Shown: one piece after another, positions 1-64,000 of the stretch | How positions within the stretch are numbered: the stretch's first letter is position 1 | Layout of the letters: each line of letters opens with the position of its first letter | DNA from: a virus | Strand: one strand, 5' to 3' | DNA length: 64,000 nucleotides | IMG/VR virus record: IMGVR_UViG_3300027754_000067 | Location: 22,543-86,542 of that record | The notes under the pieces: model-generated | What the model saw: the letters and a program-made list of their open reading frames with translations, nothing else | What the model was told of the DNA's origin: nothing | Database searches by the model: none | Program-made: the position numbers and the translations under genes

Positions 1-88
1 ACTGTCTCGTGATCCTAATGTGCACCATGGGCACGGACAGTAAAAATAATCCTTTGACTTCTCCGATCAAACAGGATAAGGTAAGACC

Positions 89-577
89 ATGAAGAAGATC
101 ACTGCAACGGAACTGAAGAGCATTGTGGATCAGCACAAGCTTTGGCTTGATGGCAACGGAGGAATCCGTGCAAACCTCGAAGGTGCAGACCTCCATCGTG
201 CAGACCTCCATCGTGCAGACCTCCATCGTGCAAACCTCGGGGGTGCAAACCTCACGAATGCAAACCTCGTTGGTGCAGACCTCACGGGTGCAAACCTCGT
301 TGGTGCAAACCTCTCGGATGCAAACCTCGTTGGTGCAGACCTCTGAGGTGCAGACCTCAGAGGTGCAGACCTCACTGGTGCAGATCTCCGTGGTGCAAAC
401 CTCACGGGTGCAAACCTCGAAGGTGCAGACCTCACTGGCACGATTCTTGATAAGAAGGCAGAGAAGCAGCCCGAAGTTGTTTCTGTCAATGCAGAAAGCA
501 CGATTCGCTCTGAGATTGAAGCGATTGCCAAGAAGCATGGCATGAAGATTGAGTCAATGACTTTTTCTCTGATTTAA
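89..577 (+). pseudogene. Pentapeptide-repeat protein interrupted by an in-frame TGA at 344-346
   Basis: A(N/D)Lxx repeats. The frame continues past the TGA into the same C-terminal tail (GTILDK..EKQPEV..AKKHG) as the paralogues at 4875 and 9610. Confidence 0.85.
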
Positions 578-616
578 TTTTTTGACTTCTCCGATCAAAC
601 AGGATAAGGTAAAAAC

Positions 617-784
617 ATGAAGACCGAAAACAAGATTCGCAACTGGAATGCTGTTGCTGCTCACCAGCGTAACTCTGCTGGCCCCATGAAGGATAAGCGT
701 CAAGCACGTCATCGAAGCAAGAATCAGTCCATCATGGAGCTTCTTGAGGAAGAAGACCTTGCTTTTAGCGATTACGATGATTAA
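617..784 (+). CDS. hypothetical protein (55 aa)
   Basis: ATG 6 nt after a TAAGGT -10 box; open frame MKTENKIRNW...DYDD. Confidence 0.65.
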   Translation: MKTENKIRNWNAVAAHQRNSAGPMKDKRQARHRSKNQSIMELLEEEDLAFSDYDD

Positions 785-850
785 ATCAAACGATTGACTT
801 CTGGCATCTGACCTGATACAATCAACCAATCAAAGGAAAGAGAAAACATC

Positions 851-1069
851 ATGGAATACATCATTCGCACCAACATTCAGAGTTCTGTTATTAACGCTGC
901 GGTTTACAATCCTCACCAGAGGGATCTGGTTGTGACGATGAATGGAGGGAGCAAGTACGTTTACCGTCAGGTTCCTGTTGATACGGCTATTTCTCTTGTT
1001 ACGGCCAAGAGTGCTGGATCATTCTTTAACAAGAACATTCGGAACAAGTTTCACTGCGACAAGGGCTGA
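851..1069 (+). CDS. KTSC domain protein
   Basis: SSVINAAVYN..L.V.MNGGSKYVY..VP......L..AKSAGSFFNKNIR matches the KTSC pattern. Confidence 0.85.
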   Translation: MEYIIRTNIQSSVINAAVYNPHQRDLVVTMNGGSKYVYRQVPVDTAISLVTAKSAGSFFNKNIRNKFHCDKG

Positions 1070-1206
1070 TTGATTGAGCGGTGGGTTGGCGCATACCGAT
1101 TTAAGCACGCCAAAGGATTGCGGCAAACACATTAAAAAACAATAATAGCACTTGACTATCTCTGACATTCTGGTAAGATCAAGCAATCGAAAGGCTGAAA
1201 ACGATC

Positions 1207-1563
1207 GTGGGAACCAATGGAATTGTTTTGGTGCAGAAGGATTTCCATCATCGTAATGGCAAGGACTTTATTATTGCGGTTACTTCAAATGGGATGTGTG
1301 ATAATCTGCTTGAGCTTGCAAAGCAACTTATGAAAACCGCAAAGAAGCGCAATGTGCTGGAAGCATTCGGCAATGCCGTTCCAAATGTCGTCTTCCAAGT
1401 GATGCAAGAAGTTGCGACTGCTACGGATGGCTGGGCTTTTGTTGACATTCTTAATAATGCACAGTTTGTCTCGTATGCGGTAATTCTCCATCCAGCAACA
1501 GGAATGGTGCAGCGTTGGGAAGGGAATCTGGATGAGTTCCTCGGACAAGAAGAGCTTTCCTGA
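1207..1563 (+). CDS. hypothetical protein
   Basis: ORF downstream of its own promoter. Confidence 0.65.
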   Translation: MGTNGIVLVQKDFHHRNGKDFIIAVTSNGMCDNLLELAKQLMKTAKKRNVLEAFGNAVPNVVFQVMQEVATATDGWAFVDILNNAQFVSYAVILHPATGMVQRWEGNLDEFLGQEELS

Positions 1564-1604
1564 AATCCTTTGACTTCCAACCTCAGAAACAGTAAGGTAA
1601 TCAC

Positions 1605-1760
1605 ATGAGCAACGCCAACAAGAAGATCCATATGTTCCTCAAGGGTGGTCTTTACACGGTTTGTGGTCTTGACATTCTTACCACCAATGTAAAGCTTACT
1701 TGTGGCACGGAGCGTATCAGCTGCAAGAATTGCGCCAAGACTAAGGCGGCAAACATCTAA
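1605..1760 (+). CDS. small Cys-rich protein (51 aa)
   Basis: Leaderless promoter; H..CG and CKNC motifs. Confidence 0.6.
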   Translation: MSNANKKIHMFLKGGLYTVCGLDILTTNVKLTCGTERISCKNCAKTKAANI

Positions 1761-1806
1761 AAATTAATCCTTTGACTAATCCAGCAAGATAGGATAAGGT
1801 AAGACC

Positions 1807-2136
1807 ATGAAGACGACGAGCAATGTTTGGACGACCCTTTTCATTGACAACGACAACTGCGCTCAGTACATCAATGTGTTTGTAACGGAACTGGATGCTG
1901 TAAGAAGCGTTGGTCTTGAAATGGCTGATTGGCTTGAAATGCATGAAAATTATCCTGATGAAGCACTCGACAGACTTGCAGAGAAGATCAATGAATGCGA
2001 TTATTACGCAGCATTGGAAATCTGGAATGATTGGCAGGGTGAACATGGCACGGGTATTGAAATCTCTATTGAAGAGCACCCTTTGTGTACTGATATTTCT
2101 TTGCCACCTCGTTGTAATCGCAAAGTAAAGGTTTGA
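1807..2136 (+). CDS. hypothetical acidic protein, paralogue of 2215..2538
   Basis: Shared ADW...L...IN...Y..A...WN pattern. Confidence 0.7.
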   Translation: MKTTSNVWTTLFIDNDNCAQYINVFVTELDAVRSVGLEMADWLEMHENYPDEALDRLAEKINECDYYAALEIWNDWQGEHGTGIEISIEEHPLCTDISLPPRCNRKVKV

Positions 2137-2214
2137 CAAATCCAGCAAGATAGGATAAGGTAGAGACAGTTGAACTGTAACACAAACGGCTGAAACAGAG
2201 AAAGATCATAAACA

Positions 2215-2538
2215 ATGTTGTTTTTTGTTGCATACACTCACTGTTATGGTACTGACGTTTTTGTTTATCCTAATGAGGATATTGCCTACAAGGGTGCTTG
2301 CAAGATTATTGCTGATTGGTTTGATGATCTTGATTTTTTTGCTGATGATCGGATTGATGAACTTCGTGATTTGATTAATGCTGGTAGCTATTTTCCTGCG
2401 GTTGTGCTATGGAATGAGCTTAGCGGTGATTTTGATCTTCAAGAGAGCATCACTGTTACTTGCAGTGAGATGATTACAGAGGTTGAAATCCCTTTTATCA
2501 AGGATGAATCAACGGAGCAGGAAGAAGATTCTGAGTAA
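2215..2538 (+). CDS. hypothetical acidic protein, paralogue of 1807..2136
   Basis: Same shared pattern; ends EEDSE. Confidence 0.7.
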   Translation: MLFFVAYTHCYGTDVFVYPNEDIAYKGACKIIADWFDDLDFFADDRIDELRDLINAGSYFPAVVLWNELSGDFDLQESITVTCSEMITEVEIPFIKDESTEQEEDSE

Positions 2539-2629
2539 AAGAATGGTTTGACTCTGGAATGGTGATCTGATATAACAGAGACAGTTGAACGGTAACTCAA
2601 ACGGCTGAAACGGAAAAGGATCAAAGACG

Positions 2630-2857
2630 ATGAACACCTCTCTTAAGCTTGGTACTCATGCGGTTATGGTTTCGGACATCATTTCTCCGATTCTGGATGC
2701 GGAGGGTTATCCGCAGTACAGTCTTCGTCAGGGTGACAAGGTGGTTGTTACTTCTCTGGAGCCTTTGATGGTGCGTGGCAAGGAGAATCATCTTTCTGCG
2801 ATTGTGGAGCCTGATTTCTTTAAGACCACCAAGGGTCGTCCTGTAAAGATCGGCTGA
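2630..2857 (+). CDS. small protein with KGRP (AT-hook-like) motif, paralogue of 4318..4662
   Basis: Shared LG.HA..VSD...V.V.SLEPL...FKTTKGRP. Confidence 0.7.
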   Translation: MNTSLKLGTHAVMVSDIISPILDAEGYPQYSLRQGDKVVVTSLEPLMVRGKENHLSAIVEPDFFKTTKGRPVKIG

Positions 2858-2974
2858 TTCGGGTTCTGGTGGGATGGCGCATACCAATCGAATAACGCCA
2901 AAGATTCTGCGGCAAACACATTAAAAACAATATTATTGGTTGACTTATCCAGCCAGAAAAGGTATAACTTTCTC

Positions 2975-3250
2975 ATGGAACCAACTAAAAGCGACATTTC
3001 CAGGATGGAACAATCAGCTAATATCATGGCTGATATGATTGACATGGCTTTTAATAAAGCCAAGACCATGTCTTTGACTTCTCGGACAAAGGAGGTCATG
3101 CAAGGATTGATGGATGAATCATTTAAGGAAATCAACTCACCTTTCTTTGAATCCCGTCAAGAACTTAGTGAATGGTTTCAAAAGCATATGAATCATATTG
3201 AGATTCAAACCCGTGCACGCTTTGAAAAACTGCGTGCAAAAAATCTCTGA
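2975..3250 (+). CDS. hypothetical protein
   Basis: Start reassigned to the leaderless ATG 6 nt after TATAAC. Confidence 0.65.
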   Translation: MEPTKSDISRMEQSANIMADMIDMAFNKAKTMSLTSRTKEVMQGLMDESFKEINSPFFESRQELSEWFQKHMNHIEIQTRARFEKLRAKNL

Positions 3251-3300
3251 ATGTAAAAAAATACATTGACATAATCATCTAAATCAGGTATAAACAAAAC

Positions 3301-3729
3301 ATGAGTGACAGAGAAGGTTTTAACGAGTGTTTTGATTGGTTTGACGAGATGCAATCTATTTCAGATGATGTCAATAAACTTATTACCGGCAATCCTTCTC
3401 TTCTGGATGTTTATGTAGAACTTCCAAAGAATAGGTTTGACAAGGTTAGAGGGCAAGTATATAAGATCGTTGAAAGCGATATCCACAAGTATGCTTCTCT
3501 GTTTATTGCAGAGAGTAAGACAAATGAATTGGTTATTGACATTAGTCCAACAAAGCATCCAATGTGTGCTCGATGCAAGGCACCAAGGGAAGATGCAAAG
3601 CTTAGGCCGTGGCTCAAGGGAACAGATGATGACCTCATTTGTTTCCGGTGTGATGAAGCACTAATGGCATGGGTCGCAAAGGGAAACAAGATCGAAAATC
3701 TCCCAATTAAAATCCAAAAGAATGTTTGA
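3301..3729 (+). CDS. Zn-finger protein resembling the IleRS C-terminal zinc domain
   Basis: CARC-x(~20)-ICFRC arrangement. Confidence 0.5.
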   Translation: MSDREGFNECFDWFDEMQSISDDVNKLITGNPSLLDVYVELPKNRFDKVRGQVYKIVESDIHKYASLFIAESKTNELVIDISPTKHPMCARCKAPREDAKLRPWLKGTDDDLICFRCDEALMAWVAKGNKIENLPIKIQKNV

Positions 3730-3760
3730 CAACAAACCCTAACTCGGATATAAATAAAGC

Positions 3761-3955
3761 ATGAAGACCTCACCTGATGCAGTTGTTAAGAACTTTGCTC
3801 CTGATTCTGACCTTTTGTTGATTACAATTGGGGATTGGAAGATTAATATTGGTAGGGATGAAGATGGTAGAACCCAGGTGGTGATAATTGATACCATTGA
3901 AGGTTCTGAAACTTCTTATATCCTTGGCGAAGAGGGTGAGTCACAAAAGGTTTGA
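3761..3955 (+). CDS. hypothetical protein
   Basis: Leaderless promoter plus ORF. Confidence 0.6.
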   Translation: MKTSPDAVVKNFAPDSDLLLITIGDWKINIGRDEDGRTQVVIIDTIEGSETSYILGEEGESQKV

Positions 3956-4007
3956 CATTTGAATCAAATCACGCTAGATTAGGTTCATAAGAAAGGCAAC
4001 CAACACA

Positions 4008-4214
4008 ATGGCTCTTCACAGTTCACACAAGAAGATTCTTGATAGTTTCTATTCTGGCAGCAAGCAGGTTGTTTCTGATTATGACGAGATCCCTTCTTCT
4101 GTTCGCAATTCTTTGGAAAAGGTGAAGTTCACTGAAACCCTTTGGTGTGATTCGGTGCGTTACCTTAACGATCTTCAAACCAAGGATCTTATTGCTCGCC
4201 GGGGTAGCTGGTAA
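4008..4214 (+). CDS. hypothetical protein
   Basis: Promoter, RBS and ORF. Confidence 0.6.
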   Translation: MALHSSHKKILDSFYSGSKQVVSDYDEIPSSVRNSLEKVKFTETLWCDSVRYLNDLQTKDLIARRGSW

Positions 4215-4317
4215 AAGAAAAAAGGTTTGACAACTGGATCGGGTTCTGATAGATTAGGAATGTAAGTAAGGGATACGAAACCAAAAACGTCTGAGTGTTT
4301 GAAAGGTAATAAACAAA

Positions 4318-4662
4318 ATGGCTACTACGATTAAGTCTCTTTCTCTTGGTGTTCACGCTATTCTGGTGTCTGATGTTGCTGTTGATGGTGGCAGTCTTCT
4401 TGCGGGGACCAAGGTTTTTGTTTCTTCACTGGAGCCTCTTGCGATTTCGACTGCGGAGGTTTCTGGCATTCTGGTTCCTCGTGAGTCGTTTAAGACCACC
4501 AAGGGTCGCCCGAAGAAGATTGTTGGTGCGGTTGCTGCCCCGGCATCTGTTGCCGCCTCTGGTGAGGCTTCTGGTGAGTCTGCGATGGATCTTTCTGTTG
4601 ATGGTGTGATGGGTTTCACTCCAACGGTTGACGAGATTCTTTCTGAGTGTTCGATGGGCTGA
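4318..4662 (+). CDS. small protein with KGRPKK AT-hook-like motif
   Basis: Paralogue of 2630..2857. Confidence 0.7.
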   Translation: MATTIKSLSLGVHAILVSDVAVDGGSLLAGTKVFVSSLEPLAISTAEVSGILVPRESFKTTKGRPKKIVGAVAAPASVAASGEASGESAMDLSVDGVMGFTPTVDEILSECSMG

Positions 4663-4726
4663 ATGGCGGGTCAAACCAGAGGGGAGCGCATTCTGGGTCA
4701 AAGATTTAACGCTCAATTTTAAGATT

Positions 4727-4800
4727 GCCCATGTACGCCAACTGGTCGAGCGGAGATTTTCAAAAATTCTTGCATGTAGATTCGAATTCTATCATGGGCA
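4727..4800 (+). tRNA. atypical tRNA-Leu(CAA) with short variable arm, possibly degenerate
   Basis: Acceptor stem GCCCATG/CATGGGC; D-loop with TGG; anticodon arm AGATT-TTCAAAA-ATTCT (one mismatch); T arm GTAGA-TTCGAAT-TCTAT. Confidence 0.7.
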
Positions 4801-4874
4801 CAACAGAATAATTGCGGCAAACATCTAAAAATTAATCATTTGACTTCTCAATCAACAAAGGGTAAGGTAAGAGC

Positions 4875-5540
4875 ATGAAGAAGATCACTGGAACGGAACT
4901 GAAGAAGATTCTGGCTAAACACAAGCTATGGCTTGATGGAAAGGGAGGAGCCCGTGCAGACCTCTCGGGTGCAAACCTCACGGGTGCAAACCTCACGGGT
5001 GCAAACCTCAATGGTGCAAATCTCACAGTTGCAGACCTCACGGGTGCAAACCTCACGGGTGCAATCCTCACGGGTGCAATCCTCACGGGTGCAAACCTCA
5101 ATGGTGCATACCTCGAACGTGCAGACCTCACGGATGCAATCCTCACGGGTGCAAACCTCGAATGTGCAAACCTCGAATGTGCAAACCTCGAATGTGCAGA
5201 CCTCACGGGTGCAGACCTCTCGGGTGCAAACCTCACGGGTGCAGACCTCTCGGGTGCAAGCCTCTCGGGTGCAAACCTCACGGGTGCAGACCTCACGGAT
5301 GCAATCCTCACGGGTGCAAACCTCGAATGTGCAAACCTCACGGGTGCAGATCTCAAGGATGCAAATCTCACAGTTGCAGACCTCACTGGCACGATTCTTG
5401 ATAAGGACAAGAAAGAGAATAAGACAGAGAAGCAGCCGGAAGTTGGTTCAGTCAAGTCTGAAAACCTTCGATCAGAGTTTGAAGCTCTTGCCAAGAAGCA
5501 TGGTTTGCAGATTACTTGTCTGGAATTCAAGATGATTTAA
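4875..5540 (+). CDS. pentapeptide-repeat protein
   Basis: Long run of A(N/D)LTG repeats; N-terminal HKLWL motif. Confidence 0.95.
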   Translation: MKKITGTELKKILAKHKLWLDGKGGARADLSGANLTGANLTGANLNGANLTVADLTGANLTGAILTGAILTGANLNGAYLERADLTDAILTGANLECANLECANLECADLTGADLSGANLTGADLSGASLSGANLTGADLTDAILTGANLECANLTGADLKDANLTVADLTGTILDKDKKENKTEKQPEVGSVKSENLRSEFEALAKKHGLQITCLEFKMI

Positions 5541-5579
5541 TCTTTTGACTTAATCAACACAATCAGATAAGGTAAGAAC

Positions 5580-5786
5580 ATGAAGAAGATCGTAAAGCAT
5601 ACTGAAGAGAACTGCGAGCATCTTGCGAGTCTTTTGGTGGACTCTTGGGAGATTGAAGACATTGTTTCTTATGCGATTGAGAAGCTTAAGGAGCATTATC
5701 TAGCTGATAAGGAAGCTTTTGATTATGATTCCGTTGTAATGATGGAGGAAGATGAGTCTGATATTGATTCAAGTCAAGTCAATTAA
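5580..5786 (+). CDS. hypothetical acidic protein
   Basis: Leaderless promoter plus ORF. Confidence 0.65.
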   Translation: MKKIVKHTEENCEHLASLLVDSWEIEDIVSYAIEKLKEHYLADKEAFDYDSVVMMEEDESDIDSSQVN

Positions 5787-5863
5787 ATTGAGAAAGTTTT
5801 GCGGCAAACACATTAAAAATAATACTGTTTGACTTCTGATTCAAGAAAGAATAAGGTAAGACC

Positions 5864-6070
5864 ATGAACAACATCTGGGATTCAGTCGTGATCGGGAAGT
5901 CTTATATGTTTGACATGGAATATCTTAACAATAACTCTCGTCGAACTGAAATGATTGAAGGAACAGTCAAGGATAAATTGATCCAATCTGATGGAAGACA
6001 CTACATCGTCCTAAACAATAACAGTGCCGTCCATCTGGAACAAGTCTCCCGTTTGATTGGCCCCTTCTGA
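5864..6070 (+). CDS. hypothetical protein
   Basis: Leaderless promoter plus ORF. Confidence 0.6.
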   Translation: MNNIWDSVVIGKSYMFDMEYLNNNSRRTEMIEGTVKDKLIQSDGRHYIVLNNNSAVHLEQVSRLIGPF

Positions 6071-6124
6071 GTTAATCAAAAACAAACACTGGACTTCATC
6101 CAGAAGAAAGTATATAGTCTTTCC

Positions 6125-6550
6125 ATGGCTCACTTCAACAAGTACCTGGATATGGCCATTTCCTTCGCTCGTGAACACCAACACGATGATTCTCTTGCTG
6201 CTTTCGTTACTTCAATCATTGTGTCTGGTGGTTCCGTATTGTCGGTAGGATTCAATTCTCGCACCAATACAAGTCTCCAGCGAAAGTATATGAGAAACCC
6301 TCATTGCAATAGCATTCATGCTGAAGTTGATGCAATCTTAAATGTACGAAAGAAGATTGACTTAACCAATTCCAAGATTTATACTATTCGACGCTTGCGG
6401 TCTGATACTGTGGAAAACCCTAATATTGGTTGCGCCAAGAACTGCCCTATGTGTGCTGCCATTATTTACGATTATGGTATCAAGCGTTCATATTATACCA
6501 TTGACAACCATAACTTTGGTGTCATGAAGGTTGTTGATCCGAGAGCCTGA
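6125..6550 (+). CDS. cytidine/dCMP deaminase-family protein
   Basis: HAE and CPMC zinc motifs; VLSVGFN. Confidence 0.85.
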   Translation: MAHFNKYLDMAISFAREHQHDDSLAAFVTSIIVSGGSVLSVGFNSRTNTSLQRKYMRNPHCNSIHAEVDAILNVRKKIDLTNSKIYTIRRLRSDTVENPNIGCAKNCPMCAAIIYDYGIKRSYYTIDNHNFGVMKVVDPRA

Positions 6551-6594
6551 TTTAATCCTTTGACTTCTGAACCAACAAAGGATAAGGTAAGAGC

Positions 6595-6951
6595 ATGAAG
6601 AAGATCACTGAAACGGAAATGAAGAGCATTCTTGCAAACCACAAACTTTGGGTTGAAGGAAATGGAGGAAAGTGCTCTGGCGATGCGTTTGAAGGTGCAG
6701 ATTTGCGTGGTGCCGATTTTCGTGATGCAAATCTGAAATTTGCTACGTTTTTGGGAGCAGATCTACGAGATGCAGATTTCAGGAATGCAGATCTCGTTGA
6801 TACATGGTTTGTAGATGCAGATTTGAGGAATGCAAATTTCCGAAACTCTAACCTTACCATTGCAAGACTAATGGGTGCAAACATTCAAGGTGCAAACTTT
6901 GGCGATGCAATTCTTAGTGGCACGGTTTTTGAAAAGCCACCAAGTATCTGA
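6595..6951 (+). CDS. pentapeptide-repeat protein
   Basis: AD(L/F)Rx repeats. Confidence 0.9.
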   Translation: MKKITETEMKSILANHKLWVEGNGGKCSGDAFEGADLRGADFRDANLKFATFLGADLRDADFRNADLVDTWFVDADLRNANFRNSNLTIARLMGANIQGANFGDAILSGTVFEKPPSI

Positions 6952-7057
6952 AATTCACACAAATTTCCAACCTATCTGATTTAATCCTTTGACTTTTCTA
7001 GCCTGACCTGATATAACAGGGATAGTTCAACGGCAACAAACAAAAGGGATAAAGAAC

Positions 7058-7270
7058 ATGGCGATTGCATATGTGAACTTCATTCAATGGGACACCACTA
7101 CCGACGAAGATCCTGCTGGTCTTGAGAAGCACGATCTTCCTACTTGTTTTGAGTTTGAGCTTGACTTGAATGATTTTATTAGCGAGGATGCTATTTCTGA
7201 TTGGATTACGGGTGAGTTGAGTGATGAGACCGGTTGGTGTGTTTCTGGATTCAACTATGTGATCAAGTGA
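7058..7270 (+). CDS. hypothetical acidic protein
   Basis: Promoter plus ORF; LSDETGWCV motif. Confidence 0.65.
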   Translation: MAIAYVNFIQWDTTTDEDPAGLEKHDLPTCFEFELDLNDFISEDAISDWITGELSDETGWCVSGFNYVIK

Positions 7271-7284
7271 AGGAGAAAAAGAAA

Positions 7285-7470
7285 ATGAAGCCTCTTGTAA
7301 AGCTTTCTGGTGTTGACGGCAATGTTTTTTCGATTATTGGGACGATGACACGTTCCATGAAGGCGCAAGGTCTTTTTAAGGAGGCTCAGGAGTTTTCGAG
7401 GAAGGCAATGGATTGTCATAGTTACGATGCTGTTTTGCAGCTTTGCTTTGAGTATGCCGATATTAGGTGA
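7285..7470 (+). CDS. small conserved phage protein
   Basis: AGGAG RBS; VKLSGVDGNVFSIIG...SYD pattern. Confidence 0.7.
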   Translation: MKPLVKLSGVDGNVFSIIGTMTRSMKAQGLFKEAQEFSRKAMDCHSYDAVLQLCFEYADIR

Positions 7471-7672
7471 TTAGCCTCACCAGAAGACATAGGATGCCCG
7501 TTAAAGGCTTCTGGTGTCAGAGATGACAGCTTATAGCTTGCCCGATTCTGATGCCTTTAATGAGGCGTTTAATGAGTCGGGCAAGTTATATGCCATTGCG
7601 AGATAGAATTCTGCGGCAAACACCTAAAAATTAATCCTTGACTTCTCAATCAACAAAAGGTAAGGTATTCTC

Positions 7673-8227
7673 ATGAACTTTGAAGACGAACTCTCTGCTA
7701 TCCGTTCTGAGGCTGTTAAAAACATTGAGGGTAGAGCGGATAGTCTCTTAGATATTCGTAATGAACATATTGGCACACCCGTTGCAGAGTTCATTGAAAG
7801 AATCATTGGCTGGTTTAATGATCCACAGAAGAGACTGCTTGGCTATCAAATCGGAGAATATATCTTTTGGGACGATGAATTCAACTTCTTAAAGAAGCTT
7901 TGTCAATTTGTTTCTCATGAAATGCTGGACGATGGTTGTTTCATTGTCAAATGGATGAAACCAGACTATGATTACATTGAGCATGAAATTAATGGAAAAG
8001 TATTAAAGCTTCCTAATGCTGTTTATGTTGATGGCCGTATTAGGTTGAAGGAAACTGACAAGGATGATCCAGAAGGAAGACCAGAAATCCATTACGGCGG
8101 AGATCTTGGCACACAAGATGCATCAGTCCTGCTTGAAGCAATGGATATTCTAGAGCAGCGGGATCTGGAACGCCATAATAGAATGATTGATCTCCAGAAC
8201 CGTCTTAAAGATCTTCGGAAAACCTGA
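7673..8227 (+). CDS. hypothetical protein
   Basis: 184-aa ORF with leaderless promoter. Confidence 0.75.
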   Translation: MNFEDELSAIRSEAVKNIEGRADSLLDIRNEHIGTPVAEFIERIIGWFNDPQKRLLGYQIGEYIFWDDEFNFLKKLCQFVSHEMLDDGCFIVKWMKPDYDYIEHEINGKVLKLPNAVYVDGRIRLKETDKDDPEGRPEIHYGGDLGTQDASVLLEAMDILEQRDLERHNRMIDLQNRLKDLRKT

Positions 8228-8278
8228 TTGACTGATTTTTCTTTTGACTTCTCCACCAACAAAAGGTAAAGTAATCCC

Positions 8279-8557
8279 ATGAGCAAGACGAACACGGATC
8301 AGGTTATCAAGATCGACGGCACGATTCTCCCTATCACCCCAAAGAACCCTAAGAAGGGATATTCTCTGGAAGAAATGTATCGGGCCATCGACACCAACAT
8401 GGTACAGATTGTCTCCACCATGGAGAGAAACACCATCATGGTCTGCGACGAAGAAGCAATGTATAATAGCAAGAGCTATAATGCTCTGGCTTCAATGATT
8501 GCAGGACAGCCCATTCTGGGAGATGTTCTTGTCTGCAACACCAAGAACGTTAAGTAA
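8279..8557 (+). CDS. DUF3846-like phage protein
   Basis: SLEEM...I....VQ.V......MVCDEE......N..AS......ILGDV pattern. Confidence 0.6.
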   Translation: MSKTNTDQVIKIDGTILPITPKNPKKGYSLEEMYRAIDTNMVQIVSTMERNTIMVCDEEAMYNSKSYNALASMIAGQPILGDVLVCNTKNVK

Positions 8558-8596
8558 TCTCTTTACTAATCCAGCAAGATAGGATAAGGTAATCCC

Positions 8597-8845
8597 ATGA
8601 GCAACACAAACATCACCGTTGAAGAGATGCTGTCCGGCAAGACTGTTACCATCATTGAAGATGATGCTGTTCCTGCAACTGGCACTCCACACCGGGCTTC
8701 ATGGGAAGCCAATCAGGCTTCTGGTGAAGAAGCAAAGGCTCTTCATGGGATTGCGGAACAAGCATGGAAGGGTTATGTAGTCAACTCCTTTGGTGGAGCA
8801 TTGCTCCGTAATGCCAAGATCGATTATCATGCCAGCCGAAAGTAA
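8597..8845 (+). CDS. hypothetical protein
   Basis: Leaderless promoter plus ORF. Confidence 0.6.
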   Translation: MSNTNITVEEMLSGKTVTIIEDDAVPATGTPHRASWEANQASGEEAKALHGIAEQAWKGYVVNSFGGALLRNAKIDYHASRK

Positions 8846-8929
8846 TTAATCCTCTGACGCAATCGTTTGCGGCAAACACCTAAAAATTAATCCTTTGACT
8901 TCTCAATCAACATAAGGTATAACAAGACC

Positions 8930-9112
8930 ATGGCAAAGTACGAAGTTACTGTTGTTTTCAAGGGACAAGTCAACTACATCGTGGAAGCTTCCTCTGAGGA
9001 AGAAGCAGAACAGCTAGGTCAAGATAAGTATTCCAATAATGATCCTGCCACCATTCTTGGCAATGAATGGCAATCTTGCGAGAATGTGATTGTTGAAAAG
9101 CTGGAAGATTAA
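8930..9112 (+). CDS. small acidic protein (VEASSEEEA type)
   Basis: Leaderless promoter; common small phage protein pattern. Confidence 0.65.
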   Translation: MAKYEVTVVFKGQVNYIVEASSEEEAEQLGQDKYSNNDPATILGNEWQSCENVIVEKLED

Positions 9113-9609
9113 AGCTTGACATATCCAGCAAGACATGATATGATCCGTTAAAGAAAGAGAAATCAAAAATGATCGAATTTCTGACTGTGATCTTTATGAT
9201 TACTTGCGTATTTGTAGCAATTAATGCAGGAATCATGCTTTTTGAGTGTGCAGATGAATTCTATCATCGAATTGTTTGCCGCAAAGATAATAAGAAGAAT
9301 AAAAAGAATAAAAAGAATAACTGGATTCTCTGAGCAATCCCTGATATATTAGATTTACCCCATCGACAGCAATCAAAAGGAAAAAACGATCATGGCAAAG
9401 AAGAGCGTTCTTTCAATCGTAGTCAAGGAATATCATCTCTCTCAGTCAAACCAGTGGGATTCAATCCTCAATGCGAATGACCGAGAGGAAGATCAGCCTG
9501 TATCGAAGGAGCAGCAAGAGGCAATTGATATTTATTATCATTCCCGCCCAACCAATCGACGTTGATTTAATCCTTTGACTTCTGAACCAACAAAGGGTAA
9601 GGTAAGAAC

Positions 9610-10176
9610 ATGAAGAAGATCACCGAAACGGAACTGAAGAACATTCTGGAACAGCACCAGCTTTGGCTTTCTATCAGTGGGCAGGGAGGAAAACGTGCAA
9701 ACCTCCGTGATGCAAACCTCACGGGTGCAAACCTCTATTGTGCAAACCTCCGTGGAGCAAACCTCATTGGTGCAAACCTCACGGATGCAAACCTCGAAGA
9801 TGCAATCCTCCGTGGTGCAAACCTCGTTGGTGCAAACCTCGGGGGTGCAAACCTCCGTGGTGCAAACCTCACGGATGCAAACCTCACGGATGCAAACCTC
9901 GAAGATGCAAACCTCCGTGGTGCAGACCTCGTTGGTGCAAACCTCGAATATGCAGACCTCGAATATGCAGACCTCGGGGGTGCAGACCTGACGAATGCAT
10001 ACCTCACGGGTGCAAACCTCAATGACACGATTCTTGAGAAGAATAAGGCAGAGAAGCAGCCCGATATTTCTTCTGTCAAGTCTGAAACCAGCACTCGTCA
10101 AGCTCTTGAAAAGCTTGCCAAGGAGCATGGTTTTAAGATTGATTTAATTTCTTTGAGTTCATCTGACTTTCTATAA
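9610..10176 (+). CDS. pentapeptide-repeat protein
   Basis: ANLxx repeats; shares N- and C-termini with 89 and 4875. Confidence 0.95.
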
Positions 10177-10238
10177 GGATTTAATCCTTTACATCACACA
10201 TTCCATCTGATATAACCAATCCACAAGGAAATCAAACA

Positions 10239-10604
10239 ATGCTTATTGATACAAAGGAACTGACGAACGTCAAGGATATTATTAATGGCTTCCATGTTGA
10301 AGCCAAGAGGACTTGGATTGGGCACTGGTGCGGATATATCACGATCCCATCTACACACCCGTGGGCACAGTCAGAAGAGCCTTATGCTGAAGAATGTCAT
10401 ATTAACGTTCATGGTGGTGTTACCTTTCTCGAAAAGGATAATGATGGGAATACAGTTGTAGGATTTGACTGCGGTCATTCCTGCGATGCTTCTCCTTCAT
10501 GGAGTGAACACAAGTCATTTACGTCATCTGGCGGTGAATATCGTGATATTTATTATGTGCTTGATCAACTGAAGAGCCTTGCTAGTCAAGCAAGCAAGTT
10601 TTAA
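10239..10604 (+). CDS. conserved phage protein (WCGY..HGGVTF..GFDCGH)
   Basis: Recognisable His/Cys motif set. Confidence 0.8.
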   Translation: MLIDTKELTNVKDIINGFHVEAKRTWIGHWCGYITIPSTHPWAQSEEPYAEECHINVHGGVTFLEKDNDGNTVVGFDCGHSCDASPSWSEHKSFTSSGGEYRDIYYVLDQLKSLASQASKF

Positions 10605-11129
10605 TAATAATCCATTGACTATCACCAAGGAATCTAGTATATTCCATCTATAACAAAGCAAACGAGAGAAAAGCCAAACATGGATAACAAGATTGTTTTC
10701 GTGGTTTTGGGGGGATATTTTTATGAGTCCTCCATGGTTTACGGTGTTTTCAATTTCAAGGCTGATGCAGAAGCATTTAAGAAGTCAAGACTTGCTGACG
10801 CAGACAATCCCCTTGATTATCTTTCCATTGAAGAATTTAAAGTGCAGTAAAGATTAGACTTCCTGGGAGATGACTGATATAGTCAGACCACAAGAGACAA
10901 ACAAACGAGGGAGATGATCCATGAACAAGTGTGTTTGTTGCGGCAATAACTCTGGTTTGGCGACTTGGTTTGCTATTCGGGCTGTCAAGGGGAAGATGTC
11001 TGGTAGGGTTTTTTTCAAAGGTACCATCATCTGCGATCATTGTTTGGAGAACTTTTCTGCGGCATATTAAAATAAAGCCTTGATCTTCAAAGGATCATCT
11101 GGTAAGATAAGAGCACAAAGGGAGAAACA

Positions 11130-11426
11130 ATGTTCTACACTTTCCGACAGAATAACAGCGGCGGGTATTTCAGTGGTCCTGTCCTTGTATGTGTGGAGTG
11201 CGATTCTCTGGAACAGGCAAACGATCAAGCGGAACTCAATGGAATCTGTTTTGGTATGTTTGGAAGTTGTGAGTGTTGCGGACCTCGCTGGTCTACGGCA
11301 TACGATCAGGATAGCTTGACTGAGACTCCCACTTATTATGGTGATCTATTGACTGATTCTGGAGAATCTTGGGTAATCCACTACAAGGATGGCACAAATC
11401 TTTCTGGAGGAAAGAATCGCCGTTAA
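11130..11426 (+). CDS. conserved phage protein (QNNSGG..CECCGPRW)
   Basis: RBS GGGAG; recognisable motif. Confidence 0.75.
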   Translation: MFYTFRQNNSGGYFSGPVLVCVECDSLEQANDQAELNGICFGMFGSCECCGPRWSTAYDQDSLTETPTYYGDLLTDSGESWVIHYKDGTNLSGGKNRR

Positions 11427-11480
11427 AGGCTGATTTAATTCTTTGACAAATCCAGCATCACCCTATAAGATATAAAAACA

Positions 11481-11708
11481 ATGAGGAACAGAACAATCAA
11501 CAAGCAAACCAATAATCTTCACTTATTGGTTGTTGACGAGGGTATGTTCACAGTAATTGTTGAAGATGATATTGGGATTTACTTGAGTACGATTTCAGAA
11601 TTTCTTACAATTGCAGAGCTTGCAAAGCAAGAAGCTAGCAAGGCTTTTCCTGCTTCAAGCGTATATATTTACACTCGTAAGGGGAAAGAGATTATCCAGC
11701 AAAAGTAA
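11481..11708 (+). CDS. hypothetical protein
   Basis: Promoter plus ORF. Confidence 0.55.
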   Translation: MRNRTINKQTNNLHLLVVDEGMFTVIVEDDIGIYLSTISEFLTIAELAKQEASKAFPASSVYIYTRKGKEIIQQK

Positions 11709-11759
11709 GTGCTGAATTAATCTCTTGACTTCTCAAACAAAAGAGGGTAAGGTAAGAAC

Positions 11760-11954
11760 ATGGAAACGACGAACAAGTGGGGAGTGGCAGAGTGGCAGGG
11801 TCGCAATCTGGTGGTGATTGCCAAGGTTCCAAGCATGGAGGATGCCAGCAAGCTTGCCAAGGGAAATCAGCATGTAATGAATCTGGATGCTGGCAATTGG
11901 GCATTGATCCATCAGGATGGCAAGGATATTCTGCGATTGGTTCGAGATTTTTAA
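11760..11954 (+). CDS. hypothetical protein
   Basis: Leaderless promoter plus ORF. Confidence 0.65.
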   Translation: METTNKWGVAEWQGRNLVVIAKVPSMEDASKLAKGNQHVMNLDAGNWALIHQDGKDILRLVRDF

Positions 11955-12012
11955 TCCTAGACTTCTGCAAAGCAACCTGATAGATTGATTGAAGAAAGGG
12001 AAGAGACAAAAG

Positions 12013-12216
12013 ATGTACACCACTAAGAACTTCAAGTCTAAGAAGGATCTCAAGACTGCGATTGCTGGAGGTGAGCGGATTGGGATTTTTACTCCCGGTC
12101 TTGGCACGGTCCCTGCAAACGGCACTGTGTATCTTGAGGGTCCGCACTATCCTCTGCCCCACAAGTGGTATGCTCAAGCCACGGTTGTCAATGGGATTGT
12201 GACGAAGGTCAAGTGA
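12013..12216 (+). CDS. small conserved phage protein (EGPHYP.PHKWYA)
   Basis: Promoter, RBS and ORF. Confidence 0.7.
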   Translation: MYTTKNFKSKKDLKTAIAGGERIGIFTPGLGTVPANGTVYLEGPHYPLPHKWYAQATVVNGIVTKVK

Positions 12217-12345
12217 TTTAACAGTGGGGAGCGCATACTTAAAACGCTCAAGTTTTGCGGCAAACACAATAAAAAACAATATTGTTTGACTCTTCTGACA
12301 AACCCTGATAGTATCAAAACATCGAAAGGGCAAAGGAACAAAACA

Positions 12346-12699
12346 ATGACGACCATCAACAAGACCTCTCCTGAGTTCGTTTCTTGGTTCAATGCTTGCC
12401 AGACCATGATCGATACCTATATGAGCAACAGTTTCCCTTCTCTGGATCGTGAAGTTCTGGAGATTGAGGAAGGAAGCAAGTTTATTAAGGTTGTCAAGGT
12501 TGGACGACATCAGCGGTGTGTTTACGCCTTTGTTGCCAAGAGCAGCTTCACTACCAAGACCTTTGGCACGGTTAATGCCGGTGAGATTTACAAGCCATCC
12601 TCCTACAAGGCTCCAGCAAAGCACGCCCGTGGCTCGATTCTTGATGCGTCCAATGGAATGAGTCGAATGACCTGTTATGGTCCCGAATATCTCCGCTAG
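12346..12699 (+). CDS. conserved phage protein (GEIYKP.S.KAPAKHARG.I)
   Basis: RBS AAGGA; recognisable motif. Confidence 0.75.
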   Translation: MTTINKTSPEFVSWFNACQTMIDTYMSNSFPSLDREVLEIEEGSKFIKVVKVGRHQRCVYAFVAKSSFTTKTFGTVNAGEIYKPSSYKAPAKHARGSILDASNGMSRMTCYGPEYLR

Positions 12700-12833
12700 C
12701 AAATAGCGTACCAAGGTGGGGAGCGTATACCAATCCAATAACGCTCAAGGGATGCGGCAAACATCTTAAATTTAATCCTAGACTTCTCCCAAGCAACCTG
12801 ATAGAGTGATTGAAGAAAGGCAAGGGTAACTCA

Positions 12834-13142
12834 ATGGCTTTCATCGCACCAGAGTTTGCTAATGTCGAGGCTTTCGTCCAATTCTGTTTCGATGATGACA
12901 AGGCAACCTTCATGCCAGGAGATGCACAAAAGATTGCCGCAAACACCAAGCGCCCCATGCAGGAAGTGATGGCAGAGCTTAAGGGTTACGGTTTGAAGTG
13001 CATCCTTAATCACGTCCAGAAGGACATTAGAGGCTGCACGAGCAACCCTAACGGTACTTTCCCGTTCTCTGGTGCGAACTCGACGCATACCACCTCTGGT
13101 GGCTCTAATATCCAAGGTTTTGCAGGGCGATCAGGCTCCTAG
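12834..13142 (+). CDS. hypothetical protein
   Basis: Promoter, RBS and ORF. Confidence 0.65.
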   Translation: MAFIAPEFANVEAFVQFCFDDDKATFMPGDAQKIAANTKRPMQEVMAELKGYGLKCILNHVQKDIRGCTSNPNGTFPFSGANSTHTTSGGSNIQGFAGRSGS

Positions 13143-13274
13143 TAAGTAGGATGCCAAGTGGGAGGGCGCATACTTATCACGCCCGAATATTGCGGCAAAC
13201 ACCTTAAAAATAATACTTTACTTCTCCGAGAGCATCCTGTAAGATTATCTACATCAACCAAGAAAGAAAAAACA

Positions 13275-13484
13275 ATGACAATGCTCGCAATCATGATTGT
13301 TGCTACTGTTCTTTCTGGTATTGCTACTACCCTTTCTTTTTTTGTTTGTATGGATGCTTCTACTTCTAGAAAGTATATCATTCAAGCAACGCTTTGGTTT
13401 TTGTTTTCTTTTGTTGCATTCATTTTGTTTGGGTGTTACACCATGATTTATTTTATTAGAGAAATCGCTCTTCATTGTCCGTGA
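13275..13484 (+). CDS. small membrane protein
   Basis: Two hydrophobic segments. Confidence 0.55.
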   Translation: MTMLAIMIVATVLSGIATTLSFFVCMDASTSRKYIIQATLWFLFSFVAFILFGCYTMIYFIREIALHCP

Positions 13485-13562
13485 GCAGTATCGAAAATAT
13501 TATTTTTCTTGGTGCCAATTAAATCCTTTGACTTCTCCAGCAACAAAAGATAAGGTAAGACC

Positions 13563-13748
13563 ATGAAGCGAACTGATACAGAACACGCAAGCTGCCATGA
13601 AGAAGATGATTTCTGCCATCACTGTGAGCATTATGAAAGCACTGATAGTCAAGTGATTAGAAACCATCATGCAAAGACTGCACGAGAGTTTCGCAAGGGT
13701 GATAAGAAGCGCATCATGGAAGAATGGGGCGACCCTACCAAGGACTGA
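13563..13748 (+). CDS. hypothetical His/Cys-rich protein
   Basis: Leaderless promoter plus ORF. Confidence 0.55.
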   Translation: MKRTDTEHASCHEEDDFCHHCEHYESTDSQVIRNHHAKTAREFRKGDKKRIMEEWGDPTKD

Positions 13749-13792
13749 TTTAATCGGTTGACTTCTCCAGCAATAAAGGGTAGGATACATCA

Positions 13793-14056
13793 ATGGCAAA
13801 CTTCAAGCATGATTGCGACAAATGTATTCTTCTGAGTTCAACAGAATATAAGTTTGACGATAACGAAGACCTATATCTTTGTCCAAACTCTTCTATTGAC
13901 AAGAAAGGATCAATCGTTGTAAGGTACAGTGACGAAGGAAGTGACTACCAATCTTTCCCTGTAAAAATGATTGAAGAGAACTCAGGACACCTGATTCAAT
14001 TGCCAGTATCATTAAGAATTGGTTATGAGATCGCAAAGCAAAAGGAATTGATTTAA
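13793..14056 (+). CDS. hypothetical protein (HDCDKC..DLYLC)
   Basis: Leaderless promoter plus ORF. Confidence 0.65.
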   Translation: MANFKHDCDKCILLSSTEYKFDDNEDLYLCPNSSIDKKGSIVVRYSDEGSDYQSFPVKMIEENSGHLIQLPVSLRIGYEIAKQKELI

Positions 14057-14271
14057 TCGGTTGACTCTTTGATCTGTTTCTGATAGTATCATTTTCATCG
14101 GTAGGAACAAAGAAAGGCCGTCAACAATGACTCTCTTCATCTCTCTCTTCATTGTGGTTTCTTTTGCTGGTCTTAAGATTGTTCGATTGACCGATTAATG
14201 GTTTGACTTTCTAACGAGCATCCTGTAAGATCAGTCAACATCAACGGACAACAGCAAGGAGAATAAAGATC

Positions 14272-14523
14272 ATGGCTTCTATTCACTACAAGTCTTTTGT
14301 TGATTTTGTCAACACTGGCAAGACTCAGCGGCATGGAGCTTTGGTTATGAAGGGTGATACGGTTGTTTCATATAGCACGGTGATTGCGAAGGTTGACCGT
14401 GCGAACAAGGTTATTGACTTTTGCCCCAAGAAGTATTCTGTTACTACTTCTCGGCATCAGAGTGCGGTAACGACTGGCCTTTCATTCCTTACTTCTGGGT
14501 GGAGCTTGAACCATAGCCTGTAA
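14272..14523 (+). CDS. conserved phage protein (SYST.IA..YSVTTSRHQ)
   Basis: AAGGAG RBS; recognisable motif. Confidence 0.75.
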   Translation: MASIHYKSFVDFVNTGKTQRHGALVMKGDTVVSYSTVIAKVDRANKVIDFCPKKYSVTTSRHQSAVTTGLSFLTSGWSLNHSL

Positions 14524-14906
14524 GGCTTCCAGAAGCCATTTAAAGGCTTCCTAGATCCGATCGTGCCTGATAGTGGCATGGGATGCAGGAAGCCTTTAAA
14601 GAGGCTTATAGAGCTTGATGCAAAGGTCAAACCAAGTTTTGCGGCAAACACCTTAAAATTAATCCGTTGACTATCTCACCAGAATAACCTATAACAAGGA
14701 CATGGAAGAGATGAGCAATACCACAACGGCAGAAGAAGAGGAATACTTCCTGCGGCTTCAGCAAGAAGACAAGGATCATGCCAAGTGGCTTGAGCAAAAT
14801 CCACTCTTTGAAGATGATCCAGATCCTCAGAAGTATTGATCGTTTTATTCTTGACTCTTAGATCTACTTCTGGTAGAGTGATTGAAGAAAGCGAGAGGGA
14901 AACATC

Positions 14907-15155
14907 ATGGTTCAGTTCTCTGATGGCTTCAAGGTTTCGATTGGGGATACCGTTGGATTCTTTACTCGCCATGGTTCCAATGGTAGAGGTGAAGTAATTG
15001 GCTTCTCCCGCAGCAGGGGAGCAACCACTGTGCTTGTCAAGCCCAATGCAGAAACCAATTTCGGATCTTATGACCGTTGGCCCTTGAAGGATGGTGGCTT
15101 TTATTCACGCATGGAATCCGAGGGTCTCTTTGGGGGAGAGATTTTCCGCAAGTAG
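14907..15155 (+). CDS. hypothetical protein
   Basis: Promoter, RBS and ORF. Confidence 0.6.
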   Translation: MVQFSDGFKVSIGDTVGFFTRHGSNGRGEVIGFSRSRGATTVLVKPNAETNFGSYDRWPLKDGGFYSRMESEGLFGGEIFRK

Positions 15156-15229
15156 CATACCAAGTTTTGCGGCAAACACCTTAAAATTAATCCTTTGACT
15201 TCTCAACCAACAAAGGGTAAGGTAAGAAC

Positions 15230-15418
15230 ATGGAAGCAAACCTCAGGCAGTATCAGATTGATGCAATCAACCAAGGATATCCTTGGGAGTGTGCTTGCGG
15301 AGAACTACATCGCACGAGAGAATCAGCAGTTAGTTGCCGCAAGTGTCGGCAGTACTGCATGGATCATGCCAATAGATCCAATCCCATTGATCTCCGCACC
15401 ATCAATCTTAACAAGTAA
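15230..15418 (+). CDS. small Zn-ribbon-like protein
   Basis: CACG..H...CRKC. Confidence 0.65.
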   Translation: MEANLRQYQIDAINQGYPWECACGELHRTRESAVSCRKCRQYCMDHANRSNPIDLRTINLNK

Positions 15419-15779
15419 GCTAATAGTGTAAAGCAAAAAATTAATTAATGGAAAAACCGGGAAGCGCATGGTATAAACGCTTATTATTCCGATCGCAAAA
15501 GAAAATTAATTCTGCGAACACTATATATCCAGTGAAAGCTAATTGACTCTGCCTAAGAATGAACGGCGCTGTATGCTAGATATGCATGACGGCAGACAAG
15601 AAAAGTTTTCAATGCCTTGAATCAGTTAGAATAACATAACTCCAGCCTGAAGTCAATCAATTTAAACATATTGAAACGACCAAGGGCTTTCGGTGTTTGT
15701 TGCCAATGCAAAAACAATGCCGCAAACATACCAATTTTAATCCTTTGACTCTTCAAGCAGAATCAAGTAAGGTAAGAAT

Positions 15780-15965
15780 ATGAAGAGCCGATTGAATCAA
15801 ATCAAGGCGTCACTCACTGCACCTCGCATGATCGGAAACCACAAGGAATGCGGTGGTGAGGTGTTCTATCACTCTGGCCGCAGTTTTGCTTATCGTCAGT
15901 GCAGTCAGTGTGGCCAAAACGGAATGCATGGAACCCTTAGCCCCACACTTGAAACAGAGCGATAA
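15780..15965 (+). CDS. small Zn-ribbon-like protein
   Basis: HKECGG...CSQCG. Confidence 0.6.
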   Translation: MKSRLNQIKASLTAPRMIGNHKECGGEVFYHSGRSFAYRQCSQCGQNGMHGTLSPTLETER

Positions 15966-16028
15966 AAGAACTTCTCTGATTTAATCCTTTGACAATCCAA
16001 CCAACAAAAGGTAAGGTAAGGTAAGAGC

Positions 16029-16244
16029 ATGAACAACGAGATCTCTGAGTATGAAGGCTGGGAGAATGATTACGATAACTCCCATGGTGACACTCAAGGT
16101 GATACCTTTACCGACGATGGTGCCGATCCCGGTGGAGACAACTACGATGATTCAATGGATGGTGACTTCGACTCTGGCATGGCAAGTGCAGGTTGGGGTA
16201 CAGATGAATCTTATGGATATTTCGGAAACGATGAAGATTTCTGA
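16029..16244 (+). CDS. very acidic small protein
   Basis: D/E-rich, no Lys or Arg; DSMDGD.DS..ASAGWGTDE.YG. Confidence 0.75.
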   Translation: MNNEISEYEGWENDYDNSHGDTQGDTFTDDGADPGGDNYDDSMDGDFDSGMASAGWGTDESYGYFGNDEDF

Positions 16245-16367
16245 ATAATCCCTTGACTCTTCCTTAGCTTCCTGATACTCTCTCTTAACTGAAAACAAAG
16301 ACACAAACCAAGTCCAGAGATAAAAGAATCTCTTGACAATCCAAACAGGAAAGTGTAGAGTAGAACA

Positions 16368-16913
16368 ATGAAGATCACCGCTAACGATCTGGTGGCCGCT
16401 GTTTCTAACGCTTCTGGCTTCTGTACGGTAACGACCCGTACTGTACCCCGAATGAAGGGTGGCAAGAGCAACCCTTATGCCAATCGTGTTTGGAATCGTA
16501 CTGAGCGATGCGGAATGTTTGGCGTCTCTTATGAGAATGCCGTCCGCTCCCAGCGGACTCGTGAAGGCCACGAGGAGCCTAGCAGCTTCCATGCCGAGTC
16601 TCTCTGGAAGGGTGCTGGAAAGCGTCTCAATCGGAACATCGTGGAGAACGTGAACACTGGCAAGCTTTACATGGTGATGTATCCCGTCCGTGCAAACGGT
16701 ATGCCAGCGAACCGCAGCACGGAATGGTTTGTCGATGATCGCCCTGCAACGGAGCAGGAGGTGGCAGAGATCAAGCAATACCTGTACCAGCCTTCCTTTA
16801 ATCCTGCTGCAAAGCAGGAGACTGAAGAAGCGGTAGCTTGGCGCACCTTTTGCCTTGAGAATGTCGAGGTTGTTAACTGTGAGGGTAACACCTTTGAGGT
16901 GTCTTACAGCTAG
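16368..16913 (+). CDS. conserved hypothetical phage protein
   Basis: 181-aa ORF with its own promoter. Confidence 0.75.
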   Translation: MKITANDLVAAVSNASGFCTVTTRTVPRMKGGKSNPYANRVWNRTERCGMFGVSYENAVRSQRTREGHEEPSSFHAESLWKGAGKRLNRNIVENVNTGKLYMVMYPVRANGMPANRSTEWFVDDRPATEQEVAEIKQYLYQPSFNPAAKQETEEAVAWRTFCLENVEVVNCEGNTFEVSYS

Positions 16914-16920
16914 CAACCAT

Positions 16921-16970
16921 CATGCCAAGGACAAGGGTTCTGCCATAAACGGAACCCTTGTCTCGGCATC
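16921..16970. repeat. long hairpin, paralogous to 18555-18600
   Basis: ATGCC..GACAAGGGTTC/GAACCCTTGTC..GGCAT. Confidence 0.7.
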
Positions 16971-17167
16971 CTACCAGAACCCTCCTAAGCGCCTTTAAAC
17001 GGCCCTAGAAGGCTCGCAAACGCCAACAACGGGCAATCTGCCATTGGCGCAGCAAGAGGCATAGAATAGCCTTTAAATCAGTCATGCAAAGGCAATGCCA
17101 AACTCTGCGGCAAACACACTAAATTTAATTCATTGACTCTTCAATCAGAATCCAGTAAGGTAAGAGC

Positions 17168-17422
17168 ATGAACAGCAGAGATCATGAGGAACTAACAGAG
17201 ATCCACGAGAAGATGCTTGAACTCGTGAATGATGTTGAAAGAATCATGCGACGAGAAGGAGGGATTGAATATGAGCGAGCCAAGGGATATTGGCTTGCAA
17301 ACATTAAAATGGGATTGACAAACAATCATGGGTATCTTAGTATGCCCATGTTCAACATGGAAACTGCAATCAGTGCGCTGGAACCATGCGAGGATGAAGA
17401 TCAGGAAGAAGATTCCGATTAA
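17168..17422 (+). CDS. hypothetical protein
   Basis: Leaderless promoter; ends EEDSD. Confidence 0.7.
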   Translation: MNSRDHEELTEIHEKMLELVNDVERIMRREGGIEYERAKGYWLANIKMGLTNNHGYLSMPMFNMETAISALEPCEDEDQEEDSD

Positions 17423-17493
17423 GTTAATCCCTTGACTCTCCCTTCAAACCCTGATAATCTCTCCTAACTGGAACGGAACAAAGGAGCAACAAA

Positions 17494-17724
17494 ATGAAGT
17501 GCTGCAAGGTTTCTATCTCTGGAATGATGCACTCCCATGATTGCCTTGACAATCCAAGGGAATATGTCTATAGCTTCTATCAGGATTCCGACGACTCCGA
17601 CGATGATACTATCCAAACGGCTCACGTTTCAATCGTCGAGCAAAACGAAGAGCCCGAATCCGATCATGGCACCATGATTGCATCAGATGATTCCGAGGAT
17701 GACAACGACGAAGATTCCGATTAA
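17494..17724 (+). CDS. acidic hypothetical protein
   Basis: AAGGAG RBS; ends DEDSD. Confidence 0.6.
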   Translation: MKCCKVSISGMMHSHDCLDNPREYVYSFYQDSDDSDDDTIQTAHVSIVEQNEEPESDHGTMIASDDSEDDNDEDSD

Positions 17725-17861
17725 GTTAATCCCTTGACTCTGCAATCCAAGTCTGATATAACAGAATAGTCGGAGGGAAGAACAAAACAAAGAGCAGCAA
17801 AAGAATCACTGGACTTCTGAATCGCAATCTGGTAAAACAGTCTCTAGAAGGAATCAGACAA

Positions 17862-18179
17862 ATGAACTTCACCATCCCGAATCGTATCATTGTCTCTAAC
17901 TCCCTTGGTTTCCGCTATCATGCGAAGAATCCCGGCAAGCTCTTTGCCATGTCTGTCAAGGGACAGGATCGTGAAACCGTGTTCACGGTGCTTTCACTCA
18001 AGGGAAGCATGGGCCGACCTTGCAAGGGTGATACCAAGGGTTTCGGAGTCAAGACTCATGCCGTGATCCGAAACGGATTCACTGGCCGAAAGTCCACCGT
18101 GCTTCTGTCAACCCTTGTTGACCGCAATGTGCGATATGTTGGCATGAAGCATGAAGTGATCGCCTACTTTAGCCGGTAA
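17862..18179 (+). CDS. basic hypothetical protein
   Basis: Promoter, RBS and ORF. Confidence 0.7.
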   Translation: MNFTIPNRIIVSNSLGFRYHAKNPGKLFAMSVKGQDRETVFTVLSLKGSMGRPCKGDTKGFGVKTHAVIRNGFTGRKSTVLLSTLVDRNVRYVGMKHEVIAYFSR

Positions 18180-18306
18180 GCAATAACTGTACCAGTGGGG
18201 AGCGCATACTTAAAACGCTCAAATTTTGCGGCAAACACCTTAAAATTTAATACCTTGACTCTCCCTTCAATCTCTGATAGAGTGATTGAAGAAAGCGAGA
18301 GACTGA

Positions 18307-18546
18307 ATGACAACTTACATCCTCAAGAATGGTGAGATTGTTTTGTTTCTTGTCATGGCAACGGAACCTATTGGTGGATGCCGTTTACCTTATCTTAAAA
18401 CATTCTCGGAGGATGAAGCATTGAATGCCGCAATGACGCTTGAATCTGATTGGGGCGCTGGTGCAAGGGTAAAGATTTGTGAGCACTACATCTCCCAAAG
18501 AATGTGGGAACACAAGTACAAAACCCCTTGGCCTATCGCTCAATAG
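18307..18546 (+). CDS. hypothetical protein
   Basis: Promoter plus ORF. Confidence 0.55.
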   Translation: MTTYILKNGEIVLFLVMATEPIGGCRLPYLKTFSEDEALNAAMTLESDWGAGARVKICEHYISQRMWEHKYKTPWPIAQ

Positions 18547-18554
18547 CAAACACC

Positions 18555-18600
18555 ATACCAAGGCAAGGGTTCCAATCCAACGGAACCCTTGCTCTGGTAT
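18555..18600. repeat. long hairpin, paralogous to 16921-16970
   Basis: ATACC..GCAAGGGTTCC/GGAACCCTTGC..GGTAT. Confidence 0.7.
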
Positions 18601-18807
18601 CCCTCTCTAATATGCCTCTCTCTGGCATCAGGAACGCCCAACAGAGCCGTTAAATCCTTTCAACGGACAATCTACCGTTAGGGAAATGAGAGCCCAAGAA
18701 ACGCTGCAAATCTGTCAATAGGAATAGCAGGGCAAACACCTTAAAATTAATCCTTTGACAATCTAACAGGAATCCAGTAAGATCAAAACAGATCAAAGAG
18801 AGCCTAG

Positions 18808-18834
18808 ATGAACAAAAGCCGAGACGGCCCCTAA
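18808..18834 (+). CDS. micro-ORF MNKSRDGP
   Basis: Own promoter; first of three tandem units. Confidence 0.55.
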   Translation: MNKSRDGP

Positions 18835-18932
18835 TAAAATCCTTTGCAAACCTCTGGAGTGCAGACCTCAATTAAATGCCTTGACTCTTCAATCAGAATC
18901 CAGTAAGATCAGAACATAACAAAGGAACCTAG

Positions 18933-18959
18933 ATGCAAAAGATCCGAGACGGTCCCTAA
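18933..18959 (+). CDS. micro-ORF MQKIRDGP
   Basis: Own promoter; AAAGGA RBS. Confidence 0.6.
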   Translation: MQKIRDGP

Positions 18960-19070
18960 TAAAACTCTGTGCAAACTACACGGGTGCAAACCTCAATCAA
19001 TGCCTTGACTTCTCATTCAGAATCCAGTAAGATCAGATCACAAAGCAGATAACTAAAAGGAACCAACTAG

Positions 19071-19100
19071 ATGCAAAAGATCCGAGACGGTCCTATCTAA
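19071..19100 (+). CDS. micro-ORF MQKIRDGPI
   Basis: Own promoter; AAAGGA RBS. Confidence 0.6.
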   Translation: MQKIRDGPI

Positions 19101-19166
19101 ACTTCCTACAATCAATGGTTTGACATACCGGGGAGCGCATGGTATAAACGCTCATTACTAAGAAAA

Positions 19167-19255
19167 GCCCGAATGGTGGAATCGGCAGACACCGGAGACT
19201 TAAAATCTCTTGCTGCGAAAGTAGCGTACCAGTTCAAGTCTGGTTTCGGGCACCA
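19167..19255 (+). tRNA. trnL: tRNA-Leu(TAA)
   Basis: Full cloverleaf; anticodon arm GGAGA-CTTAAAA-TCTCT; long variable arm; encoded CCA; TTGACA-17-TATAAA promoter at 19120-19148. Confidence 0.95.
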
Positions 19256-19327
19256 TAAAAGAGATTTTAAGTCTCTTGACTTAAAACAAACAATCCTGTA
19301 AGCTAAGAACATCAAGGGAGCAAAACA

Positions 19328-19498
19328 ATGCAAACCAAGAAGCAAGCCATCAAGGATTTTCGGGAATTTCTCTTGCCTTCCATCCCAAACAATGATACCA
19401 TCGCCAAGCAAGAAGCATGGAATAATTATACTGATGCTCTTTGCAAGAGCCGTTTTATTACCCTTCGCCAATATGAAAACTGGACTAACCCCTTCTGA
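19328..19498 (+). CDS. small conserved phage protein (EAWNNYTDALCK..QYENW)
   Basis: GGGAG RBS plus ORF. Confidence 0.7.
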   Translation: MQTKKQAIKDFREFLLPSIPNNDTIAKQEAWNNYTDALCKSRFITLRQYENWTNPF

Positions 19499-19564
19499 TT
19501 TAATCCCTTGACTATCCAGTGAGAGTCTGATAAAGTCAGGAAAGATCAGGGAGCAAAAGAAACC

Positions 19565-19765
19565 ATGAAGATCAACCATCGCACTGGATCTGTCAAGCGT
19601 TTGGACCATCACGAGAACTATCGCTTTAACAAGTCTGGCTTGAAGGAGGAAGGTAACACGGTTCGCCGCTGCATGGATCGTGCCGCAATCAAGAACAGCC
19701 TTGAAGGCAACGATGGCACGCTCTTTGCTCGCAGCAAGGAAGGAAACCCTTGGAACTTCGATTGA
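19565..19765 (+). CDS. hypothetical protein
   Basis: Promoter, RBS and ORF. Confidence 0.6.
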   Translation: MKINHRTGSVKRLDHHENYRFNKSGLKEEGNTVRRCMDRAAIKNSLEGNDGTLFARSKEGNPWNFD

Positions 19766-19850
19766 TTTGCAAGTAGCATACCAAGTTTTGCCGTAAACAT
19801 ACCAATTTTAATCCTTTGACAATCCAACCAACAAAGGGTAAAGTAAGAAC

Positions 19851-20150
19851 ATGGAAACGACGAACAAGGTTTGGACAGAGGCCGCAATCGTCTCTCTGCT
19901 CCAGAGCAACAATCGTGCCGTCGAAAGGGCAATCCTGGCAATCTTTGCTCGGCAAACGGAGGATGAGAAGTCAACGGAATGCACCCGGCACGAGAACTCT
20001 CGTGGATTCTCTGCGGCTGATGCCCGTACCGGCTCCTACATGGCACGCTGGATTAGCAGCGGAAAGCGTCTCGATGGAAAGTTTCTTGACAAGGCCCGAA
20101 AGATGGCCGTCAAGTACCGCAAGCAACTGGTAGAGGTTGCCAACGGCTAG
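19851..20150 (+). CDS. conserved phage protein (RQTEDE...N..GF...DA)
   Basis: Recognisable motif. Confidence 0.75.
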   Translation: METTNKVWTEAAIVSLLQSNNRAVERAILAIFARQTEDEKSTECTRHENSRGFSAADARTGSYMARWISSGKRLDGKFLDKARKMAVKYRKQLVEVANG

Positions 20151-20361
20151 CAAACAGCATACCAGTGGGAGGGCGCATACTTTATCACGCCCATTGCCGT
20201 CAACAAAACTCTGCGGCAAACAAACAAATTTAATTACTTTACTTCATTCCCTAATCATGCTAATGTCAGGACACATCAGACAACGGCAACCAACAAAAGC
20301 AAGCACAAGGGAATCAAAACAATCCCTTGACAATCCAACCAACAAAGGGTAAAGTAAGAAC

Positions 20362-20832
20362 ATGGAAACCAAGAGCAACACGGTTCACATCTTTCAGGCG
20401 GCTGGTCTCGGCGTCGGTCCCTTCAAGCTTCACCATGTATCCGGTGAGGGAGGAAAGTGCCAGTACTGTGCCACTCCGATTCTGTGGCGTTTCTATCTCA
20501 ATGGCATTGACGGCTCTACTTTCTTCGTTGGATCGGATTGTGTCATGAAGACCGGCGATGCGGGACTCATGAAGATTGTTGACGCAGAAGTCAAGCGCCG
20601 AATGGCAGAAGCCCGAAAGGTCCGTGAGGATGCCAAGCTGGCATCTGTCAAGGAAAGCATGAAGGATGCCAACGTGCTTGCCAAGCTGGCAACCCTCCCA
20701 CACCCGAATGGTTACTATGCCCGCAATGGCAAGACTCTTGCAGACTATGCCTCGTGGATCGTGAAGTACGGTGGCAAGACTGCAATGCTCAACCTTGGCA
20801 AGAGTATTGCAAAGGCTACCGTCTCGGCCTAG
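20362..20832 (+). CDS. Zn-binding hypothetical protein
   Basis: CQYC...FFVGSDCV motif. Confidence 0.75.
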   Translation: METKSNTVHIFQAAGLGVGPFKLHHVSGEGGKCQYCATPILWRFYLNGIDGSTFFVGSDCVMKTGDAGLMKIVDAEVKRRMAEARKVREDAKLASVKESMKDANVLAKLATLPHPNGYYARNGKTLADYASWIVKYGGKTAMLNLGKSIAKATVSA

Positions 20833-21060
20833 TCAATCTGACAAACGGTGGGAAGGCGCATACCGGGAATCACGCCTTAGACGGCTCTAATAGCCCCTCC
20901 AGTGACCGCAAACCACAAGGGACCATAAAGGGTAGCAGAACAAAACAGAAGCCAACCAAAAGGCTCCCAAGAGATCGGGCAAACACCATGCCAAACTCTG
21001 CGGCAAACATACCAATTTTAATCCTTTGACAATCCAACCAACAAAGGGTAAAGTAAGAAC

Positions 21061-21216
21061 ATGGAACACAACGAAAACATCGAGTGCTTCGCTTGTGCTG
21101 GATTCTCCTATTACATGGGATCGCTTGGCGATCTAGACTGGTACAGATGCCGCAACTGCGGCTTTGAACAATACCAGCAAACTACTCCCGATTCAGAAGA
21201 AGAAGATTCCGAGTAA
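21061..21216 (+). CDS. small Zn-ribbon protein
   Basis: CFAC...CRNCG; ends EEEDSE. Confidence 0.65.
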   Translation: MEHNENIECFACAGFSYYMGSLGDLDWYRCRNCGFEQYQQTTPDSEEEDSE

Positions 21217-21275
21217 TCAATTGATTCTTTAATCATTAACTGATATATTGGTTCCATCTAACCAATGGAACCAAT

Positions 21276-21476
21276 ATGCTACCTAATACCTGTACCTGTA
21301 ACCTCTCTTCATGCAATACCTGTACCAACCAAAACCTAAAAGAACTCTGGGAAGAACCAGAATTCTTGGCATGGAACCTGCATAGAGAATCACAATGGTT
21401 CAATGAACTTGAATCCATGTCGGAAGAACAATGGCAAACAATGTGCCAAACTTCACCGCAATCAATCCAAACTTAA
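21276..21476 (+). CDS. hypothetical protein
   Basis: ORF only. Confidence 0.4.
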   Translation: MLPNTCTCNLSSCNTCTNQNLKELWEEPEFLAWNLHRESQWFNELESMSEEQWQTMCQTSPQSIQT

Positions 21477-21520
21477 CCCTTGACTAATCCAGCAAAACAT
21501 CATAAACTAAAAGGGAAACC

Positions 21521-21763
21521 ATGAAGTACACACTCACTGACTCCCTCTCACCAGAACAAGTAATCGTTTGCAAGTTGGATGCCTACTTCATGGCATCCCA
21601 TGCTTGCAACAACTATACCAGAAATCAGCATGAAGTAATGGTATTCCCTTGCAGCAAAGATGGCAAGGTAATTGCATGGGATGCCGTAGATCAATTCCGA
21701 TACTCCAGCATCGAAGAGTTTATCGGCAATGAATGTGCCAACCAAGACGATTTCGACCACTAA
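21521..21763 (+). CDS. hypothetical protein
   Basis: Promoter, RBS and ORF. Confidence 0.6.
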   Translation: MKYTLTDSLSPEQVIVCKLDAYFMASHACNNYTRNQHEVMVFPCSKDGKVIAWDAVDQFRYSSIEEFIGNECANQDDFDH

Positions 21764-21900
21764 ACAATCCAAAACAATTACTAGACTCTCAACCCGCAAT
21801 CGAGTATATTGAATCATCAGAGAGAAACAACGAGCAAAACAAAAGGGTAAACAAAAGTTTAATCCTTGACTCCTAAACCTCTGCATGGTAAGGTGAGAGC

Positions 21901-22905
21901 ATGAAGATCGGAATTGAGATCGAGTTCTTCGCACCGATCAGCAAGTATGAACTTGCTACCAACCTCCGAAACCAAGGAATTGCCGTCGAGGCAACCGGCT
22001 ACACCCATTCCGTGTCTTCTGACTGGAAGATCGTTGACGACGGTTCCGTCTTAGGTATGCCCGCTCACCATGGCATGGAACTTGTTAGCCCGATCCTTAA
22101 CAGCGACTCTGATGTCGATATGGCAACCCTGCGACGCATTTGTCGTGCCATCCAGAAGCTTGGTTGTCGGGTCTCTAAGGCTTGTGGGCTGCACATTCAC
22201 GTTGACGCCACGGACCTGACGGCGGCACAAGTATTGCAGGTCTGGACCCGGTATCAGACCATGGAAGGGGAGATCGACACCCTCATGACTAGCAATAGGC
22301 GTGCCAACCTTGGCTCCTACTGTCAGTCGCTGCGGAACCTCATGGTTCACGGTCAAACCAAGGAAGCACTTGCACGGAGTGCCGATCGTTACTTCAAGGT
22401 CAACCTGCAATCCTTGAACCGTCATGGAACCATTGAGTTCCGCAAGCACTCTGGCACGATCAATGCAGATACCATTATCAACTGGGCGTCCTTCTGTGTC
22501 GGGTTCGTTGAAGCGTCCCTTGTGAGTGCTGGCACGAGCGTTGCAAGCCGCACCGAAACCACTACGGTGCATCCTACGGGCCTCAACACTGGTATGCTGG
22601 GGATCTATCGGGCGCTCTTGCAAGCCCCGCACCACAATATGACCGTGGCAGAGATCGCTCTGTCAACGGGTCTCGGAGAGAATAGCGTGCGGGCCTACAT
22701 TAGCACAATGCATACCAGACACGGTGTGAATGTGCGGCACGCTTATCGGGGTTCATGCAATATTGTCTTGACACCCGTTACCACTACTCGCACCATTGCA
22801 GCAAGCGAGCCAACGGCTGACACCATCTGGCGTGGCATCGATCCTGCAACCGTCGCCTTCTACATGGAGCGTGCCCAAGAACTTGCTGGCTTCGCTAGCA
22901 GGTAG
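21901..22905 (+). CDS. putative amidoligase (COOH-NH2 ligase fold) with HTH-like insert
   Basis: GIEIE, W.IV.DGS, ELVSP, CGLHIH, RY.KVN, TIEFR motifs. Confidence 0.85.
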   Translation: MKIGIEIEFFAPISKYELATNLRNQGIAVEATGYTHSVSSDWKIVDDGSVLGMPAHHGMELVSPILNSDSDVDMATLRRICRAIQKLGCRVSKACGLHIHVDATDLTAAQVLQVWTRYQTMEGEIDTLMTSNRRANLGSYCQSLRNLMVHGQTKEALARSADRYFKVNLQSLNRHGTIEFRKHSGTINADTIINWASFCVGFVEASLVSAGTSVASRTETTTVHPTGLNTGMLGIYRALLQAPHHNMTVAEIALSTGLGENSVRAYISTMHTRHGVNVRHAYRGSCNIVLTPVTTTRTIAASEPTADTIWRGIDPATVAFYMERAQELAGFASR

Positions 22906-22912
22906 CATGCCA

Positions 22913-23700
22913 AAGGAAACGGGGGGGGACTGCAAACCCCCGGCATGCCTTTTGTTTATTCAACCCCCATGCCAACCCTGTACCCCCATAGGGCATGCAC
23001 AACCCATGCCATACCCCACCCTATAGGGGTACCCCTTACACCCCTCCCTGTTTCGAGGGGGGTACCCCAACCATGATACCCGGCACCTTCGGCACGAGAT
23101 GGGCTAAACCCACACATCTCGCACCAAAATTTTTTCTGGGTATTTTTTCATTTTGAACCTTTTTATTTACCTCACCACTGGCAATCATTTTTAGGATTTC
23201 CGTTTTTGCGACCATATTGTTTGCATCATCAAAATTTTTTCTGGGAATTTTTTCATTTTGAAACCTTTTTGGCACCCATAATACTGGCACCATTTTATTG
23301 ATTTCGGACATCGGTGCCATTCGAACGATTGGTGCCAAAATTTTTTTGGGAAATTTTTTCATTTCAAACCAATGTTGCGTGCGTGGCCTCTGTTCCATGG
23401 GCACCATGTTTTTATGGGCACCGTTTTATGTGGCACCATGTCATGTGGCACCAGTTTCTGATGCCCTATTTTGACATCATTTATTATTTTGCTGTGTGTG
23501 TGGCACCGTATTTTTATGGGCACCAGTTTTATGTGGCACCATGTTTTCGGGCACGATGTTTTGTGATATTGTTGTTTTGTGATTATTTTAATGATGTTTT
23601 GTGATGTGGCATGATGATTAGGGATGATTTTAAAAAATCACTATGGGTCTTGGTGCCCTTCGGGCACATTGCATGAACATTTTATGGATATTTTTATGAA
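22913..23700. repeat. Non-coding repeat block: putative replication origin or packaging terminus
   Basis: G/C runs; two GGGGTACCCC palindromes; three ~34-bp direct repeats (23126, 23231, 23337); more than 12 GGCAC(C) units; C/A-rich to G/T-rich switch. Confidence 0.6.
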
Positions 23701-23973
23701 TATTTGATTGATATTCTGGATGGTGGATGAGAGATGGGTGGTGGAGGGCAGAGTATTTGGATGTTGTGATTGGTTGCTTTGTTGGGTTGCTTTGTCGGGT
23801 TGTTCTACCGGGTTGCTTTATCGGGATGCTTTGCGGGGCTCTGTGAGGCTTTGTGGTGGCTTGGAATATGAAGGATGGGCAATGTGGTGTTCTGGTTGTT
23901 TGCTTCCTTTCCTGGTATTTTTAAATTGACAGTGGAATATAACCAATAGAAGAGGGAGTATATATTTAGAAAT

Positions 23974-24486
23974 ATGATTAAATTGAGTGAGTTATATTTT
24001 CGGCATCAATCCAAATCCCTTTATGAATTATTGAGGCCCATTTCATATGATAGGGTACAAGAGGAGTCAGAGAGATCTGATGAATATATGGAATCAAGGA
24101 TTGAAACTGAGGATGCATATCGCAGATTATTAAAATCTGCTGGTATTATTCATGCTAAGGGTACTTCTTTTTTGTATGCAACAGTTGTTGGATTTCATGG
24201 GATGGAGTCTGCGAATGATTATCCTGGTTACACTTATTATTTCCATATAACACCAAATCAATTATCTGAAACTATTTTTGAGGTTGTTGACAAAAACCAT
24301 TCTTTGCCACCGATGGTTGGTCGTCATGGACTTGAAAGATGTTTAAAGCACTGGGTGAGATATCGGAAAGATATGTCGAGTTATCGGGAAGAGTTTGTTG
24401 AAGGGATAATATTTCCAAGGATAGAAGTTATAATCCCATATGTGGTTGCTGCCACCAAGTTGGTTCGCCAAGTTGAGGATAGGTAA
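23974..24486 (+). CDS. hypothetical protein (tagged family, MIKLSELY)
   Basis: ORF with TATTTA promoter. Confidence 0.7.
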   Translation: MIKLSELYFRHQSKSLYELLRPISYDRVQEESERSDEYMESRIETEDAYRRLLKSAGIIHAKGTSFLYATVVGFHGMESANDYPGYTYYFHITPNQLSETIFEVVDKNHSLPPMVGRHGLERCLKHWVRYRKDMSSYREEFVEGIIFPRIEVIIPYVVAATKLVRQVEDR

Positions 24487-24490
24487 ATCC

Positions 24491-24973
24491 TTACTTTAGG
24501 AAGAAATTTTGGAGTGTTGATTGGTTGATGTGTTTTATTACTTTATCGGAATAAATGGTCTGCGTGATTGGATCATTGATTAGAAATGCTTGTATTTTTG
24601 GGGAATTGATTTGTTGGATATCTTGTGTGGACATGAATGGTTGGGTTTGTTTCAGAGTCTTGGTGAATCCAGAGATTGGGAAAGCGGTTGGGGAGTGTTT
24701 GAGATAGTCGATTATTTTTTGATTTAAATCTTGTTGGGATAATTTATTGAGCTCTATTGATATTCTTTTTAGAGTTATTTCGTTTTCATTATTTTGTTTT
24801 ATATTGAAGATGTAGCGTAGTATTCCAGCTGCTTCATTTTTTGCATCATCAGTGGTGATATAGTTTATGGCTTGTCTTGCGGCTTTTATTTTTGGGTCTA
24901 TAATATTCGGTAATAGTTTTGATTGGAGGATATTTTCTTTTATGATTGTTTTGAGATCATTTAATGGGTTCAT
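24491..24973 (-). CDS. hypothetical protein (LKTIIKE tag)
   Basis: ORF; overlaps the stop of the upstream gene. Confidence 0.65.
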   Translation of the reverse strand: MNPLNDLKTIIKENILQSKLLPNIIDPKIKAARQAINYITTDDAKNEAAGILRYIFNIKQNNENEITLKRISIELNKLSQQDLNQKIIDYLKHSPTAFPISGFTKTLKQTQPFMSTQDIQQINSPKIQAFLINDPITQTIYSDKVIKHINQSTLQNFFLK

Positions 24974-25803
24974 GGTTTTTTGTACCTGTTATGAAACATT
25001 TCTTGTCCAGCTAGTTTTATTATTTTCTTTTGTTTATTGATTGGGATATCAAAGTCATTATTGATTTGTTGGAGTAGTTCTAATCCAGATTGTATTAATG
25101 GGTTTGGGTCAAGAGGTCCATTATAGATGTATGCATTTGCTGTTCCTAGTTTTTTATCTAGTTCATTTTCATCTTCTAGCCATGGTGGTAACCTACAATC
25201 GTCACTGGGATCATCTGGTGTTTTTGCTCCTTGCGGTCTATGTTCAATTTTTCTATTGGGCCATGATCCAGAGATGTCGTAGAAGTTTTTTATTCTTTTG
25301 CGGAAATTATCTGGATCTGGTATTGGGGAGAAGTTATCTAGTTCTACTTTTTGCCAATCCCCAGAGGTTTCTATTTTTGCCCAGAGTTTTTTGGCACTAT
25401 CTGTTGTGGATACATTTCTGTCACTGGTGATTGGTTTACCTGAGATTTTTGAATAGAGGGCATACATTGCATATCCGGCTGCTGGATATTCTTGACTTGA
25501 CACGATAGTTCCGGCGATGGTTGCATCTGCACAGTTTCCTATGGAGCTTCCTGCTATTTTTGGATTAAACGATCCAAAGGCTGCTAGCCATTCTTTGCTT
25601 GGAGGTGGTTCATTATTTTTGCTTATTAATTCCATTGCTGTTTCATAGGAGTATGAATTTACTAGTGCATAGTAGTTTGCTTCTTGATCTACTGGAATTA
25701 GGGAAAATTTATTTTTTGTGAATCTGTGAGGGTTTTTGTGATTGTTTGCGGCCAGATTTTGATCTTGCGTTTGCTCAAATAATATTTTGGATAATGTTAT
25801 CAT
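24970..25803 (-). CDS. GNAT-like tagged protein, paralogue 1 of 4
   Basis: AGYAMY..ITSDR..STT.SAKK.W.KIE.SGDW. Confidence 0.7.
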   Translation of the reverse strand: MITLSKILFEQTQDQNLAANNHKNPHRFTKNKFSLIPVDQEANYYALVNSYSYETAMELISKNNEPPPSKEWLAAFGSFNPKIAGSSIGNCADATIAGTIVSSQEYPAAGYAMYALYSKISGKPITSDRNVSTTDSAKKLWAKIETSGDWQKVELDNFSPIPDPDNFRKRIKNFYDISGSWPNRKIEHRPQGAKTPDDPSDDCRLPPWLEDENELDKKLGTANAYIYNGPLDPNPLIQSGLELLQQINNDFDIPINKQKKIIKLAGQEMFHNRYKKP

Positions 25804-25896
25804 AGTTTTATTTTATTAATTATTGCCGCAGATATTGTTCACACGAATAAGTGTTTAATGTTTATTTTGCTATTAATTATATATTTATGTAAATAT

Positions 25897-26592
25897 ATGA
25901 ATATCTTACAACTAAAACGTATTATCAGGGAAGAGATTATCCTATTAAAAGAAGTGCGATATAAAGCTTTTGAAAAGGTTATGCGGCAGGTTTATGATAA
26001 TCTACCAAATCATATTTTTAATGATATGTATAGCCAAGAAAAACAATGGGCAAACATTGAAAATTCTGATATTGGAACTGATATACAGAAGCTTACTGCG
26101 GCTGTATTAAATAATCAGCCAAATGCTGTAGAGAACTTTAGAGAGTATGAACGTAAACGTGGCTCTGAATGGATAGATACAGTTTGGAGTAAGCGGGCAC
26201 AGAACGTTGAACTACATTGGAATGATCTATCTGATAGAAAACGTGATTTTTTTATACGGAAGTATACGGGGCAACTCAAATATTTCCCAGCAAGAACAGA
26301 AGATAAACATGGATATCTGGATAAAGTAGAACGTTTGTTGCCAAAGTTTATGGCGCAATCAGAGCAATCAAGTGAGCCGGTTATATTGTTGCAATGGCAC
26401 GGTGAACCCGGCTTTGATATATTAGGCGGAAACAATCGGACGTTTAATGCATTTCTTGCTACGGCTGTCAGAGAGCTAAAAAATATAGATGCTGCGAATA
26501 TGTCATTAGATACATTTACTTCTATATTTGATTATTTGAATAAACAAAATCCTACAATACGAATTAACACATTTATTGGACGACAAAAATAA
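25897..26592 (+). CDS. ParB/Srx-like tagged protein
   Basis: LKRIIREEI tag; EPVILL....ILGGNNR. Confidence 0.55.
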   Translation: MNILQLKRIIREEIILLKEVRYKAFEKVMRQVYDNLPNHIFNDMYSQEKQWANIENSDIGTDIQKLTAAVLNNQPNAVENFREYERKRGSEWIDTVWSKRAQNVELHWNDLSDRKRDFFIRKYTGQLKYFPARTEDKHGYLDKVERLLPKFMAQSEQSSEPVILLQWHGEPGFDILGGNNRTFNAFLATAVRELKNIDAANMSLDTFTSIFDYLNKQNPTIRINTFIGRQK

Positions 26593-26668
26593 GTTCACAT
26601 ACACCGCCCATTATGCCAATATAGTACAGTCTATGTGAAAACACATCACTTCGCAACTATTTAGCTTC

Positions 26669-28522
26669 ATGAACCAACAACTTCTCAAAATAATAATCAA
26701 ACAAACACTTTTAACCGAAGCTCCTATTGATGTTTGGTTAAATGGAAAAGCAAAAAGGGAGAAGAATCCAGTTTCGAGAGAAGAGGTTGAGGCAATTTTT
26801 AATGATTTTGAGACTTTCAAACCTTACTTTGTTTTGCCAGATGCGACTCAGTATACGTTATCAGAATTAAAATTTTCTGTTTCTGCCGCAAAGTTTTTGA
26901 AAGAAAATGGGATTAAAGCAGAGAAAGGTAAGCCAATCGTCAGTTGGTTTCTTGGACAAATTAGGAAAGTAAAAGATATTTCTTGGCAATACATCAAAGA
27001 AGACTATCTTCCTTTGTTAAAATCTTATGTGAAAAACATTTCATTAATGAAGCCAATTTCTGAATATTCAGAAATTTCTGAATTGCATAAAGACATTGAT
27101 GCGAAACAAGTTGGTGTTTATAAACCGGCAACAGAATCGGAGAAAGATATTTTTTTCCGATCTAATGGCTGGAGTGTTGCGATGCCTCAAACCACTGAAG
27201 CCAGTTGTGATTTGGGTGCTGGCACAACTTGGTGCACGGCAAGAAAAGGCGAAGAGGAACAAAATCTATTTCTTAGTTATGTTGGAAGGGGAGATCAGGA
27301 TATTATTCTTTTTTACGTGATGAAAGACGGTGCTGACCCTAAAACAGATCGTTGGAGCAGGCTTTCTGTTGGTTTTATAAATGGTGAACCTGCTTTTGAT
27401 CAAGGCGCTGGCAACATATCAGTTAATGCAGCAAATGATAACTTGACTGAAGATAAATTCAATCAGCTGCTAGGTGAAAATGTTGCTGCTTTATTTTTGA
27501 AAAAAATGATGGAGAAAGCTGAAACAATTTCTGGTAAACATCCTGCCAAAAAGGAATTAGAAGAGATAGCTTTAAATGTTAATAAATTCAAACAAAAAAT
27601 GGCTTCTTTTCGCAATGAATATTATCGTTTAGATTTCATAGACAACATATTAACCACGGATAATGTTTCGCCAGAAATATTTCATTTATTAGCCGATGAT
27701 AAAAGTGAAGATGTAATACGTAGTGTTTCCAGGAATACAAAGACCCCACCGGAAGTTTTAAATAAAATATCTAACAGTACGCAGAATGTTTATATTATTA
27801 GAAACATATGTAGAAACCCAAATGCACCTGAAGAAGTATTGAAAAAATTTGCTTTAAATGATGATAAAGATATCAGGTACAGCGCTTCATTAAATACCAT
27901 GATTACTCCTGCTGTATTAGAAATACTGAGTAGAGATACTAGTATTAAAATTCGTATCAATGTGGCCAATAATATAAAAATAACTCCATCAATAATTGAT
28001 ACTCTTTCGAAAGATGAAGAACCTCTCGTTGTAGTTAACCTTGCTAAAAACACAAAATTATCAGAAGAAAAACTAATTGAGTTAGCTAATCACAGGAATG
28101 AATTTGTTAAAGACGCTGTCGCCCATAATCCTAATTTACCACCGGAGGCTTTGAGAATTCTTGCCGGGTCCGAAAAAATGGACATACGAGAACTGGTTGC
28201 GGGAAATGACAAGACCCCACCAGACGCATTGGCACTTCTAGCAAAAGATTATACTACCATTAGCAAAAATAGCGGTTTTGTAAATAAAAAAATAGCCATG
28301 AATCCTCATACACCAACAGAAACATTGCTGCTTTTTGCTAAAGGCGCAGAAGCTGCGGTTAGAGGTGTTTTATTTTATAATGATAAATTAACAAAGGAAG
28401 TTTTGGAAGTCCTAGCGAATGATGAAGATTACTATATTTCAGATAGAGCGATCAAAGCATTAGAAAAAATTAAGTCCCGACCGTTAACTGAATCAATAAA
28501 ATTATATAAAATATTATATTGA
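26669..28522 (+). CDS. tagged protein with ASC..G.GT.WC domain and HEAT/LRV-like repeats
   Basis: Repeated (A/S).N..TP.E.L..LA.D units. Confidence 0.8.
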   Translation: MNQQLLKIIIKQTLLTEAPIDVWLNGKAKREKNPVSREEVEAIFNDFETFKPYFVLPDATQYTLSELKFSVSAAKFLKENGIKAEKGKPIVSWFLGQIRKVKDISWQYIKEDYLPLLKSYVKNISLMKPISEYSEISELHKDIDAKQVGVYKPATESEKDIFFRSNGWSVAMPQTTEASCDLGAGTTWCTARKGEEEQNLFLSYVGRGDQDIILFYVMKDGADPKTDRWSRLSVGFINGEPAFDQGAGNISVNAANDNLTEDKFNQLLGENVAALFLKKMMEKAETISGKHPAKKELEEIALNVNKFKQKMASFRNEYYRLDFIDNILTTDNVSPEIFHLLADDKSEDVIRSVSRNTKTPPEVLNKISNSTQNVYIIRNICRNPNAPEEVLKKFALNDDKDIRYSASLNTMITPAVLEILSRDTSIKIRINVANNIKITPSIIDTLSKDEEPLVVVNLAKNTKLSEEKLIELANHRNEFVKDAVAHNPNLPPEALRILAGSEKMDIRELVAGNDKTPPDALALLAKDYTTISKNSGFVNKKIAMNPHTPTETLLLFAKGAEAAVRGVLFYNDKLTKEVLEVLANDEDYYISDRAIKALEKIKSRPLTESIKLYKILY

Positions 28523-28552
28523 TATTCCTGGTATAATTTCTATTTAATCATC

Positions 28553-29434
28553 ATGAGTAATTTGAAATTATATAATATTTTATACGAGAACGGTGATCTA
28601 GTTGATGAAATGGCGATTCAGCAGTTTAAAACTGTTGGAGATTGGTCAAAAAGATCATCCTTTTCTCACCCAGTTGACAGAGCATTATTAACATCGCCAA
28701 AAGCGGTAGAGAAAATAAAACGTCAATGGGAAAATACGCCATATGATTTTGATTTATATTTTGTTAATGATAAAAGAGTTAATAATCCAGCATTTAGAGA
28801 AGTAGGTTACAAACATTTAGATTTTGTAAGAAATATACTGCAAATCACACCAGAAGAGATACCAGACCCGTCAGATGACAGAATAACAATTATATATACT
28901 GGTAATTTTGGTGATGAAAGATATATGGCAAGTGGCTGGATTTTGGCACATCGTTTTGGACATGCGATTTCAAGAAGCGATAATTCAACGGTTGGCGACT
29001 TATGGCGTAAATTTATAAAAAATCTAGCTGATATTTTTAAAGATATTTTATCAAAAGTTTACAATATCGAAGTTGATCTTAACATGCGTGGCAATTATTC
29101 TCAAATAAATAAAAATCAGAAGATATTAAAATTTGCCGCTCAGCAAATTGGGACTATGAAAAGTGCTAGAGAAAATAATTTACGTAATTGGTATGAATTT
29201 GCCTATGAATTATTAGCTCAATACTTAATTTCAGGTAAAATAAAGTTTAATCCATTACCAAAATCAATTATTATTGGATTTGGTCCTTATGGCAGAAAAG
29301 AAATGAGATATACTAAATCTGAAGAATCTCGTCAGGAGATAAACTCCAGTGAATTAGATTACTATGCTTCGACTATTGAATATCAGCTGGAAGATATCCT
29401 TGGAGCATGTTTGAATAAGATATTTGTGATGTGA
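28553..29434 (+). CDS. tagged protein with HxxxH metal motif
   Basis: KLYNILYE; AHRFGHA...EFAYELLAQ. Confidence 0.75.
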   Translation: MSNLKLYNILYENGDLVDEMAIQQFKTVGDWSKRSSFSHPVDRALLTSPKAVEKIKRQWENTPYDFDLYFVNDKRVNNPAFREVGYKHLDFVRNILQITPEEIPDPSDDRITIIYTGNFGDERYMASGWILAHRFGHAISRSDNSTVGDLWRKFIKNLADIFKDILSKVYNIEVDLNMRGNYSQINKNQKILKFAAQQIGTMKSARENNLRNWYEFAYELLAQYLISGKIKFNPLPKSIIIGFGPYGRKEMRYTKSEESRQEINSSELDYYASTIEYQLEDILGACLNKIFVM

Positions 29435-29437
29435 TTC

Positions 29438-30265
29438 ATGATTAAACTATATAACATATTATTTGAATCTTGTGTGGGTCTAGTGGAAGAAATTACTGAT
29501 TCACAGCGGGAGCAAATGAAAAGATTAAAACCGGACGATAAGATTACGGTTTTTCATGGCACTCCACTTTTTCGTTTGCCGCATTTGATTAATGGATTTG
29601 ATTCTACTCAGGAGCATAAAAGAGATTATCGTGGTGGGGCTCATCGTGGTTTGTTTGTGACTCTTGATTGGGAAATGGCTAAACGCTTTGGTGGAGGGGC
29701 CATATTAGAGCTAGAAGTTAAAGCAAAAAACATTCACGGCACTGATTATGGAGGTAATATTGGTCGAGAACAGCAAATGAGCGATAAAACCGAAGAGTTT
29801 ATAAAAGGAGAACATCCAGAAAGCTTTCGCCCATACCTGAATTATACAATGCTTCAAAAAGGAGAACCACAAGGTTTATTGATTGGTGTTGTTGGCCCAA
29901 ATCAAATTAAACGTGTTTGGGTCCGTGAAGGGAATGATTGGAAAGATTATACACGTGAAGAGTATTTGAAAAAAGAGTCCGTGTATAATGTAGAATTTGG
30001 CAAAGAAAAACGTTTTAAAGAAGCCGGTATTGATTTATCAAGCCCAAAAATAAAATTAGATGAGTTTTTGAAAGCTTATGCCGTTGCTAATAATCGTGCC
30101 GGTGAAGAAGACAGTCTGAAACAATATTTGTTACGTTATGCTCGCCGTGATTTGGATGATCTACGGATTAGATTAGGTGATATGAGTATTGGCGGGAGCA
30201 ATCTTGGTAAATTGGCATTAGAAAATATCATTCGTCAGCTTAAAAATGAGGCTGAGAAGCCATGA
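29438..30265 (+). CDS. tagged protein, putative ADP-ribosyltransferase fold
   Basis: KLYNILFE; VFHGT...GLFVT...A.RFGG..ILELEV. Confidence 0.5.
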   Translation: MIKLYNILFESCVGLVEEITDSQREQMKRLKPDDKITVFHGTPLFRLPHLINGFDSTQEHKRDYRGGAHRGLFVTLDWEMAKRFGGGAILELEVKAKNIHGTDYGGNIGREQQMSDKTEEFIKGEHPESFRPYLNYTMLQKGEPQGLLIGVVGPNQIKRVWVREGNDWKDYTREEYLKKESVYNVEFGKEKRFKEAGIDLSSPKIKLDEFLKAYAVANNRAGEEDSLKQYLLRYARRDLDDLRIRLGDMSIGGSNLGKLALENIIRQLKNEAEKP

Positions 30266-31293
30266 AATTATTTGAAATACTTTTTGAAGAAAATAGCATT
30301 GTAAAAAAGCTACATGGAAGCAATTTTTTATATCGATTAAAAGAATATGAAAAATTAAATGATGATGGATTGCCACAATATGCCGTTAATTATTCGGAAT
30401 TTAATAAATGGGGTGTAAACCCCAGTGCAGGTTATTTTCCAAAAGGAATATATTTTTATTATTTGCACCCTAAATGCAGGGAACGTGCCGGAACGGGAAC
30501 TGGATTTGCCACTAACAGGACATGGGTGAACATAGCTAAACTGAATTTAGATCGGTTTATAGTATTAGATCCAGGAAAACCTAAAAATTTTGGTAAAGAA
30601 AGTCTTGATGCAGCAATTAGTAAGCTAAAATCAAAGTATAAAGATTTAGTAGGTACTGGTGACAGGGCAAGAAAATCTTATCGATTTGAAGACCACTATA
30701 ATGATATACCAGAATTCATTACTTTAGCTAGGATATTATCCCAGATGCAGGATGATGGTGCTGGTAGTTTTAATAAACTTTTACACGATGCTGGATATGA
30801 TGGGATTCTAGATATGGCTGGCGTTTTTTTGCCAATTGAAAGTTGTCAGGGAGTACAAACATGGCCGGGTGCCGCTGATTATATTGAATCAATTAATACG
30901 CCATCTTCTATTAGAAGAAGCACTCCAACAGAAGACCAAAGAAGAAAAAACATATATAAGCAATTACAACATCAGAAAAATGGCGAGTTAGATTTGACCG
31001 AGGATGAATTTAGAGACATCATTGATTCATTTAAATCTGGGTTTTACTCTGGTGACACTGATAATAAATATTATTTAATGGATTTGCTTGGCGATCTTTT
31101 TGCCAAGATCAATTTCAATAGATTTGATCTTGATAATCCAGCGAATCGTGTTGCTCAGTATGTCGAAAAATATGGTTCGCAACTTTGGGATGCGTTTGAA
31201 AGAAATCCTACAACACCGAAAAATTTTTGGCAACAAAGGATAAATTCTAGTTTTGAGGATGTACGTTTGGCAGCAAAAGATAATTTACGGTGA
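30262..31293 (+). CDS. tagged hypothetical protein
   Basis: KLFEILFE; PKGIYFY...GYDGI. Confidence 0.7.
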   Translation: MKLFEILFEENSIVKKLHGSNFLYRLKEYEKLNDDGLPQYAVNYSEFNKWGVNPSAGYFPKGIYFYYLHPKCRERAGTGTGFATNRTWVNIAKLNLDRFIVLDPGKPKNFGKESLDAAISKLKSKYKDLVGTGDRARKSYRFEDHYNDIPEFITLARILSQMQDDGAGSFNKLLHDAGYDGILDMAGVFLPIESCQGVQTWPGAADYIESINTPSSIRRSTPTEDQRRKNIYKQLQHQKNGELDLTEDEFRDIIDSFKSGFYSGDTDNKYYLMDLLGDLFAKINFNRFDLDNPANRVAQYVEKYGSQLWDAFERNPTTPKNFWQQRINSSFEDVRLAAKDNLR

Positions 31294-31314
31294 CGGATAT
31301 AGCATCATTAGCTA

Positions 31315-31400
31315 TAACATGTGGCCTAAGCTAGACTTTAGAAGTCTGTACTATTCAAAGGAGATAAAGATCTAAGAGATTCGAATCTCTCCTCTTTTTT
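31315..31400 (+). pseudogene. tRNA-like relic (possible Leu TAG)
   Basis: TAGAC-TTTAGAA-GTCTG arm and AGAGA-TTCGAA-TCTCT arm; no acceptor stem found. Confidence 0.3.
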
Positions 31401-31539
31401 TGTCCTCTGTTTCATTTCCGATGGTAGTCCATCCCTAAAACAAAGCCCTTGTGAGGCTTATTGTGGGCGTTGAATGATTGGGATGGATACTTTACGGTTC
31501 GGATGATTTCGTGGCACTGCTGGGGCTCTGGGATGGGTT

Positions 31540-32355
31540 TTAGCCGGTGACGCTTTTGTAGTACTTGCGGAATAGTTTGTTAGCTTCGCTTTGCACGAAG
31601 TTATGGATATAGTCTGTATCTTTTCCGATTTCGCTGGCGGTATCGTTTAGTAGTTTTTCACCAAGATTAAGGAGACGTTCAGCGGAATAAGGTCCGGTAT
31701 ATGTATAGGCGTTAGCGGTTCCTAGATTAGCGTTTATTGCTGTTAACGAATAGCCTGTGAGCCCGCAGTCATCATCTTCTGTTGGTGTTTTTGGGCCTTC
31801 TAGTTTATCTATTTTTCTGTCTGGCCAAGTTCCTTGGGCGTCGAAGTATTTTTTTACGAATTTACCTTCGTCTTCTTCGAAACTATTGCCATGGTTATCC
31901 AGTTCGACTTTTTTCCAATCGCTGCTGTTTTCTATTCTTGTCCAAGTTTTTTTGGCGCTGTTGGATGTTGAAGAGCTTCTGTCTGAAGTGATAGGTCCAC
32001 CGGCTACTTTGGACATCAAACAATACATGAAATATCCAGCAGCTGGGAACAGTGGACTTGCGACCATGATTGAGATTGATGCTGCACCAGAGCAGCTACC
32101 GCCACTATTATCGGTATCTAGTTCGGCGTAGGCAGCGATCCATTGATCAGGAGACAAGTACCTATCGTCTCTTAATCTGGTCTTGAATGCTTGTATGTTG
32201 ACGAGAACATATTCGGAATCGCTATCGTTGATATTGATGAGAGCATATTTGGAGCCAGAGAATCTATCTGGATTTGTATCTCTGATTGGTTTTTCAACAG
32301 CAGTAGGTTCGTTTGTTGGCTCAGTTTGTTCGAACAGTATTGGATATAGCTTCAT
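31540..32355 (-). CDS. GNAT-like tagged protein, paralogue 2 of 4
   Basis: MKLYPILFEQ; same motifs as 24970. Confidence 0.7.
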   Translation of the reverse strand: MKLYPILFEQTEPTNEPTAVEKPIRDTNPDRFSGSKYALININDSDSEYVLVNIQAFKTRLRDDRYLSPDQWIAAYAELDTDNSGGSCSGAASISIMVASPLFPAAGYFMYCLMSKVAGGPITSDRSSSTSNSAKKTWTRIENSSDWKKVELDNHGNSFEEDEGKFVKKYFDAQGTWPDRKIDKLEGPKTPTEDDDCGLTGYSLTAINANLGTANAYTYTGPYSAERLLNLGEKLLNDTASEIGKDTDYIHNFVQSEANKLFRKYYKSVTG

Positions 32356-32475
32356 GAGCTATAACTAGTCGGATTAATCTGGAGCTTGTTTGTTAGACAG
32401 GAAATAATTGATCGAAACCACGGTCATAGATGTAGTTGATAATTGTAGAAATTAGTATTTCAAAAGTTTGAAAGG

Positions 32476-32883
32476 TTAAGTGTAATCTAATTGAGTGCGT
32501 TCTACTACCTGTGTTTTTTGTTCTTCTATCTGCATATATTCTTCGACGATTGAGTATGCTTTTTTTGCATCGAATTCCTTGCAACTAAATGCATCAAATT
32601 GAAATGTGCGAGTGAGTGGCCACACATGTATTGATATATGCGAACAACTTATCATACAAAAAGCACTAGTTCCACCAGAATCTGCAAAAGCCGTATAATC
32701 CAGTTTTGTTGGATCGACCTCGACGACTTTGAATATCGGACCTAAAATCACATACATTCCCAGAGACTTTACCAAAGCTTCAAACATCGCAGAAATATTT
32801 TCGTTAGAAAACGTAGAATCGTTTTTCACGAGGCCATCGATTATTAAATGTGTGCCTTTGAAGGCGGGTCTAATTTCAGACAT
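32476..32883 (-). CDS. speD: S-adenosylmethionine decarboxylase proenzyme family
   Basis: G.HLIIDG...GGTS....SHISIHVWP.....DAFSC. Confidence 0.85.
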   Translation of the reverse strand: MSEIRPAFKGTHLIIDGLVKNDSTFSNENISAMFEALVKSLGMYVILGPIFKVVEVDPTKLDYTAFADSGGTSAFCMISCSHISIHVWPLTRTFQFDAFSCKEFDAKKAYSIVEEYMQIEEQKTQVVERTQLDYT

Positions 32884-33186
32884 GCTGCACCTCCATAACT
32901 ATCATACTTGTTGTTTTGCCTTGATTTTGGAGCATGTCCCAGAAAAATTTATCCAAATAATCATGCGAGAAAACTTTTGGATCTTTTACGGTTGCGTCTA
33001 CCGTGATATGTGGTCCAGCCATTGTTTATACCTCAAGAAAATCCATAACTAGTTGGCGAAATAAATTTATTTTTCTTGAATTAATTAATAGATAATATTG
33101 TGATTGTGGCGTGTTCAATATAGCACATTATTAACGCAACTATAACATTTCTATATTTTTTATGTGACTTAATATATTTAAGAAGC

Positions 33187-34584
33187 ATGAATACAATAAG
33201 TTTATTCGGAATACTTTACGAAGGTCTTCTTAAGATTCCACCAAAATTATCTACCGAAGTAAAAAAAGATGCCGCTGGCATTATGGCCGCAAAATATTAT
33301 GTTATTGCTAAAAAAGTTTATGCTGATAGAATAGAATTAAGCAAACAAATAGTAGAAGACAAAAAACATTTTGAGTCTATCAGTGATAAGCTTGCAAAAA
33401 AAGTATCAGATTTGGGAAAAGAATTAGAAAAGATAGAAATCAAAGGTCAGGATTATGAAACATCAGTAACAAGACCTATAGAATTAGATAAATCATTACA
33501 GTTTGCGTTATATAGAAACACACTTGATCGTGATATAGTGACCAGGATTACATTAAGAACATATATGTCTTCCAATAGCGATGAACGTGCAATTGATATG
33601 AAATATTTTAACTCTTCAGGAGAAGAAATTGCAGAAGCAGAGGAAATTCATAGTTTTGAAACACATGTAAAAAATTACATAGATTATCTTGTGGATTATG
33701 ATAAAGATGTTGAAAGTATCAAGGATTACAGAGAAGAATCAGCATCACTTATTGATCATTTAGATAGTCTACGTACTTCTCAGAATCAACTAACAAACAT
33801 AATTGGCGATAGTTATGAAAAAGCTATAAATCAATGGGGATTTAACGGAACATATGGTTTGTTTTTAGATATGTTCCAAGGATGGAGTCCAGGCTCTAAA
33901 CCTATTGATTTATCTAAGGTTATAAAAAACGAAAAAGGTGATACCGTTTCTTTATATGTAAAATTTGTTTTTCAAAAAGAAAATGAAAAATTAGAAAATG
34001 CTGGCCATTATAGTGGTAGAGTCAGTGATAATTTTTATAGTATCAATATAGTGATACCATTTATACCTGATAATAATTTAAATATATATAAAATAGATGA
34101 AGTTTTGGAAGAACTAAACTCAACAATTGATCATGAACTTGGGCATTTAGTTCAAGATTTGTTGCAACATGCAAAACTGGGTTACTCAAGAAGAATGGGA
34201 AGAGAAAAATTTGGATATCCAAGCAAAAAAATATCACAAAAGACACCAGAAATAAGCCCAGAAGGAAAATGGAATGAGAGACATGAAGTGCGAGATGTTG
34301 AGTTTTATACACGTCTCGGTGATAGCAAGGTAAGAGCAGAAAAAATACTGGCTAATAAAAAACGTGATACTTTGAAGACAAAACTAGATGCTTTTAAAGC
34401 AATCGTTGGAATAAGAGATCCATATTTGCGATACTACCAGGAATTTTATAAAGATCCATGGTTTGCGGTACTTAAAAAAGAAAACCCTGGCAAATGGGCT
34501 AAGGCCGTAAAGGAGTTATATAAATCTTTAGCTGAATATTTTACTGAGCCAGTTGCAATAAAAAAAGTGTTTAAAAAACAATGA
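33187..34584 (+). CDS. tagged protein with HEXXH zincin-like motif
   Basis: LFGILYEG; DHELGHLVQ...VEFY. Confidence 0.7.
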   Translation: MNTISLFGILYEGLLKIPPKLSTEVKKDAAGIMAAKYYVIAKKVYADRIELSKQIVEDKKHFESISDKLAKKVSDLGKELEKIEIKGQDYETSVTRPIELDKSLQFALYRNTLDRDIVTRITLRTYMSSNSDERAIDMKYFNSSGEEIAEAEEIHSFETHVKNYIDYLVDYDKDVESIKDYREESASLIDHLDSLRTSQNQLTNIIGDSYEKAINQWGFNGTYGLFLDMFQGWSPGSKPIDLSKVIKNEKGDTVSLYVKFVFQKENEKLENAGHYSGRVSDNFYSINIVIPFIPDNNLNIYKIDEVLEELNSTIDHELGHLVQDLLQHAKLGYSRRMGREKFGYPSKKISQKTPEISPEGKWNERHEVRDVEFYTRLGDSKVRAEKILANKKRDTLKTKLDAFKAIVGIRDPYLRYYQEFYKDPWFAVLKKENPGKWAKAVKELYKSLAEYFTEPVAIKKVFKKQ

Positions 34585-35204
34585 AGTTAAGTAATATATT
34601 ATTTGAATCTGATGATACTGACTATCGTGGAGAGCATTCTGCACCAGGGTCTGATGATGCTCCAATGTGGGATGTAACAAAAGCAGTCTATCCTGAAGAT
34701 TTTTATTCTGCAAATGGCGCTAGATATTATGGAGACAATGCAGGCGATGCATCAGATCAAATTGTTGTAGCTTTAATTAGAAACGTTAGAAATAAACCAA
34801 GAGCACGAATAAAGATATATCGTGCAGTTCCAAAAGAACTAAGCTTACAAGAGCAAATTGATAATTTGATAGCAGAAAAGAAATATATATTAAAATATGG
34901 AAAAATACCAAAAGATGTTAAAACATCACTAGATAGAAGACTAGATATAAGTAAGTATTATGAGCATATATCGGATATGATTGATAGTTTACAGAGCCGT
35001 ATTGATGCTGGCGAAAAAGATAAAACTGGTATTGAAAAAATAAATAGTGGCGATTGGGTTACAATATATCGTCCTTATGCAAAAGAACATGGTCTGTCAT
35101 CTCTAAGAGGAAAATATAAGATATTATCTATGACAGTGCCCGCAAAAAATTTATTCACAGACGGAAATAGCATTTACGAATGGGGTTACATAGAGAACGT
35201 TTAG
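34581..35204 (+). CDS. tagged protein, possible ART-like fold
   Basis: MKLSNILFE; IYRAVP...GDWVT...YAK.HG...EWG. Confidence 0.55.
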   Translation: MKLSNILFESDDTDYRGEHSAPGSDDAPMWDVTKAVYPEDFYSANGARYYGDNAGDASDQIVVALIRNVRNKPRARIKIYRAVPKELSLQEQIDNLIAEKKYILKYGKIPKDVKTSLDRRLDISKYYEHISDMIDSLQSRIDAGEKDKTGIEKINSGDWVTIYRPYAKEHGLSSLRGKYKILSMTVPAKNLFTDGNSIYEWGYIENV

Positions 35205-35968
35205 TCATGCTCATAGCGTTGATTAAATAATTCTTCGCCGCCTTGAATTATTTCATCTACAAGATCTTGTGGGCTTTTATAAGCTTTTTCTGAAACATCT
35301 CTAATGAGAAGCCGACCTGCTTTAATCAAAGCATTGGGATCTAATGGACCAGAATACATATAGGCATTTTCCGTTCCGAGTTCGTCGATAGTGTTGCCAA
35401 TTTTAACATTTTTCATACCTTTTTTTGGTGCTGGCAATATACAATCATCCGATGGATCTGTAGTTTTAGGAGCGCTAGATATATTTGCAATTATTTTATT
35501 TGGGTGCATCCCTTCAATATCGACAAATGTTTTTTGCTGTTGCAGATAAAAATTATCAAGATCTAGCTTTTGCCAATCACCTGATTTTTCTATTTTGCTC
35601 CATGCTTTTTTTGCTAAATCTGTTGTTGAATGAACACGATCACTTGTCAAGTAAACGCCTAAATGTTTCGAACTTAATGCATAAAGTAGTGAACCTGCGC
35701 CTGGGAATTTACCACTTGCAACTACTTGTTCGATTTCTCTTGCGGGCTGACAGTTTTTCTGCGGATCTTTAATTTCAATTGCGCCAGCGCACCATTCGTC
35801 TAGTGGTATTTTGACACGATCTACAATTAACTCTTCATAAGCCTGTTGATTTACAAGTACAAATGTTGAACCATGTACAAATAGAGCAAAATCTTGATCT
35901 GAATAATTAATATATTCTTTTTTCCCATCATTTTCAAATAAAATTGGGTAAAGTTTTAGATGTTTCAT
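35201..35968 (-). CDS. GNAT-like tagged protein, paralogue 3 of 4
   Basis: KLYPILFE; GAGSLLY..LTSDR..STT..AKKAW. Confidence 0.7.
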   Translation of the reverse strand: MKHLKLYPILFENDGKKEYINYSDQDFALFVHGSTFVLVNQQAYEELIVDRVKIPLDEWCAGAIEIKDPQKNCQPAREIEQVVASGKFPGAGSLLYALSSKHLGVYLTSDRVHSTTDLAKKAWSKIEKSGDWQKLDLDNFYLQQQKTFVDIEGMHPNKIIANISSAPKTTDPSDDCILPAPKKGMKNVKIGNTIDELGTENAYMYSGPLDPNALIKAGRLLIRDVSEKAYKSPQDLVDEIIQGGEELFNQRYEHD

Positions 35969-35970
35969 GA

Positions 35971-36777
35971 TTAATATTTATAGTATTTAGAAAATAATCT
36001 ATTAGAAAATACTTGAATTTCTTCTTTTAGTTTTCCAATAGGTTGATCTATTAATTTACTAATTTCACTAAGCAATTTATTACCGTTTTCGATCAATGGA
36101 AATGGATCAAGTCCACCTGTATAAATATAAGCATCAGCTGTGCCAAGACGTTTATTTATAGTTTTCACAGTTGACCCAGATGGTAAATTGCAATCATCGC
36201 TTACTGATGTGGTTTTAGAAAATGGGCTAGCTTTCATTTCTCTTTCTGGCCAATTTCCATTGATATCAAAATATTGATATCCTTGTTTTTCTCCATAAGG
36301 GCTCAGGACTTCTGAAGAATAATTATCTAGTGGTATTTTTTGCCAATCACCGGAAGGCTCAATATATTTTGCCCATGTTGCTTTGGCGGGTTCTGAGGTT
36401 GATGATTCTCTGTCACTTGTAAGTGGTTTTCCACGATATTTTGAAAGGAAACAATACATTGCGTAACCGGCTTTTGGATACATTGGGCTGGCCACAACAT
36501 AGCTTACTTCATCAGCGCCAGAACATTCATTTTCTTTATTTGGATCAATACCAGCACTTGCCACTAACCATTTTTCTATTGCCATGAATTTAGTTTTACC
36601 ACCTACTTCTTCACGGTTTGTATAATTCGGTACATTAATAAGTATGAGATTTTTTCCTGCTCCGGTATCAACTATTGCATAATCGGGCGCAATGAATCTA
36701 CCAGGGTTTTTTTCGGCTGGTATTTCTTTAGTTGTTTGTTTTTCTTCTTGTTCAAATAATATAGAATAAAGTTTCAT
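35971..36777 (-). CDS. GNAT-like tagged protein, paralogue 4 of 4
   Basis: MKLYSILFEQ; same motifs. Confidence 0.7.
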   Translation of the reverse strand: MKLYSILFEQEEKQTTKEIPAEKNPGRFIAPDYAIVDTGAGKNLILINVPNYTNREEVGGKTKFMAIEKWLVASAGIDPNKENECSGADEVSYVVASPMYPKAGYAMYCFLSKYRGKPLTSDRESSTSEPAKATWAKYIEPSGDWQKIPLDNYSSEVLSPYGEKQGYQYFDINGNWPEREMKASPFSKTTSVSDDCNLPSGSTVKTINKRLGTADAYIYTGGLDPFPLIENGNKLLSEISKLIDQPIGKLKEEIQVFSNRLFSKYYKY

Positions 36778-36810
36778 ATGATTAAATATTTAGTTAGAAC
36801 AAGGAAAAAT

Positions 36811-37434
36811 ATGAAAAAAGATATAATGGTTATTGAGGAAGGAGCTATGGATTGGCTTCATGCTGGTTTGGATTTAGCCGGTTTAATTCCTGGTATTGGC
36901 GAACCATTTGATGCCGCAAATGCAATTTTATACGCCAAACAAGGTGATTGGATGAATGCAGCCTTATCTGCTATATCTATGGTTCCAGAAATTGGTGATC
37001 TTTTTGGTAAAGGTGGGAAAATCGTTTTATTATTAGAGAAATTAATAACCAAAGGAGGTCGTTCTGGTAAGCTTGCAGAGAAAATTTTACAGCACGCTCC
37101 ACAAATTGTAAAAACAATTACCGAAGGATTTAAAAAATATAAAAATAATAAAACTAAAATTACAGCTTTCTTAGATGGTCTCAGCCAAACCCAAAATGAA
37201 AAACTAAAAGGTCTTGCTCCCTATGCGGAAAAGATAAAACAGTCATTGAGTAAAGTAGAAAAGGCATATGATAATATTGTTAAATTATCACAGGCTGTTT
37301 CAAAAAAAGAAGAGAACCCACAAGAGCCAGAAATTGATAAAAAAGAAGCTGAAAATCTAATCAAAGAAATGGTCTTTGAAGAAAACTTAAAGACCATTAT
37401 TATCAACGAAATAAGATTACAAATTAATAGATGA
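36811..37434 (+). CDS. pre-toxin TG-like domain protein
   Basis: LDLAGLIPGIGEPFDAANAILY...GDW..AALS.IS.VP.IGD. Confidence 0.7.
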   Translation: MKKDIMVIEEGAMDWLHAGLDLAGLIPGIGEPFDAANAILYAKQGDWMNAALSAISMVPEIGDLFGKGGKIVLLLEKLITKGGRSGKLAEKILQHAPQIVKTITEGFKKYKNNKTKITAFLDGLSQTQNEKLKGLAPYAEKIKQSLSKVEKAYDNIVKLSQAVSKKEENPQEPEIDKKEAENLIKEMVFEENLKTIIINEIRLQINR

Positions 37435-38442
37435 TTTTTTCCAGTATCCACGGCTAGGTGTTGGGATATTATATTGGCGGCATCGACGCTCAACAGTCTT
37501 TGCTGATACACCATATAATTTCCCAATCTGACTAACAGGAATTTTACAAACTAATAGAGTTAGTTCTTCACTTGTTATATCAAAAATACGACGTTTTCCC
37601 ATTCTGCTTTCACTTGCATTTCTTATGGGTATATTATATTTTCGTAATCTATCGCAAATGGTCGAAACATCAACATTCAAAATTTTTGCTATATCATGTG
37701 TTGATTTTTTAAGAAAAATATATTGCTCATATAGCCAATCCTTGTCAATGCCAGTTATCCAACCTGGATGTTTTTCTCCTAGCATTTTTTGTCGACGTTT
37801 TTCTATTGTTTTGGCAGATTGTTTTTTTCCAATATGAGTTTTTCTAATTTTTTCTTTTGTTTGATCGCTGGCTTTTTTTCCAATATTTGCTTTTCTAAGT
37901 TTTTCTTTTGCATCATCTGACATAATACGATTTCGACTAGAATCGCCTATTTTTTTCCTAGTTTCTTCTGTGTGAGTTTTACCTTTCATTGGGCTTTCTT
38001 TTCCGTAATATGGATGATCGGAACCTTTTTTATATTGAGTCGATCCTTTTCTTGGCCCTTTTGGAGAAGAAAAATTCTTTTCTATTGTAGGATTACAATT
38101 AAAATTATATACGTTATTTTTTCCATAAGCCAGAATTGCTTCTTTAATCCAATATTCTTCTCTAGACAATCTCTCCTCTTTTGATGCGCCCTCTAATACA
38201 TCAATAATATGATATTCCAAAAAATCATCATTTCCCAGCATATCTTTACATTTCTTATAATCCGCCAATAAAAAACTATTGGTCTTTCTTCCGTTTGTTA
38301 GTGTTTGTTTATGATCTTGCCACCTATTTTTTAATTTACAACTTTGGCCAATGTAACTTCGATTCGTAACCCTGTTCCGTATCTCATATATCCCAGAATT
38401 TGTAAATTTATTGTCGTAAAAAAATAACATCCATATCCCCAT
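37417..38442 (-). CDS. GIY-YIG homing endonuclease with NUMOD3 repeats and HTH
   Basis: SGIYEI..YIGQS..RW..H; repeated H.EET..KI motifs. Confidence 0.9.
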   Translation of the reverse strand: MGIWMLFFYDNKFTNSGIYEIRNRVTNRSYIGQSCKLKNRWQDHKQTLTNGRKTNSFLLADYKKCKDMLGNDDFLEYHIIDVLEGASKEERLSREEYWIKEAILAYGKNNVYNFNCNPTIEKNFSSPKGPRKGSTQYKKGSDHPYYGKESPMKGKTHTEETRKKIGDSSRNRIMSDDAKEKLRKANIGKKASDQTKEKIRKTHIGKKQSAKTIEKRRQKMLGEKHPGWITGIDKDWLYEQYIFLKKSTHDIAKILNVDVSTICDRLRKYNIPIRNASESRMGKRRIFDITSEELTLLVCKIPVSQIGKLYGVSAKTVERRCRQYNIPTPSRGYWKKSSINL

Positions 38443-38473
38443 ATGGATACATATTTTTCACCATAAATTTTAT

Positions 38474-41400
38474 TTATGAAATTTTGAATAGTTTATTTTG
38501 GAAGCAAGAATATCCAAAATCGCTACGGTCCACGAGCCCTACAATAACATCATTTTCTTGCACGTTTATCTCACCTTTCCAGCCCCAAATGAAACAAGTA
38601 TATTCTTTGTTTAGTTCTCCAAACAACCGCAGTTTGACATATTCTTTGTTGGTTTTAGTAATTGCCTTCGTCGCACCAGCAACGATACCCCAGTAATTTC
38701 CTTTTTCACACCAATTATCAATTGATTCAAACCCAAGACTTTCAAGTTTTGCGTGTACTTCTGGTGGTACAATTAAGCTAATATCAACAGAGCCTGCTAA
38801 ATCTTTGGTAAACTCCAGTTTTTCTTTCTTGGTCCAATCTTCCATGGACTGAACATCTTCAATAGCTTTCTCCAAAAGTTGTGTTATATCATTGTTTTTC
38901 TTACGATTTGTGATACGTTTAAATTCATCAAACTTATCGATCAAAACAGAATATAGCTGCTTGTAATTCTTAAACTGTTTCCCTTCTCCTACTATATCCA
39001 TAGAACCCATCGCTTCCAGTTTAATCAAAGTTGTAAGAGCACGTTTGTTGAATTTCGTATGCCTCCATGTTCCATCTTTATTTACAATTAAATCTCTGAC
39101 GGAGGTATAAGGACGATAATCTTTAAGCTCTGTTGTAACTGTTTTACCAACATATTTCATTGATGAAAAACTTGGAACCAGTGTTTTTTTATTCTCTGTA
39201 TCGATAATAAACTCATAATCTGACTTATTGATGTCTGCCTTAGAGATCTTATAACCCAACATCTTTGCTTCTTTAATTGCAACCATCTTGGGATCTTCCT
39301 TCCCAGCTGCTTTTCCTTTGTCGGATGTACAGTAATCAATATATGTTGCTACCCATTCATCTTGAAAGTAATGCTGAAGCCAAGCACACTGATAAGCCAC
39401 GCACGCATAGCAAACACTGTGTGCTTTGTTGAAAGAATATCGAACATATTGCTCCATGTAATCAAAAATTTTATAAGCTTCTTCTTTTTTAATTTTAGAA
39501 TGTTCATCGCACCCTTTGGCAAATTCTTCACGCAAACGATTGCGTTCCGCAGCTGATTTTTCTAGGTTTGATAGATCTCTTTTAGTAAATGCTTTACGAA
39601 CGTCGTCTGTTTTATCAATTGGAACACCCGCTAGTTTGTTAAAAATAAGCTGGATTTGTTCTTGGTAAATCAAGACATAGTTTGTTTCGGCCAATACTTG
39701 TTCTAGTGCTGGGTGTGGTAATGAAGCTCTTGCTTCTTCAATATCAGTCCGGTTCCGCAACAGTAGTTTATCGACACCGGCATCTAATGGACCGGGACGA
39801 AATGTAGCGGTAATCATTGACAGATCTTCAATTGTCCTTGGCTTTAGCTCTGATGTGAATTTTTTCACATTATCTGCAATCCACTGGAATGTACCAACTT
39901 CGTTGCTGTTCCAGAAAATATTTTTATAAACAGCTAAATCATCAAGATTGTTATTATCTGGATGTACGTTCTCATAATACCATTTTGCAATTTCTGCAAA
40001 CGGCACTGCGTTTTTACCTGTTTGTTTTTTAATGATTCGTTCAATACATTTTTCAAACATGCGTAGAGTGCCAAGTCCGAGAACATCATATTTCAAGACA
40101 CCAAATGACTCAAGATGTCGATAGTTTTGGCCTTCTGGCCATGGAGTTTGGAACTTATTACCAAACTTAATAATTGGCATTTCGTCTTGATTGCCAGTAT
40201 AAATACCTACGCCAGATGCATGAGTGCTTAATCCACGCACTTGCTTAAAAAGCACTTTGATAGAAGATTCCAAAACTGGATATTGTTCAATTAATCTGTT
40301 GAACGTTGGTGAATACTTCACTGCTTCCTCAAATGTCAGAACCCATGTACCGGCATCAAAATCTTCTTGTTTTCTAGCAGCTTCCCTAGCCTCTTTTTCT
40401 ATTTCAAAGGTTGCTTTGTTGATCTCTTCAAACGGCAAGCTATACATACGTGATAGATCTTTGATAAGTGATTTAAGCTTAAGTTGGTTAAAGTTAGTCA
40501 CAGGCACAACTGCACCGCTTCCAAAGTGGTCAGTGATAAGTTTAAGCGCTAATTCTCGATCAGCGTAGTCAAGATCAATATCAACAGCCCCAACTTTATG
40601 AATTGTAAGCATGCGCTCAAACAAAAGACCGTATTTAATTGGATCAATTTGAGTAATATTAAGAACATACAGCACAAGTGATCCTGCTGCTGAGCCACGC
40701 CCTGCACCAGTAATCATGTGATTTGTCACAACTTCTAGAATTTTAGCATAAGTTAAGAAATACTTTTGCATATTAAGATGTTTGATGACATTCAATTCAT
40801 TCTTTAGTCTATCAATATATTTGTCATCATGATTCTTTTTACGGAATCGCATACCTTTGATGCAGCGATCAACAAGTTCTTTAAATACTAAATCATCTTC
40901 GCTTGCATCAGCGAATTTAGAACGTAAAATCTCAAGACGATCTTTGTCAATAAGCTTGGTCATGCTAGGATATTTTACGGTTGTATCGAATTTGACATCG
41001 CCAATCATTTGATGAGCAATATCATGAGTACGTTCGATAGCATCTTTCATCAATTCATCGTCATTATAAACTTCAGGATAAACTTCCTTACAATATCGGA
41101 TATAAGAATCCCACATTTGATCTTGATTTTTTGGATATAGTTCACATTTAATATCACTGATAGATTGTGGAATCTTTGCGAGGTCAACCTCACCCTTTGT
41201 TTTTGTGGCCCATGCCATAGCTTTATAGATTTCACGTTCCTTCCAATGTGCAGGATCAGCATAATGTGAATCACATGTCATGACAAGTTTTGTATTTGTG
41301 CGCTTAGACGCTTCAATTAAATGATAATTTGAAAGATGCTGTTGTCCAAGACGATTTGCTTGTAGCTCAATAAAGTAATTCTCTTCTCCAAGAGCATCTT

Positions 41401-42184
41401 TGAATTGACCGATAACATCTGAAAGTTCTGACTGAATTAGTTCTTTATTTGTGTCATTGGGCATCCATAGCGTATGGTCTTTTTCAATTTGATGATCAAA
41501 AATAACACGACTCAAACGTCCCGCAATGCATGCTGAAATTGCAATAATATTGCCGTTAGAATATTTGCGAAGCATATCAAAGTCAATTCTTGGGTATTTA
41601 TAAAACCCCTCAATGTTACTTTCCGTTACAATACGGAAAATAGATTTCAAACCAGCACTGTTTTTAGGCAGTAGTACAATATGGTTGCGCTGATAAAGAG
41701 GATTTGACCATTTGTTCGACTTTGATTCTTCTTCATTTTCAACGGAAGTTGTTTCTTCTTCGTCTGGCGCAGAAACTAAATCTTCGTTAATTGCCGCAAG
41801 ATCTTCTTCTGTCTTGGACATATCATCACTGAAAGCATTAACTGCTTTTGACTTAGATTTAGCCTTTGCAATCTCAGATTTACGTTTTTCTAGCTTGTCA
41901 GCATCATATAGTTCACGCCATTTCGAAAGAGAATCGATGAAATAGCCTTCGATGCCAGGAAGACCCTTAAATTTCTTACCAGCTTTATTTACTTTCTGCT
42001 CATGCAACTTGAAAAATGAAACACCTTGCATGTTTCCATGGTCCGTCAGAGCCATGGAATCTGATCCATTTTTAATAGCCCAATCAATGTGTTTGTCTGG
42101 TAAGTCCAGTGCATCCCCCGGTGATCCAACGCATGAATGTCCATGAAGATTTGTAAAACGATTTGGTTTGATAATAAACGACAT
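38474..42184 (-). CDS. dnaE: DNA polymerase III alpha subunit
   Basis: PHP domain (LHGHS, ALTDHG, DSHY); GRGSAAGS; DIDLD; KYDVLGL; YQEQ; FNKAH. Confidence 0.95.
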   Translation of the reverse strand: MSFIIKPNRFTNLHGHSCVGSPGDALDLPDKHIDWAIKNGSDSMALTDHGNMQGVSFFKLHEQKVNKAGKKFKGLPGIEGYFIDSLSKWRELYDADKLEKRKSEIAKAKSKSKAVNAFSDDMSKTEEDLAAINEDLVSAPDEEETTSVENEEESKSNKWSNPLYQRNHIVLLPKNSAGLKSIFRIVTESNIEGFYKYPRIDFDMLRKYSNGNIIAISACIAGRLSRVIFDHQIEKDHTLWMPNDTNKELIQSELSDVIGQFKDALGEENYFIELQANRLGQQHLSNYHLIEASKRTNTKLVMTCDSHYADPAHWKEREIYKAMAWATKTKGEVDLAKIPQSISDIKCELYPKNQDQMWDSYIRYCKEVYPEVYNDDELMKDAIERTHDIAHQMIGDVKFDTTVKYPSMTKLIDKDRLEILRSKFADASEDDLVFKELVDRCIKGMRFRKKNHDDKYIDRLKNELNVIKHLNMQKYFLTYAKILEVVTNHMITGAGRGSAAGSLVLYVLNITQIDPIKYGLLFERMLTIHKVGAVDIDLDYADRELALKLITDHFGSGAVVPVTNFNQLKLKSLIKDLSRMYSLPFEEINKATFEIEKEAREAARKQEDFDAGTWVLTFEEAVKYSPTFNRLIEQYPVLESSIKVLFKQVRGLSTHASGVGIYTGNQDEMPIIKFGNKFQTPWPEGQNYRHLESFGVLKYDVLGLGTLRMFEKCIERIIKKQTGKNAVPFAEIAKWYYENVHPDNNNLDDLAVYKNIFWNSNEVGTFQWIADNVKKFTSELKPRTIEDLSMITATFRPGPLDAGVDKLLLRNRTDIEEARASLPHPALEQVLAETNYVLIYQEQIQLIFNKLAGVPIDKTDDVRKAFTKRDLSNLEKSAAERNRLREEFAKGCDEHSKIKKEEAYKIFDYMEQYVRYSFNKAHSVCYACVAYQCAWLQHYFQDEWVATYIDYCTSDKGKAAGKEDPKMVAIKEAKMLGYKISKADINKSDYEFIIDTENKKTLVPSFSSMKYVGKTVTTELKDYRPYTSVRDLIVNKDGTWRHTKFNKRALTTLIKLEAMGSMDIVGEGKQFKNYKQLYSVLIDKFDEFKRITNRKKNNDITQLLEKAIEDVQSMEDWTKKEKLEFTKDLAGSVDISLIVPPEVHAKLESLGFESIDNWCEKGNYWGIVAGATKAITKTNKEYVKLRLFGELNKEYTCFIWGWKGEINVQENDVIVGLVDRSDFGYSCFQNKLFKIS

Positions 42185-42259
42185 TGTTAGCCTGTTGTGT
42201 TAAGTGTTCTCTGACACTATAAAGCATTCAAAATAGTCTGTAAAGAACTATTTAATCCT

Positions 42260-43162
42260 ATGATTAATTGGAAAAAGCCTGACTTGCAAGAAGAAATTGA
42301 AGAAATTGAGCGTGCAGCTGTTGATTTAGATATAGACGCATCTAAATTATTTGAAGATGCTAAAAAAGGAAAAATAATTGATTTATCCGATGATATTTGG
42401 AGTAAATTAGATAATACCGATTCGTGGGATATTAAATCAATCGAAGATGCAAGAGTGCTTGCCGATGAGTATGACAAAGACATTGAGAGCCTCATTAGAG
42501 GCTTTGAATCAGGCAAAGCGTCAATCCCTTGTCCAATCGTTCTTAAGCGACAGGAGGGTGGTTATTATTTGATTGCGGGCAATACTCGTCTTATGGTAGC
42601 AAGAGCATTTGGAATGATTCCTAGAATCTATCTCGTGGAAGATAACCAAGAAGAAGGGGAGCATATTCTTCAAGAAATTCTATTTGAAGCAATCGGCCAA
42701 AGTATTATCGTAGGCACTATTAAAAATAAAAACATTGTAAACCTGGATTATCACGGTAAAAATCCAGGAGGTTCTGGCATGAGAACAGTTGAACCGGTTT
42801 GTCTAGGGTATAATAAAAGAAATCGTTTGGTGCTTCGGGTATGGGATGAAGCTGGTGCCTCTCATACTGGTTTTACCGGAAAACAACCATTACCTGGATG
42901 GCGATTGTTACGTGTTGATAGAATAGTATCTTATAATCCTACAGAGGAGCAATTTACTCAAGCAAGACCAAAATACAATCCTAGTGGCGATAGAAGTATG
43001 GCAAGAGTGATTGTGAATGCTGATTTTAGCATGCCAGCAACGCCACCTGTATCTCCCGCACAACCTGTGTCTCCCGCACAGCCTTCGGAGCCCATCGAAG
43101 GAACAAGTCCGGTCAAGGAGTTAACTGAATCTAGAATTTATAAAGGATTATTTATTGATTAG
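42260..43162 (+). CDS. ParB-like plus WYL-domain protein
   Basis: PIV......LIAGNTR; R.VEPV.LG...WRLLRVDRI; internal ILFE. Confidence 0.7.
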   Translation: MINWKKPDLQEEIEEIERAAVDLDIDASKLFEDAKKGKIIDLSDDIWSKLDNTDSWDIKSIEDARVLADEYDKDIESLIRGFESGKASIPCPIVLKRQEGGYYLIAGNTRLMVARAFGMIPRIYLVEDNQEEGEHILQEILFEAIGQSIIVGTIKNKNIVNLDYHGKNPGGSGMRTVEPVCLGYNKRNRLVLRVWDEAGASHTGFTGKQPLPGWRLLRVDRIVSYNPTEEQFTQARPKYNPSGDRSMARVIVNADFSMPATPPVSPAQPVSPAQPSEPIEGTSPVKELTESRIYKGLFID

Positions 43163-44717
43163 CGGTGATTGGAGCTAGAATTTCTGAAGTCAAAACGCCA
43201 GAAGAATATAAATCAGCTATTTTTTTCATGACAGAAAAAGGTATTGATGAGCTTTCATTGTTTTCACGTGATAATTTAGCAATTGCTTCTTTGTTTTGTG
43301 TTTTTAAAGCTTCAGCTAAATTTTTAATAAATTCATTGGTTCTTCCGCCCAATGCAAAATTACGTAATGCAATGAATTCATAGCTCTGCGTGTCAATTAA
43401 ACCGGATTTATTAATAACCTCAATACCAAGGCTAGGAGCTATATTTATTAGATACAGCGTAGTTGCTGCTTGATAGAATGGTGGTTTTTTAAATATTTCT
43501 GGATTTGTGTTGGTTGATGACAGTTTTTTAATATCTTCAATGGTTGCTGTATCTAAATTTTCAAAGTATGCATAATATGGATCAAAATCTGCCCAATAAT
43601 CTTGTTTAGGATTATATGTTTGATGCGATATTTTCGCCATATCTAATACTTGTTCTATTGATAGATTTTCTTTAGTTATTCTATCAACAAAATCAGCAAG
43701 AACATCAATATTATTTAAAGTAAGAGAACCTTTGGCATCTGGATAGTATAGATATGGAAGTAATGGTAATGATATTTTGTCTATTATTTTCCTCATCATT
43801 ACAGTATATTCATCATTTTCCATATAGTCGCTTTGTGAGAAAATGTCGTAAAAATCTCTTAAATGTTTTTTAAATGCTAATCCATCCATTCCTTCCGTAG
43901 ATTTTAAGAATTCCTCGGATCGTTTTTCGGCTGTGATTAGTTTTTTGACAAATGGAGTAAGTACGTTTATTATTTCCTGCGGATAATATTCAATGAATTC
44001 TCCTAACGTTACTGCATTGTCTAAGGCATCAAAGAATTCGACATCTTTGCTATTTGGATATACCGCCACGGCTAGTTTATTGAATATTTTCTCCGTAGGT
44101 AATTTATCAATTATAAAATAGAATTCTATCCCACGATCTGCATATGATGTGTAATAATTCTCAGATTGTGTCGCAGATATGCACCATTTAGTTCCAAAAC
44201 CATAATAGCATGAAGCTTCCATTGACTCTGGTTTAACAATGGTAAATCTATCGTTTTTGAAGATTAATTTTGAAGATTTTTTAGCTTGTTTTTTTAGTTC
44301 TGTTTTAGAATATTGAGGCAAATCCTCGACAGCATCCTCAAGATCTTCTAGTTTTTTGTATGATTCAATATCACTGTTTGTTATCCATCCAAGTTTTATT
44401 CCTTTGTCAAAGGCTAAAATAGATTTTTTTATTATTTCGACGGTATTTAATATAGCTCGTGGCTGCTGAGAGCTATAGAGATCATATTTTATTTTTAATT
44501 GCTTTGCGATCCAAAAAATATATTTCTGGTATTCTTGGCCAGAAAACATGTCGATATAATTGGCCATTTCTGGATATTTTGATTTTACATCATCAATACG
44601 AGCTTCTAATAATAAGGTTAACCTTGGGCCAATCCCTTTTGTACCTTGAGTTTTCTTTATGAAATATTGTTCTTTTACGAGAGATTTTATAATTTGTTTT
44701 AGGATGTGATGATTCAT
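43152..44717 (-). CDS. tagged protein with ASCYYG.GTKWC domain
   Basis: LKQIIK..VKE tag; domain shared with 26669. Confidence 0.75.
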   Translation of the reverse strand: MNHHILKQIIKSLVKEQYFIKKTQGTKGIGPRLTLLLEARIDDVKSKYPEMANYIDMFSGQEYQKYIFWIAKQLKIKYDLYSSQQPRAILNTVEIIKKSILAFDKGIKLGWITNSDIESYKKLEDLEDAVEDLPQYSKTELKKQAKKSSKLIFKNDRFTIVKPESMEASCYYGFGTKWCISATQSENYYTSYADRGIEFYFIIDKLPTEKIFNKLAVAVYPNSKDVEFFDALDNAVTLGEFIEYYPQEIINVLTPFVKKLITAEKRSEEFLKSTEGMDGLAFKKHLRDFYDIFSQSDYMENDEYTVMMRKIIDKISLPLLPYLYYPDAKGSLTLNNIDVLADFVDRITKENLSIEQVLDMAKISHQTYNPKQDYWADFDPYYAYFENLDTATIEDIKKLSSTNTNPEIFKKPPFYQAATTLYLINIAPSLGIEVINKSGLIDTQSYEFIALRNFALGGRTNEFIKNLAEALKTQNKEAIAKLSRENNESSSIPFSVMKKIADLYSSGVLTSEILAPITANQ

Positions 44718-44843
44718 GAGATTAAATATATCTCATGTCAGTCTTCTGATTTCACTGAAGATATATCTTTACGAATAGCTTTAGTTTCCGTTTCCAGTTT
44801 TGTCTCTAGTTTTTTTATTTGATCTTTTAAATGACGCACTTCT

Positions 44844-45338
44844 TCAAGTATTGCTTTTAGGTACTCGTTTTGTTGTTTTTCGTTCTTGCTTGTAGACATT
44901 TTTATATACCTTTTTGTAAATGATTGTTAGATTTGATTTAGAAGCTGCTTGATAGCTTCCATTATCCCATTGAACCCTGACCATTTCGCTATTTATACTA
45001 TCATAAGCAATCCTTCCACGAAAAGTCTTGGAACCTGACTTTTGCTCTACTCTTTGACCAATTAAAAATATTGGATATTTTGGAACCCATGTTGGATCAC
45101 GCATATCGACTACACTTCCAGAAGTTTCAACTACAGATCCTGTTACAGATCCTGTTGTTAATAATTCTAATTGTGATAAACGCTGCCGTTCAAGTAATTC
45201 TTTACGCAAAGCAAAATCTGCCTCACGTGCTTCTTTTGTTCGCCGTAAAACTTCTTCTTTTGTTGGGCGACCAATTTTCTTTTTAGGCGCAGCATTTTCA
45301 GTTGTTTTATTTTTTGGAAGTTTTGAATTTACGCTCAT
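44844..45338 (-). CDS. basic protein with GRP (AT-hook-like) motif
   Basis: KKIGRPTK. Confidence 0.6.
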   Translation of the reverse strand: MSVNSKLPKNKTTENAAPKKKIGRPTKEEVLRRTKEAREADFALRKELLERQRLSQLELLTTGSVTGSVVETSGSVVDMRDPTWVPKYPIFLIGQRVEQKSGSKTFRGRIAYDSINSEMVRVQWDNGSYQAASKSNLTIIYKKVYKNVYKQERKTTKRVPKSNT

Positions 45339-45466
45339 ATGAATATTATATACTCTAACGAAAGAAGAATCAAGCATTTATACAACTGCCCAAAAAGTTT
45401 AATATATGCGACATTAATATATATTAAATATAACCAATAAGCTATTGGGTTAAAAATGAGGATAAC

Positions 45467-45796
45467 ATGCAAATTACAGTAAAACAACTAAAACAATTAA
45501 TTCGTGAAGCCGTAGAAGAAGCCTACAATGAAGGTGAAATGGAAGAAGAGACTGTAGAAGAATGTGGATATGGTATGTCCGCTGAAAAGGAAGATGGTGG
45601 TCCATTACGTCGTGACGTTATGGAACAAGATGAAAGATTTCTTGAAGAATATCTTGCTGAAGCAAAAAAAGCAAAAGAAGATAAAAAGCCAGCAAAAAAA
45701 TTGCCAGCTTTTATTGTTAAAGCGCAAGAAAAAGCTGCTGCAAAGAAAAAAGCTGCTGCCGAAGCCGCAAAGAAAAAACCAGTAGCTAAAAAATAA
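45467..45796 (+). CDS. tagged protein with K/A-rich histone-like tail
   Basis: LKQLIREAVEE; KKKAAAEAAKKK. Confidence 0.75.
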   Translation: MQITVKQLKQLIREAVEEAYNEGEMEEETVEECGYGMSAEKEDGGPLRRDVMEQDERFLEEYLAEAKKAKEDKKPAKKLPAFIVKAQEKAAAKKKAAAEAAKKKPVAKK

Positions 45797-45798
45797 TT

Positions 45799-46107
45799 TT
45801 ACTCATAACCAATTTGATTATTAAATAATCCACAATCACAACTATGCCAATCATTATGCCAAAAACAATCTTTGGCATGTTCTTCTTGTTTTACACGTGG
45901 AGAATTTAAGCTACGTGGACCATGATATTGGTTTTCCATAACAGTACCCACTTCATTCCATCTACCAAACATTTCATACCATTCTGGAAATGTTCTATCA
46001 CCAGCTTTAAGCCGGATCATGTTTTCTTTAAATGTTTCGGCGCACTCTTTTAACTCTTCGATAAAGTCAAATACGGATATAATGATTGGTTTTTCTTCTT
46101 GACTCAT
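45799..46107 (-). CDS. hypothetical protein
   Basis: ORF in a coupled operon. Confidence 0.55.
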   Translation of the reverse strand: MSQEEKPIIISVFDFIEELKECAETFKENMIRLKAGDRTFPEWYEMFGRWNEVGTVMENQYHGPRSLNSPRVKQEEHAKDCFWHNDWHSCDCGLFNNQIGYE

Positions 46108-46307
46108 TTTATTATTTCCTTTAAATCTAAAATATATAAATTATACATTGACTCTTCAACTAAAACTTTCCATACAGTATATTTTTTTATGTTGTGTCGA
46201 TAAATTATTGGCTCAATAACCATTCCAATTTTACCTACTAATTTTTTAGTCCAAAGTGGTTGATCACCAGCATCAATAATCTCAACTAACAGTCCGGCCC
46301 TAATCAT
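46104..46307 (-). CDS. small KOW/SH3-like protein
   Basis: GLLVEI.....GKIGMV pattern. Confidence 0.5.
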   Translation of the reverse strand: MIRAGLLVEIIDAGDQPLWTKKLVGKIGMVIEPIIYRHNIKKYTVWKVLVEESMYNLYILDLKEIIK

Positions 46308-46625
46308 TCCTGATCTGTGGTTTCATTTTCAACAACTTCCATGGATTCTTCTACAGATTCCAATGCGGGCTGTTTTTCTCGATATTGGACTGCAAACCAA
46401 CATCCAACACGGCAAACATTCCAACTTTCATATTTTATTTCTTGATTGTTCATTTTTTTCTCCTTGAAGTATTTTACGTTAAATTTTAGTAATGTCCGTT
46501 TCGGATAGATTCTATGTTGATAAATAATTTATGTTTGTCAACGGCACTTGTATGATGGCTATGCACAGTATCACAATCATCATCACATCGCTCAAAAATT
46601 TCAGATTCACACTCAATAATTTTAT

Positions 46626-46886
46626 TGCATGAGCAGAAAACCCACACCCTCGTCCTGTGGGATGAATGCGATTCATTTTAATATAATTTGAACAAAAACA
46701 TATTTTGCATAATAATTAAAAACGTCGGAGCAATTAATTTTTCCGATATCGTTCGGAACGAACGATTACGAGCATGGAGAGAATATAAAACCAACTGGCT
46801 TGCCAGCGGTAATTTTCGGTGAAGTGCTTAAAGTTCTAGAGACAAACTCTTTAGAAGCTCACAGGCTTGTCCTGTGAGTAGTTCAC
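46626..46886 (+). mobile_element. Non-autonomous IS200/IS605-family mini-element carrying a TnpB omega-RNA scaffold
   Basis: Left-end hairpin CCCACA..TGTGGG nearly identical to 63887-63937; right end AGAAGCTCACAGG..CCTGTGAGTAGTTCAC; no ORF; TTTAT at the 5' flank. Confidence 0.85.
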
Positions 46887-46927
46887 AGTAACAGAGGCCA
46901 CAGAACATGTCAAATTGTTAATTTAAA

Positions 46928-47182
46928 TTATTTTTTTAACGTTTTTAAAACTTCTTCTTTTACAATTGTTTTTAAATTGTATCTTTTAAATTTTTCTTCA
47001 ACTTCTGGATGATCCGCAAGAAATTTCTCCATTTTCATTATCTCTTCTGGAGATAAATGCACTGGTTTTTCTTCGGGCAACTCTACTGGTTCTTCATCAG
47101 ATAACTTTTGCGTGTATTGATTTTTTGGAAATATTTGCATATGGATCTCTTTCAATTTAAATAGTAAATTATTTTGATTCAT
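46928..47182 (-). CDS. hypothetical protein (C-terminal LKTIVKEEV)
   Basis: ORF. Confidence 0.6.
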   Translation of the reverse strand: MNQNNLLFKLKEIHMQIFPKNQYTQKLSDEEPVELPEEKPVHLSPEEIMKMEKFLADHPEVEEKFKRYNLKTIVKEEVLKTLKK

Positions 47183-47831
47183 CTTTTTCAGAAGATAGGA
47201 AATTATTACCTTTATCCGTAATATTGAAAATGGTTACATGTTTATGAGAGCCAGGGCGATGATTACCTTCATTGTCTAATTTGGTTTCATTTATCTCTTC
47301 AAACTCTGCAAGGTTATTATTACGAATATAATCAAGTAGATTATTTATTTGATCTGGTATGTTTGATATCAAACCATAATCTAACGCTTCACCTGTCTGA
47401 TGAGCAGATATACCTTCTGGGTACTGATAAAGGATTTCTTTTGCTTTTTCAATAAGCCGTCCAGCTAAAGTTTTAGGCATGATTTTAAGCATTGTATTTG
47501 GGATAAGTTTTGTATTTTCTTCCCATACACTAGCTATTTTTGACGCTATCTCACCAGCTTTACTATTACAGCTTTTGCAATCTACTGCATATAGCTTGAT
47601 AAGAAATTTGCTACCTTCTCTTTTCCAAATATCAAACATGGCAGAAATCTGCCTATCAGATAATCGCAAGCCACTTGTTATAACTGGTTGTTTGTATCCA
47701 AGCCTAAGTGCTGCTTTATCCATGATATCAGCGAATTTTTTCGCATCGTCGGATACATTCATGTCTGAGTCAACAGATTTATACTCGAAAAGAATATCGT
47801 ATAGCTTGATTTTATTTTTTAAATGTGTCAT
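47169..47831 (-). CDS. peptidase M15-like (peptidoglycan) tagged protein
   Basis: KLYDILFE; ITSGLR...Q; SAH..GEALD; H.H. Confidence 0.7.
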   Translation of the reverse strand: MTHLKNKIKLYDILFEYKSVDSDMNVSDDAKKFADIMDKAALRLGYKQPVITSGLRLSDRQISAMFDIWKREGSKFLIKLYAVDCKSCNSKAGEIASKIASVWEENTKLIPNTMLKIMPKTLAGRLIEKAKEILYQYPEGISAHQTGEALDYGLISNIPDQINNLLDYIRNNNLAEFEEINETKLDNEGNHRPGSHKHVTIFNITDKGNNFLSSEKDESK

Positions 47832-47850
47832 GAAGTTAAATATTAACTTC

Positions 47851-48444
47851 TCAAGGATTTAGTAAAGATCCGCCTTTGGCAATCACCCAAGCGTCAATCA
47901 TGTCTCCGTTGCTGGAATCGTAGACTTCTTGATTTTTCCTGGAGCCAGTTTTAGCAATGTGTTTTTTGTATGGAAATTCAGGGTGCAGAGCGATAACATA
48001 ATCTTTAACTTGTTCTTTCTTCGGTCGTTTGTCGGCTTTATTATTTTTAAAGCCTACAGCTTTTCTTGCGCTTGATACATTAACATCAATGACTTGCGCT
48101 CCAAAAGCTTTATGGGATAAATATGATAATAAGACATTGAATTTTGCAAGAGTTATCAAAGTATCAGCAGAAGAAAATCCCGGCATGAACATTTTAGCGT
48201 TCGCCTCAACAAAGATTTTATCTATATTTCTACCATTTACTAACTTCTTTATTTCTTCTATACCTCTATCAGCTTTATCGAACATAGTTATGCAGCTAGT
48301 TGGGAATTTTATAGCATCTAGTAAAATTAAATTTAAATTTTTGTCTAAAATACATACACCAGTGCAGCTAGTCGATATATCAAGGCCACAATAATATGAT
48401 TCCTTGTCATTTTCGCCAACGTCTTTTTCTTTGTTTTTCTTCAT
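47851..48444 (-). CDS. ruvC: RuvC-like Holliday junction resolvase
   Basis: GLDISTSCTG; IFVE; K..V; D..DA..IA. Confidence 0.8.
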   Translation of the reverse strand: MKKNKEKDVGENDKESYYCGLDISTSCTGVCILDKNLNLILLDAIKFPTSCITMFDKADRGIEEIKKLVNGRNIDKIFVEANAKMFMPGFSSADTLITLAKFNVLLSYLSHKAFGAQVIDVNVSSARKAVGFKNNKADKRPKKEQVKDYVIALHPEFPYKKHIAKTGSRKNQEVYDSSNGDMIDAWVIAKGGSLLNP

Positions 48445-48484
48445 TTTTAAAATTCATTTCTTTTGTGTCTATAAGACAGATGCA

Positions 48485-48961
48485 TTAATTTTTTTGTATA
48501 CCAGAATGCTTAACCCAATCAGGAATGCTGTGATTGATTTTATCATCAATTAGAATATCAAAAGTTTCTTCTTCAGGATTATTTTTAATAATAAAACCAA
48601 CACTGTCTTCTAGGAAATTATTATATTCTCTCTTCCTCCAGAAAAAAGCACCTCTGATTTTTTTCAATTGCACCAAACAACCGGGCTTGATCCATGAATT
48701 ATCAGGCACACCAATCGTACCCGTGAGGTTTGCACCCCAAAGATTTGCGCCCGTGAGATTTGCATCCGTTAGATTTGCGCCATAAAGGTATGCGCCGACA
48801 AGTGATGCATATGCGAGGTCTGCGCCTGTGAGATCAGCACCCGTTAGGTTTGCATCACGTAGATCTGCACCAATGAGATCTGCAACTTCACCTTGCTTGC
48901 CATCAGTTTCAATCCAAAGCTTGTGCAAATCAATAATTTCTTTTATTTTAGATGCTTCCAT
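48485..48961 (-). CDS. pentapeptide-repeat protein
   Basis: HKLW; ADLxG repeats; distinct C-terminus. Confidence 0.9.
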
Positions 48962-49111
48962 AAATTATATTTTATAGAGTCTGCCATAAAAAGTCAAACT
49001 GTTTATGTTTTAACAGAAATTATTGATTCTTATTATTTTTTTCGGAACTTCCTTTTTTCTGCGTTGTCAAATTAATAGACAGATATTCAACTGTCAGATT
49101 CTGGAGTAACC

Positions 49112-50539
49112 ATGGCAACACAAAAAAACAATAAAGTAGGCGAATCGGTTATTGAAATAAGTATTCTTTGGGGAACTTCAGTTCTTCAAGTGGCGCATAT
49201 AAATCAAGATAAAAGTTTTTTGCTAACAAGCACCAAAACAACAAAAGATGATTCTCATTTTATTGTTGGTTCTGAAGTGCTCGGTCATCTAAATGAATTG
49301 CCAGTTGTTTATAATAGCAAACTAATGCTATTAGAGAATACAGAATTGAAAATAAATGATAAAAACTGTACTGTTAAAGATCTTATTGGTTCTGGACAAA
49401 TAATCCCAGCAAATTTTATTGAAGATGCATATGAACTGGATATGCAACCATCAACAACTTACCATATGAAATTTGGCATTATTACAGTAATCGCCAAAAA
49501 AGTTGCGCCAGCAATGAAATTAGCACATATAAGAAAACATGATCCCGCAATCATTGGAGCAAGCATATGCTCCGCTGTTGCTGTTTTTGCTTCAGTCTTA
49601 ACAATAAATGCACTTGCAAATGCAGATAGCAGCCTTTTAATGCAAGGCAATGAAGAAGATCGCTTGAATGATCTTCGTGCATTTATCCAGCGTCAACAAG
49701 ACCGCCAAACAGAACAGCCTCAAACCGTTAGCGATAGCCAAGAATCAACACAATCCAGTTCTAGCCATTCTGGGCCTACTGGACAAATGGGAAATCGCCA
49801 GTCTACAGTTAGAAATGCTCGCCGTGCGATCCGAAATAACAATGAACTTCCTCATTTATCCCGTCTAGAAGCACGTGATGCGGTAGCCAGCAGAGGTATA
49901 TTTGCGGCTCTAGGTAACTCAAGCGCTGCTTTTAATGGAGGTTCATCTGGTATCGTATCTCCGTTTGGAAGAATGACAGAATCTGGTTTGGAAAACCAAA
50001 ATGCTAACGGAAACTTAAACGGAGATTCAATCGGTGATTCTTTTGGTTACAATGGACTGGGCCAAACTGGTACAGGTTGGGGCGCTAACGGATCAACCGA
50101 TGGACTTATAGGACTTGGCAGATTAAGTACAAGAGGACGGGGCAATGGAGATGATCAAAGATATGGTACTGATCGTGGCTCAAGCCTTCATAATAGAGCA
50201 AATCATGGCCCAATAGTTCGAACAGCATCTCCAATCGTAGCAGGATTATTGTCTCCAGAATCAATAAGAAGAGTTGTTATTCGCAACCTTTCCCAAATCA
50301 TTCACTGCCACGAACAAGGACTCGTTCAAGATCCTGCTTTAGAAGGTCGTGTTGTTGTTCGGTTTGTTATCGGTAACGAAGGAACAATATTGGGATCAAA
50401 CATATCAGAAAGCAGCATTGCTGTTCCATCAGTTGCAGAATGTATTTCAAACGCTGTGAGACATTGGCAATTCCCTGCCCCAGAAGGCGGTGGAGTTGTA
50501 ACTGTAAACTATCCATTCAACCTTCAACATCCAGAATAA
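49112..50539 (+). CDS. GltG/AgmX(PglI)-like membrane protein with TonB-C-like domain
   Basis: TM segment; Gly-rich linker; IRRVV..N..QI..C.E.GL..DP.LEGRV.VRFVI...C......W.FP.P.GG.V.VNYPF. Confidence 0.8.
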   Translation: MATQKNNKVGESVIEISILWGTSVLQVAHINQDKSFLLTSTKTTKDDSHFIVGSEVLGHLNELPVVYNSKLMLLENTELKINDKNCTVKDLIGSGQIIPANFIEDAYELDMQPSTTYHMKFGIITVIAKKVAPAMKLAHIRKHDPAIIGASICSAVAVFASVLTINALANADSSLLMQGNEEDRLNDLRAFIQRQQDRQTEQPQTVSDSQESTQSSSSHSGPTGQMGNRQSTVRNARRAIRNNNELPHLSRLEARDAVASRGIFAALGNSSAAFNGGSSGIVSPFGRMTESGLENQNANGNLNGDSIGDSFGYNGLGQTGTGWGANGSTDGLIGLGRLSTRGRGNGDDQRYGTDRGSSLHNRANHGPIVRTASPIVAGLLSPESIRRVVIRNLSQIIHCHEQGLVQDPALEGRVVVRFVIGNEGTILGSNISESSIAVPSVAECISNAVRHWQFPAPEGGGVVTVNYPFNLQHPE

Positions 50540-50552
50540 ACTAACATCAATA

Positions 50553-50981
50553 TCAAGTATTGTTTTTTATTTCAAGTATTTTCTTGAAAGCTTCAACCAC
50601 GGCATCTGTCCATATCTCATATGTCCAACCATTATTCTGTTCGGTTATCCATCTACGAGCAGCAGCGGCCTTTGCAACCACAACACGATTGGCAACCTTA
50701 TCCTGACGTTTCACCTCAACAATAACCCTCTTACCAGATTTGTAGGTTATTATAAAATCAGGATAATAATCGTGATGTTTCCCGGCTGTAACATAAGGAA
50801 TCTGAATACTCTCATATTCGTATGATATTACATCTGGATTGCTGTCGAGTGTTTTGGCGACTATCAATTCCCAGCCACTGCGATAACGAATAGGTATAGA
50901 GCATTTTGGTGAATGATGTATACCCGTCTTGTAATGACGTTTCCTTTTACGTCGCTTTATAGATTTCTTAATTGATGGCAT
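50553..50981 (-). CDS. TnsA-N-like PD-(D/E)xK nuclease (T4 gp4 head-completion-like)
   Basis: YRSGWE...LD......YEYE.I.IPY...YYPDF....VEVK. Confidence 0.8.
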   Translation of the reverse strand: MPSIKKSIKRRKRKRHYKTGIHHSPKCSIPIRYRSGWELIVAKTLDSNPDVISYEYESIQIPYVTAGKHHDYYPDFIITYKSGKRVIVEVKRQDKVANRVVVAKAAAARRWITEQNNGWTYEIWTDAVVEAFKKILEIKNNT

Positions 50982-53428
50982 TATTTTGAATATGAGAATC
51001 TCTTTTTTGAAAAATAATCTAGTTTTACCGTAAATTTAAGCTTATCTCCAGTTCTCTTTAAAACGGGCGAAGAAAGTTTTGTACGGGCCAGAACATTTAA
51101 ATTTTCATCGTGGATATAAATGTCCGTAATATAAACATATCGTTTATCAAAATCATCTGTTGCATTGGAAGCACTTAATGTAGGACTCCAACCCGGATTT
51201 GATGATGATACAAGTTCCAGTGGATTTGCATAAAGATCCATTTTTTGTACATGGATATTACGCTCACCAGTAAAGCTGCATTCGAATCCATTTTTTCCGA
51301 AGAAATATAGACTTGGGTTGTTTATTAAAACTATTCCATTATCATAAAATATATTTCCTATGGAATTTCCAATAGCCAAAGATCCATCAGAATCCGCACG
51401 GTAAAGACTACCATAACCATCATCTTTTAACGTAATAGACATTTTACCTGAAGAATTTGAGAGATTATTATCGGTAATAACAAAAGTTCCTTGTTTTATT
51501 TTGTTACCATAAAACAAATTGCTAATATCGAACATTACAACTTGCAAAGAACCATTTTCCTGTGTGCGCTGAAGAATGGATGGTGTATTCTGATGATTTA
51601 AAACTCCAAGAGAGCTTGTGGAGTCAAAGCCAGATAAAGTGCTAATAATGCTACCGCTTGCTGCTGTATTTAACAATAGACTACCATTATTTGGTGGAAC
51701 AAGATCATAGATCGAAGAAAGTGGATACATGTTTCTTAAACTAATAAGATTATATGCAAGATTTCCTCTGTCAGTTACAAATGAACTACTATCAAGTTCT
51801 CCAAGTAACTCAAAATAGTTTGGCGCAAAATATCCATTGTCATTAGGCAAAATTGTTAAAGATGCTTTCTTATTTGATCCAGTAGCATATAGGAATTCAT
51901 TCGCCGTCAACTGCTGTTGTGTGTTTCGAATCACAGACCCAGTCAACTGAATTAATCTTGGATAATTCCCAGTAGAAAAATCACGAGTAAAATTTTCAAG
52001 ATTTATATAATGTGCACCAGAGTCAAATGAAAGATCAACATTAAATGGCTGGTTTGTAGTTCCATTGATCGCAAGGAAAGGGCTAGCTAAAATACCACCA
52101 ACTGATCCATTTAAATCAACGCTTCGGGTTGGAGATTCTTTGGTAAATAATGGTGGTAGATAAAACAAAAGATCAGAAGTTAAAGGAGCGCCTGTTGTTC
52201 TTCTTGACGATATTTCTTCTCTTGAAAGATATTTGTTATAAATTTTAAGTTCATGCACTTCAGCTTGCAAAGGATGATTTAATGAATAAACCGCTGGCTG
52301 ATCCTGTGTGGTACTTGAATTCAATGAAACGCCAACAGGAATACCATATCGTTTTTTAGCTGCGGTAGAGAAAAAATATGAAGTTTCAGAAGTACTGGAA
52401 TTATTGCCTTCATAATAATTTCCAACCACAAGAGTATTAGAAAATACACCTCCATTATCCTGTGGTGCAATTGAAGCAGAAGGTATATAAAATATACCAG
52501 ATTCAGTCTCGTTAACCATAAAAGATCCAGAGCCAAAGTTGTAACTGTTGGTACCCCAACGTATGGTTACATGGTTCCATGTGTTTCTGTCAATGCAATT
52601 ATCATTAGAAACAAACGTGAGGCCACTCAATGAGGAGACGTTTATGCTTGATGGAGAAACATCACAGCTATTGCTTAATTGAAGCAATAATCGGTATTTA
52701 TCTGGTAAACCATTTGAGTCTCGACTAGAGCCGGTAATTAATGATAAAGCATAAGCGCTTGATAAATGTAATATTGTACCGGCTTTAAATACCGAGGCGG
52801 CAGAATCGGAGGTGTATCTTGGGTTAATCCAGAAATCAAATGAAAAAGCGCCAGATGGTATATAAGAAGCAGAAACAAGCTGGCCAACACCAGCAGAAGA
52901 AGCAGACGTTGGATATATTAATGCAGAAGCTGTTGGTAGGCCGCTAGCCGATAAAAAATTAAGTGAGTGATAGTTCGTATATGAAAAATCATAATTAGTA
53001 CCAAATGAACTGTAATATGGCATCAGCACGTTTGTGGTAACGAACTTCTTTGTCATATTTAAATCAAGATTTATACCAGGAGTCGTTCTAATAATTTCTT
53101 GTTTCTGTACGTTCCTGAGACTCTGTGGCTGATTTCCAACTACTCCAAGATATTCCTGCATGTATCGCAATTTATCAGCACTATTTTGCGCTAATTTTGC
53201 TTTTTTTAATATTTCACCAACGTCATTGATTTGCGTGTATGCATTATCAGGAGCACCAGATTCAGCAGTCCAATTAATATAAAAATCCTTAATTGCATTT
53301 GATCTACGAGGATAAACATATGCCGACCCCGTAACACCCGTAATACTACTGGAGATAAATGTTGTTTTTGGTGCAGTTTGTATTGTGAATACTTCGATGT
53401 CACCAGACTCAAATGGTTGAATAGACAT
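50981..53428 (-). CDS. virion structural protein (baseplate/tail, LamG-like domain)
   Basis: S/G/T/N-rich; FSFDFWINP; WNHV.IRW; C-terminal IT.I..HDEN..VLA..KLS.P..K..VKLDY. Confidence 0.7.
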   Translation of the reverse strand: MSIQPFESGDIEVFTIQTAPKTTFISSSITGVTGSAYVYPRRSNAIKDFYINWTAESGAPDNAYTQINDVGEILKKAKLAQNSADKLRYMQEYLGVVGNQPQSLRNVQKQEIIRTTPGINLDLNMTKKFVTTNVLMPYYSSFGTNYDFSYTNYHSLNFLSASGLPTASALIYPTSASSAGVGQLVSASYIPSGAFSFDFWINPRYTSDSAASVFKAGTILHLSSAYALSLITGSSRDSNGLPDKYRLLLQLSNSCDVSPSSINVSSLSGLTFVSNDNCIDRNTWNHVTIRWGTNSYNFGSGSFMVNETESGIFYIPSASIAPQDNGGVFSNTLVVGNYYEGNNSSTSETSYFFSTAAKKRYGIPVGVSLNSSTTQDQPAVYSLNHPLQAEVHELKIYNKYLSREEISSRRTTGAPLTSDLLFYLPPLFTKESPTRSVDLNGSVGGILASPFLAINGTTNQPFNVDLSFDSGAHYINLENFTRDFSTGNYPRLIQLTGSVIRNTQQQLTANEFLYATGSNKKASLTILPNDNGYFAPNYFELLGELDSSSFVTDRGNLAYNLISLRNMYPLSSIYDLVPPNNGSLLLNTAASGSIISTLSGFDSTSSLGVLNHQNTPSILQRTQENGSLQVVMFDISNLFYGNKIKQGTFVITDNNLSNSSGKMSITLKDDGYGSLYRADSDGSLAIGNSIGNIFYDNGIVLINNPSLYFFGKNGFECSFTGERNIHVQKMDLYANPLELVSSSNPGWSPTLSASNATDDFDKRYVYITDIYIHDENLNVLARTKLSSPVLKRTGDKLKFTVKLDYFSKKRFSYSK

Positions 53429-53468
53429 AAATACTTGATTTCATTCTCGGTTAAGGTTTACTCTAATG

Positions 53469-53807
53469 CTAAATAGAGCTCAAAACGGATTGTATATCAT
53501 TATCCTTTAACATCGCATGTAATCTTGGCGCTATTATTGTTGCAACTAACTCTCCAATATGTGGTTCTTCTTTTAACTGCTTCCCGATTTCTTCAATCCC
53601 AGAATTATCTAATAATGTATGCATTATTTCATGCAGCAATGTTTCTTCACGCACATCTTTTGATGCATCGCCGTTAATAATAATCTTGCTTTTATAATAA
53701 TCCGTAAACCCACAAACTTCATTTGAATCTCTGCCAGTAAATGATTCAATCTGAGCCCCAGACCATTTTTCGATAGAATATGTACGTGCGCCAACTTTAA
53801 GATTCAT
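53469..53807 (-). CDS. small HEXXH metallopeptidase-like protein
   Basis: ETLLHEIMH. Confidence 0.7.
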   Translation of the reverse strand: MNLKVGARTYSIEKWSGAQIESFTGRDSNEVCGFTDYYKSKIIINGDASKDVREETLLHEIMHTLLDNSGIEEIGKQLKEEPHIGELVATIIAPRLHAMLKDNDIQSVLSSI

Positions 53808-54927
53808 TTTTATATTCCTGTAATTCTTTCTTTAGATCATGTAGAGAAAAGAATATTTTGAGTAAATTCTCGTAGTTTTTTATCTCTTTTGTAGAATATA
53901 TTTTATACTCATATCCTTTTTCATGGCAATAAAACAACGCAGCTTGCGCCTTTTTGTGAGTAGAATCATCAGCCAAAAATTGGCCTCCTTTTGTTTCAAT
54001 TAAGCATTTTTTATCATCGTTATACGTAACCAAAAAATCTGGTATATACCTTTTATTTTCACTATAGTTTATAAAAAATGACTCATATTGATAAGAAACC
54101 ACAGTAGTATCCTTATCCAAGCAAACCATCATTCTTTTCTCTAGAGATGATCTAAAGAGCATTGGTTTTATTGTTTTTGGACTATTGTGCCAGCCCTTGA
54201 TATATCTTTTATGCTTGGTTGATTTAGAATTTAGAATTCTTTCCGTAGAAGCCTTGGAATATCTATCTAGCTGTTCCGGTGTACGCATATTTGAAGTTAT
54301 TCCATAATTAGGATTATTTTCTCCTTTATTGCTTCTGGCTCCTGATGCAAATTGCTCTTTATGTTTTTTTGAAACTTTGTTAGCCATGATAGCAACTCGC
54401 TGATCAGTTTCCTTGGTTAAACCAGCAATCCAAGGTTTAACACCTTTTGTTGGTCCAGTTTTGCCAAAAAAATGATGATTTTCTCCGCTTTTGGCACAGG
54501 ATCTTGTGCAAAATCGAGAGTTTTTCCACTTCGAAGAAGAAATTGTATATTCTTTTTTACATTTTTCACATATTTTTGCTGTTGGTGATTTAGTGCATTC
54601 TCTAGAACAATATATTTTGCCATTTTTAGATATAGCAGAAATTCTACGCTCAAACTGTTTGCAACATTTAATGCACGAAACAATGATAGAGGTTTTCTTT
54701 AATTCTCTAAGAATTTTACCATGGCATTTATGGCCACAATATGTTTGTTTTTTATGTGTTGGGATGTAACATTTTTTACAAATCGCACACTCTTTTTCGC
54801 AACGCCATACCTCTGCGATGTTAGCAAAATAACATTTTTGTGAACAATAAACTTTGTTTGGTTTGCGGTTTTGAAAATCTTTTTTGCAAAATTTACAAAT
54901 ATAAATATTCATTTTCCTATTGTCCAA
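53797..54927 (-). CDS. free-standing endonuclease: CxxC/CSxxC repeats plus TnsA-N-like nuclease
   Basis: Multiple C..C...F....YCS..C; FRSSLE...YIPDF...IETKG. Confidence 0.8.
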   Translation of the reverse strand: MDNRKMNIYICKFCKKDFQNRKPNKVYCSQKCYFANIAEVWRCEKECAICKKCYIPTHKKQTYCGHKCHGKILRELKKTSIIVSCIKCCKQFERRISAISKNGKIYCSRECTKSPTAKICEKCKKEYTISSSKWKNSRFCTRSCAKSGENHHFFGKTGPTKGVKPWIAGLTKETDQRVAIMANKVSKKHKEQFASGARSNKGENNPNYGITSNMRTPEQLDRYSKASTERILNSKSTKHKRYIKGWHNSPKTIKPMLFRSSLEKRMMVCLDKDTTVVSYQYESFFINYSENKRYIPDFLVTYNDDKKCLIETKGGQFLADDSTHKKAQAALFYCHEKGYEYKIYSTKEIKNYENLLKIFFSLHDLKKELQEYKNES

Positions 54928-54975
54928 TCAATAGGAAGCGTTGTATGGAATATTAATTGTAGGTGGGTTGAGAAA

Positions 54976-56196
54976 TTATTTTTTGAAAGATAGGCGTTTT
55001 TTAGAAAGATAATCCAACCGAACTTTTACGGTATATGATCTTTGAAAATTTTTCAAAATGGGGCGAGATGATTTTGCCACGGCTAACAAGTTGTTATCAG
55101 AGTCATAAAGACCGATACTGGTAATAAATGTGAAAGAACGTTGAATGTCTTCTTGACCTGCATCAATTACAACAATCCGCCCATCATCATCTGTATAAGT
55201 TGGGTTGCTTGAGTAGTTAAAACGATCAGCACCAAAATTGCAAAAATATACAGAGGAGTTGATGTTGGTTTGATTCTGGAAAGCCATTACAGTTGCATCA
55301 GATCCAGTAAACCGTGTGGAACAAACATGATCTAAAATATCATCCACGGATGCACTGTAAAATAGTGCATTTAATTTATTAACTGAACTGCTGAGTAAAG
55401 AGCCAAAGAATGGTTCAGTGGCAGTGCTTACGCTGTTAATGGTACCGGAAAGGCTTTGTGTTACGTTAAATATACGTGAAACATCAAGCACAACAATCCC
55501 TTGATCATGCCAAATAAGGCCAACTGAGGCAGTGGTAGAAGTATCTACTAAAGTGCCAACAGATCCACCAGGGAAGCTATAGTTTACATTAGTGGTAGAT
55601 CCTAGATCTGTGAAGATTCTTTCGCTGGTACCAGAATGTGATAAATCACTGACAGCTGGGATGATGCCTGACCCTGATCCGAACATTCTAAGTGCATAAG
55701 TTTCACGTTTTAGTTGATCTCTGGAGAATAGGCGTTTAAATGAAAAGAAAAGTGCTTCTTTTATGGTTTGCCCACTGGAAGAGCCGGAAATAAAACTGAA
55801 AGCTTGACTATCATCTCCAAGCAGTTGCTGTGCAAAGGTGCGGTAATTATCAATTTTTTCTCTCATCATTAGTGAGGTTGATGGGAAATAGTATTGATCA
55901 TTAACAGCATCATAAGAAGTTGTGGTTTTAGTCACAAGATCGGAAGTTGTGTGAAGACCAACTGTTATGTCGAATACAGGGTTTGCAGTTTGTAACGTAA
56001 AATCCTGATCAAATACTGTTTGAAATAATGAGGACGTAACTCCTGCCCCAGTCCCAGAACCAGTCACCCAGACTTGATATTTTCTGCGTGTAACGGATGA
56101 AGAGACATCATTTCCAATAACATCAATTAATTGTTCAAGAACATCGCTTTGTGTTCTTTTATCAGTCTGTGTATTAAAAAACTCAAAAGTAGCCAT
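54976..56196 (-). CDS. virion structural protein (baseplate-like)
   Basis: FNYSSNPT; ITSIGLYD..NNLLAVAK.SRP..K..VRLDY. Confidence 0.7.
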   Translation of the reverse strand: MATFEFFNTQTDKRTQSDVLEQLIDVIGNDVSSSVTRRKYQVWVTGSGTGAGVTSSLFQTVFDQDFTLQTANPVFDITVGLHTTSDLVTKTTTSYDAVNDQYYFPSTSLMMREKIDNYRTFAQQLLGDDSQAFSFISGSSSGQTIKEALFFSFKRLFSRDQLKRETYALRMFGSGSGIIPAVSDLSHSGTSERIFTDLGSTTNVNYSFPGGSVGTLVDTSTTASVGLIWHDQGIVVLDVSRIFNVTQSLSGTINSVSTATEPFFGSLLSSSVNKLNALFYSASVDDILDHVCSTRFTGSDATVMAFQNQTNINSSVYFCNFGADRFNYSSNPTYTDDDGRIVVIDAGQEDIQRSFTFITSIGLYDSDNNLLAVAKSSRPILKNFQRSYTVKVRLDYLSKKRLSFKK

Positions 56197-56211
56197 TATC
56201 TATATTCCTCT

Positions 56212-56913
56212 TTATTGATTCTTTGTAATCTGGGCAACGAAAGTTGTAACGGCTCCAGAGCTCATACCGGTCACTCTTAATACAGTGCGAATTATAGTTT
56301 TGTTGGTTGGCTGTCCGTAAATAGTGAATTGAGCATCAGTAATAGCTTTGGCATTTACGGCAAGGCTCACAGTTGATCCGCCTTGAGAAGATAATGTGCC
56401 ATCTCTAGTGACTACATAAGATGCCATCCGATTGCGATCTATTACAGGAGTACTTCCGATTATTCTTATAAAACGATCATCGCAAACAACGATATATTGG
56501 TTGTCAACAAGTTCTTGTGGGATAGTTTCGCCACCCGTCAGACTTTGTTGAACAATTACGGTTTGTTTATTTGTTGCTCCGGTACCTAAATTTAATGTTG
56601 TTCCAGTTAAACCTTGAGTAGCTGTTAAAGACAATGTTGTCATCGTATAACGATTTGGGTCTGGTAATGATACCAACGGATGCACTAGAGCTAATTTATT
56701 ATTAGTAATTGCTTCAAATACTGGTGTATTTTTTTCAATTTTTTCTTGTCCAACCGTGCGGCCATAGCGAACAATCATACCATAATCGACTTCATCATCA
56801 CCAGCTGCAAATTTAATAATATTAAATGTGCCCTCTGCTAATTTCTTGCGCCCTAAATCTGTAAGAACTGCATCTATAATTACATTGTTTGAGTCTTGTT
56901 GGAGTAGCCCCAT
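56212..56913 (-). CDS. virion structural protein (baseplate/tail-like)
   Basis: IDAVLTD.GR..LA.G.F.I.KFA.GDDEVDY. Confidence 0.7.
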   Translation of the reverse strand: MGLLQQDSNNVIIDAVLTDLGRKKLAEGTFNIIKFAAGDDEVDYGMIVRYGRTVGQEKIEKNTPVFEAITNNKLALVHPLVSLPDPNRYTMTTLSLTATQGLTGTTLNLGTGATNKQTVIVQQSLTGGETIPQELVDNQYIVVCDDRFIRIIGSTPVIDRNRMASYVVTRDGTLSSQGGSTVSLAVNAKAITDAQFTIYGQPTNKTIIRTVLRVTGMSSGAVTTFVAQITKNQ

Positions 56914-57105
56914 TGTCTAACCTGTTATACGACCAAACTAAAATATATAGCTGATCGTTCCTTTCTAAGTTTAATTAGTTGATTATCTTTTATCTGGTCA
57001 AAATTCATAATGTACCACTATCAATTATGTATAATGGCAATTTATATTTTTATTGATAAAAATAATAAAAATTATCTTTGATAGATAATTTGATCTATTA
57101 GTTTT

Positions 57106-57474
57106 TTATGGGCTTGGTGGAGATGGAGGGAGTTGTAATACTGGTGCTGTTACTTTTTCGCCAGATTGTATTTCTAGAACTTCTATTTTTTCATTACTTG
57201 CTGCAATTGCATGTTTTGTTCCATTGGTAAAAGTAGCATTAATTCCAGGAAGAACTTTTTTCTTCATCGCACCAGAAGTATAATCGCCGCTACCTTTGAA
57301 GAAAAGCCATTGTTTGACTGCAAATTCCTGTGATTGTAGTGCTTCAGTGGCTTGACCGGGGTTCACCCAGATATAGGTAACTTTAACAAAAGGGGTATCC
57401 CACAAAACTTGTTTACCACCCCAAGTTTCTTTTGTCTTTCCTCTGCTAAAAACTTTCTTAATCCATTTAATCAT
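57106..57474 (-). CDS. cupin-fold protein (mannose-6-phosphate isomerase-like)
   Basis: WG......VK...VNPG...H.I......LEIQ.G. Confidence 0.6.
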   Translation of the reverse strand: MIKWIKKVFSRGKTKETWGGKQVLWDTPFVKVTYIWVNPGQATEALQSQEFAVKQWLFFKGSGDYTSGAMKKKVLPGINATFTNGTKHAIAASNEKIEVLEIQSGEKVTAPVLQLPPSPPSP

Positions 57475-57478
57475 TGTT

Positions 57479-57862
57479 TTATCCTTTTATTTTTGCTTTT
57501 ACTTTTGCTTTTTTTGCTCTTGCTTCAAGGTCAGCTGCAACTTTACTGGTATTTTTTTGTTTTACCGGCACTTCTTGAATAACTTCTTCCACTACTTCAT
57601 CGTCATTATCATCATCCGAACAATCATGTTCTTCATCAGCGGCATGACTACAACATTTCATCATTGCTTTCTTGAGATGCAAGACAGTAAGATCAATTGC
57701 TTCCTTGACATCATCAAGATTATTAAGCATGTCCTTTGGCATTTGTCCCGTTTTTTCTATCTCCGCAATCATATCATGCATATCTCCAAATAAAGATTTA
57801 AGACCTCCAACATAGAGTCTAGCTTTTAATTGAGCGGTTATTTCTTTTTCTTTTTCTTTCAT
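57479..57862 (-). CDS. hypothetical protein
   Basis: AAGGAG RBS plus ORF. Confidence 0.65.
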   Translation of the reverse strand: MKEKEKEITAQLKARLYVGGLKSLFGDMHDMIAEIEKTGQMPKDMLNNLDDVKEAIDLTVLHLKKAMMKCCSHAADEEHDCSDDDNDDEVVEEVIQEVPVKQKNTSKVAADLEARAKKAKVKAKIKG

Positions 57863-57892
57863 GGCTTGCTCCTTTAATTATATTTAATTAGT

Positions 57893-58879
57893 CTAACGAC
57901 GATAACCAAACCGGACTTTTGACTGAAACTCCATAAAATTTCTTGCGCCAACATACGAAAATGAACTACGAAGAGCCCCAGCAATTTCATTTACAATGAT
58001 TTTTGCAGAAGGTTTCTCAGCTGTAGTAGTAGTGCGACCCTCTGCCGTTGGCATATTATCTTCTGATCTAATATTATTCATCACATCTCGACTTGCCATG
58101 CCACGATAAATATGTTTATATGTTCCTGTCACTGGATCATATTGACGAGAGCGCTCAGGAGTCTCAGGAGAGCCCGCAAAAAAGAATCCCGACATAACCG
58201 CCGTCGCCCCGGCTCCAATTGCCTTAGCAATGTCTCCATAAGCTCTAAGGCCACCATCTGCAATGATTGGTTTGTCTGTGACTTCTGCACATTCTTGCAC
58301 GGTAGTAAACATTGGGGTATTAACCCCTGTAACATTTTTGGTTAAACATACTGCTCCTGGACCAATACCAACTTTCATGCAGTCAACTCCCCATAAATCT
58401 AGTTCACGAACTGCTTCTTGCGTGCCAACATTACCGGCCATAATAAAAATATCACGACCAAATTCTTTACGTAACCACTTAACTGTGTCCATCATCATTT
58501 TGCTGTGGCCATGAGCAATATCAACAACAAAAAACCTAGCGCCATGGACATGTAGAGCCGTTGCCCTTTCTTGCCAATCACGATTGACACCAATCGAAAC
58601 AAAGCATTTTCGTTCTTTTTGGAATTCTGCGATGTTATCTACAATCGGCATAAAACGATGCAATGCACCAATGGCACCAGCCTCTGCTAGCGTTTTTGTC
58701 ATCATACCTTCGGTTACGGTATCCATGTTCGATGAAATAACTGGCACATTTAATTCCATACTGTGCATGGAATCTTTGCTTGATAAAGTAACTTTTGTTG
58801 AAACTTCATTTCTGCTAAGAATATCAGAATAGCGTGCATGAATAAAAACATCATCATATTCATAAGAAACTTTTGTCAT
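57893..58879 (-). CDS. IMP dehydrogenase/GMP reductase family
   Basis: SSNMDTV; VDIAHGHS; AGNV; KVGIGPGAVC; IADGG; YRGMAS. Confidence 0.92.
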   Translation of the reverse strand: MTKVSYEYDDVFIHARYSDILSRNEVSTKVTLSSKDSMHSMELNVPVISSNMDTVTEGMMTKTLAEAGAIGALHRFMPIVDNIAEFQKERKCFVSIGVNRDWQERATALHVHGARFFVVDIAHGHSKMMMDTVKWLRKEFGRDIFIMAGNVGTQEAVRELDLWGVDCMKVGIGPGAVCLTKNVTGVNTPMFTTVQECAEVTDKPIIADGGLRAYGDIAKAIGAGATAVMSGFFFAGSPETPERSRQYDPVTGTYKHIYRGMASRDVMNNIRSEDNMPTAEGRTTTTAEKPSAKIIVNEIAGALRSSFSYVGARNFMEFQSKVRFGYRR

Positions 58880-58938
58880 AATTTTTCCTTTGTTTTTACA
58901 TTAGCAGAAGTTTATAAACTAGTCTAGTTATTAATATC

Positions 58939-59337
58939 ATGAAGTTAACAAAAGAAAACATAGCAGCAATCGAAAAATTTGCAAAACATTGCATAAAAGA
59001 ACTCGGATTAAAAGGGAAAATAAAAATAACCCTATCCAAAAAACAAACCGGTATGCCAACAGCAGGATACTTTAATCCACAAGACTGTACCATTTTTGTG
59101 GCCGTTCGTAATCGTGCAATGGCTGATATCATGAGAACATTATCTCATGAACTCACTCACTGTAAGCAACAACAAGATGGTGTAGAATTTCCAAATGATG
59201 ATGAAGGATTACAGCCATTGGAGGATGAAGCAAATACTAGTAGCGGTAGACTTGTCCGCTTTTATGGAAGAAAAAATCGGGATATTTATTCTGATTTAAT
59301 CAGCGAAGGGTTTCAGAGAATTATTTTTAGACAATGA
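58939..59337 (+). CDS. HEXXH metallopeptidase-like protein
   Basis: RTLSHELTH..Q....EDEAN. Confidence 0.75.
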   Translation: MKLTKENIAAIEKFAKHCIKELGLKGKIKITLSKKQTGMPTAGYFNPQDCTIFVAVRNRAMADIMRTLSHELTHCKQQQDGVEFPNDDEGLQPLEDEANTSSGRLVRFYGRKNRDIYSDLISEGFQRIIFRQ

Positions 59338-60438
59338 AATATATTTTTTAAAATCGTTTTCCCATATGCTAATAACATTATAATTATTTAATATTAATTC
59401 TCGTTCTTTTGTTAATGTTTTTTGATACAGTTCTCCAAAAGTACAATGGTTTCTATGATTCCATGCATTTCCATCAAATTTTGCTGGATTGCCGTGCCAA
59501 TAATCTCCATTAAACTCATATACCGTATTCGTTTCGGGGTTATAGGCATCAACTTCATATCTTTTACCAGAGTTCATCAATAAGGTTTTTTGTCTACAGT
59601 CTTTTGGAATTTTCAAACTATCAAGCCATGCAGTTTCTGGTTTTGATACTCTAAACTTACACTTTGGACATTTTTTTCCTTTGAAATGATTTGAAGGAAT
59701 AACGTGAAATTCTCCATGCTTTTTGCAAACTACTATAATTTTAGTTTTCGAATCAATATATTCTGCCAAGGTATAATCATACTCATTTCCGTGGACATCA
59801 TTAGCCTTTTGGATAAATTGGTTTGTTGTCAATCGTATATTACCTGCACAAGTTGGACAACCTTGCTGTAAAATTTTGTGCATATGGTTTGAAGGGGTTT
59901 GCCAAAAAGAACCATGAATAAAGCAAATTATTTCTGTTTTTTCTGTGGTTTTTGTATAGATAGCCTTTGAATAATCATATTGATTCCCATGAATCTCTTT
60001 TGATTTGTTTATAAAATCTGCATGTGTTAATCTTTGGCTTTCTTTCATCCGATCTCTGCCACATAAGTTACATCCACGATTTCGAATATGATCTTTTGCC
60101 TTTTGTTGAAATGGGCCGTGTGTTTTACATGTAATCGTCAGTTTTGTTTCCCCTAAAAAACTTGACTCTATTATTTTGGAATAATCATATTTTCCATCAT
60201 GTATCACGTTAGATTTTTCGATGAAGGATTCAAGCGTCCAACGACGATTACATATCGGGCATCCATTTCCTTTAAAATGCTCATCTGAGCGTTGCCAAAA
60301 AGAGCCATGTATTTTACATATTATTTCTATCGGAATGGATGAAAAGCTGTATACAGATTTACTGTAATCAAATTTATCGCCATATATTGATTTAGCTTTT
60401 GCAATAAACCATTCGGTTGTTTTTTGTTTTTGTCCCAT
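59296..60438 (-). CDS. free-standing endonuclease (DUF723-type Zn repeats plus Vsr/PD-(D/E)xK-like domain)
   Basis: Repeated YDYSK..Y....K..I.C..HG.F; VYEFNGDYWHGNP; IWE. Confidence 0.85.
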   Translation of the reverse strand: MGQKQKTTEWFIAKAKSIYGDKFDYSKSVYSFSSIPIEIICKIHGSFWQRSDEHFKGNGCPICNRRWTLESFIEKSNVIHDGKYDYSKIIESSFLGETKLTITCKTHGPFQQKAKDHIRNRGCNLCGRDRMKESQRLTHADFINKSKEIHGNQYDYSKAIYTKTTEKTEIICFIHGSFWQTPSNHMHKILQQGCPTCAGNIRLTTNQFIQKANDVHGNEYDYTLAEYIDSKTKIIVVCKKHGEFHVIPSNHFKGKKCPKCKFRVSKPETAWLDSLKIPKDCRQKTLLMNSGKRYEVDAYNPETNTVYEFNGDYWHGNPAKFDGNAWNHRNHCTFGELYQKTLTKERELILNNYNVISIWENDFKKYISLSKNNSLKPFAD

Positions 60439-60558
60439 GAAAATAAGTATATAGAAGCAAACTTTGTTGTCGGAATTTTTGTTCGATTTTACGGTAGAAA
60501 AAAATTGATATCGTTGTTTTTATTTATTAAAAACAACGATATATTTAATATAAATAAT

Positions 60559-61533
60559 ATGAAAAATAATCTAAGATCTGATCTAAAAACTATAATAAAA
60601 TTTTCAATAAAAGAAAGCCGCTTAGACCCTACGGCACCTGTGATAGATTTGAAGAATCCAAATAAATGTAAAAATTGTGGGACAGTTTTAAAACCGGGTG
60701 CAAATTTCTGTCATGTTTGTAGAACAAAAGTATCAGAAGAGCAGAAAGCGGAGATAGCAAAAGCACTAGCAGCACCAGCGGCACCAGCACCAGCAGCAGC
60801 AGCACCAGCACCAGCAGCACCAGCAGCTGCTAAAACGGTTTCATCAGACACTGGTATCGAATCTGCGGCAAAACAAAAAATAAAAGATTATGTTAAAGGC
60901 TTGGTGGCAAGAGGACAAGAACCAGAGGATGCAGAGATTGAAAAACTAGAAAATCAACAAGAAGAAGCGGCAGTGCAGAGAATATTAAATCAGTATAAAT
61001 ACGAAGGAGAATTTAGAAATTTTGCTGAAAAGGTGATGAGAAAAGCTATAAAAAGCGATGATCCTAATTTCCATGTTCTTCTTCAGCCAGATTTTATATT
61101 AATTGGACCTAAAGGAGTCTTGTATGCAAAAGAGGAGGGGGCAAGGAAAATAACAAAAAATGGATTTACACCTGCTTTGGGCGCAGAAATTCTAGGCGGA
61201 AAATCTAATGTTACTCAAACCAACCCTCAACAATCCCCTATCAGTAAAAACGCTTCAGGAAAAAATGCTCAGCCAAATGCAGCGGCCACTGCGCCAGAAA
61301 TTAATTTTAATGACATGGCATCAGCAGCGAAGAAGATTTTAACAGGATATGATATTTCTACAAGTCTGAAACGTAGAATGTCTCAGAGTAAATTGAATCA
61401 ATATATTAAAGATGAAGAATTGACTGATGCGGAACTAGATGACACATCTGGTATTAAGAATTTCAGGACCAAAGCTAAAGCAATTAAAATATTAGAACAA
61501 TATATTAAAAAAATATCATTTAATAAATACTAG
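60559..61533 (+). CDS. tagged protein with Zn ribbon and Ala/Pro linker
   Basis: LKTIIK..IKES; CKNCG....ANFCHVC. Confidence 0.7.
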   Translation: MKNNLRSDLKTIIKFSIKESRLDPTAPVIDLKNPNKCKNCGTVLKPGANFCHVCRTKVSEEQKAEIAKALAAPAAPAPAAAAPAPAAPAAAKTVSSDTGIESAAKQKIKDYVKGLVARGQEPEDAEIEKLENQQEEAAVQRILNQYKYEGEFRNFAEKVMRKAIKSDDPNFHVLLQPDFILIGPKGVLYAKEEGARKITKNGFTPALGAEILGGKSNVTQTNPQQSPISKNASGKNAQPNAAATAPEINFNDMASAAKKILTGYDISTSLKRRMSQSKLNQYIKDEELTDAELDDTSGIKNFRTKAKAIKILEQYIKKISFNKY

Positions 61534-61629
61534 CAGTGGAAAACTAGTGAGGTTTTACGGCAGGAAAATCGTGATATTTATTCTGATCTGATAAGCGAAG
61601 GTCTACAGAGACTTCTCTATAGGAAATGA
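61526..61629 (+). pseudogene. Orphan 3' end of a homologue of 58939..59337
   Basis: Reads NTSSGKLVRFYGRK/RDIYSDLISEGLQRLLYRK* with a 1-nt deletion. Confidence 0.8.
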
Positions 61630-61630
61630 G

Positions 61631-62728
61631 CTAGGTTTTAGTAAAATCACTTTCCCAAACACTAATCACATTATAACCATTTTCAAGTAGCTCTTTTAGT
61701 TTTATTTTAGTTTGTTTAAATAAAATACCAAAACTTTCCCCAGTTTTTTCATTGATAGCTTCTGGTTTATATTTTTGTGGATTTCCATGCCAGTAGTCAC
61801 CATTGAACTCGTATACTGTGTTGGTTGAAGCAACATATGCATCGACATGATATCGTTTTCCAGATGCCATTATTAACGTTTTTTGCCTATGCTCTTTTGC
61901 AATACCAAGTTGGTCTAACCACTGTGTTTCTTTTTTTGAAACTCGGCCTCTGCAATTATTGCAGCCTCCTCCAATCCAATGATGATCAGGTACTTGTTTA
62001 AACACGCCGTGCTTATGGCAAATAATTTTTACTTTTTGATCTGCCCGATAATAATCAACCAAAGAGTAATCATACAAATTACCATGGATTTCACGAGATC
62101 TCTCTATAAAAATCTCATTAGACAAACGATTTGAATCATAGATACATTTCTTACAGTTGCTAGCCCTGTCTTCTCTAATATGCTCAATTGCCGTTACTTC
62201 AAACTTGCCATGGTTGCGACAGATTATTGTCACTTTGGCTCTTGCCGAGATATAACTTGCATCAGAATAATCATACAAATCTCCATGTATTGATTTTGCC
62301 CTTTGAATATATTCCTCAGTTGTCATGGGCTTATTACCACTGCAAACTCTGCATCCACCATTTCCAGTAAAGTGGGCGTATGGATATAGTTTGAACGGAC
62401 CATGCTCTCTACATGTTATTTCTATTTTAGTGCGAAGAGTAATGTAAACCGTTTTAGAATAATCAAATCGATCTCCGTAGAGATCTTTGGCTCTAGCCAC
62501 AAATTCTTCCGTTGTTCCTTTTGTTCCATCTCTCCCACATTTCTGACATCCTTTGCCACTCAAATGTGAACTGGCAACAATATTGAACGAACCATGTTGG
62601 TTGCAAATTAATTCAACAGGCTCCATTGAGTGAACATATATAGCTTTGGAGTAGTCATATTTTTCACCATGTTTTTTTATGGCTCTTTCGATATATTTTT
62701 CAGTGGTTAATCTTTTACCGTGCGGCAT
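61631..62728 (-). CDS. free-standing endonuclease, paralogue of 59296..60438
   Basis: Same repeats and VYEFNGDYWHGNP. Confidence 0.85.
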   Translation of the reverse strand: MPHGKRLTTEKYIERAIKKHGEKYDYSKAIYVHSMEPVELICNQHGSFNIVASSHLSGKGCQKCGRDGTKGTTEEFVARAKDLYGDRFDYSKTVYITLRTKIEITCREHGPFKLYPYAHFTGNGGCRVCSGNKPMTTEEYIQRAKSIHGDLYDYSDASYISARAKVTIICRNHGKFEVTAIEHIREDRASNCKKCIYDSNRLSNEIFIERSREIHGNLYDYSLVDYYRADQKVKIICHKHGVFKQVPDHHWIGGGCNNCRGRVSKKETQWLDQLGIAKEHRQKTLIMASGKRYHVDAYVASTNTVYEFNGDYWHGNPQKYKPEAINEKTGESFGILFKQTKIKLKELLENGYNVISVWESDFTKT

Positions 62729-62737
62729 AGTCGAATG

Positions 62738-63655
62738 CTAGAGATTTTTTTGAATCATTTTCCAAAATCTTTTTGGTCCCTCTAAGTGGTATTGTTCAAT
62801 TTCCTCGGTATTTTTAGTATATTCTGGCTCAAACTGCGGCAAAACATTGTCATTTATGATTGGAATGCCGTCTAAAAGCTTACATTCCCATAGAGTACGG
62901 CTTCCTACGTCAATATCTCGTGGAAAAAAGACCATTCCTTTGCTTTTTGCAAGCTCTTCAAGGAATTGCTCATTAGATACACCGCTAATAAGAAATGCAT
63001 TTAATCCATTATCTTTACAGTATTTTACTGCATCTTCTGTGCCCTTGATCCAACTTTTTGAGTCGAGAATAAGCCAGCGGTCCTGAACTTCTATTTCTCC
63101 CCGTTCTTTGCGTTGTCTTACCTTGCGAATATTTAAGATAGTCTCTGGATAAAAGGTACTACTTTGAACGAAATCCGTGGTTTTTCCTTTGAATTGAGCG
63201 TATAAGTCATAGAATTTATCTCGTTGGCCTCCACTGCACCAGAACAGGGTCTTGGCGTGTGTCATCCAATTGGCCATAAAAAGGCCATGGGGTTTGTTGT
63301 GGCAATCACATTGACCGGCTGATAATTCATGTTTTTTTGTTGAACGGAATACGCATGGTTTGAAATCATATTCGAAAAAATAATACTTTATATTAAGGTC
63401 TATAAATAGTTGGAGGAGATGTGGTGCGGTCATTGTTTGATTGCCGAAGATCCAGATTTTATTTTTATTTTTACGGATCATAGTTTCGGTAATGGAATGT
63501 GCATGAAGTTCAAAAAGCTTATGTGGGCAAGCTTTAATGATTGCGTCAGAGGTTAGCTCTGCTCCTCCGGTTAGTTCTTTGGCGAAAAAGTCCTGAACGA
63601 ATATTACTTCGGTCGATGCTGGGATATAAAACTCTTTTGGTAAATTTGTAAACAT
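62738..63655 (-). CDS. glycosyltransferase-like protein (GT-B)
   Basis: GGAE near the N-terminus; KG...A..; F.P...D.GSR...E.KL. Confidence 0.6.
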   Translation of the reverse strand: MFTNLPKEFYIPASTEVIFVQDFFAKELTGGAELTSDAIIKACPHKLFELHAHSITETMIRKNKNKIWIFGNQTMTAPHLLQLFIDLNIKYYFFEYDFKPCVFRSTKKHELSAGQCDCHNKPHGLFMANWMTHAKTLFWCSGGQRDKFYDLYAQFKGKTTDFVQSSTFYPETILNIRKVRQRKERGEIEVQDRWLILDSKSWIKGTEDAVKYCKDNGLNAFLISGVSNEQFLEELAKSKGMVFFPRDIDVGSRTLWECKLLDGIPIINDNVLPQFEPEYTKNTEEIEQYHLEGPKRFWKMIQKNL

Positions 63656-63705
63656 ATAATGTGCTCTCTATCTGATTATTATAGATTTCTTAATAATTAA
63701 TTTAC

Positions 63706-63886
63706 ATGAATAAAAAATTTATTGACTTATTAAAATCCATTATAGCTGAGCAGATTTCAGAGGCTCTTCCTGCTACCTCTAGCGTTGCGAGAAGGATGAC
63801 AGCACAAAAATAAGCGGCACCAGACTCTATTGGTGCAGATCCTTATAAGAAAAAAAGCCCATCAGGGAAAGTCATTACCAATTTAT
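63706..63886 (+). pseudogene. Tagged-family gene with in-frame TAA (63811-13), truncated by an IS insertion
   Basis: MNKKFIDLLKSIIAEQISEA...; the frame stays open after the TAA up to the IS left end. Confidence 0.5.
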
Positions 63887-64000
63887 TGCATGAGCAGAAA
63901 ACCCACAGGCTCGTCCTGTGGGATGAATGCGATTCATATAGAAAAATAAATTTACACCATACTTAATATTAGGTATAAAGTAAATGGTTCTGCAAAACAA
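63887..64000 (+). mobile_element. IS200/IS605-family element left end, probably followed by tnpB (runs off the window)
   Basis: About 50 bp near-identical to 46626-46676; preceded by TTTAT; TTTACA-17-TATAAA promoter and ATG at 63984 (MVLQN...). Confidence 0.7.

Follow-up and report, generated by a model that had tools for sequence, protein, structure and literature searches.

The virus record analyzed here comprises 86,542 bases, of which a 64,000-nt stretch forms the window (in whose coordinates positions are given unless stated otherwise). The early region of the record, which has dozens of sigma-70-like promoters, holds 13 copies of a small repeated motif, all 13 on the + strand and none on the - strand; 11 fall inside the window and two lie 5' of it, at record positions 4678 and 13069. 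Each copy has the layout P1a-GGG(A)-P2a(..GCG)-YAT-P1b-L3(..A)-P2b(CGC..), in which two stems are interleaved within 27-39 nt. The copies at 1079..1113 (P1 CGGT/ACCG, P2 TTGGCG/CGCCAA) and 2867..2900 (P1 TGGT/ACCA, L1 GGGA, P2 TGGCG/CGCCA) both lie 9 nt past a TGA stop, and a promoter cassette begins 7 and 9 nt after them, respectively. The copy at 4676..4714 (P1 CCAGA/TCTGG, P2 GAGCG/CGCTC, L3 of 13 nt) follows a TGA stop by 13 nt and is itself followed, after 12 nt, by tRNA-Leu(CAA) at 4727..4801 (+ strand). A minimal copy of 27 nt at 12223..12249 (P1 AGT/ACT, P2 GAGCG/CGCTC; TGA stop 6 nt before) recurs with identical pseudoknot sequence at 18194..18220 (TAA stop 14 nt before), and in both cases the promoter cassette begins 8 nt after. 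The same distance to the cassette is found at 12715..12746 (P1 GGT/ACC, P2 GAGCG/CGCTC; TAG stop 15 nt before), where UAU replaces CAU, and at 13156..13184 (P1 AAGT/ACTT, L1 GGGA, P2 GGGCG/CGCCC; stops 6-13 nt before), while 21 nt separate the cassette from the copy at 20164..20192 (P1 AGT/ACT, L1 GGGA, P2 GGGCG/CGCCC; TAG stop 13 nt before). The copies at 15456..15482 (P1 ACC/GGT, P2 AAGCG/CGCTT) and 20846..20878 (P1 CGGT/ACCG, P2 AAGGCG/CGCCTT) lie 24 nt past a TAA and 13 nt past a TAG stop. The copy at 19125..19153 (P1 ATACC/GGTAT, P2 GAGCG/CGCTC) has no long upstream ORF and precedes tRNA-Leu(TAA) (19167..19255, + strand) by 13 nt; the relative L052 has this same pseudoknot, likewise adjoining a tRNA. 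Window copies are dispersed singly, at least 441 nt apart. Coordinates and stems of all 11 are as given in a preliminary description of this DNA, which also correctly placed nine of them 6-15 nt past a stop (by listed ORF ends) and two just 5' of tRNA genes.

That description had read the motif as a covarying H-type pseudoknot on the sense strand, and covariation among viral matches upholds this reading. With stem 2 held fixed, stem 1 pairs in 100 of 116 viral matches versus 5 of 120 bacterial or archaeal ones; with stem 1 held fixed, a complementary stem-2 partner is present in 203 of 236 distinct viral matches. GGG, GCG-YAU and A-CGC are unchanged across viral copies. Stem 2 is invariant and G+C-rich (GCG/CGC plus the GGG strand), and stem 1 is short (3-5 bp) and variable. 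Chance is excluded by the excess of the core pattern (5 matches versus 0.28 expected) together with the full descriptor, which has 111 matches in 0.99 Mb of other viral loci and none in reversed sequences. A covariance model built from the copies of other phages finds, at E<=1, 12 of the 13 copies of the record and no further site in it. Searched against Rfam 15 at E<=10, the motif matched no family, preQ1-I included, and it can be regarded as an uncatalogued RNA pseudoknot of about 30 nt which spans tiny microviruses to a giant freshwater phage. Nested minimum-free-energy folds are weak (-3.9 to -9.3 kcal/mol) and not unusually stable against shuffles (z-scores -1.5 to +0.5), so the structural case is built on covariation rather than on predicted energy. 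Directly after stem 2, C occurs in 0 of 86 copies, which leaves the GGG strand unpaired; this +1 position is A in 65 of the 86, and +1 to +16 are A-rich with few G. The GGG strand may lie in the deep groove of the invariant GCG/CGC pairs, and G.U and Y.A pairs would close both stems, with one junction A left over.

Across viral loci the motif is found about 5-15 nt past same-strand stop codons, with a sharp lower limit of about 5 nt, and 12 of the 13 record copies trail an ORF of at least 45 codons by 6-24 nt. This spacing fits recoding pseudoknots, and the refined fold (1-nt junction, 2-nt L1, A-rich L3) is like that of luteovirus and retrovirus frameshift pseudoknots. A signal to the terminating ribosome, for stop-codon read-through, frameshifting or control of termination and re-initiation, is nevertheless very unlikely. 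Slippery heptamers are not in excess (8/264 versus 7/251 in the control), the three reading phases (65, 65 and 60) show no preference, and TAA is the commonest stop (88, versus 37 TGA and 28 TAG). The in-frame extension has a median of 19 codons, the ribosome-side stem 1 is the weak stem, and some copies have no ORF before them, or come after a tRNA, in one case at a distance of 9 nt. Recoding is therefore unsupported.

The motif is more consistently attached to the gene before it than to the gene behind it. Among 80 loci retrieved solely for the similarity of their SSB proteins, the motif core is present in every one of the 53 distinct SSB 3' flanks, though the downstream gene varies; among the flanks listed, the sequence beyond the motif and the next gene both differ, with mosaic joints directly behind the motif. 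In other phages it also follows exonuclease and endonuclease genes, and in microviruses the major capsid gene. The region after the capsid gene carries an origin or priming signal in phiX174- and G4-type microviruses, and a motif in this place in single-stranded DNA phages could suggest a DNA-level element, whether a single-strand origin, a priming signal or a recombination joint. The mosaic joints and the cassette-sized deletions between strains in contigs from RNA runs would fit such an element as well. We consider it extremely unlikely, however, since in double-stranded DNA phages the motif almost always lies closely behind an ORF of its own strand and orientation, and 13 one-strand copies in one early region are not suggestive of origins. 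Moreover, G.U outnumbers A.C at the variable stem-2 pairs (11 versus 3), which points to the RNA of the motif strand.

On its other side, the motif is followed by an exact GCGGCAAAC promoter cassette 7-21 nt after 8 of the 13 record copies and by a tRNA 12-13 nt after two; in other phages the gap to a following tRNA is 4-6 nt (4 cases). A promoter or tRNA in this position means that the next gene does not carry the motif in its primary 5' leader. The pseudoknot accompanies only about half of this phage's promoter cassettes. Hairpin-plus-U terminators are not in excess in the early region (16 found versus 16.8 expected), and the pseudoknot is the sole recurrent structured element found behind early genes. 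A non-canonical terminator or pause signal for the host RNA polymerase, separating one-gene early units, would explain copies that precede the next promoter in a region without canonical terminators. Several copies (e.g. 4676, 12223 and 18194) continue with two or three purines and then a U-run, and phiX174 has a weak terminator after the capsid gene, behind which the motif lies in microviruses. We nonetheless judge this reading distinctly unlikely, as the A-rich sequence past the motif has no general U-tract, the stem-2 hairpin is weak, and the motif is absent from bacterial genomes and was seen at no convergent operon end, always between co-directional genes. Of the termination or antitermination signal suggested in the preliminary description, the first half is weakened by the lack of a general U-tract, and the second fits poorly with a motif placed ahead of the next promoter.

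The motif is widespread in uncultivated phages and restricted to phages. It occurs in microviruses, in RecT/Exo/SSB phages, in phages whose genes are distantly N4-like and in the DnaE-encoding phage fragment studied here; carriers range from a microvirus of about 5.6 kb to a phage whose size is estimated at several hundred kb. Loop bases are the same throughout, the smallest genomes included, which points to either a common rather than strain-specific target or a self-sufficient fold. In one alternative reading, the motif would be a binding site, decoy or sponge for a conserved host protein or a small molecule, which the 13 early copies would titrate; an RNase, a defense nuclease, or a ribosomal or RNA-chaperone protein may be the partner. 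The invariant unpaired GGG, the YAU and the L3 A at the stem junction resemble a specific pocket, topology and size are like those of the preQ1-I and guanidine-III aptamers, and both the phage specificity and the high copy number within early transcripts are in keeping with this reading. Such a role is unlikely, however, in that it needs neither a site 5-15 nt past a stop nor a bond to one upstream gene, and in most other carriers a locus contains just one or two copies. The class of the downstream gene is inconsistent, which does not suit a usual riboswitch. The antitoxin mimic (ToxI or CptI of type III systems) proposed earlier is a special case of the decoy and is not supported, the single, dispersed copies forming no tandem array of the type III kind and their loop bases being the same in very different phages.

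In another alternative, the motif would be a new class of very small self-cleaving ribozyme. It would cleave the RNA that contains it, at or close to the YAU junction, and thereby divide read-through early transcripts into single-gene pieces, a role proposed for hammerhead and twister ribozymes in other phages. Covarying stems around some ten invariant junction and loop bases are a typical ribozyme pattern, conserved G's and A's sit at the junction, the short stem 1 would allow the cleavage products to separate, and a phage-specific motif independent of host and phage proteins is compatible with catalysis. On the other hand, no Rfam 15 ribozyme model matched, the sequence names no cleavage site, and no natural self-cleaving class is known to be as small as this motif, with its 27-39 nt and two stems. 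Two contigs assembled from RNA libraries (12816-13273 and 17701-18262) cross copies uninterrupted, although DNA carry-over may account for them and assembled contigs of RNA runs cannot display transcript ends. Overall, we regard a ribozyme as unlikely.

The motif is best read as a cis-acting RNA element belonging to the 3' end of the upstream gene. We tentatively propose, as a possibility held at well below even confidence, that it is a host-independent 3'-boundary element shielding the upstream message from 3' decay. It would form the first 30-40 nt of the untranslated transcript past the stop codon and fold into a compact H-type pseudoknot after the terminating ribosome departs. Transcription would run on, or the RNA beyond the motif would be cut, either by a host endonuclease or, ahead of a tRNA, by RNase P; 3'-to-5' exonucleases would then halt at stem 2, and the upstream cistron would outlast the RNA behind the motif. 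No phage protein would be required. Several observations argue for such a boundary: the motif travels with the upstream gene in the SSB flanks, and it stands before a promoter cassette or tRNA, where 3' ends are expected, in a region with many promoters, no terminator excess and no other recurrent structure found behind its genes. The strong, invariant stem 2 is on the side which a 3' exonuclease meets first, and the stem facing the ribosome is short and variable. Where only 4-6 nt separate the motif from a tRNA, an RNase P cut would leave a very short tail, presumably too short for an exonuclease to engage. The range of carrier genome sizes suggests host independence, and one phage protein partner common to such different genomes is unlikely. 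There is also a precedent in engineered guide RNAs, to which small 3'-terminal pseudoknots (evopreQ1, mpknot) are appended as protection against 3' decay. Against the 3'-boundary reading, the nested folds are weak and no stabler than shuffles, whereas the known natural 3' stabilizers are long hairpins rich in G+C. Nor does a purely mechanical block account for about ten loop and junction bases that are invariant across very different phages; such a pattern would be more usual for a catalytic core or a specific binding site. The absence from convergent operon ends and the copy 3' of a tRNA instead of an ORF also count against it, as does the lack of use in bacteria (the 5 of 120 pairings above), which is odd for a generally useful stabilizer.

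Among known systems, preQ1-I riboswitches (and likewise guanidine-III and SAM-II) share with the motif the H-type topology, the size and a clustering of conserved bases at the stem junction, in L1, L2 and the last part of an A-rich L3, whereas the motif comes after ORFs and ahead of promoters or tRNAs instead of covering a ribosome-binding site, and has neither a consistent regulated gene nor an Rfam match. ToxI, CptI and the pseudo-ToxI of phiTE are pseudoknotted RNAs of similar size (about 30-36 nt), phage-borne in part, but the motif is not tandem, has no adjacent toxin context, and its loop bases are common to unrelated phages instead of being fitted to one host system. The recoding pseudoknots of BWYV and MMTV (frameshift) and MuLV (read-through) are similar in length (about 28-35 nt), in their interleaved stems, short L1 and A-rich L3, possibly in a one-nucleotide junction, and in starting 5-10 nt past the A-site codon; the motif differs in having no slippery site, frame conservation or leaky-stop preference, in its strong stem being 3' rather than 5', and in occurring in DNA phages at up to 13 copies per genome. 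Hammerhead and twister ribozymes likewise set covarying stems around an invariant core, but the motif is much smaller, falls outside both Rfam families, and its cleavage is putative. With 3' stabilizers (terminator hairpins, REP elements, the RNase III-processed hairpins of T7 early mRNAs and engineered guide-RNA pseudoknots) the motif shares a place directly behind the coding region, as the structure first met by a 3' exonuclease. Its occurrence behind capsid and SSB genes, which are abundantly expressed in well-studied phages, adds to this likeness; yet instead of a long hairpin it forms a pseudoknot whose loop bases are fixed, and it is weak in nested stability, lacks a U-tract and is specific to phages. 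The PeSL (promoter-early stem-loop) cassettes of T4-type phages also repeat a structure and an early promoter between small early genes, with mosaic joints and cassette-sized indels at such sites, whereas here the structure is a conserved pseudoknot which is common to unrelated phages and accompanies about half of the promoter cassettes.

The eleven pseudoknot copies that the preliminary description placed in the window are all borne out in position and in their listed stems, and the same record holds two additional copies ahead of the window, for a total of 13, all on the + strand. Each copy opens with the 5' strand of stem 1 (P1a, 3-5 nt), followed by GGG or GGGA, the 5' strand of stem 2 (P2a, 5-6 nt, ending in GCG), CAT (TAT once) and P1b; the 3' half is made up of an A-rich loop L3 of 3-13 nt that ends in A, and then P2b, which starts with CGC. 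The invariant bases are GGG, GCG, the A and U of the YAU junction and the C of CGC, and the A preceding CGC is retained in 199 of 203 hits. A covariance model derived mostly from copies of other phages recovered 12 of the 13, with no other match at E ≤ 1 in the 86.5-kb record. Open frames of 45 or more codons end 6-24 nt ahead of 12 of the 13 copies in the record, in line with their earlier placement just behind stop codons, and the two copies said to lie just 5' of tRNA genes (2/13) are each followed, 12-13 nt downstream, by a tRNA-Leu gene.

Covariation gives strong support to the motif, which is real, and the proposed H-type pseudoknot is upheld as two interleaved stems, each with compensatory changes. 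For stem 1, IMG/VR was scanned with stem 2 and the loops fixed in the pattern (at least 120 loci). Three or more flanking pairs were present in 100 of the 116 viral matches listed (75 of 89 distinct contexts), versus 5 of the 120 bacterial and archaeal matches listed over an equal gap range, which is chance level. For stem 2, stem 1 and the loops were fixed and the outer stem-2 pairs left free in two patterns (at least 120 loci each); among the matches listed, a complementary P2b lay within 17 nt in 109 of 122 and 94 of 114 distinct stem-1-anchored hits, with at least 11 different outer stem-2 dinucleotides. When only ACGC was used as an anchor, with no pairing filter, the two variable stem-2 pairs were Watson-Crick in 203/208 and 190/208 cases. 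Among the variable stem-2 pairs G.U outnumbers A.C (11 vs 3), which favors an RNA of this strand. In an alignment of 150 sequences 93.9% of cells pair, and the covariation score is 0.611, versus 0.131 for shuffled alignments (0 of 500 reach 0.611) and at most 0.076 for slid partners. Because the rows of this alignment were pre-selected for pairing, with one stem fixed per set, the unfiltered counts are the fairer evidence. Scanning 0.99 Mb of viral loci with the full descriptor yielded 111 instances, compared with 0 after the sequences were reversed.

The base composition around the stems allows a more detailed fold to be proposed. Immediately 3' of stem 2, A occurs in 65 instances, G in 17, T in 4 and C in none (n = 86), and since C never occupies this position, the GGG strand is not drawn into stem 2; positions +1 to +16 are rich in A and poor in G. 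The first G of GGG could pair with the U of YAU and so lengthen stem 1, while the Y of YAU could pair with the conserved L3 adenosine, as U-A or as a C.A wobble, and lengthen stem 2. The resulting fold would have a single junction A; the two-base GG strand would cross the deep groove at the invariant GCG/CGC pairs, with the A-rich L3 probably running along the minor groove of stem 1. Such an arrangement is that of a textbook compact pseudoknot. Its strong invariant half would face the 3' side, and its short variable half the ribosome. Nested folding ranks the stem-2 hairpin (-3.9 to -9.3 kcal/mol) first for 9 of the 11 window copies, with z-scores that are not significant, and folding energy thus gives no support for the structure.

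The position of the motif relative to genes was determined in two sets of viral instances. Of the 108 instances in the first set with a same-strand ORF upstream, 97 have the end of the nearest one at a distance of 3-18 nt, and the next ORF usually starts 4-35 nt downstream of the motif. In a second, more diverse set (203 instances from 199 loci), an ORF of at least 60 codons ends within 80 nt in 153; most often stem 1 begins 5-15 nt after the stop codon, and hardly ever closer than 5 nt. Seemingly distant instances are explained by wrongly called ORF starts or by the ends of loci, and the motif was not seen in a convergent gene arrangement among the instances examined. Linkage to the upstream gene was followed at single-stranded DNA-binding (SSB) protein genes: among 80 loci retrieved solely through similarity of the SSB protein, the motif core is present in all 53 distinct 3' flanks, and both the sequence directly after the motif and the next gene differ among the flanks inspected. 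A core that is constant behind SSB genes and followed by variable sequence indicates that the motif belongs to the upstream gene. In the comparison loci L009 and L497-L576, different downstream genes share a block close to TTYGYATCYATG, start codon included, in the region between motif and ATG, and an A/T-rich hexamer lies about 8 nt upstream; together, block and hexamer may be a promoter with a leaderless start in the SSB lineage. In L106, a relative of this phage, the copy at 2117-2146 is directly followed, about 55 nt downstream, by a tiny ORF (MKNGIRDGP*). The link to tRNA genes is real and minor, with a tRNA within 40 nt in 5 of 315 instances (3.04 Mb of viral loci with 95 tRNAs); four of these lie 4-6 nt upstream of the tRNA and one lies 9 nt downstream.

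The genes that carry the motif are diverse. Upstream genes of the 111 instances fall into 31 protein clusters, the largest of which (51 members) encodes a small SSB-like protein in a RecT/exonuclease/SSB module. Microviridae major capsid proteins account for eight members, and other upstream genes encode exonucleases, an endonuclease VII-like protein and a DUF2201 metallopeptidase-like protein; the last of these has its closest GenBank relatives in N4-like phages (28% identity over half its length). One microvirus record of 7,938 bases holds two core matches 5,564 bases apart, which we read as one copy per genome repeated by circular assembly. In the microvirus loci L018, L035 and L102, a small hairpin (5-bp stem, 3-nt loop) lies between the capsid stop codon and the pseudoknot. 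The motif is absent after the capsid gene of MN311493, the closest GenBank microvirus by capsid protein (60% identity), and is therefore optional in Microviridae. Because carrier genomes range from microviruses to the present phage, a common phage-encoded partner protein is unlikely. The motif is phage-specific and widespread, with at least 120 matches in each of three pattern scans. Two carriers are classed as proviruses. Of the 5 bacterial matches with stem 1, 2 look genuine, in an Akkermansiaceae bin (L133) and a Chloroflexia bin (L149), where the copies may belong to phage contigs or prophages in the metagenome bins. Searches of GenBank phages with the window at 1-20000 and the comparison locus L047 (megablast) found no relatives, and a search with the SSB protein (tblastn) gave no match; no cultured carrier or host emerged from these DNA and protein searches.

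The IMG/VR virus record itself is 86,542 bases long, of which the window covers 22543-86542, and has a CheckV completeness of 24%, which implies a genome of several hundred kb, and DNA of this phage is found repeatedly in freshwater metagenomes from many studies. Small + strand ORFs are densely packed in the first ~22 kb of the window, at a G+C content of about 45-48%; at ~22000-24000 this falls abruptly to about 35%, marking the end of the early region, beyond which larger proteins are encoded, including a DnaE-type polymerase. The family matches of ORFs upstream of the copies were confined to KTSC, DUF7717 and unnamed PHROG families. Pentapeptide-repeat genes, in which a 15-bp DNA unit recurs almost unchanged, are numerous both in the window (301-500, 9700-10000) and upstream of it (record 5479-5800, 11287, 14208 and 21499). 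At window positions 14524-14616, plant microRNA-precursor models matched ~90 bp on both strands with scores below gathering, probably because the stretch forms a long hairpin or palindrome without mismatches.

One strongly conserved promoter cassette is found at over 25 places on the + strand of window 1-21000 and the record upstream, for example at window positions 1119-1180, 1745, 5800, 7612, 8868 and 12256. The cassette starts with GCGGCAAAC, its recurrent form opening TGCGGCAAACA, and continues with an A/T-rich stretch, TTGACT, 17 nt and a TAAGGT/TAAGAT-like box, often with an ATG ~7 nt further on. Its recurrence, together with the frequent ATG ~7 nt past the -10-like box, implies one-gene, often leaderless, early units. 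The -10 boxes of TANNNT type, and start codons that coincide with the transcription start or closely follow it, may point to an actinobacterial host. Scanning with the cassette pattern matched no other viral contig. The motif precedes only some of the cassettes; an exact match to the cassette start follows 8 of the 13 copies in the record, 7-21 nt downstream. A riboswitch acting on the next gene fits poorly with this placement upstream of promoters (8/13) and tRNAs (2/13).

Contigs assembled from four freshwater metatranscriptome runs were compared with the copies. Several of the contigs listed stop shortly before or inside copies (at 12200, 12219, 12738, 13169, 18185 and 18192), one starts within a copy (at 1107) and two span copies (12816-13273 and 17701-18262). 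The comparison indicated no site at which RNA molecules start or stop, and as assemblies of RNA runs alone, carrying no read ends, the contigs do not discriminate between the functional readings. Contigs from the same RNA libraries also join across 1138-1569 and 18262-18770, skipping 430 and 507 bases, which suggests strains that lack one gene cassette, with the joints in cassette regions behind pseudoknot copies.

Several proposed functions find little support in these data. A canonical intrinsic terminator is disfavored on three counts: no such site coincides with the motif, +1 is usually A (65/86) and the stem-2 hairpin is weak. Within window 1-20000, the early region has about as many hairpin-plus-U terminators as chance predicts (16 vs 16.8 expected), and 0 of the 16 terminator-like sites coincide with copies. 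Recoding of the upstream gene likewise lacks support: slippery heptamers are as frequent as in the control (8/264 vs 7/251), distances modulo 3 show no frame preference (65, 65 and 60), TAA is the commonest stop (88 TAA, 37 TGA and 28 TAG), and the in-frame extension is short (median 19 codons). A tandem array as in type III antitoxins such as ToxI or CptI, whose mimicry the preliminary description had raised, is absent, as there are no tandem repeats of ~34-36 nt and the copies are single, with the closest neighbors 441 nt apart. With recoding, a canonical terminator, a riboswitch and a tandem antitoxin disfavored, what is left is an element that would define or protect the 3' end of the upstream message. 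We tentatively rank first an exonuclease barrier at this 3' end, on the basis of the linkage to the upstream gene, the place before promoters and tRNAs, the orientation and the lack of dependence on a phage protein. Ranked second is a new self-cleaving ribozyme, a doubtful reading that fits the invariant junction bases, the weak nested stability and the operon-punctuating layout, and for which no known ribozyme model in Rfam 15 gives a match. A very small (27-39 nt) new ribozyme class, or some other self-sufficient catalytic or ligand-binding pseudoknot, punctuating messages gene by gene across very different phages, is an equally doubtful reading; the putative active site would center on the lone junction adenosine, next to the invariant GGG strand and the conserved L3 adenosine. 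A decoy or aptamer ranks after the ribozyme and seems unlikely, and a non-canonical terminator, next in order, seems less likely still.

The motif is unnamed and undescribed as far as Rfam 15 and the literature searches show. Its suspected novelty is sustained by the lack of any Rfam 15 family at the copies (E ≤ 1, window 1-24000), of any match at E ≤ 10 in the stretch with three copies (window 12200-13210), and of any family at the gathering score in 133,854 bases of ten other motif-bearing loci. Literature searches on phage pseudoknots, near stop codons or in metagenomes, and on Microviridae-intergenic and exoribonuclease-resistant pseudoknots yielded no account of it, and searches with the core string returned unrelated primers only. 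PMC10690425 reports 10,006 candidate viral structured RNAs, thousands of them unnamed in its supplements, and the motif could stand as an unnamed candidate in those supplementary tables. If truly undescribed, it would count among the unnamed structured RNAs of phages with the widest distribution, with carriers from single-stranded DNA microviruses to a phage fragment rated by CheckV at 24% of a complete genome. Because its loop bases are the same in very different phages, yet it is absent from bacterial genomes, it must touch something universal: the ribosome, RNA polymerase, RNA decay or its own chemistry. Solving the motif would reveal how phages, within read-through transcription, fix where individual messages end and how long they last, and function is directly testable in vitro. 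If self-cutting or ligand-binding, the RNA would found a new class of ribozyme or aptamer, of a size that permits full mutational and structural study. The motif could also serve as a compact, portable 3' module for synthetic biology, and it would offer a simple sequence marker of phage DNA and gene ends in metagenomes.

Two known kinds of pseudoknot invite comparison. Frameshift and read-through pseudoknots are spaced ~5-9 nt from the recoded codon, and the motif lies at a similar spacing, with its peak at 5-15 nt from the stop codon. The preQ1-I family gives no match at E ≤ 10 in window 12200-13210; preQ1-I-like riboswitches are 5'-leader aptamers that control a ribosome-binding site or terminator, whereas the present motif precedes promoters, tRNAs and varied downstream genes.

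Follow-up and report, generated by a model that had tools for sequence, protein, structure and literature searches.

The question raised by this locus is what reads a strictly spaced motif that recurs on both strands, mainly inside genes, in the early region of a phage. The locus lies in a 64-kb window (the whole stretch of DNA analysed, 64,000 nucleotides) of an 86.5-kb record, a fragment of an uncultured freshwater huge phage whose closest cultured DnaE matches are 25-28% identical. An earlier note had listed thirteen minus-strand boxes of the sigma-54 -24/-12 type at the 3' ends of early genes, and had proposed antisense silencing, roadblocking or an RpoN sponge. Its link to myxobacteria gained no support from this record, a freshwater fragment of 35-48% G+C.

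Motif, spacing and enrichment

The motif TGGYA-N7-TGC, equivalent to GG-N10-GC, was found 45 times between positions 7,000 and 23,500, with 15 copies on the plus strand and 30 on the minus strand, over the 16 kb that make up the distal part of an early block of small, sigma-70-driven genes. When spacers of 0 to 20 were tried in TGGYA-Nk-TGC over the same interval, the other lengths gave at most 4 matches on the plus strand and 6 on the minus strand; only N7, which places GG and GC exactly 10 nt apart as in a sigma-54 -24/-12 site, was enriched. The excess over shuffled controls on which the earlier note had staked its reading was observed in the 64-kb window, with 53 matches against 3.61 expected and a maximum of 9 across 100 dinucleotide shuffles. 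All thirteen listed boxes were present, with starts one base further on (7581-7595, not 7580). Twelve fit the strict motif; the entry at 14619 is a one-off variant, TGGTT..., which is intergenic on the minus strand at 14620-14634 (TGGTTTGACCTTTGC) and has T for A at -22.

All eight core positions were tight, the most frequent one-off variant being seen 8 times, and position -23 was C in 32 sites and T in 13 (n=45). Five positions that were not used to choose the sites were all biased in the RpoN direction: a pyrimidine at -27 (34/45) and -21 (38/45), a purine at -20 (37/45), T at -15 (29/45) and A or T at -11 (34/45). The extended sigma-54 consensus is YTGGCACGr-N3-TTGCW, and a profile of RpoN sites reportedly goes back to Barrios et al. 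1999. The base counts agree with this extended consensus, of which PMC4591121 contains examples. The same paper describes an E. coli sigma-54 ChIP-seq motif in which positions 3, 4 and 14-16 of a 17-mer are 'important' (Bonocora et al. 2015, PMC4591121), and its geometry, GG-N10-GC, is that of the sites in this phage. Spacing, core and the five non-selected positions agree with the likeness that had been proposed, and at the level of sequence the resemblance of the sites to the sigma-54 motif holds up. A sigma-70-family promoter was rejected as the identity of the sites, as it requires a hexamer gap of 16-18 bp and the elements here lie 7 nt apart; the genes' own TTGACT-N17-TAAGGT promoters are separate.

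Layout of the sites

The description of the boxes as opposing the genes at their 3' ends was accurate for the listed subset, but it did not extend to the field, in which 15 of the 45 strict sites are sense and 33 lie fully within coding sequence (15 sense, 18 antisense, without orientation bias). The other 12, termed class I, are gene-end or intergenic, and every one is antisense and faces away from the gene that follows. The 15 sense sites all lie outside intergenic DNA, and none of the 45 sites lies upstream of, and pointing at, a gene that it could drive.

Among class I sites, as the earlier note had remarked, many overlap a stop codon: four begin at the G of TAG (12699-12713, 16913-16927, 18546-18560 and 20150-20164) and two carry TAG within the spacer (15148-15162 and 22898-22912). 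Two more begin just beyond the stop, by 1 nt after TAA at 18180-18194 and by 4 nt at 19769-19783. The remainder are intergenic, at 7581-7595, 17086-17100 and 20979-20993 (for the last two the next ATG is 68 nt on), or lie in a non-coding block between inverted-repeat arms (22997-23011). These 12 sites are parts of a duplicated module and not independent events. The module, a repeated stem-loop and promoter, has the anatomy of a PeSL-type cassette, in which small genes are separated by a stem-loop and, after it, a strong early promoter of the sigma-70-like kind. PeSLs are described in T4-type phages, between small non-essential genes (Arbiol et al. 2010, PMC2839356), and the likeness includes the repetition of the cassette and the variation of its content among close relatives. 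However, PeSLs as summarised there have no sigma-54-type box, whereas 12 cassettes here carry one that points backwards; kinship of the phage with T4 is not implied.

Sense sites crowd the ends of genes, 12 of the 15 lying within 125 nt before their own gene's stop (expected 6.1, p=0.001). The stop is 106 nt downstream of 8107-8121, 100 nt of 12102-12116, 121 nt of 12564-12578, 55 nt of 16175-16189, 43 nt of 17667-17681, 37 nt of 19714-19728, 91 nt of 20727-20741, 22 nt of 20796-20810 and 58 nt of 22833-22847. Further sense sites are at 7771-7785, 21367-21381 and 21661-21675, and at 22452-22466 and 22530-22544, which like 22833-22847 are within an amidoligase gene. An overlapping pair, one site on each strand, forms TGGCA-N7-TGCCA at 21432-21448. 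The 18 antisense sites within genes show an even spread along them, without positional bias; besides the member of this pair they lie at 8637-8651, 11833-11847, 12542-12556, 12903-12917, 15357-15371, 16468-16482, 16692-16706, 16775-16789, 17935-17949, 18022-18036, 20657-20671, 21313-21327, 21606-21620 and 21726-21740, and within the amidoligase gene at 22136-22150, 22292-22306 and 22703-22717.

Between neighbouring sites, distances of 23-53 bp did not occur (4.6 expected, P=0.007) and those of 54-70 bp were over-represented (8 against 2.3 expected, P=0.001), which is what would be expected of bulky complexes lying side by side. Some pairs stand face to face 55-67 bp apart, such as 19714-19728 with 19769-19783 and 22833-22847 with 22898-22912. 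The density of sites climbs toward a gene-free 1-kb block at the right border of the field (22906-23973), which holds iteron arrays, GGCACC and GGTTGCTTT, and is a candidate element of the same system.

Selection on the sites

Within genes 33 sites were observed against 4.8 expected, and the largest number in 500 synonymous-codon shuffles was 11. Conservation was assessed in one relative, L009, which is ∼90% identical over 5.2 kb and retained 24 of 25 sites, among them 16468-16482, 16692-16706 and 16775-16789; the sole loss, at 17935-17949, was a core C to A change. Substitutions affected 1 of 194 core positions and 457 of 4664 positions elsewhere (Fisher 1e-7). For third codon positions the counts were 1/52 and 199/975 (p=2e-4). 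By our own reading of the alignment, 10 of 11 spacer changes fell at -19 to -16. The sites are maintained by selection at the nucleotide level. As neither shuffling, whether of dinucleotides or of codons, nor the spacing controls reproduced them, composition and protein sequence were excluded as their cause.

Possible readers of the motif

The sites are dense, lie on both strands and inside genes and are under selection, and they consequently resemble docking sites for a host enzyme more than ordinary promoters. From the observed motif, spacing, layout and selection we infer the identity of the binder and the effect of its binding. The reading that we favour, at a little short of an even chance, takes all 45 as high-affinity docking sites of the -24/-12 type bound by sigma-54 (RpoN). 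Their likeliest occupant would be the host RNA polymerase-sigma-54 holoenzyme as a stable, silent closed complex, and their effect would come from being occupied, in the manner of a sink or a roadblock. Codon choice by the phage would let the sites fit within genes in either orientation, and the field would hold or trap the holoenzyme. At gene ends, bound complexes could form a protein barrier between one-gene units, the antisense sites covering stop codons and the sense sites falling within 125 nt of a gene's stop. Should an ATP-dependent activator fire the sites, convergent transcription across the distal early block would be predicted. Occupancy is preferred to promoter use because within genes the two orientations are balanced (15/18) and between genes sense sites are lacking; as far as the sequence goes, a sponge or roadblock appears to fit such sites better than the antisense silencing also proposed in the earlier note.

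Known RpoN sites offer a partial precedent. In Bonocora et al. 2015 (PMC4591121), E. coli sites have the same flanking preferences, are mostly intragenic and, like the phage sites, are conserved beyond protein needs, and the intragenic ones are bound by transcriptionally inactive holoenzyme. The same account gives E. coli 135 sites per genome and a sense bias within genes (58/85), whereas the phage has 45 predicted sites in 16.5 kb, about a hundredfold denser by our own estimate, with no intragenic orientation bias. Several points count against docking by the holoenzyme. The core is stricter than that of natural sigma-54 promoters, as a dedicated sequence-specific protein would also make it; the 18 evenly spread antisense intragenic sites would, as roadblocks, impede the phage's own genes; and a host-enzyme device might be expected in relatives too. 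No cluster of sites was found in two relatives with 57-59% DnaE identity (G001, 260 kb and 70% complete; G002, 123 kb), but either incomplete early regions or different hosts may account for this.

A phage-encoded enhancer-binding protein or RpoN, for which the earlier note had suggested a search, was not found, which also counts against the favoured reading: Sigma54_activat (PF00158) and Sigma54_DBD were absent from the 86.5-kb record (G000) and both relatives, all incomplete. The three records contain no homologue of RNA polymerase beta, so the phage family appears to rely on the host core polymerase; G001 encodes a sigma-70-family gene.

The best-surviving alternative, unlikely but not strikingly so, is that the reader is a sequence-specific DNA-binding protein unrelated to sigma-54, made by the host or by a gene in the three quarters of the phage that remain unsequenced, and that the RpoN likeness is coincidental. 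Possible examples are a silencer of the early region, a protein with an architectural role and one tied to the adjoining iteron block. The very strict eight-position core, the restriction of the field to one phage lineage, the orientation neutrality within genes and the failure to find an activator or rpoN gene in the three incomplete records are all consistent with such a protein. So is the rise in density toward the iteron block, where one kind of iteron includes TGGCAC, but the iterons have C where the sites have a purine, and the sites show no enrichment of GGCACC. A chance match to core, spacing and five secondary preferences is also improbable, and no candidate DNA-binding protein was recognised among 48 proteins scanned against Pfam. 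Moreover, the same motif is clustered in an unrelated cultured phage. The genus Vibrio has sigma-54. Vibrio phage pVp-1 (JQ340389) carries five sigma-54-type sites in 2.8 kb beside the pre-early genes A2 and A1 and the dmp gene, and 12 sites in its genome against 2 for a control pattern, which suggests that what reads the motif is a conserved host factor.

Slightly less probable again is that the sites are true enhancer-dependent promoters, fired by a host or phage activator, perhaps from solution. Antisense transcripts from the 30 minus-strand sites would then silence early genes, and alternative transcripts of the next gene would arise at the 15 sense sites near gene ends. The full promoter consensus is present, including A/T at -11, all 12 gene-end sites point backwards, and the sense sites crowd the last 125 nt of genes as do the intragenic sigma-54 promoters of E. 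coli that drive the next gene (PMC4591121). There is also a phage precedent in Pseudomonas phage YuA, whose sigma-54-like promoter lies beside sigma-70 promoters (Ceyssens et al. 2008, cited in PMC10914365); as far as that source describes it, however, this is a single promoter region used in expression, with a mapped start, unlike a dense two-strand intragenic field. Against promoters stand the lack of orientation bias within genes and of positional bias among antisense sites, and the absence of an activator gene from the three incomplete records. No enhancer-like or conserved upstream activator element was recognised at the intragenic sites, and the face-to-face pairs would collide if fired.

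An element of plus-strand RNA (a post-stop hairpin, pseudoknot or terminator module) is very improbable. The gene-end sites do sit in the stem-loop module, and the CATGCC half of 16913-16927 and the ATACCA half of 18546-18560 each make up the base of a long and very stable hairpin (-29.5 and -30.2 kcal/mol; z -5.9 and -7.9), but the other four of six gene-end folds did not surpass shuffled sequence (z -0.98 to +0.27). Hairpin and promoter occur without a site in modules of the early block's left half, and 33 sites are intragenic, 15 of which have the opposite orientation and no hairpin. Type I restriction targets are bipartite, and phages avoid restriction targets rather than accumulate them. 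A type I-like restriction-modification or methylation target, or a by-product of composition or of a protein motif, is likewise very improbable, despite the 5 nt + N7 + 3 nt form and the one codon register shared by most sites, since the 'spacer' has base preferences (-21, -20, -15), the 48 Pfam-scanned proteins include neither a methylase nor a specificity subunit, and the shuffles and spacing controls speak against the by-product.

Returning to docking by sigma-54 holoenzyme, it is possible, rather than probable, that unrelated phage groups use the host holoenzyme as a DNA-bound device instead of a transcription factor. Closed complexes poised on the final stretch of early DNA might trap sigma-54 and so turn off sigma-54-dependent host responses. 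The field might also mark or block the border of the early block beside the gene-free iteron region, as a point where early transcription or the entry of DNA halts or as a platform at the origin, and an ATP-dependent activator would release it. The cluster in pVp-1 has 5 sites to the 45 here, at least four of the five falling in gene-free gaps, and the likeness does not imply kinship. The T5-like pre-early (first-step-transfer) region is, like the region described here, a block of small early genes with gene-free repeat borders, and by analogy only, a two-step entry into the cell may be imagined for this phage.

Early genes and a field of sigma-54-type sites

The 86.5-kb IMG/VR virus record that contains the window was estimated by CheckV to represent 24% of its genome, from which the whole phage genome is probably ∼360 kb. 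The stretch was found, whole or in part, in freshwater metagenomes (20 run rows from 16 studies, one row being possibly the source); the only RNA data, run X15, are unstranded contigs that may include DNA and reveal neither expression, strand nor transcript starts. The G+C content is 40-48% in window 1-23,000 and 33-38% in the remainder. Window 6,000-22,905 holds 42 small genes, which were called by an ORF heuristic with no gene caller used, and which lie on the + strand without exception, each with its own promoter resembling the sigma-70 type (TTGACT-N17-TAAGGT, or else an extended -10). The reading frames are backed by Pfam matches (Amidoligase_2, dCMP deaminase, DUF3846, DUF7296 and DUF7717) and by the substitutions relative to L009, a metagenome contig from a close relative, which amount to 5.9% and 5.0% at the first two codon positions and to 20.4% at the third.

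An earlier note, made from the sequence alone, had listed 13 minus-strand boxes of the sigma-54 (RpoN) -24/-12 type at the 3′ ends of early genes. All 13 are present, each starting one nucleotide further right than listed, and 12 fit the exact pattern TGGYA-N7-TGC (GG-N10-GC) by which a site is defined here, the exception being the box at 14,620, which has T at -22 (numbering follows the RpoN promoter convention). The excess over shuffled controls was confirmed, with 53 sites in the window against 3.6 expected and a maximum of 9 in 100 shuffles. Spacing was the sharpest control: between 7,000 and 23,500 the N7 spacer yielded 15 plus-strand and 30 minus-strand sites, against at most 4 and 6 respectively for any other spacer from 0 to 20. 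In these 45 sites, hereafter the field, all eight fixed (core) positions are tight, and the commonest single-change variant is CGGYA (n=8). Exact counts per 2 kb, from 7-9 to 21-23 kb, are 4, 0, 7, 0, 7, 6, 7 and 15, site density climbing toward the right-hand side of the gene block (a PWM scan was also run); the remaining 70 kb of the record hold only ∼11 strict sites.

Three classes of site can be distinguished. Class I comprises 12 sites at gene ends or between genes, each of them antisense, of which four start at the G of the stop codon TAG, two have TAG in the spacer, two begin 1 and 4 nt past the stop, three lie 68-78 nt ahead of the next ATG and one is inside a gene-free block. The 18 sites of class II are intragenic and antisense, with no bias in position along the gene (5/18 no more than 125 nt from the stop, against 7.3 expected), while the 15 sites of class III are sense, all intragenic, and mostly near the stop of their own gene (12/15 within 125 nt, 6.1 expected, p=0.001). 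Intragenic sites of both orientations share a codon register, T GGC AYR NNN NNT GCx (13 of the 15 sense and 14 of the 18 antisense sites), which translates to the common residues Gly-Thr-x-x-Ala. Distances of 23-53 bp between neighbouring sites were never seen (4.6 expected, P=0.007) and distances of 54-70 bp occurred eight times (2.3 expected, P=0.001), a count that is not fully independent as two of the genes that hold such pairs may be paralogues.

Selection on the motif and its occurrence in relatives

Synonymous codons were shuffled among the 40 genes located beyond position 7,000, preserving every protein and the codon usage. The shuffled genes contained 4.8 intragenic sites on average and at most 11 in 500 shuffles, against 33 observed. 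The sole partner for sequence comparison was L009, 5.2 kb in length and ∼90% identical, the one locus returned by a metagenome scan for close relatives, although proteins P0001-P0004 indicate the existence of others at 70-95% identity. L009 demonstrates the same spacing-specific enrichment (7+18 sites at N7, at most 3 at other spacers), and 24 of the 25 sites that it covers are kept. Core positions were substituted in 1/194 cases against 457/4,664 elsewhere (P=1e-7); the corresponding values were 1/52 against 199/975 at codon position 3 (P=2e-4) and 0/48 against 151/1,737 in non-coding DNA (P=0.03). Ten of the 11 changes within spacers fall at -19 to -16, positions without information in the site profile, the remaining one being A to G at -20. 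This pattern of core and spacer substitution indicates that the motif is maintained as DNA sequence, irrespective of the encoded proteins; the codon shuffles and the comparison with L009 together show nucleotide-level selection on it.

A profile search with the amidoligase retrieved two relatives, the records G001 (260 kb) and G002 (123 kb), with DnaE polymerases 57-59% identical; the site cluster is absent from both of these incomplete records. None of the 80 viral loci found with this profile has a cluster like that of the phage, the highest count being 7 sites against a mean of 1.75 at other spacings. Megablast searches with 14-22 kb and 30-50 kb gave no matches in the phage collection, nor did single amidoligase and DnaE queries and the promoter-module pattern in viral_contigs. 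An 18-nt gene-end pattern returned 13 loci, which were rejected as chance matches, showing neither enrichment nor BLAST similarity to the phage. Neither DnaE matches to cultured phages (25-28% identical) nor Pfam scans, which gave little, pointed to a host; named cellular amidoligase homologues (34-41% identity) belong to scattered taxa, several being Spirosomaceae.

No RNA polymerase beta homologue was detected in the window's record, G001 or G002, all three incomplete, and G001 encodes a sigma-70-family protein (G001:C1:163,092-163,307, open frame 272 aa); the phage family therefore seems to run on the host core polymerase. The phage-encoded enhancer-binding protein or RpoN homologue that the earlier note had suggested seeking did not emerge, neither Sigma54_activat nor Sigma54_DBD being found in the same three incomplete records.

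Likeness to sigma-54 sites and readings of the field

At the positions not used for selection, the sites lean to Y at -27 (34/45), Y at -21 (38/45), R at -20 (37/45), T at -15 (29/45) and A/T at -11 (34/45), leanings that agree with the RpoN site profile reported by Barrios et al. 1999. Their core is stricter than that of natural sigma-54 promoters, and a sigma-70-family promoter is ruled out by the spacing. In the E. coli ChIP-seq study, positions 3, 4 and 14-16 of the 17-mer sigma-54 motif are termed 'important', placing GG and TGC at identical spacing to that found here (PMC4591121). The E. coli sites differ in that the silent intragenic ones (85/135) are described there with a sense bias (PMC4591121), and in a density that we estimate at about a hundred times below that of the phage field. 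The unrelated, cultured, T5-like Vibrio phage pVp-1 (JQ340389) has 12 sites against 2 for a control pattern. Five of these, each matching the extended consensus, occupy 2.8 kb (75,922-78,689) adjoining A2, A1 and dmp, which are pre-early genes; four or more of the five fall in gaps without genes, and one is an identical 15-mer to the window site at 12,699. It seems unlikely that the site of an unrelated protein would match by chance both the sigma-54 geometry and the leanings at unselected positions.

To our knowledge, the sigma-54 holoenzyme is the sole bacterial polymerase form that stays silent on DNA until fired by an ATPase. On these sequence patterns we tentatively propose, at slightly less than an even chance, that the sites are a docking field for the host sigma-54 holoenzyme. 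Once docked, the holoenzyme would turn the occupied field into a sigma-54 sink, and occupied gene-end sites would form a barrier between one-gene units. None of the 15 sense sites is placed to drive a gene; this, the neutral orientation of intragenic sites and the neighbour distance of at least 54 bp suggest action through occupancy by a bulky complex. Most or all E. coli sites are reported to be bound by the holoenzyme and transcriptionally inactive (PMC4591121).

A 1-kb block without genes (window 22,906-23,973) bounds the field and separates the early genes from the A+T-rich remainder of the record. This block contains 13 GGCACC iterons (TGGCACC[A/G]TGTTTT), which stand in both orientations at intervals of 15-17 bp, as well as three A+T-rich repeats of 105 bp, five 13-bp copies of GGGTTGCTTTGTC and G+C-rich palindromes, among which GGGGTACCCC occurs twice; cumulative GC skew has a local dip at 20-24 kb. 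The block is a candidate origin or, on the analogy of T5, a candidate injection-stop region. Because the field ends here, a phage DNA-binding protein tied to the block is a serious rival as the binder of the sites; the iterons, however, differ from the sites at -20, where they have C, and have no GC element, features on which they were also rejected as -24-only boxes. The earlier note had read its boxes as antisense silencing, roadblocking or a sponge. Antisense promoters are possible at the gene-end sites (n=12), and could be more general should an activator act from solution, but this would leave the 15 sense sites and the neutral intragenic orientation unexplained. An RNA-level element would fit only two very stable hairpins and does not fit the intragenic sites.

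Many silent intragenic sigma-54 sites are found in bacteria. Here, 33 intragenic sites bought by codon choice, with purifying selection at synonymous positions, argue that binding as such is useful to the phage. If sigma-54 is the reader, the field would represent a new type of phage-host interaction, in which a host sigma factor is trapped or parked on phage DNA, and a compact natural system for probing the role of silent sites. No description of a dense two-strand sigma-54 site field in a phage was found in the literature, supplementary site lists not being covered. The nearest phage precedents there are single sigma-54-like promoters, for example in Pseudomonas phage YuA, for which one such promoter region is described (PMC10914365), in contrast to the dense field here.

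Gene-end cassettes and other elements of the record

Class I sites are part of a repeated cassette, consisting of the site, often a hairpin, TGCGGCAAACA, an A+T-rich stretch and a sigma-70 promoter; cassettes lying in the early block's left half possess hairpin and promoter without the site. TGCGGCAAACA occurs in 22 copies on the + strand, from genome -15,994 to window 20,999, and in 3 on the - strand. It is always ∼13-19 nt upstream of the early-promoter -35 TTGAC and is a conserved upstream promoter element. Stem-loops with a strong early promoter between small genes are likewise described as PeSLs of T4-type phages, although no sigma-54 box is mentioned in the abstract of PMC2839356, whereas 12 of the cassettes here carry one. 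L009 is collinear with window 16,244-22,315 in three blocks, some of the cassettes between them being absent or replaced, and Logan contigs contain many joints between promoter modules, which fits cassette shuffling of the PeSL type.

Short hairpins of one family, GG(G)GAGCG-CATAC(C/T)...-CGCTC, were observed 3′ of genes at window 1,100, 2,890, 12,226, 12,718, 18,197, 19,130 and others, and the family is also represented ahead of the tRNA-Leu at 19,167. The loops contain CATACCA, the letters of the -24 half of the site on the opposite strand. Window 18,755-19,100 comprises three tandem units, each a sigma-70 promoter and a tiny ORF ending ...RDGP (MNKSRDGP, MQKIRDGP and MQKIRDGPI).

An Rfam search of the window gave no matches. 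Three tRNA-Leu genes are located at window 4,727 (CAA), 19,167 (TAA) and 28,591 (TAA). A GIY-YIG/NUMOD3/HTH homing-endonuclease-like gene (37,417-38,442) immediately adjoins the DnaE gene (38,474-42,184), and a TnsA-like/NUMOD3 gene lies at 53,797-54,927. Pentapeptide-repeat genes with very regular 15-bp DNA repeats are present at window 6,595-6,951, 9,610-10,176 and 48,485-48,961, and also upstream in the genome. These 15-bp repeats dominated a search for dyads (212 occurrences of TGCA-N11-TGCA in genome 1-29,500), which in G001 gave only that record's own, different intergenic repeat, TTGGTTTCTTTATCCAAcaaaag, in the 105-135 kb region.

What the first reader, a model, noticed from the sequence alone, without database searches (positions are those of the whole stretch)
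18745..19110. Three tandem promoter units each expressing an 8-9 aa peptide ending RDGP
Seen: three ~125-140 bp units, each TTGAC-17-TAAGAT, a short leader (AAAGGA in two), then MNKSRDGP* (18808-34), MQKIRDGP* (18933-59) and MQKIRDGPI* (19071-100). Differences at conserved residues are synonymous (AAA/AAG, GGC/GGT, CCC/CCT), which points to selection on the peptide. Established: the SecM arrest core is IRAGP, related RAPP/RAGP motifs stall ribosomes, and Pro-stop junctions slow termination (TnaC). Inference: a dosage-amplified ribosome-stalling or inhibitory micropeptide, located just before the tRNA-Leu gene. It is much shorter than SecM, so the analogy is tentative; a small RNA is the alternative.
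Basis: partly seen in the sequence, partly recalled or inferred. Interest (0 to 1): 0.82.

Follow-up and report, generated by a model that had tools for sequence, protein, structure and literature searches.

The report
Conserved eight-codon phage gene, arrest-like
Three tiny genes, each with its own promoter, sit in a row in front of a phage tRNA gene; the same eight-residue peptide recurs in unrelated phages, and its core resembles the motifs that jam bacterial ribosomes, so it is probably a very short, undescribed ribosome-acting micro-gene.

Summary
Three tandem units (18745-19115) each carry a TTGAC-N18-TAAGAT promoter, a short leader and an 8-9 codon ORF: MNKSRDGP*, MQKIRDGP*, MQKIRDGPI*.

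The ORFs appear to be real genes. In a close relative (L016) and in strain variants, 5 of 5 substitutions in sense codons are synonymous, while leaders and spacers carry many substitutions and indels.

M-x-K-I-R-D-G/T-P mini-ORFs with Shine-Dalgarno sites also occur elsewhere. They are found in an unrelated complete 276-kb phage (four copies), in at least four further viral contig lineages, and in two MAGs. All six Arg codons are used, and conservation ends at Pro8.

On one contig an RDGP mini-ORF directly follows a mini-ORF with a canonical RAPP at the same residues 5-8.

Best reading: a very short RAPP/RAGP-like ribosome-arrest or pausing micro-gene. Stalling is untested, and its purpose is unknown. 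Genomic contexts are too varied for a classical leader of one downstream gene.

The Pro-stop idea is not upheld, and a structured small RNA is not supported. The spacers of U1 and U2 are relics of pentapeptide-repeat genes.

Earlier notes of this scan report similar Arg-x-Pro-Pro or RDGP micro-ORFs in other phages. My literature searches found no paper describing this.

The parts
18755..18783 (+). Promoter P1 (TTGACA-17-TAAGAT) of unit U1
   Evidence: The -35 and -10 boxes are identical in L016 unit A, while 5 of 29 positions, all in the spacer, differ.
18784..18807 (+). U1 leader with a weak Shine-Dalgarno site (GAGAG)
   Evidence: It is 83 % identical to L016. It carries 3 substitutions and 3 indels in one RNA-library strain variant.
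18808..18834 (+). Mini-ORF 1, MNKSRDGP*, with a second in-frame TAA at 18835-18837
   Evidence: L016 unit A differs by AAC>AAT and CCC>CCG (both synonymous) and TAA>GAA, which adds one Glu. The X17 variant has GGC>GGT and TAA>GAA.
18845..18870 (+). Relic of two pentapeptide-repeat units, from the MKKITxTELK paralogue family
   Evidence: Local alignments to 5 of 8 paralogues gave z 7.3-10.4 against shuffles. The relic is absent from L016.
18881..18909 (+). Promoter P2 of unit U2
   Evidence: It is 28 of 29 identical to the promoter of the gene at 17168.
18910..18932 (+). U2 leader with Shine-Dalgarno site AAAGGA
18933..18959 (+). Mini-ORF 2, MQKIRDGP*, with a second TAA at 18960-18962
   Evidence: The only strain variant listed is 18953 T>C (GGT>GGC, synonymous); 9 further rows of that call were not shown.
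18969..18997 (+). Relic of two pentapeptide-repeat units
   Evidence: Local alignments gave z 5.2-12.9. This is the most variable stretch among strains: 8 substitutions and 3 indel sites between 18964 and 18998.
19005..19033 (+). Promoter P3 of unit U3
   Evidence: It is 90 % identical to L016 unit B.
19034..19070 (+). U3 leader with Shine-Dalgarno site AAAAGGA
   Evidence: It is 81 % identical to L016. The Shine-Dalgarno site is kept, while the 10 nt before the ATG are rewritten with a 3-nt indel.
19071..19100 (+). Mini-ORF 3, MQKIRDGPI*
   Evidence: L016 unit B differs only by CAA>CAG, which is synonymous.
19120..19153 (+). TTGACA-17-TATAAA promoter-like site overlapping one copy of the recurrent GGGGAGCGCAT pseudoknot-like motif. 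It lies between the array and the tRNA.
   Evidence: 6 motif copies against 0.56 expected, all on the + strand. It is conserved in L016. Its function is not resolved.
19167..19255 (+). tRNA-Leu(taa), probably co-transcribed with the array
   Evidence: No terminator-like site was found on the + strand between 18745 and 19166. The same order is seen in L016.

Best explanation
Each unit is a real, translated micro-gene. A sigma-70-type early promoter makes a short, unstructured mRNA. Its Shine-Dalgarno site loads a ribosome that synthesises Met-x-Lys-Ile-Arg-Asp-Gly and then meets a Pro codon.

The conserved part is exactly these eight codons. I read residues 4-8 (Ile-Arg-Asp-Gly-Pro) as a minimal RAPP/RAGP-type arrest core. 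On this reading the ribosome pauses or arrests with Gly7-tRNA in the P site and Pro8-tRNA in the A site, as in SecM (Ile-Arg-Ala-Gly-Pro) and ApdP (Ile-Arg-Ala-Pro-Pro).

The consequence is inferred, not shown. A ribosome is held near the 5' end of a small transcript. Here that transcript is the leader of the tRNA-Leu precursor; elsewhere it is a stand-alone RNA or the end of an operon. This could shield the RNA from decay or Rho. With many copies it could tie up ribosomes or peptidyl-tRNA in trans.

Shown: the anatomy, selection on the peptide, and spread among unrelated phages. Inferred: translation arrest and its use.

The units arose inside decayed pentapeptide-repeat gene cassettes and multiply by recombination between the near-identical promoters.
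For: 1. Coding-type selection.
- The close relative L016 has 3 differences in 51 sense nucleotides, all synonymous, against 21 % divergence in leaders and spacers (Fisher p 0.02).
- Strain variants show 2 variable sites in 75 ORF nucleotides, both synonymous, against 31 in 249 other nucleotides (p 0.015).
- Five of 5 synonymous has P about 7e-4.

2. What is kept and what is lost. L016 has lost unit U2, the 79-aa gene and both pentapeptide relics. It keeps two mini-ORFs with their -35 and -10 boxes and the Shine-Dalgarno site.

3. An unrelated complete 276-kb phage, G001, with no homologue of this phage's DNA polymerase, carries four such ORFs. They are MNKIRDGP*, MNRIRDTPIKHLLL*, MNNLRDGPESNNK* and MNKIRDTP*. 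Changes among them include CGA/AGA, ATT/TTA and AAG/AGG. The pattern gave 4 forward, 0 reverse and 0 control hits.

4. Further members with Shine-Dalgarno sites in intergenic places:
- L034=L036: MTKIRDGPL*
- L035: MIKIRDGPSA*
- L038: MTKIRDGP*
- L028: MNKIRDGPR*
- G004: two loci with MRKIRDGP..., 4 synonymous differences between them, and 0 hits in 400 other genomes of the phylum
. Of the 8 distinct sequences, 6 stop within 4 codons after Pro8. However, one of these 6 (L040, antisense to a 382-aa ORF) was classed as a chance hit and one (L039, no clear Shine-Dalgarno site) as ambiguous; the 4 counted as members are G001, L034=L036, L035 and L038. Taken at face value, 6 of 8 has P about 0.002.

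5. Arrest-type features.
- In L028 the RDGP mini-ORF directly follows MHNARAPPRYRSCTN*, which has a canonical RAPP at the same residues 5-8.
- Arg is invariant.
- Asp at the second position is partially permissive in ApdA and ApdP. Gly at the third position gives the SecM-type RAGP (PMC12992588, section 7).
- Ile precedes Arg, as in SecM and ApdP.
- Conservation ends at the would-be A-site Pro. Tails of 0 to 37 residues follow.

6. The array RNA is not structured (z +1.38), as expected for an mRNA open to ribosomes.
Against: - No experiment shows translation or stalling.
- Known RAPP-type arrests need a tunnel segment of at least 6-12 residues before the core. Here only four residues precede Arg.
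- In the ApdP mutagenesis, only Gly could partly replace the third-position Pro. On that basis the RDTP copies of G001 would not be expected to arrest.
- RDGP combines two substitutions that are each only partially permissive, and the combination has not been tested in print as far as I saw.
- Contexts differ widely: own promoter, after a tail gene, inside a recombination operon, at operon ends. That fits a trans-acting product as well as, or better than, a cis switch.
- Members outside G000 and L016 were found with peptide-shaped patterns, so their shared residues are partly forced by the search.
- Two rows's variant tables were cut (9 rows not shown).
Confidence: 0.45

Rival explanations
1. 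The released octapeptide, probably still formylated and with a variable short tail, is a trans-acting product that binds a host or phage target. The resemblance to arrest motifs is coincidental.
For: The gene sits in unrelated contexts, as a free-standing gene would:
- behind its own early promoter (G000, G001, L034)
- 15 nt after a 999-aa tail-protein gene (L035)
- between a Sak4-like gene and the next gene (L019)
- at operon ends (G004)
. Selection acts on the amino-acid sequence.
Against: - The C-terminus is free to vary (0 to 37 extra residues), which is unusual for a binding peptide of 8 residues.
- The adjacent RAPP mini-ORF in L028 shares only the Arg5/Pro8 register.
- No partner gene travels with it.
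- The 42-residue form in L019 has no homologue other than itself.
Confidence: 0.25
2. The mini-ORFs are a leader or 5' device for the tRNA-Leu precursor. Three extra strong promoters boost tRNA-Leu transcription, and the translated mini-ORFs only keep Rho or RNases off the untranslated leader. No peptide-specific action is involved.
For: - No terminator-like site lies on the + strand between P1 and the tRNA.
- The order array, motif, tRNA-Leu is conserved in L016, and the motif+tRNA block is 96.5 % identical.
- The other tRNA-Leu (4727) has no promoter of its own and follows the same GGGGAGCGCAT motif.
Against: - This reading does not explain why the peptide sequence is conserved.
- It does not explain why the same peptide occurs where no tRNA is near. 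In 6 further loci of 52 kb, 0 tRNAs were found. In G001 the nearest tRNA is about 6.3 kb away on the other strand.
- The mini-ORFs contain no Leu codon, so a codon-matched attenuator is excluded here.
Confidence: 0.1
3. The units are lambda-bar-like toxic minigenes. Their short ORFs release peptidyl-tRNA, overload peptidyl-tRNA hydrolase, and starve the host of particular tRNAs during takeover.
For: - The ORFs have 8-9 codons, with Shine-Dalgarno sites, strong promoters and several copies.
- Minigenes of 3-8 codons and hungry codons near the start act this way (PMC2490762, abstract in the listing).
- An arrest with a 7-residue chain could itself end in drop-off, so this rival overlaps with the best explanation.
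Against: - Minigene toxicity does not need a conserved peptide.
- The tRNA that would be trapped is not conserved (Gly in most copies, Thr in two G001 copies).
- Tails of up to 37 residues are tolerated.
Confidence: 0.1
4. The units are evolutionary debris: decayed promoter-plus-gene-start cassettes of the pentapeptide-repeat family. Duplication kept them and the ORFs are incidental.
For: - The spacers after mini-ORFs 1 and 2 are fragments of pentapeptide repeats (z up to 12.9).
- P2 is 28 of 29 identical to another gene's promoter.
- The 8-mer CGAGACGG also occurs 14 nt after the ATG of one paralogue.
- Copy number differs between relatives.
Against: - The relics are lost in L016 while the mini-ORFs are kept with only synonymous change.
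- The same peptide is encoded with different codons in unrelated phages that lack these relics.
Confidence: 0.06
5. The units are small structured regulatory RNA genes, and the ORFs are not translated.
For: Contigs of one metatranscriptome library (X17) cover 18754-19093. This is weak: DNA can be present in such libraries, and contigs show neither ends nor strand.
Against: - Folding energy is no better than shuffles (z +1.38).
- No Rfam match was found.
- Variation is at third codon positions and between synonymous Arg codons, not compensatory.
Confidence: 0.04

Closest known systems
RAPP/RAGP-type ribosome arrest peptides (SecM; ApdA, ApdP, ApcA; Streptomyces lividans RAPP/RGPP upstream ORFs; CruR)
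   Same: The four-residue core is Arg-small-(Pro/Gly)-Pro, with Arg invariant and Pro as the incoming residue. Ile directly precedes Arg, as in SecM and ApdP. Asp at position 2 and Gly at position 3 are each tolerated in part (PMC12992588, section 7; PMC10951233, passages). One relative pairs an RDGP mini-ORF with a RAPP mini-ORF in the same register.
   Different: The known peptides are tens to hundreds of residues long. Their motif lies near the C-terminus, after a signal peptide or membrane segment. They sit upstream of a regulated gene and are released by pulling force. Here the motif occupies residues 5-8 of an 8-codon gene. There is no export signal and no consistent downstream gene. The element is carried by phages and is often multi-copy with its own promoters. 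Arrest has not been shown.
PepNL, a short E. coli sORF arrest peptide (PMC11890864, abstract read)
   Same: A very short upstream ORF whose nascent chain acts on the ribosome without an added inducer.
   Different: PepNL blocks termination at a UGA stop by folding back in the tunnel. Here the stop codon is not conserved (TAA, TGA, TAG, or 1-37 more codons), so a termination block is unlikely.
Phage lambda bar minigenes and engineered minigenes (PMC2490762 and PMC8012679, seen in the search listing only)
   Same: Phage-borne ORFs of a few codons with a Shine-Dalgarno site, whose effect comes from translation itself.
   Different: Bar-type action depends on ORF length and the last codon, not on a conserved peptide. 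Here six of eight residues are conserved across unrelated phages.
Leader-peptide transcription attenuators (trpL type), including the codon-matched mini-ORFs before phage tRNA arrays noted earlier in this scan (e1-3415469, unchecked)
   Same: A mini-ORF ahead of a non-coding or regulated downstream element. L028 and L035 place the mini-ORF just before an intrinsic terminator.
   Different: No regulatory codons match the downstream tRNA-Leu. There is no terminator or antiterminator pair in this window. Most family members have no gene directly downstream.

Membership tests
RAPP/RAGP-type arrest peptides | Arg two residues before the P-site residue, irreplaceable | tested here: met
   Arg5 is present in all 3 window ORFs and in all 14 counted relatives' ORFs. 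The search patterns required Arg for most of them. The three G001 copies and the L016 copies seen beside a pattern hit are unforced.
RAPP/RAGP-type arrest peptides | Second residue Ala or Gly (Ser, Asp, Pro partly permissive) | tested here: inconclusive
   It is Asp throughout the family, and Ala only in the RAPP partner ORF of L028. Asp gave intermediate arrest in ApdA and ApdP (PMC12992588, section 7).
RAPP/RAGP-type arrest peptides | Third (P-site) residue Pro, or Gly as in SecM | tested here: inconclusive
   It is Gly in all window copies and most relatives. It is Thr in 2 of 4 G001 copies. In ApdP only Gly could partly replace Pro.
RAPP/RAGP-type arrest peptides | Pro codon in the A site | tested here: met
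   Pro8 is present in every copy, encoded by CCC, CCT and CCG.
RAPP/RAGP-type arrest peptides | An N-terminal adjacent segment in the exit tunnel that supports the arrest (residues 125-130 of ApdP, 108-119 of ApdA) | tested here: not met
   Only Met-x-Lys-Ile precede Arg. Lys-Ile may stand in for the Lys128-Ile130 contacts of ApdP, but that is inference.
RAPP/RAGP-type arrest peptides | Motif near the C-terminus of a secreted or membrane protein, upstream of a regulated gene | tested here: not met
   There is no signal or membrane segment in an 8-9 residue product. Downstream lie another unit or a tRNA. Contexts elsewhere are heterogeneous.
RAPP/RAGP-type arrest peptides | Demonstrated elongation arrest (toeprint, stable peptidyl-tRNA) | not testable with these tools
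   This needs in vitro translation.
Lambda-bar-type toxic minigenes | Very short ORF with a Shine-Dalgarno site, highly transcribed | tested here: met
Lambda-bar-type toxic minigenes | Effect through peptidyl-tRNA drop-off and tRNA starvation, independent of peptide sequence | not testable with these tools
   The conserved peptide is not predicted by this model.
Leader-peptide attenuators | Regulatory codons that report on the downstream product | tested here: not met
   No Leu codon occurs in the three window ORFs ahead of tRNA-Leu.
Leader-peptide attenuators | Terminator with alternative antiterminator overlapping the ORF end | tested here: not met
   No terminator-like site lies on the + strand in 18745-19166 and there is no excess structure. 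L028 and L035 do have a terminator after the ORF. Alternative pairings were not analysed.
Structured small RNA | Conserved secondary structure | tested here: not met
   z +1.38 for 18790-19166. No Rfam hit.

The most novel reading that the evidence does not exclude
Phages of several unrelated lineages carry a self-contained eight-codon gene. Its seven-residue nascent chain (Met-x-Lys-Ile-Arg-Asp-Gly) jams the peptidyl-transferase centre when Pro-tRNA arrives. That would make it the shortest inducer-free arrest peptide known. It would be used not to regulate a downstream gene but as a portable 'ribosome clamp'. In that role it would shield small phage RNAs (here the tRNA-Leu precursor), or, when amplified behind strong early promoters, trap host ribosomes and peptidyl-tRNA during takeover.
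Probability: 0.3. Interest if true: 0.9.

Novelty: new variant of a known kind. Interest (0 to 1): 0.77.

Why it matters
If the reading holds, the RAPP/RAGP arrest core works with almost no tunnel segment. That bears on how little nascent chain is needed to disable the peptidyl-transferase centre.

It would also show that phages have taken up this host regulatory trick as a mobile, multi-copy micro-gene.

Genes of 8 codons fall below the length thresholds commonly used by gene callers and small-protein surveys, so a whole class of phage functions may be invisible in annotation.

Even if the peptide acts after release, an 8-residue product conserved across unrelated phages would be among the smallest functional genes known.

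Tried and rejected
**Searches for relatives that found nothing useful**
- Viral-contig scans with nucleotide-level patterns: searches gave 0 hits. One search gave 2 loci, both chance matches to the promoter pattern with no mini-ORF.
- The DNA polymerase as anchor in viral contigs gave 0.
- The upstream 79-aa protein has two homologues.
- blastn of the array and of a G001 module against GenBank phages gave no match. For the 2-kb stretch, only tRNA-Leu matched.
- The 42-aa ORF of L019 has no homologue but itself.

**Pattern hits not counted as members**
- Nine of the 10 loci (L007-L015). From the ATG their ORFs run 12-94 codons, and I saw no Shine-Dalgarno site. L011 read by eye lies out of frame in a repeat-protein gene.
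- L017, a 92-aa ORF.
- L024 and L025, internal to a long ORF and encoding Ser, not Arg.
- L029, L037 and L040, each antisense to an ORF of 361-503 aa.
- L039 is left as ambiguous because it has no clear Shine-Dalgarno site.

**Ideas dropped**
- The mini-ORF as a frameshifted start of a pentapeptide-repeat gene. This rested on one shared 8-mer, and out-group conservation overrides it.
- A codon-matched leader for tRNA-Leu, because there is no Leu codon.
- A Pro-stop termination block, because the tails are variable.
- A CRISPR-like or toxI-like repeat array, because the spacing and content do not fit.
- An arbitrium-type signal peptide, because there is no export signal.

**Other negative or weak results**
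- Rfam gave nothing beyond tRNA.
- RNA library X18 gave no contig over the array although it covers the downstream genes. RNA library X17 gave none over 19099-19333. Absence of cover proves nothing.
- The higher contig depth over the array in X17 (7.4-29.9, against 4.3 and 6.75 on the flanking genes) is, by the tool's own warning, not a measure of expression.

**Tools and files not used**
- Structure prediction, complex prediction and the protein atlas were not used, because the peptides are below their size limits.
- I did not ask for supplementary files. The source data of PMC12992588 (lists of RAPP-like small ORFs) may bear on whether RDGP forms were seen.
Full report
**Where the window lies.** The window is bases 22543-86542 of an 86.5-kb IMG/VR virus record that CheckV rates 24 % complete. 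The same DNA, or near-identical DNA, occurs in freshwater and lake metagenomes of 15 studies. The first 24 kb of the window are 43-48 % G+C and the rest 33-37 %.

The record holds 70 forward and 4 reverse matches to TTGAC-N18-TAnnnT. Most lie 6 nt before an ATG, so almost every small early gene has its own promoter. The large genes further on include a DNA polymerase, an amidoligase and an HNH endonuclease.

**The observation.**
- There are three units with spacings of 124-138 nt.
- Each has TTGAC(A/T)-17-TAAGAT and a leader of 23-37 nt.
- The leaders of units 2 and 3 hold AAAGGA.
- The ORFs are MNKSRDGP*, MQKIRDGP* and MQKIRDGPI*.
- tRNA-Leu(taa) follows 66 nt after the last stop.

Units 2 and 3 share a 27-nt block over the ATG and the first seven and a half codons that is 100 % identical, while their flanks differ. 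No other copy exists in the record.

**Origin of the units.** The spacers behind mini-ORFs 1 and 2 (18845-18870 and 18969-18997) are each two units of a pentapeptide repeat. They align to five of the eight paralogous pentapeptide-repeat genes of this early region that I tested, with z 5.2-12.9 against shuffles.

Promoter P2 is 28 of 29 identical to the promoter of the gene at 17168. So the array grew inside decayed gene cassettes, by recombination between look-alike promoters. This raised the possibility that the mini-ORFs are debris. The next results argue against that.

**A close relative.** One metagenome contig (L016, Ga0214919_10034224, 5.2 kb) has the same neighbourhood. The order is: the 105-aa gene, a GGGGAGCGCAT motif, two promoter-plus-mini-ORF units, the motif again, tRNA-Leu(taa), and the 56- and 66-aa genes. 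Compared with the window:
- It lacks the 79-aa gene, unit 2 and both pentapeptide relics.
- Its ORFs read MNKSRDGPE* and MQKIRDGPI*.
- The sense codons differ from the window at 3 of 51 positions (AAC>AAT, CCC>CCG, CAA>CAG), all synonymous.
- Leaders and post-ORF spacers are 21 % diverged, with indels. The 10 nt before the second ATG are rewritten (Fisher p 0.02).
- The first stop has become GAA, and the next in-frame TAA ends the ORF.

**Strain variants.** I laid contigs of two DNA and two RNA libraries on 18300-19700 at 80 % likeness or more. The listed variable sites in 18754-19119 were:
- 2 in the 75 sense nucleotides (18828 GGC>GGT, 18953 GGT>GGC, both synonymous)
- 1 in a stop codon (18832, again TAA>GAA)
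- 31 in the other 249 nucleotides outside the promoter hexamers (p 0.015)

Changes inside promoters fall only in the spacers between the hexamers. Nine table rows were not shown by the tool. If two of them lay in ORFs, p would rise to 0.09.

Taking the relative and the variants together, 5 of 5 substitutions in sense codons are synonymous. About 23 % would be synonymous by chance (P about 7e-4).

**Unrelated carriers.** A degenerate peptide-plus-Shine-Dalgarno pattern hit a complete 276-kb phage with terminal repeats (G001, IMGVR_UViG_3300021166_000052). That phage has no homologue of this phage's DNA polymerase.

Reading around the hit showed two modules at about 30.7 and 31.5 kb. Each has a TTGACA-17-TAnnnT promoter, AAGGAGG, a first mini-ORF (MNKIRDGP* or MNNLRDGPESNNK*, the latter with a TTG start), and 170-210 nt of G+C-rich sequence that does not align between the modules. 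Then follow a second Shine-Dalgarno site, a second mini-ORF (MNRIRDTPIKHLLL* or MNKIRDTP*), and an 85-nt terminator region identical in both modules.

A looser pattern gave 4 forward, 0 reverse and 0 control hits in that genome. Among the four copies the changes are CGA/AGA, ATT/TTA (Ile/Leu), AAG/AGG/AAT and GGC/ACC. These are synonymous or conservative in four of five kinds.

Further scans added these members:

| Locus | Peptide | Context |
|---|---|---|
| L034=L036 | MTKIRDGPL* | own promoter-like site, intergenic |
| L035 | MIKIRDGPSA* | strong Shine-Dalgarno site 15 nt after a 999-aa tail-protein gene; followed by a terminator |
| L038 | MTKIRDGP* | intergenic |
| L019 | 42-aa ORF starting MSKIRDGPE | between a Sak4-like gene and the next gene; CCTAG sits before the ATG as in the window |
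| L028 | MNKIRDGPR* | a 5-kb contig binned to a Planctomycetaceae MAG |
| G004 | two loci starting MRKIRDGP | a Bryobacterales MAG; 4 synonymous differences between the loci |

For G004, the same pattern found nothing in 400 other genomes of that phylum and gave no control hit.

Across the family all six Arg codons occur, although the patterns allowed them all. Of the 8 distinct sequences returned, 6 stop within four codons of Pro8. Of those six, 4 were counted as members, L039 is ambiguous and L040 is probably a chance hit, so the chance estimate (P about 0.002) overstates the support somewhat.

Hits that I do not count are listed under Tried and rejected.

**What the peptide looks like.** The consensus is Met, a variable residue, Lys (Arg/Asn), Ile (Leu/Ser), Arg, Asp, Gly (Thr), Pro. 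After that anything follows: a stop, one to six residues, or 14-37 residues in G+C-richer DNA.

Residues 4-8 read Ile-Arg-Asp-Gly-Pro. The SecM arrest motif ends Gly-Ile-Arg-Ala-Gly-Pro. ApdP has Lys-Cys-Ile before Arg-Ala-Pro-Pro (PMC12992588, section 7, read whole; PMC10951233, passages).

In those systems the ribosome stops with the third residue of the core in the P site and Pro-tRNA in the A site. Arg cannot be replaced. Ala-to-Asp is partially permissive in ApdA and ApdP. Pro-to-Gly at the third position gives the SecM-type core. An arrest of this kind predicts conservation up to and including the A-site Pro codon and none beyond it, which is what the family shows.

The most telling single observation is in L028. 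There the RDGP mini-ORF is preceded, 20 nt upstream, by another mini-ORF with a Shine-Dalgarno site, MHNARAPPRYRSCTN*. It has a textbook Arg-Ala-Pro-Pro at the same residues 5-8, and the pair is followed by an intrinsic terminator.

**What argues against a straightforward arrest peptide.**
- Known members need a supporting segment further up the tunnel. Here only four residues precede Arg.
- The Thr7 copies of G001 would not be expected to arrest, going by the ApdP mutagenesis.
- The double variant RDGP is not mentioned in the passages and sections I read (0 occurrences in PMC12992588).
- The contexts do not fit one cis-regulatory logic. They include own promoter with no downstream ORF, operon ends, inside an operon, before terminators at different distances, and here before a tRNA.

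That heterogeneity suggests the unit works on its own. Either the arrested complex itself is the product (holding a ribosome on a small RNA, or tying up ribosomes and peptidyl-tRNA), or the released peptide acts in trans.

**Local wiring in this window.** No terminator-like site lies on the + strand between P1 and the tRNA, and the array RNA is unstructured (z +1.38). Transcripts from P1-P3 therefore probably run through a copy of the GGGGAGCGCAT motif (19130) into tRNA-Leu.

That motif occurs 6 times in the window against 0.56 expected, always on the + strand. It also precedes the other tRNA-Leu at 4727, which has no promoter of its own. The mini-ORFs hold no Leu codon, so a codon-matched tRNA attenuator, of the kind noted elsewhere in this scan, does not apply. 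A role in protecting or boosting the tRNA precursor is possible, but it cannot be the general function of the family.

**Expression.** Contigs of one metatranscriptome (X17) cover 18754-19093, in at least two sequence variants. Contigs show neither strand nor ends, and such libraries can hold DNA, so this is only a hint.

**Literature.** All searches ran in the held library.
- 'KIRDGP' anywhere: 0 papers.
- 'IRDGP' anywhere: 1 paper, unrelated by title, not read.
- 'arrest peptide' + 'phage' + 'RAPP': 1 paper, unrelated by title.
- A broader search on phage, small ORFs and stalling listed nothing on phage arrest mini-ORFs among the 10 titles shown of 142.
- PepNL shows that very short ORFs can arrest ribosomes without an inducer, but at the stop codon (PMC11890864, abstract).

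Earlier notes of this scan are AI notes that I did not check. They describe an RDGPN-ending mini-gene in a T4-like phage and RAPP or RxPP micro-ORFs in a megaphage and in actinophages. The theme has therefore been met before on other DNA.

**Verdict.** The ORFs are genes under selection on an eight-residue peptide that is shared by unrelated phages. The best mechanistic reading is a minimal RAPP/RAGP-like ribosome-pausing micro-gene (confidence 0.45). A released trans-acting peptide is the main rival (0.25).

Noticed in passing
window 4681, 12226, 12718, 15459, 18197, 19130 (+ strand); L016, two copies: A GGGGAGCGCAT core sits inside a short pseudoknot-like layout (stem-GGG-GAGCG-CAT-stem-A-rich-CGCTC). 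There are 6 hits against 0.56 expected. It lies after early genes and directly before both tRNA-Leu genes. At 19120 it overlaps a TTGACA-17-TATAAA promoter-like site. In L016 and in one strain variant the first stem of the 19125 copy carries an uncompensated change.
   Followed up: partly
whole record; window 54-21866: About 70 same-strand TTGAC-N18-TAnnnT sites were found. Most have the -10 box 6 nt before an ATG (one promoter per small gene, leaderless-like). A minority, including the three units studied, have 20-60 nt leaders with a Shine-Dalgarno site.
   Followed up: partly
record positions 10994-32152 (window up to 9610): A family of at least 8 paralogous pentapeptide-repeat proteins begins MKKITxTELK, each behind its own promoter. 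Fragments of them are scattered as relics.
   Followed up: partly
window 18547-18750: A 204-nt non-coding stretch after the 79-aa gene holds an 18-bp hairpin and further stems, with folding z -4.1. This stretch and the 79-aa gene are absent from L016.
   Followed up: partly
window 19195-19211 and 19259-19275: The 17 nt just after tRNA-Leu are the exact reverse complement of its anticodon stem-loop. They run into the next TTGAC promoter. L016 has a slightly different version.
   Followed up: no
window 28591-28672: ARAGORN calls a third tRNA-Leu inside the 293-aa ORF 28553-29434. It is probably a false positive.
   Followed up: partly
G001 (L018 1079-1296; L023 1320-1502): In the 276-kb phage, two modules share their mini-ORF ends and an identical 85-nt terminator region. 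They enclose unrelated G+C-rich cores of 170-210 nt with no ORF, no tRNA and no Rfam hit. Folding z is 0.38 and -2.8. It looks like a cassette with exchangeable cargo.
   Followed up: partly
L034 5920-5960 (minus strand): About 130 nt after MTKIRDGPL*, a near-copy of its leader precedes a different mini-ORF, MTWRLITAG*.
   Followed up: no
window about 24000: There is a sharp G+C drop from about 46 % to about 35 % between the small-gene early region and the region of large genes.
   Followed up: no
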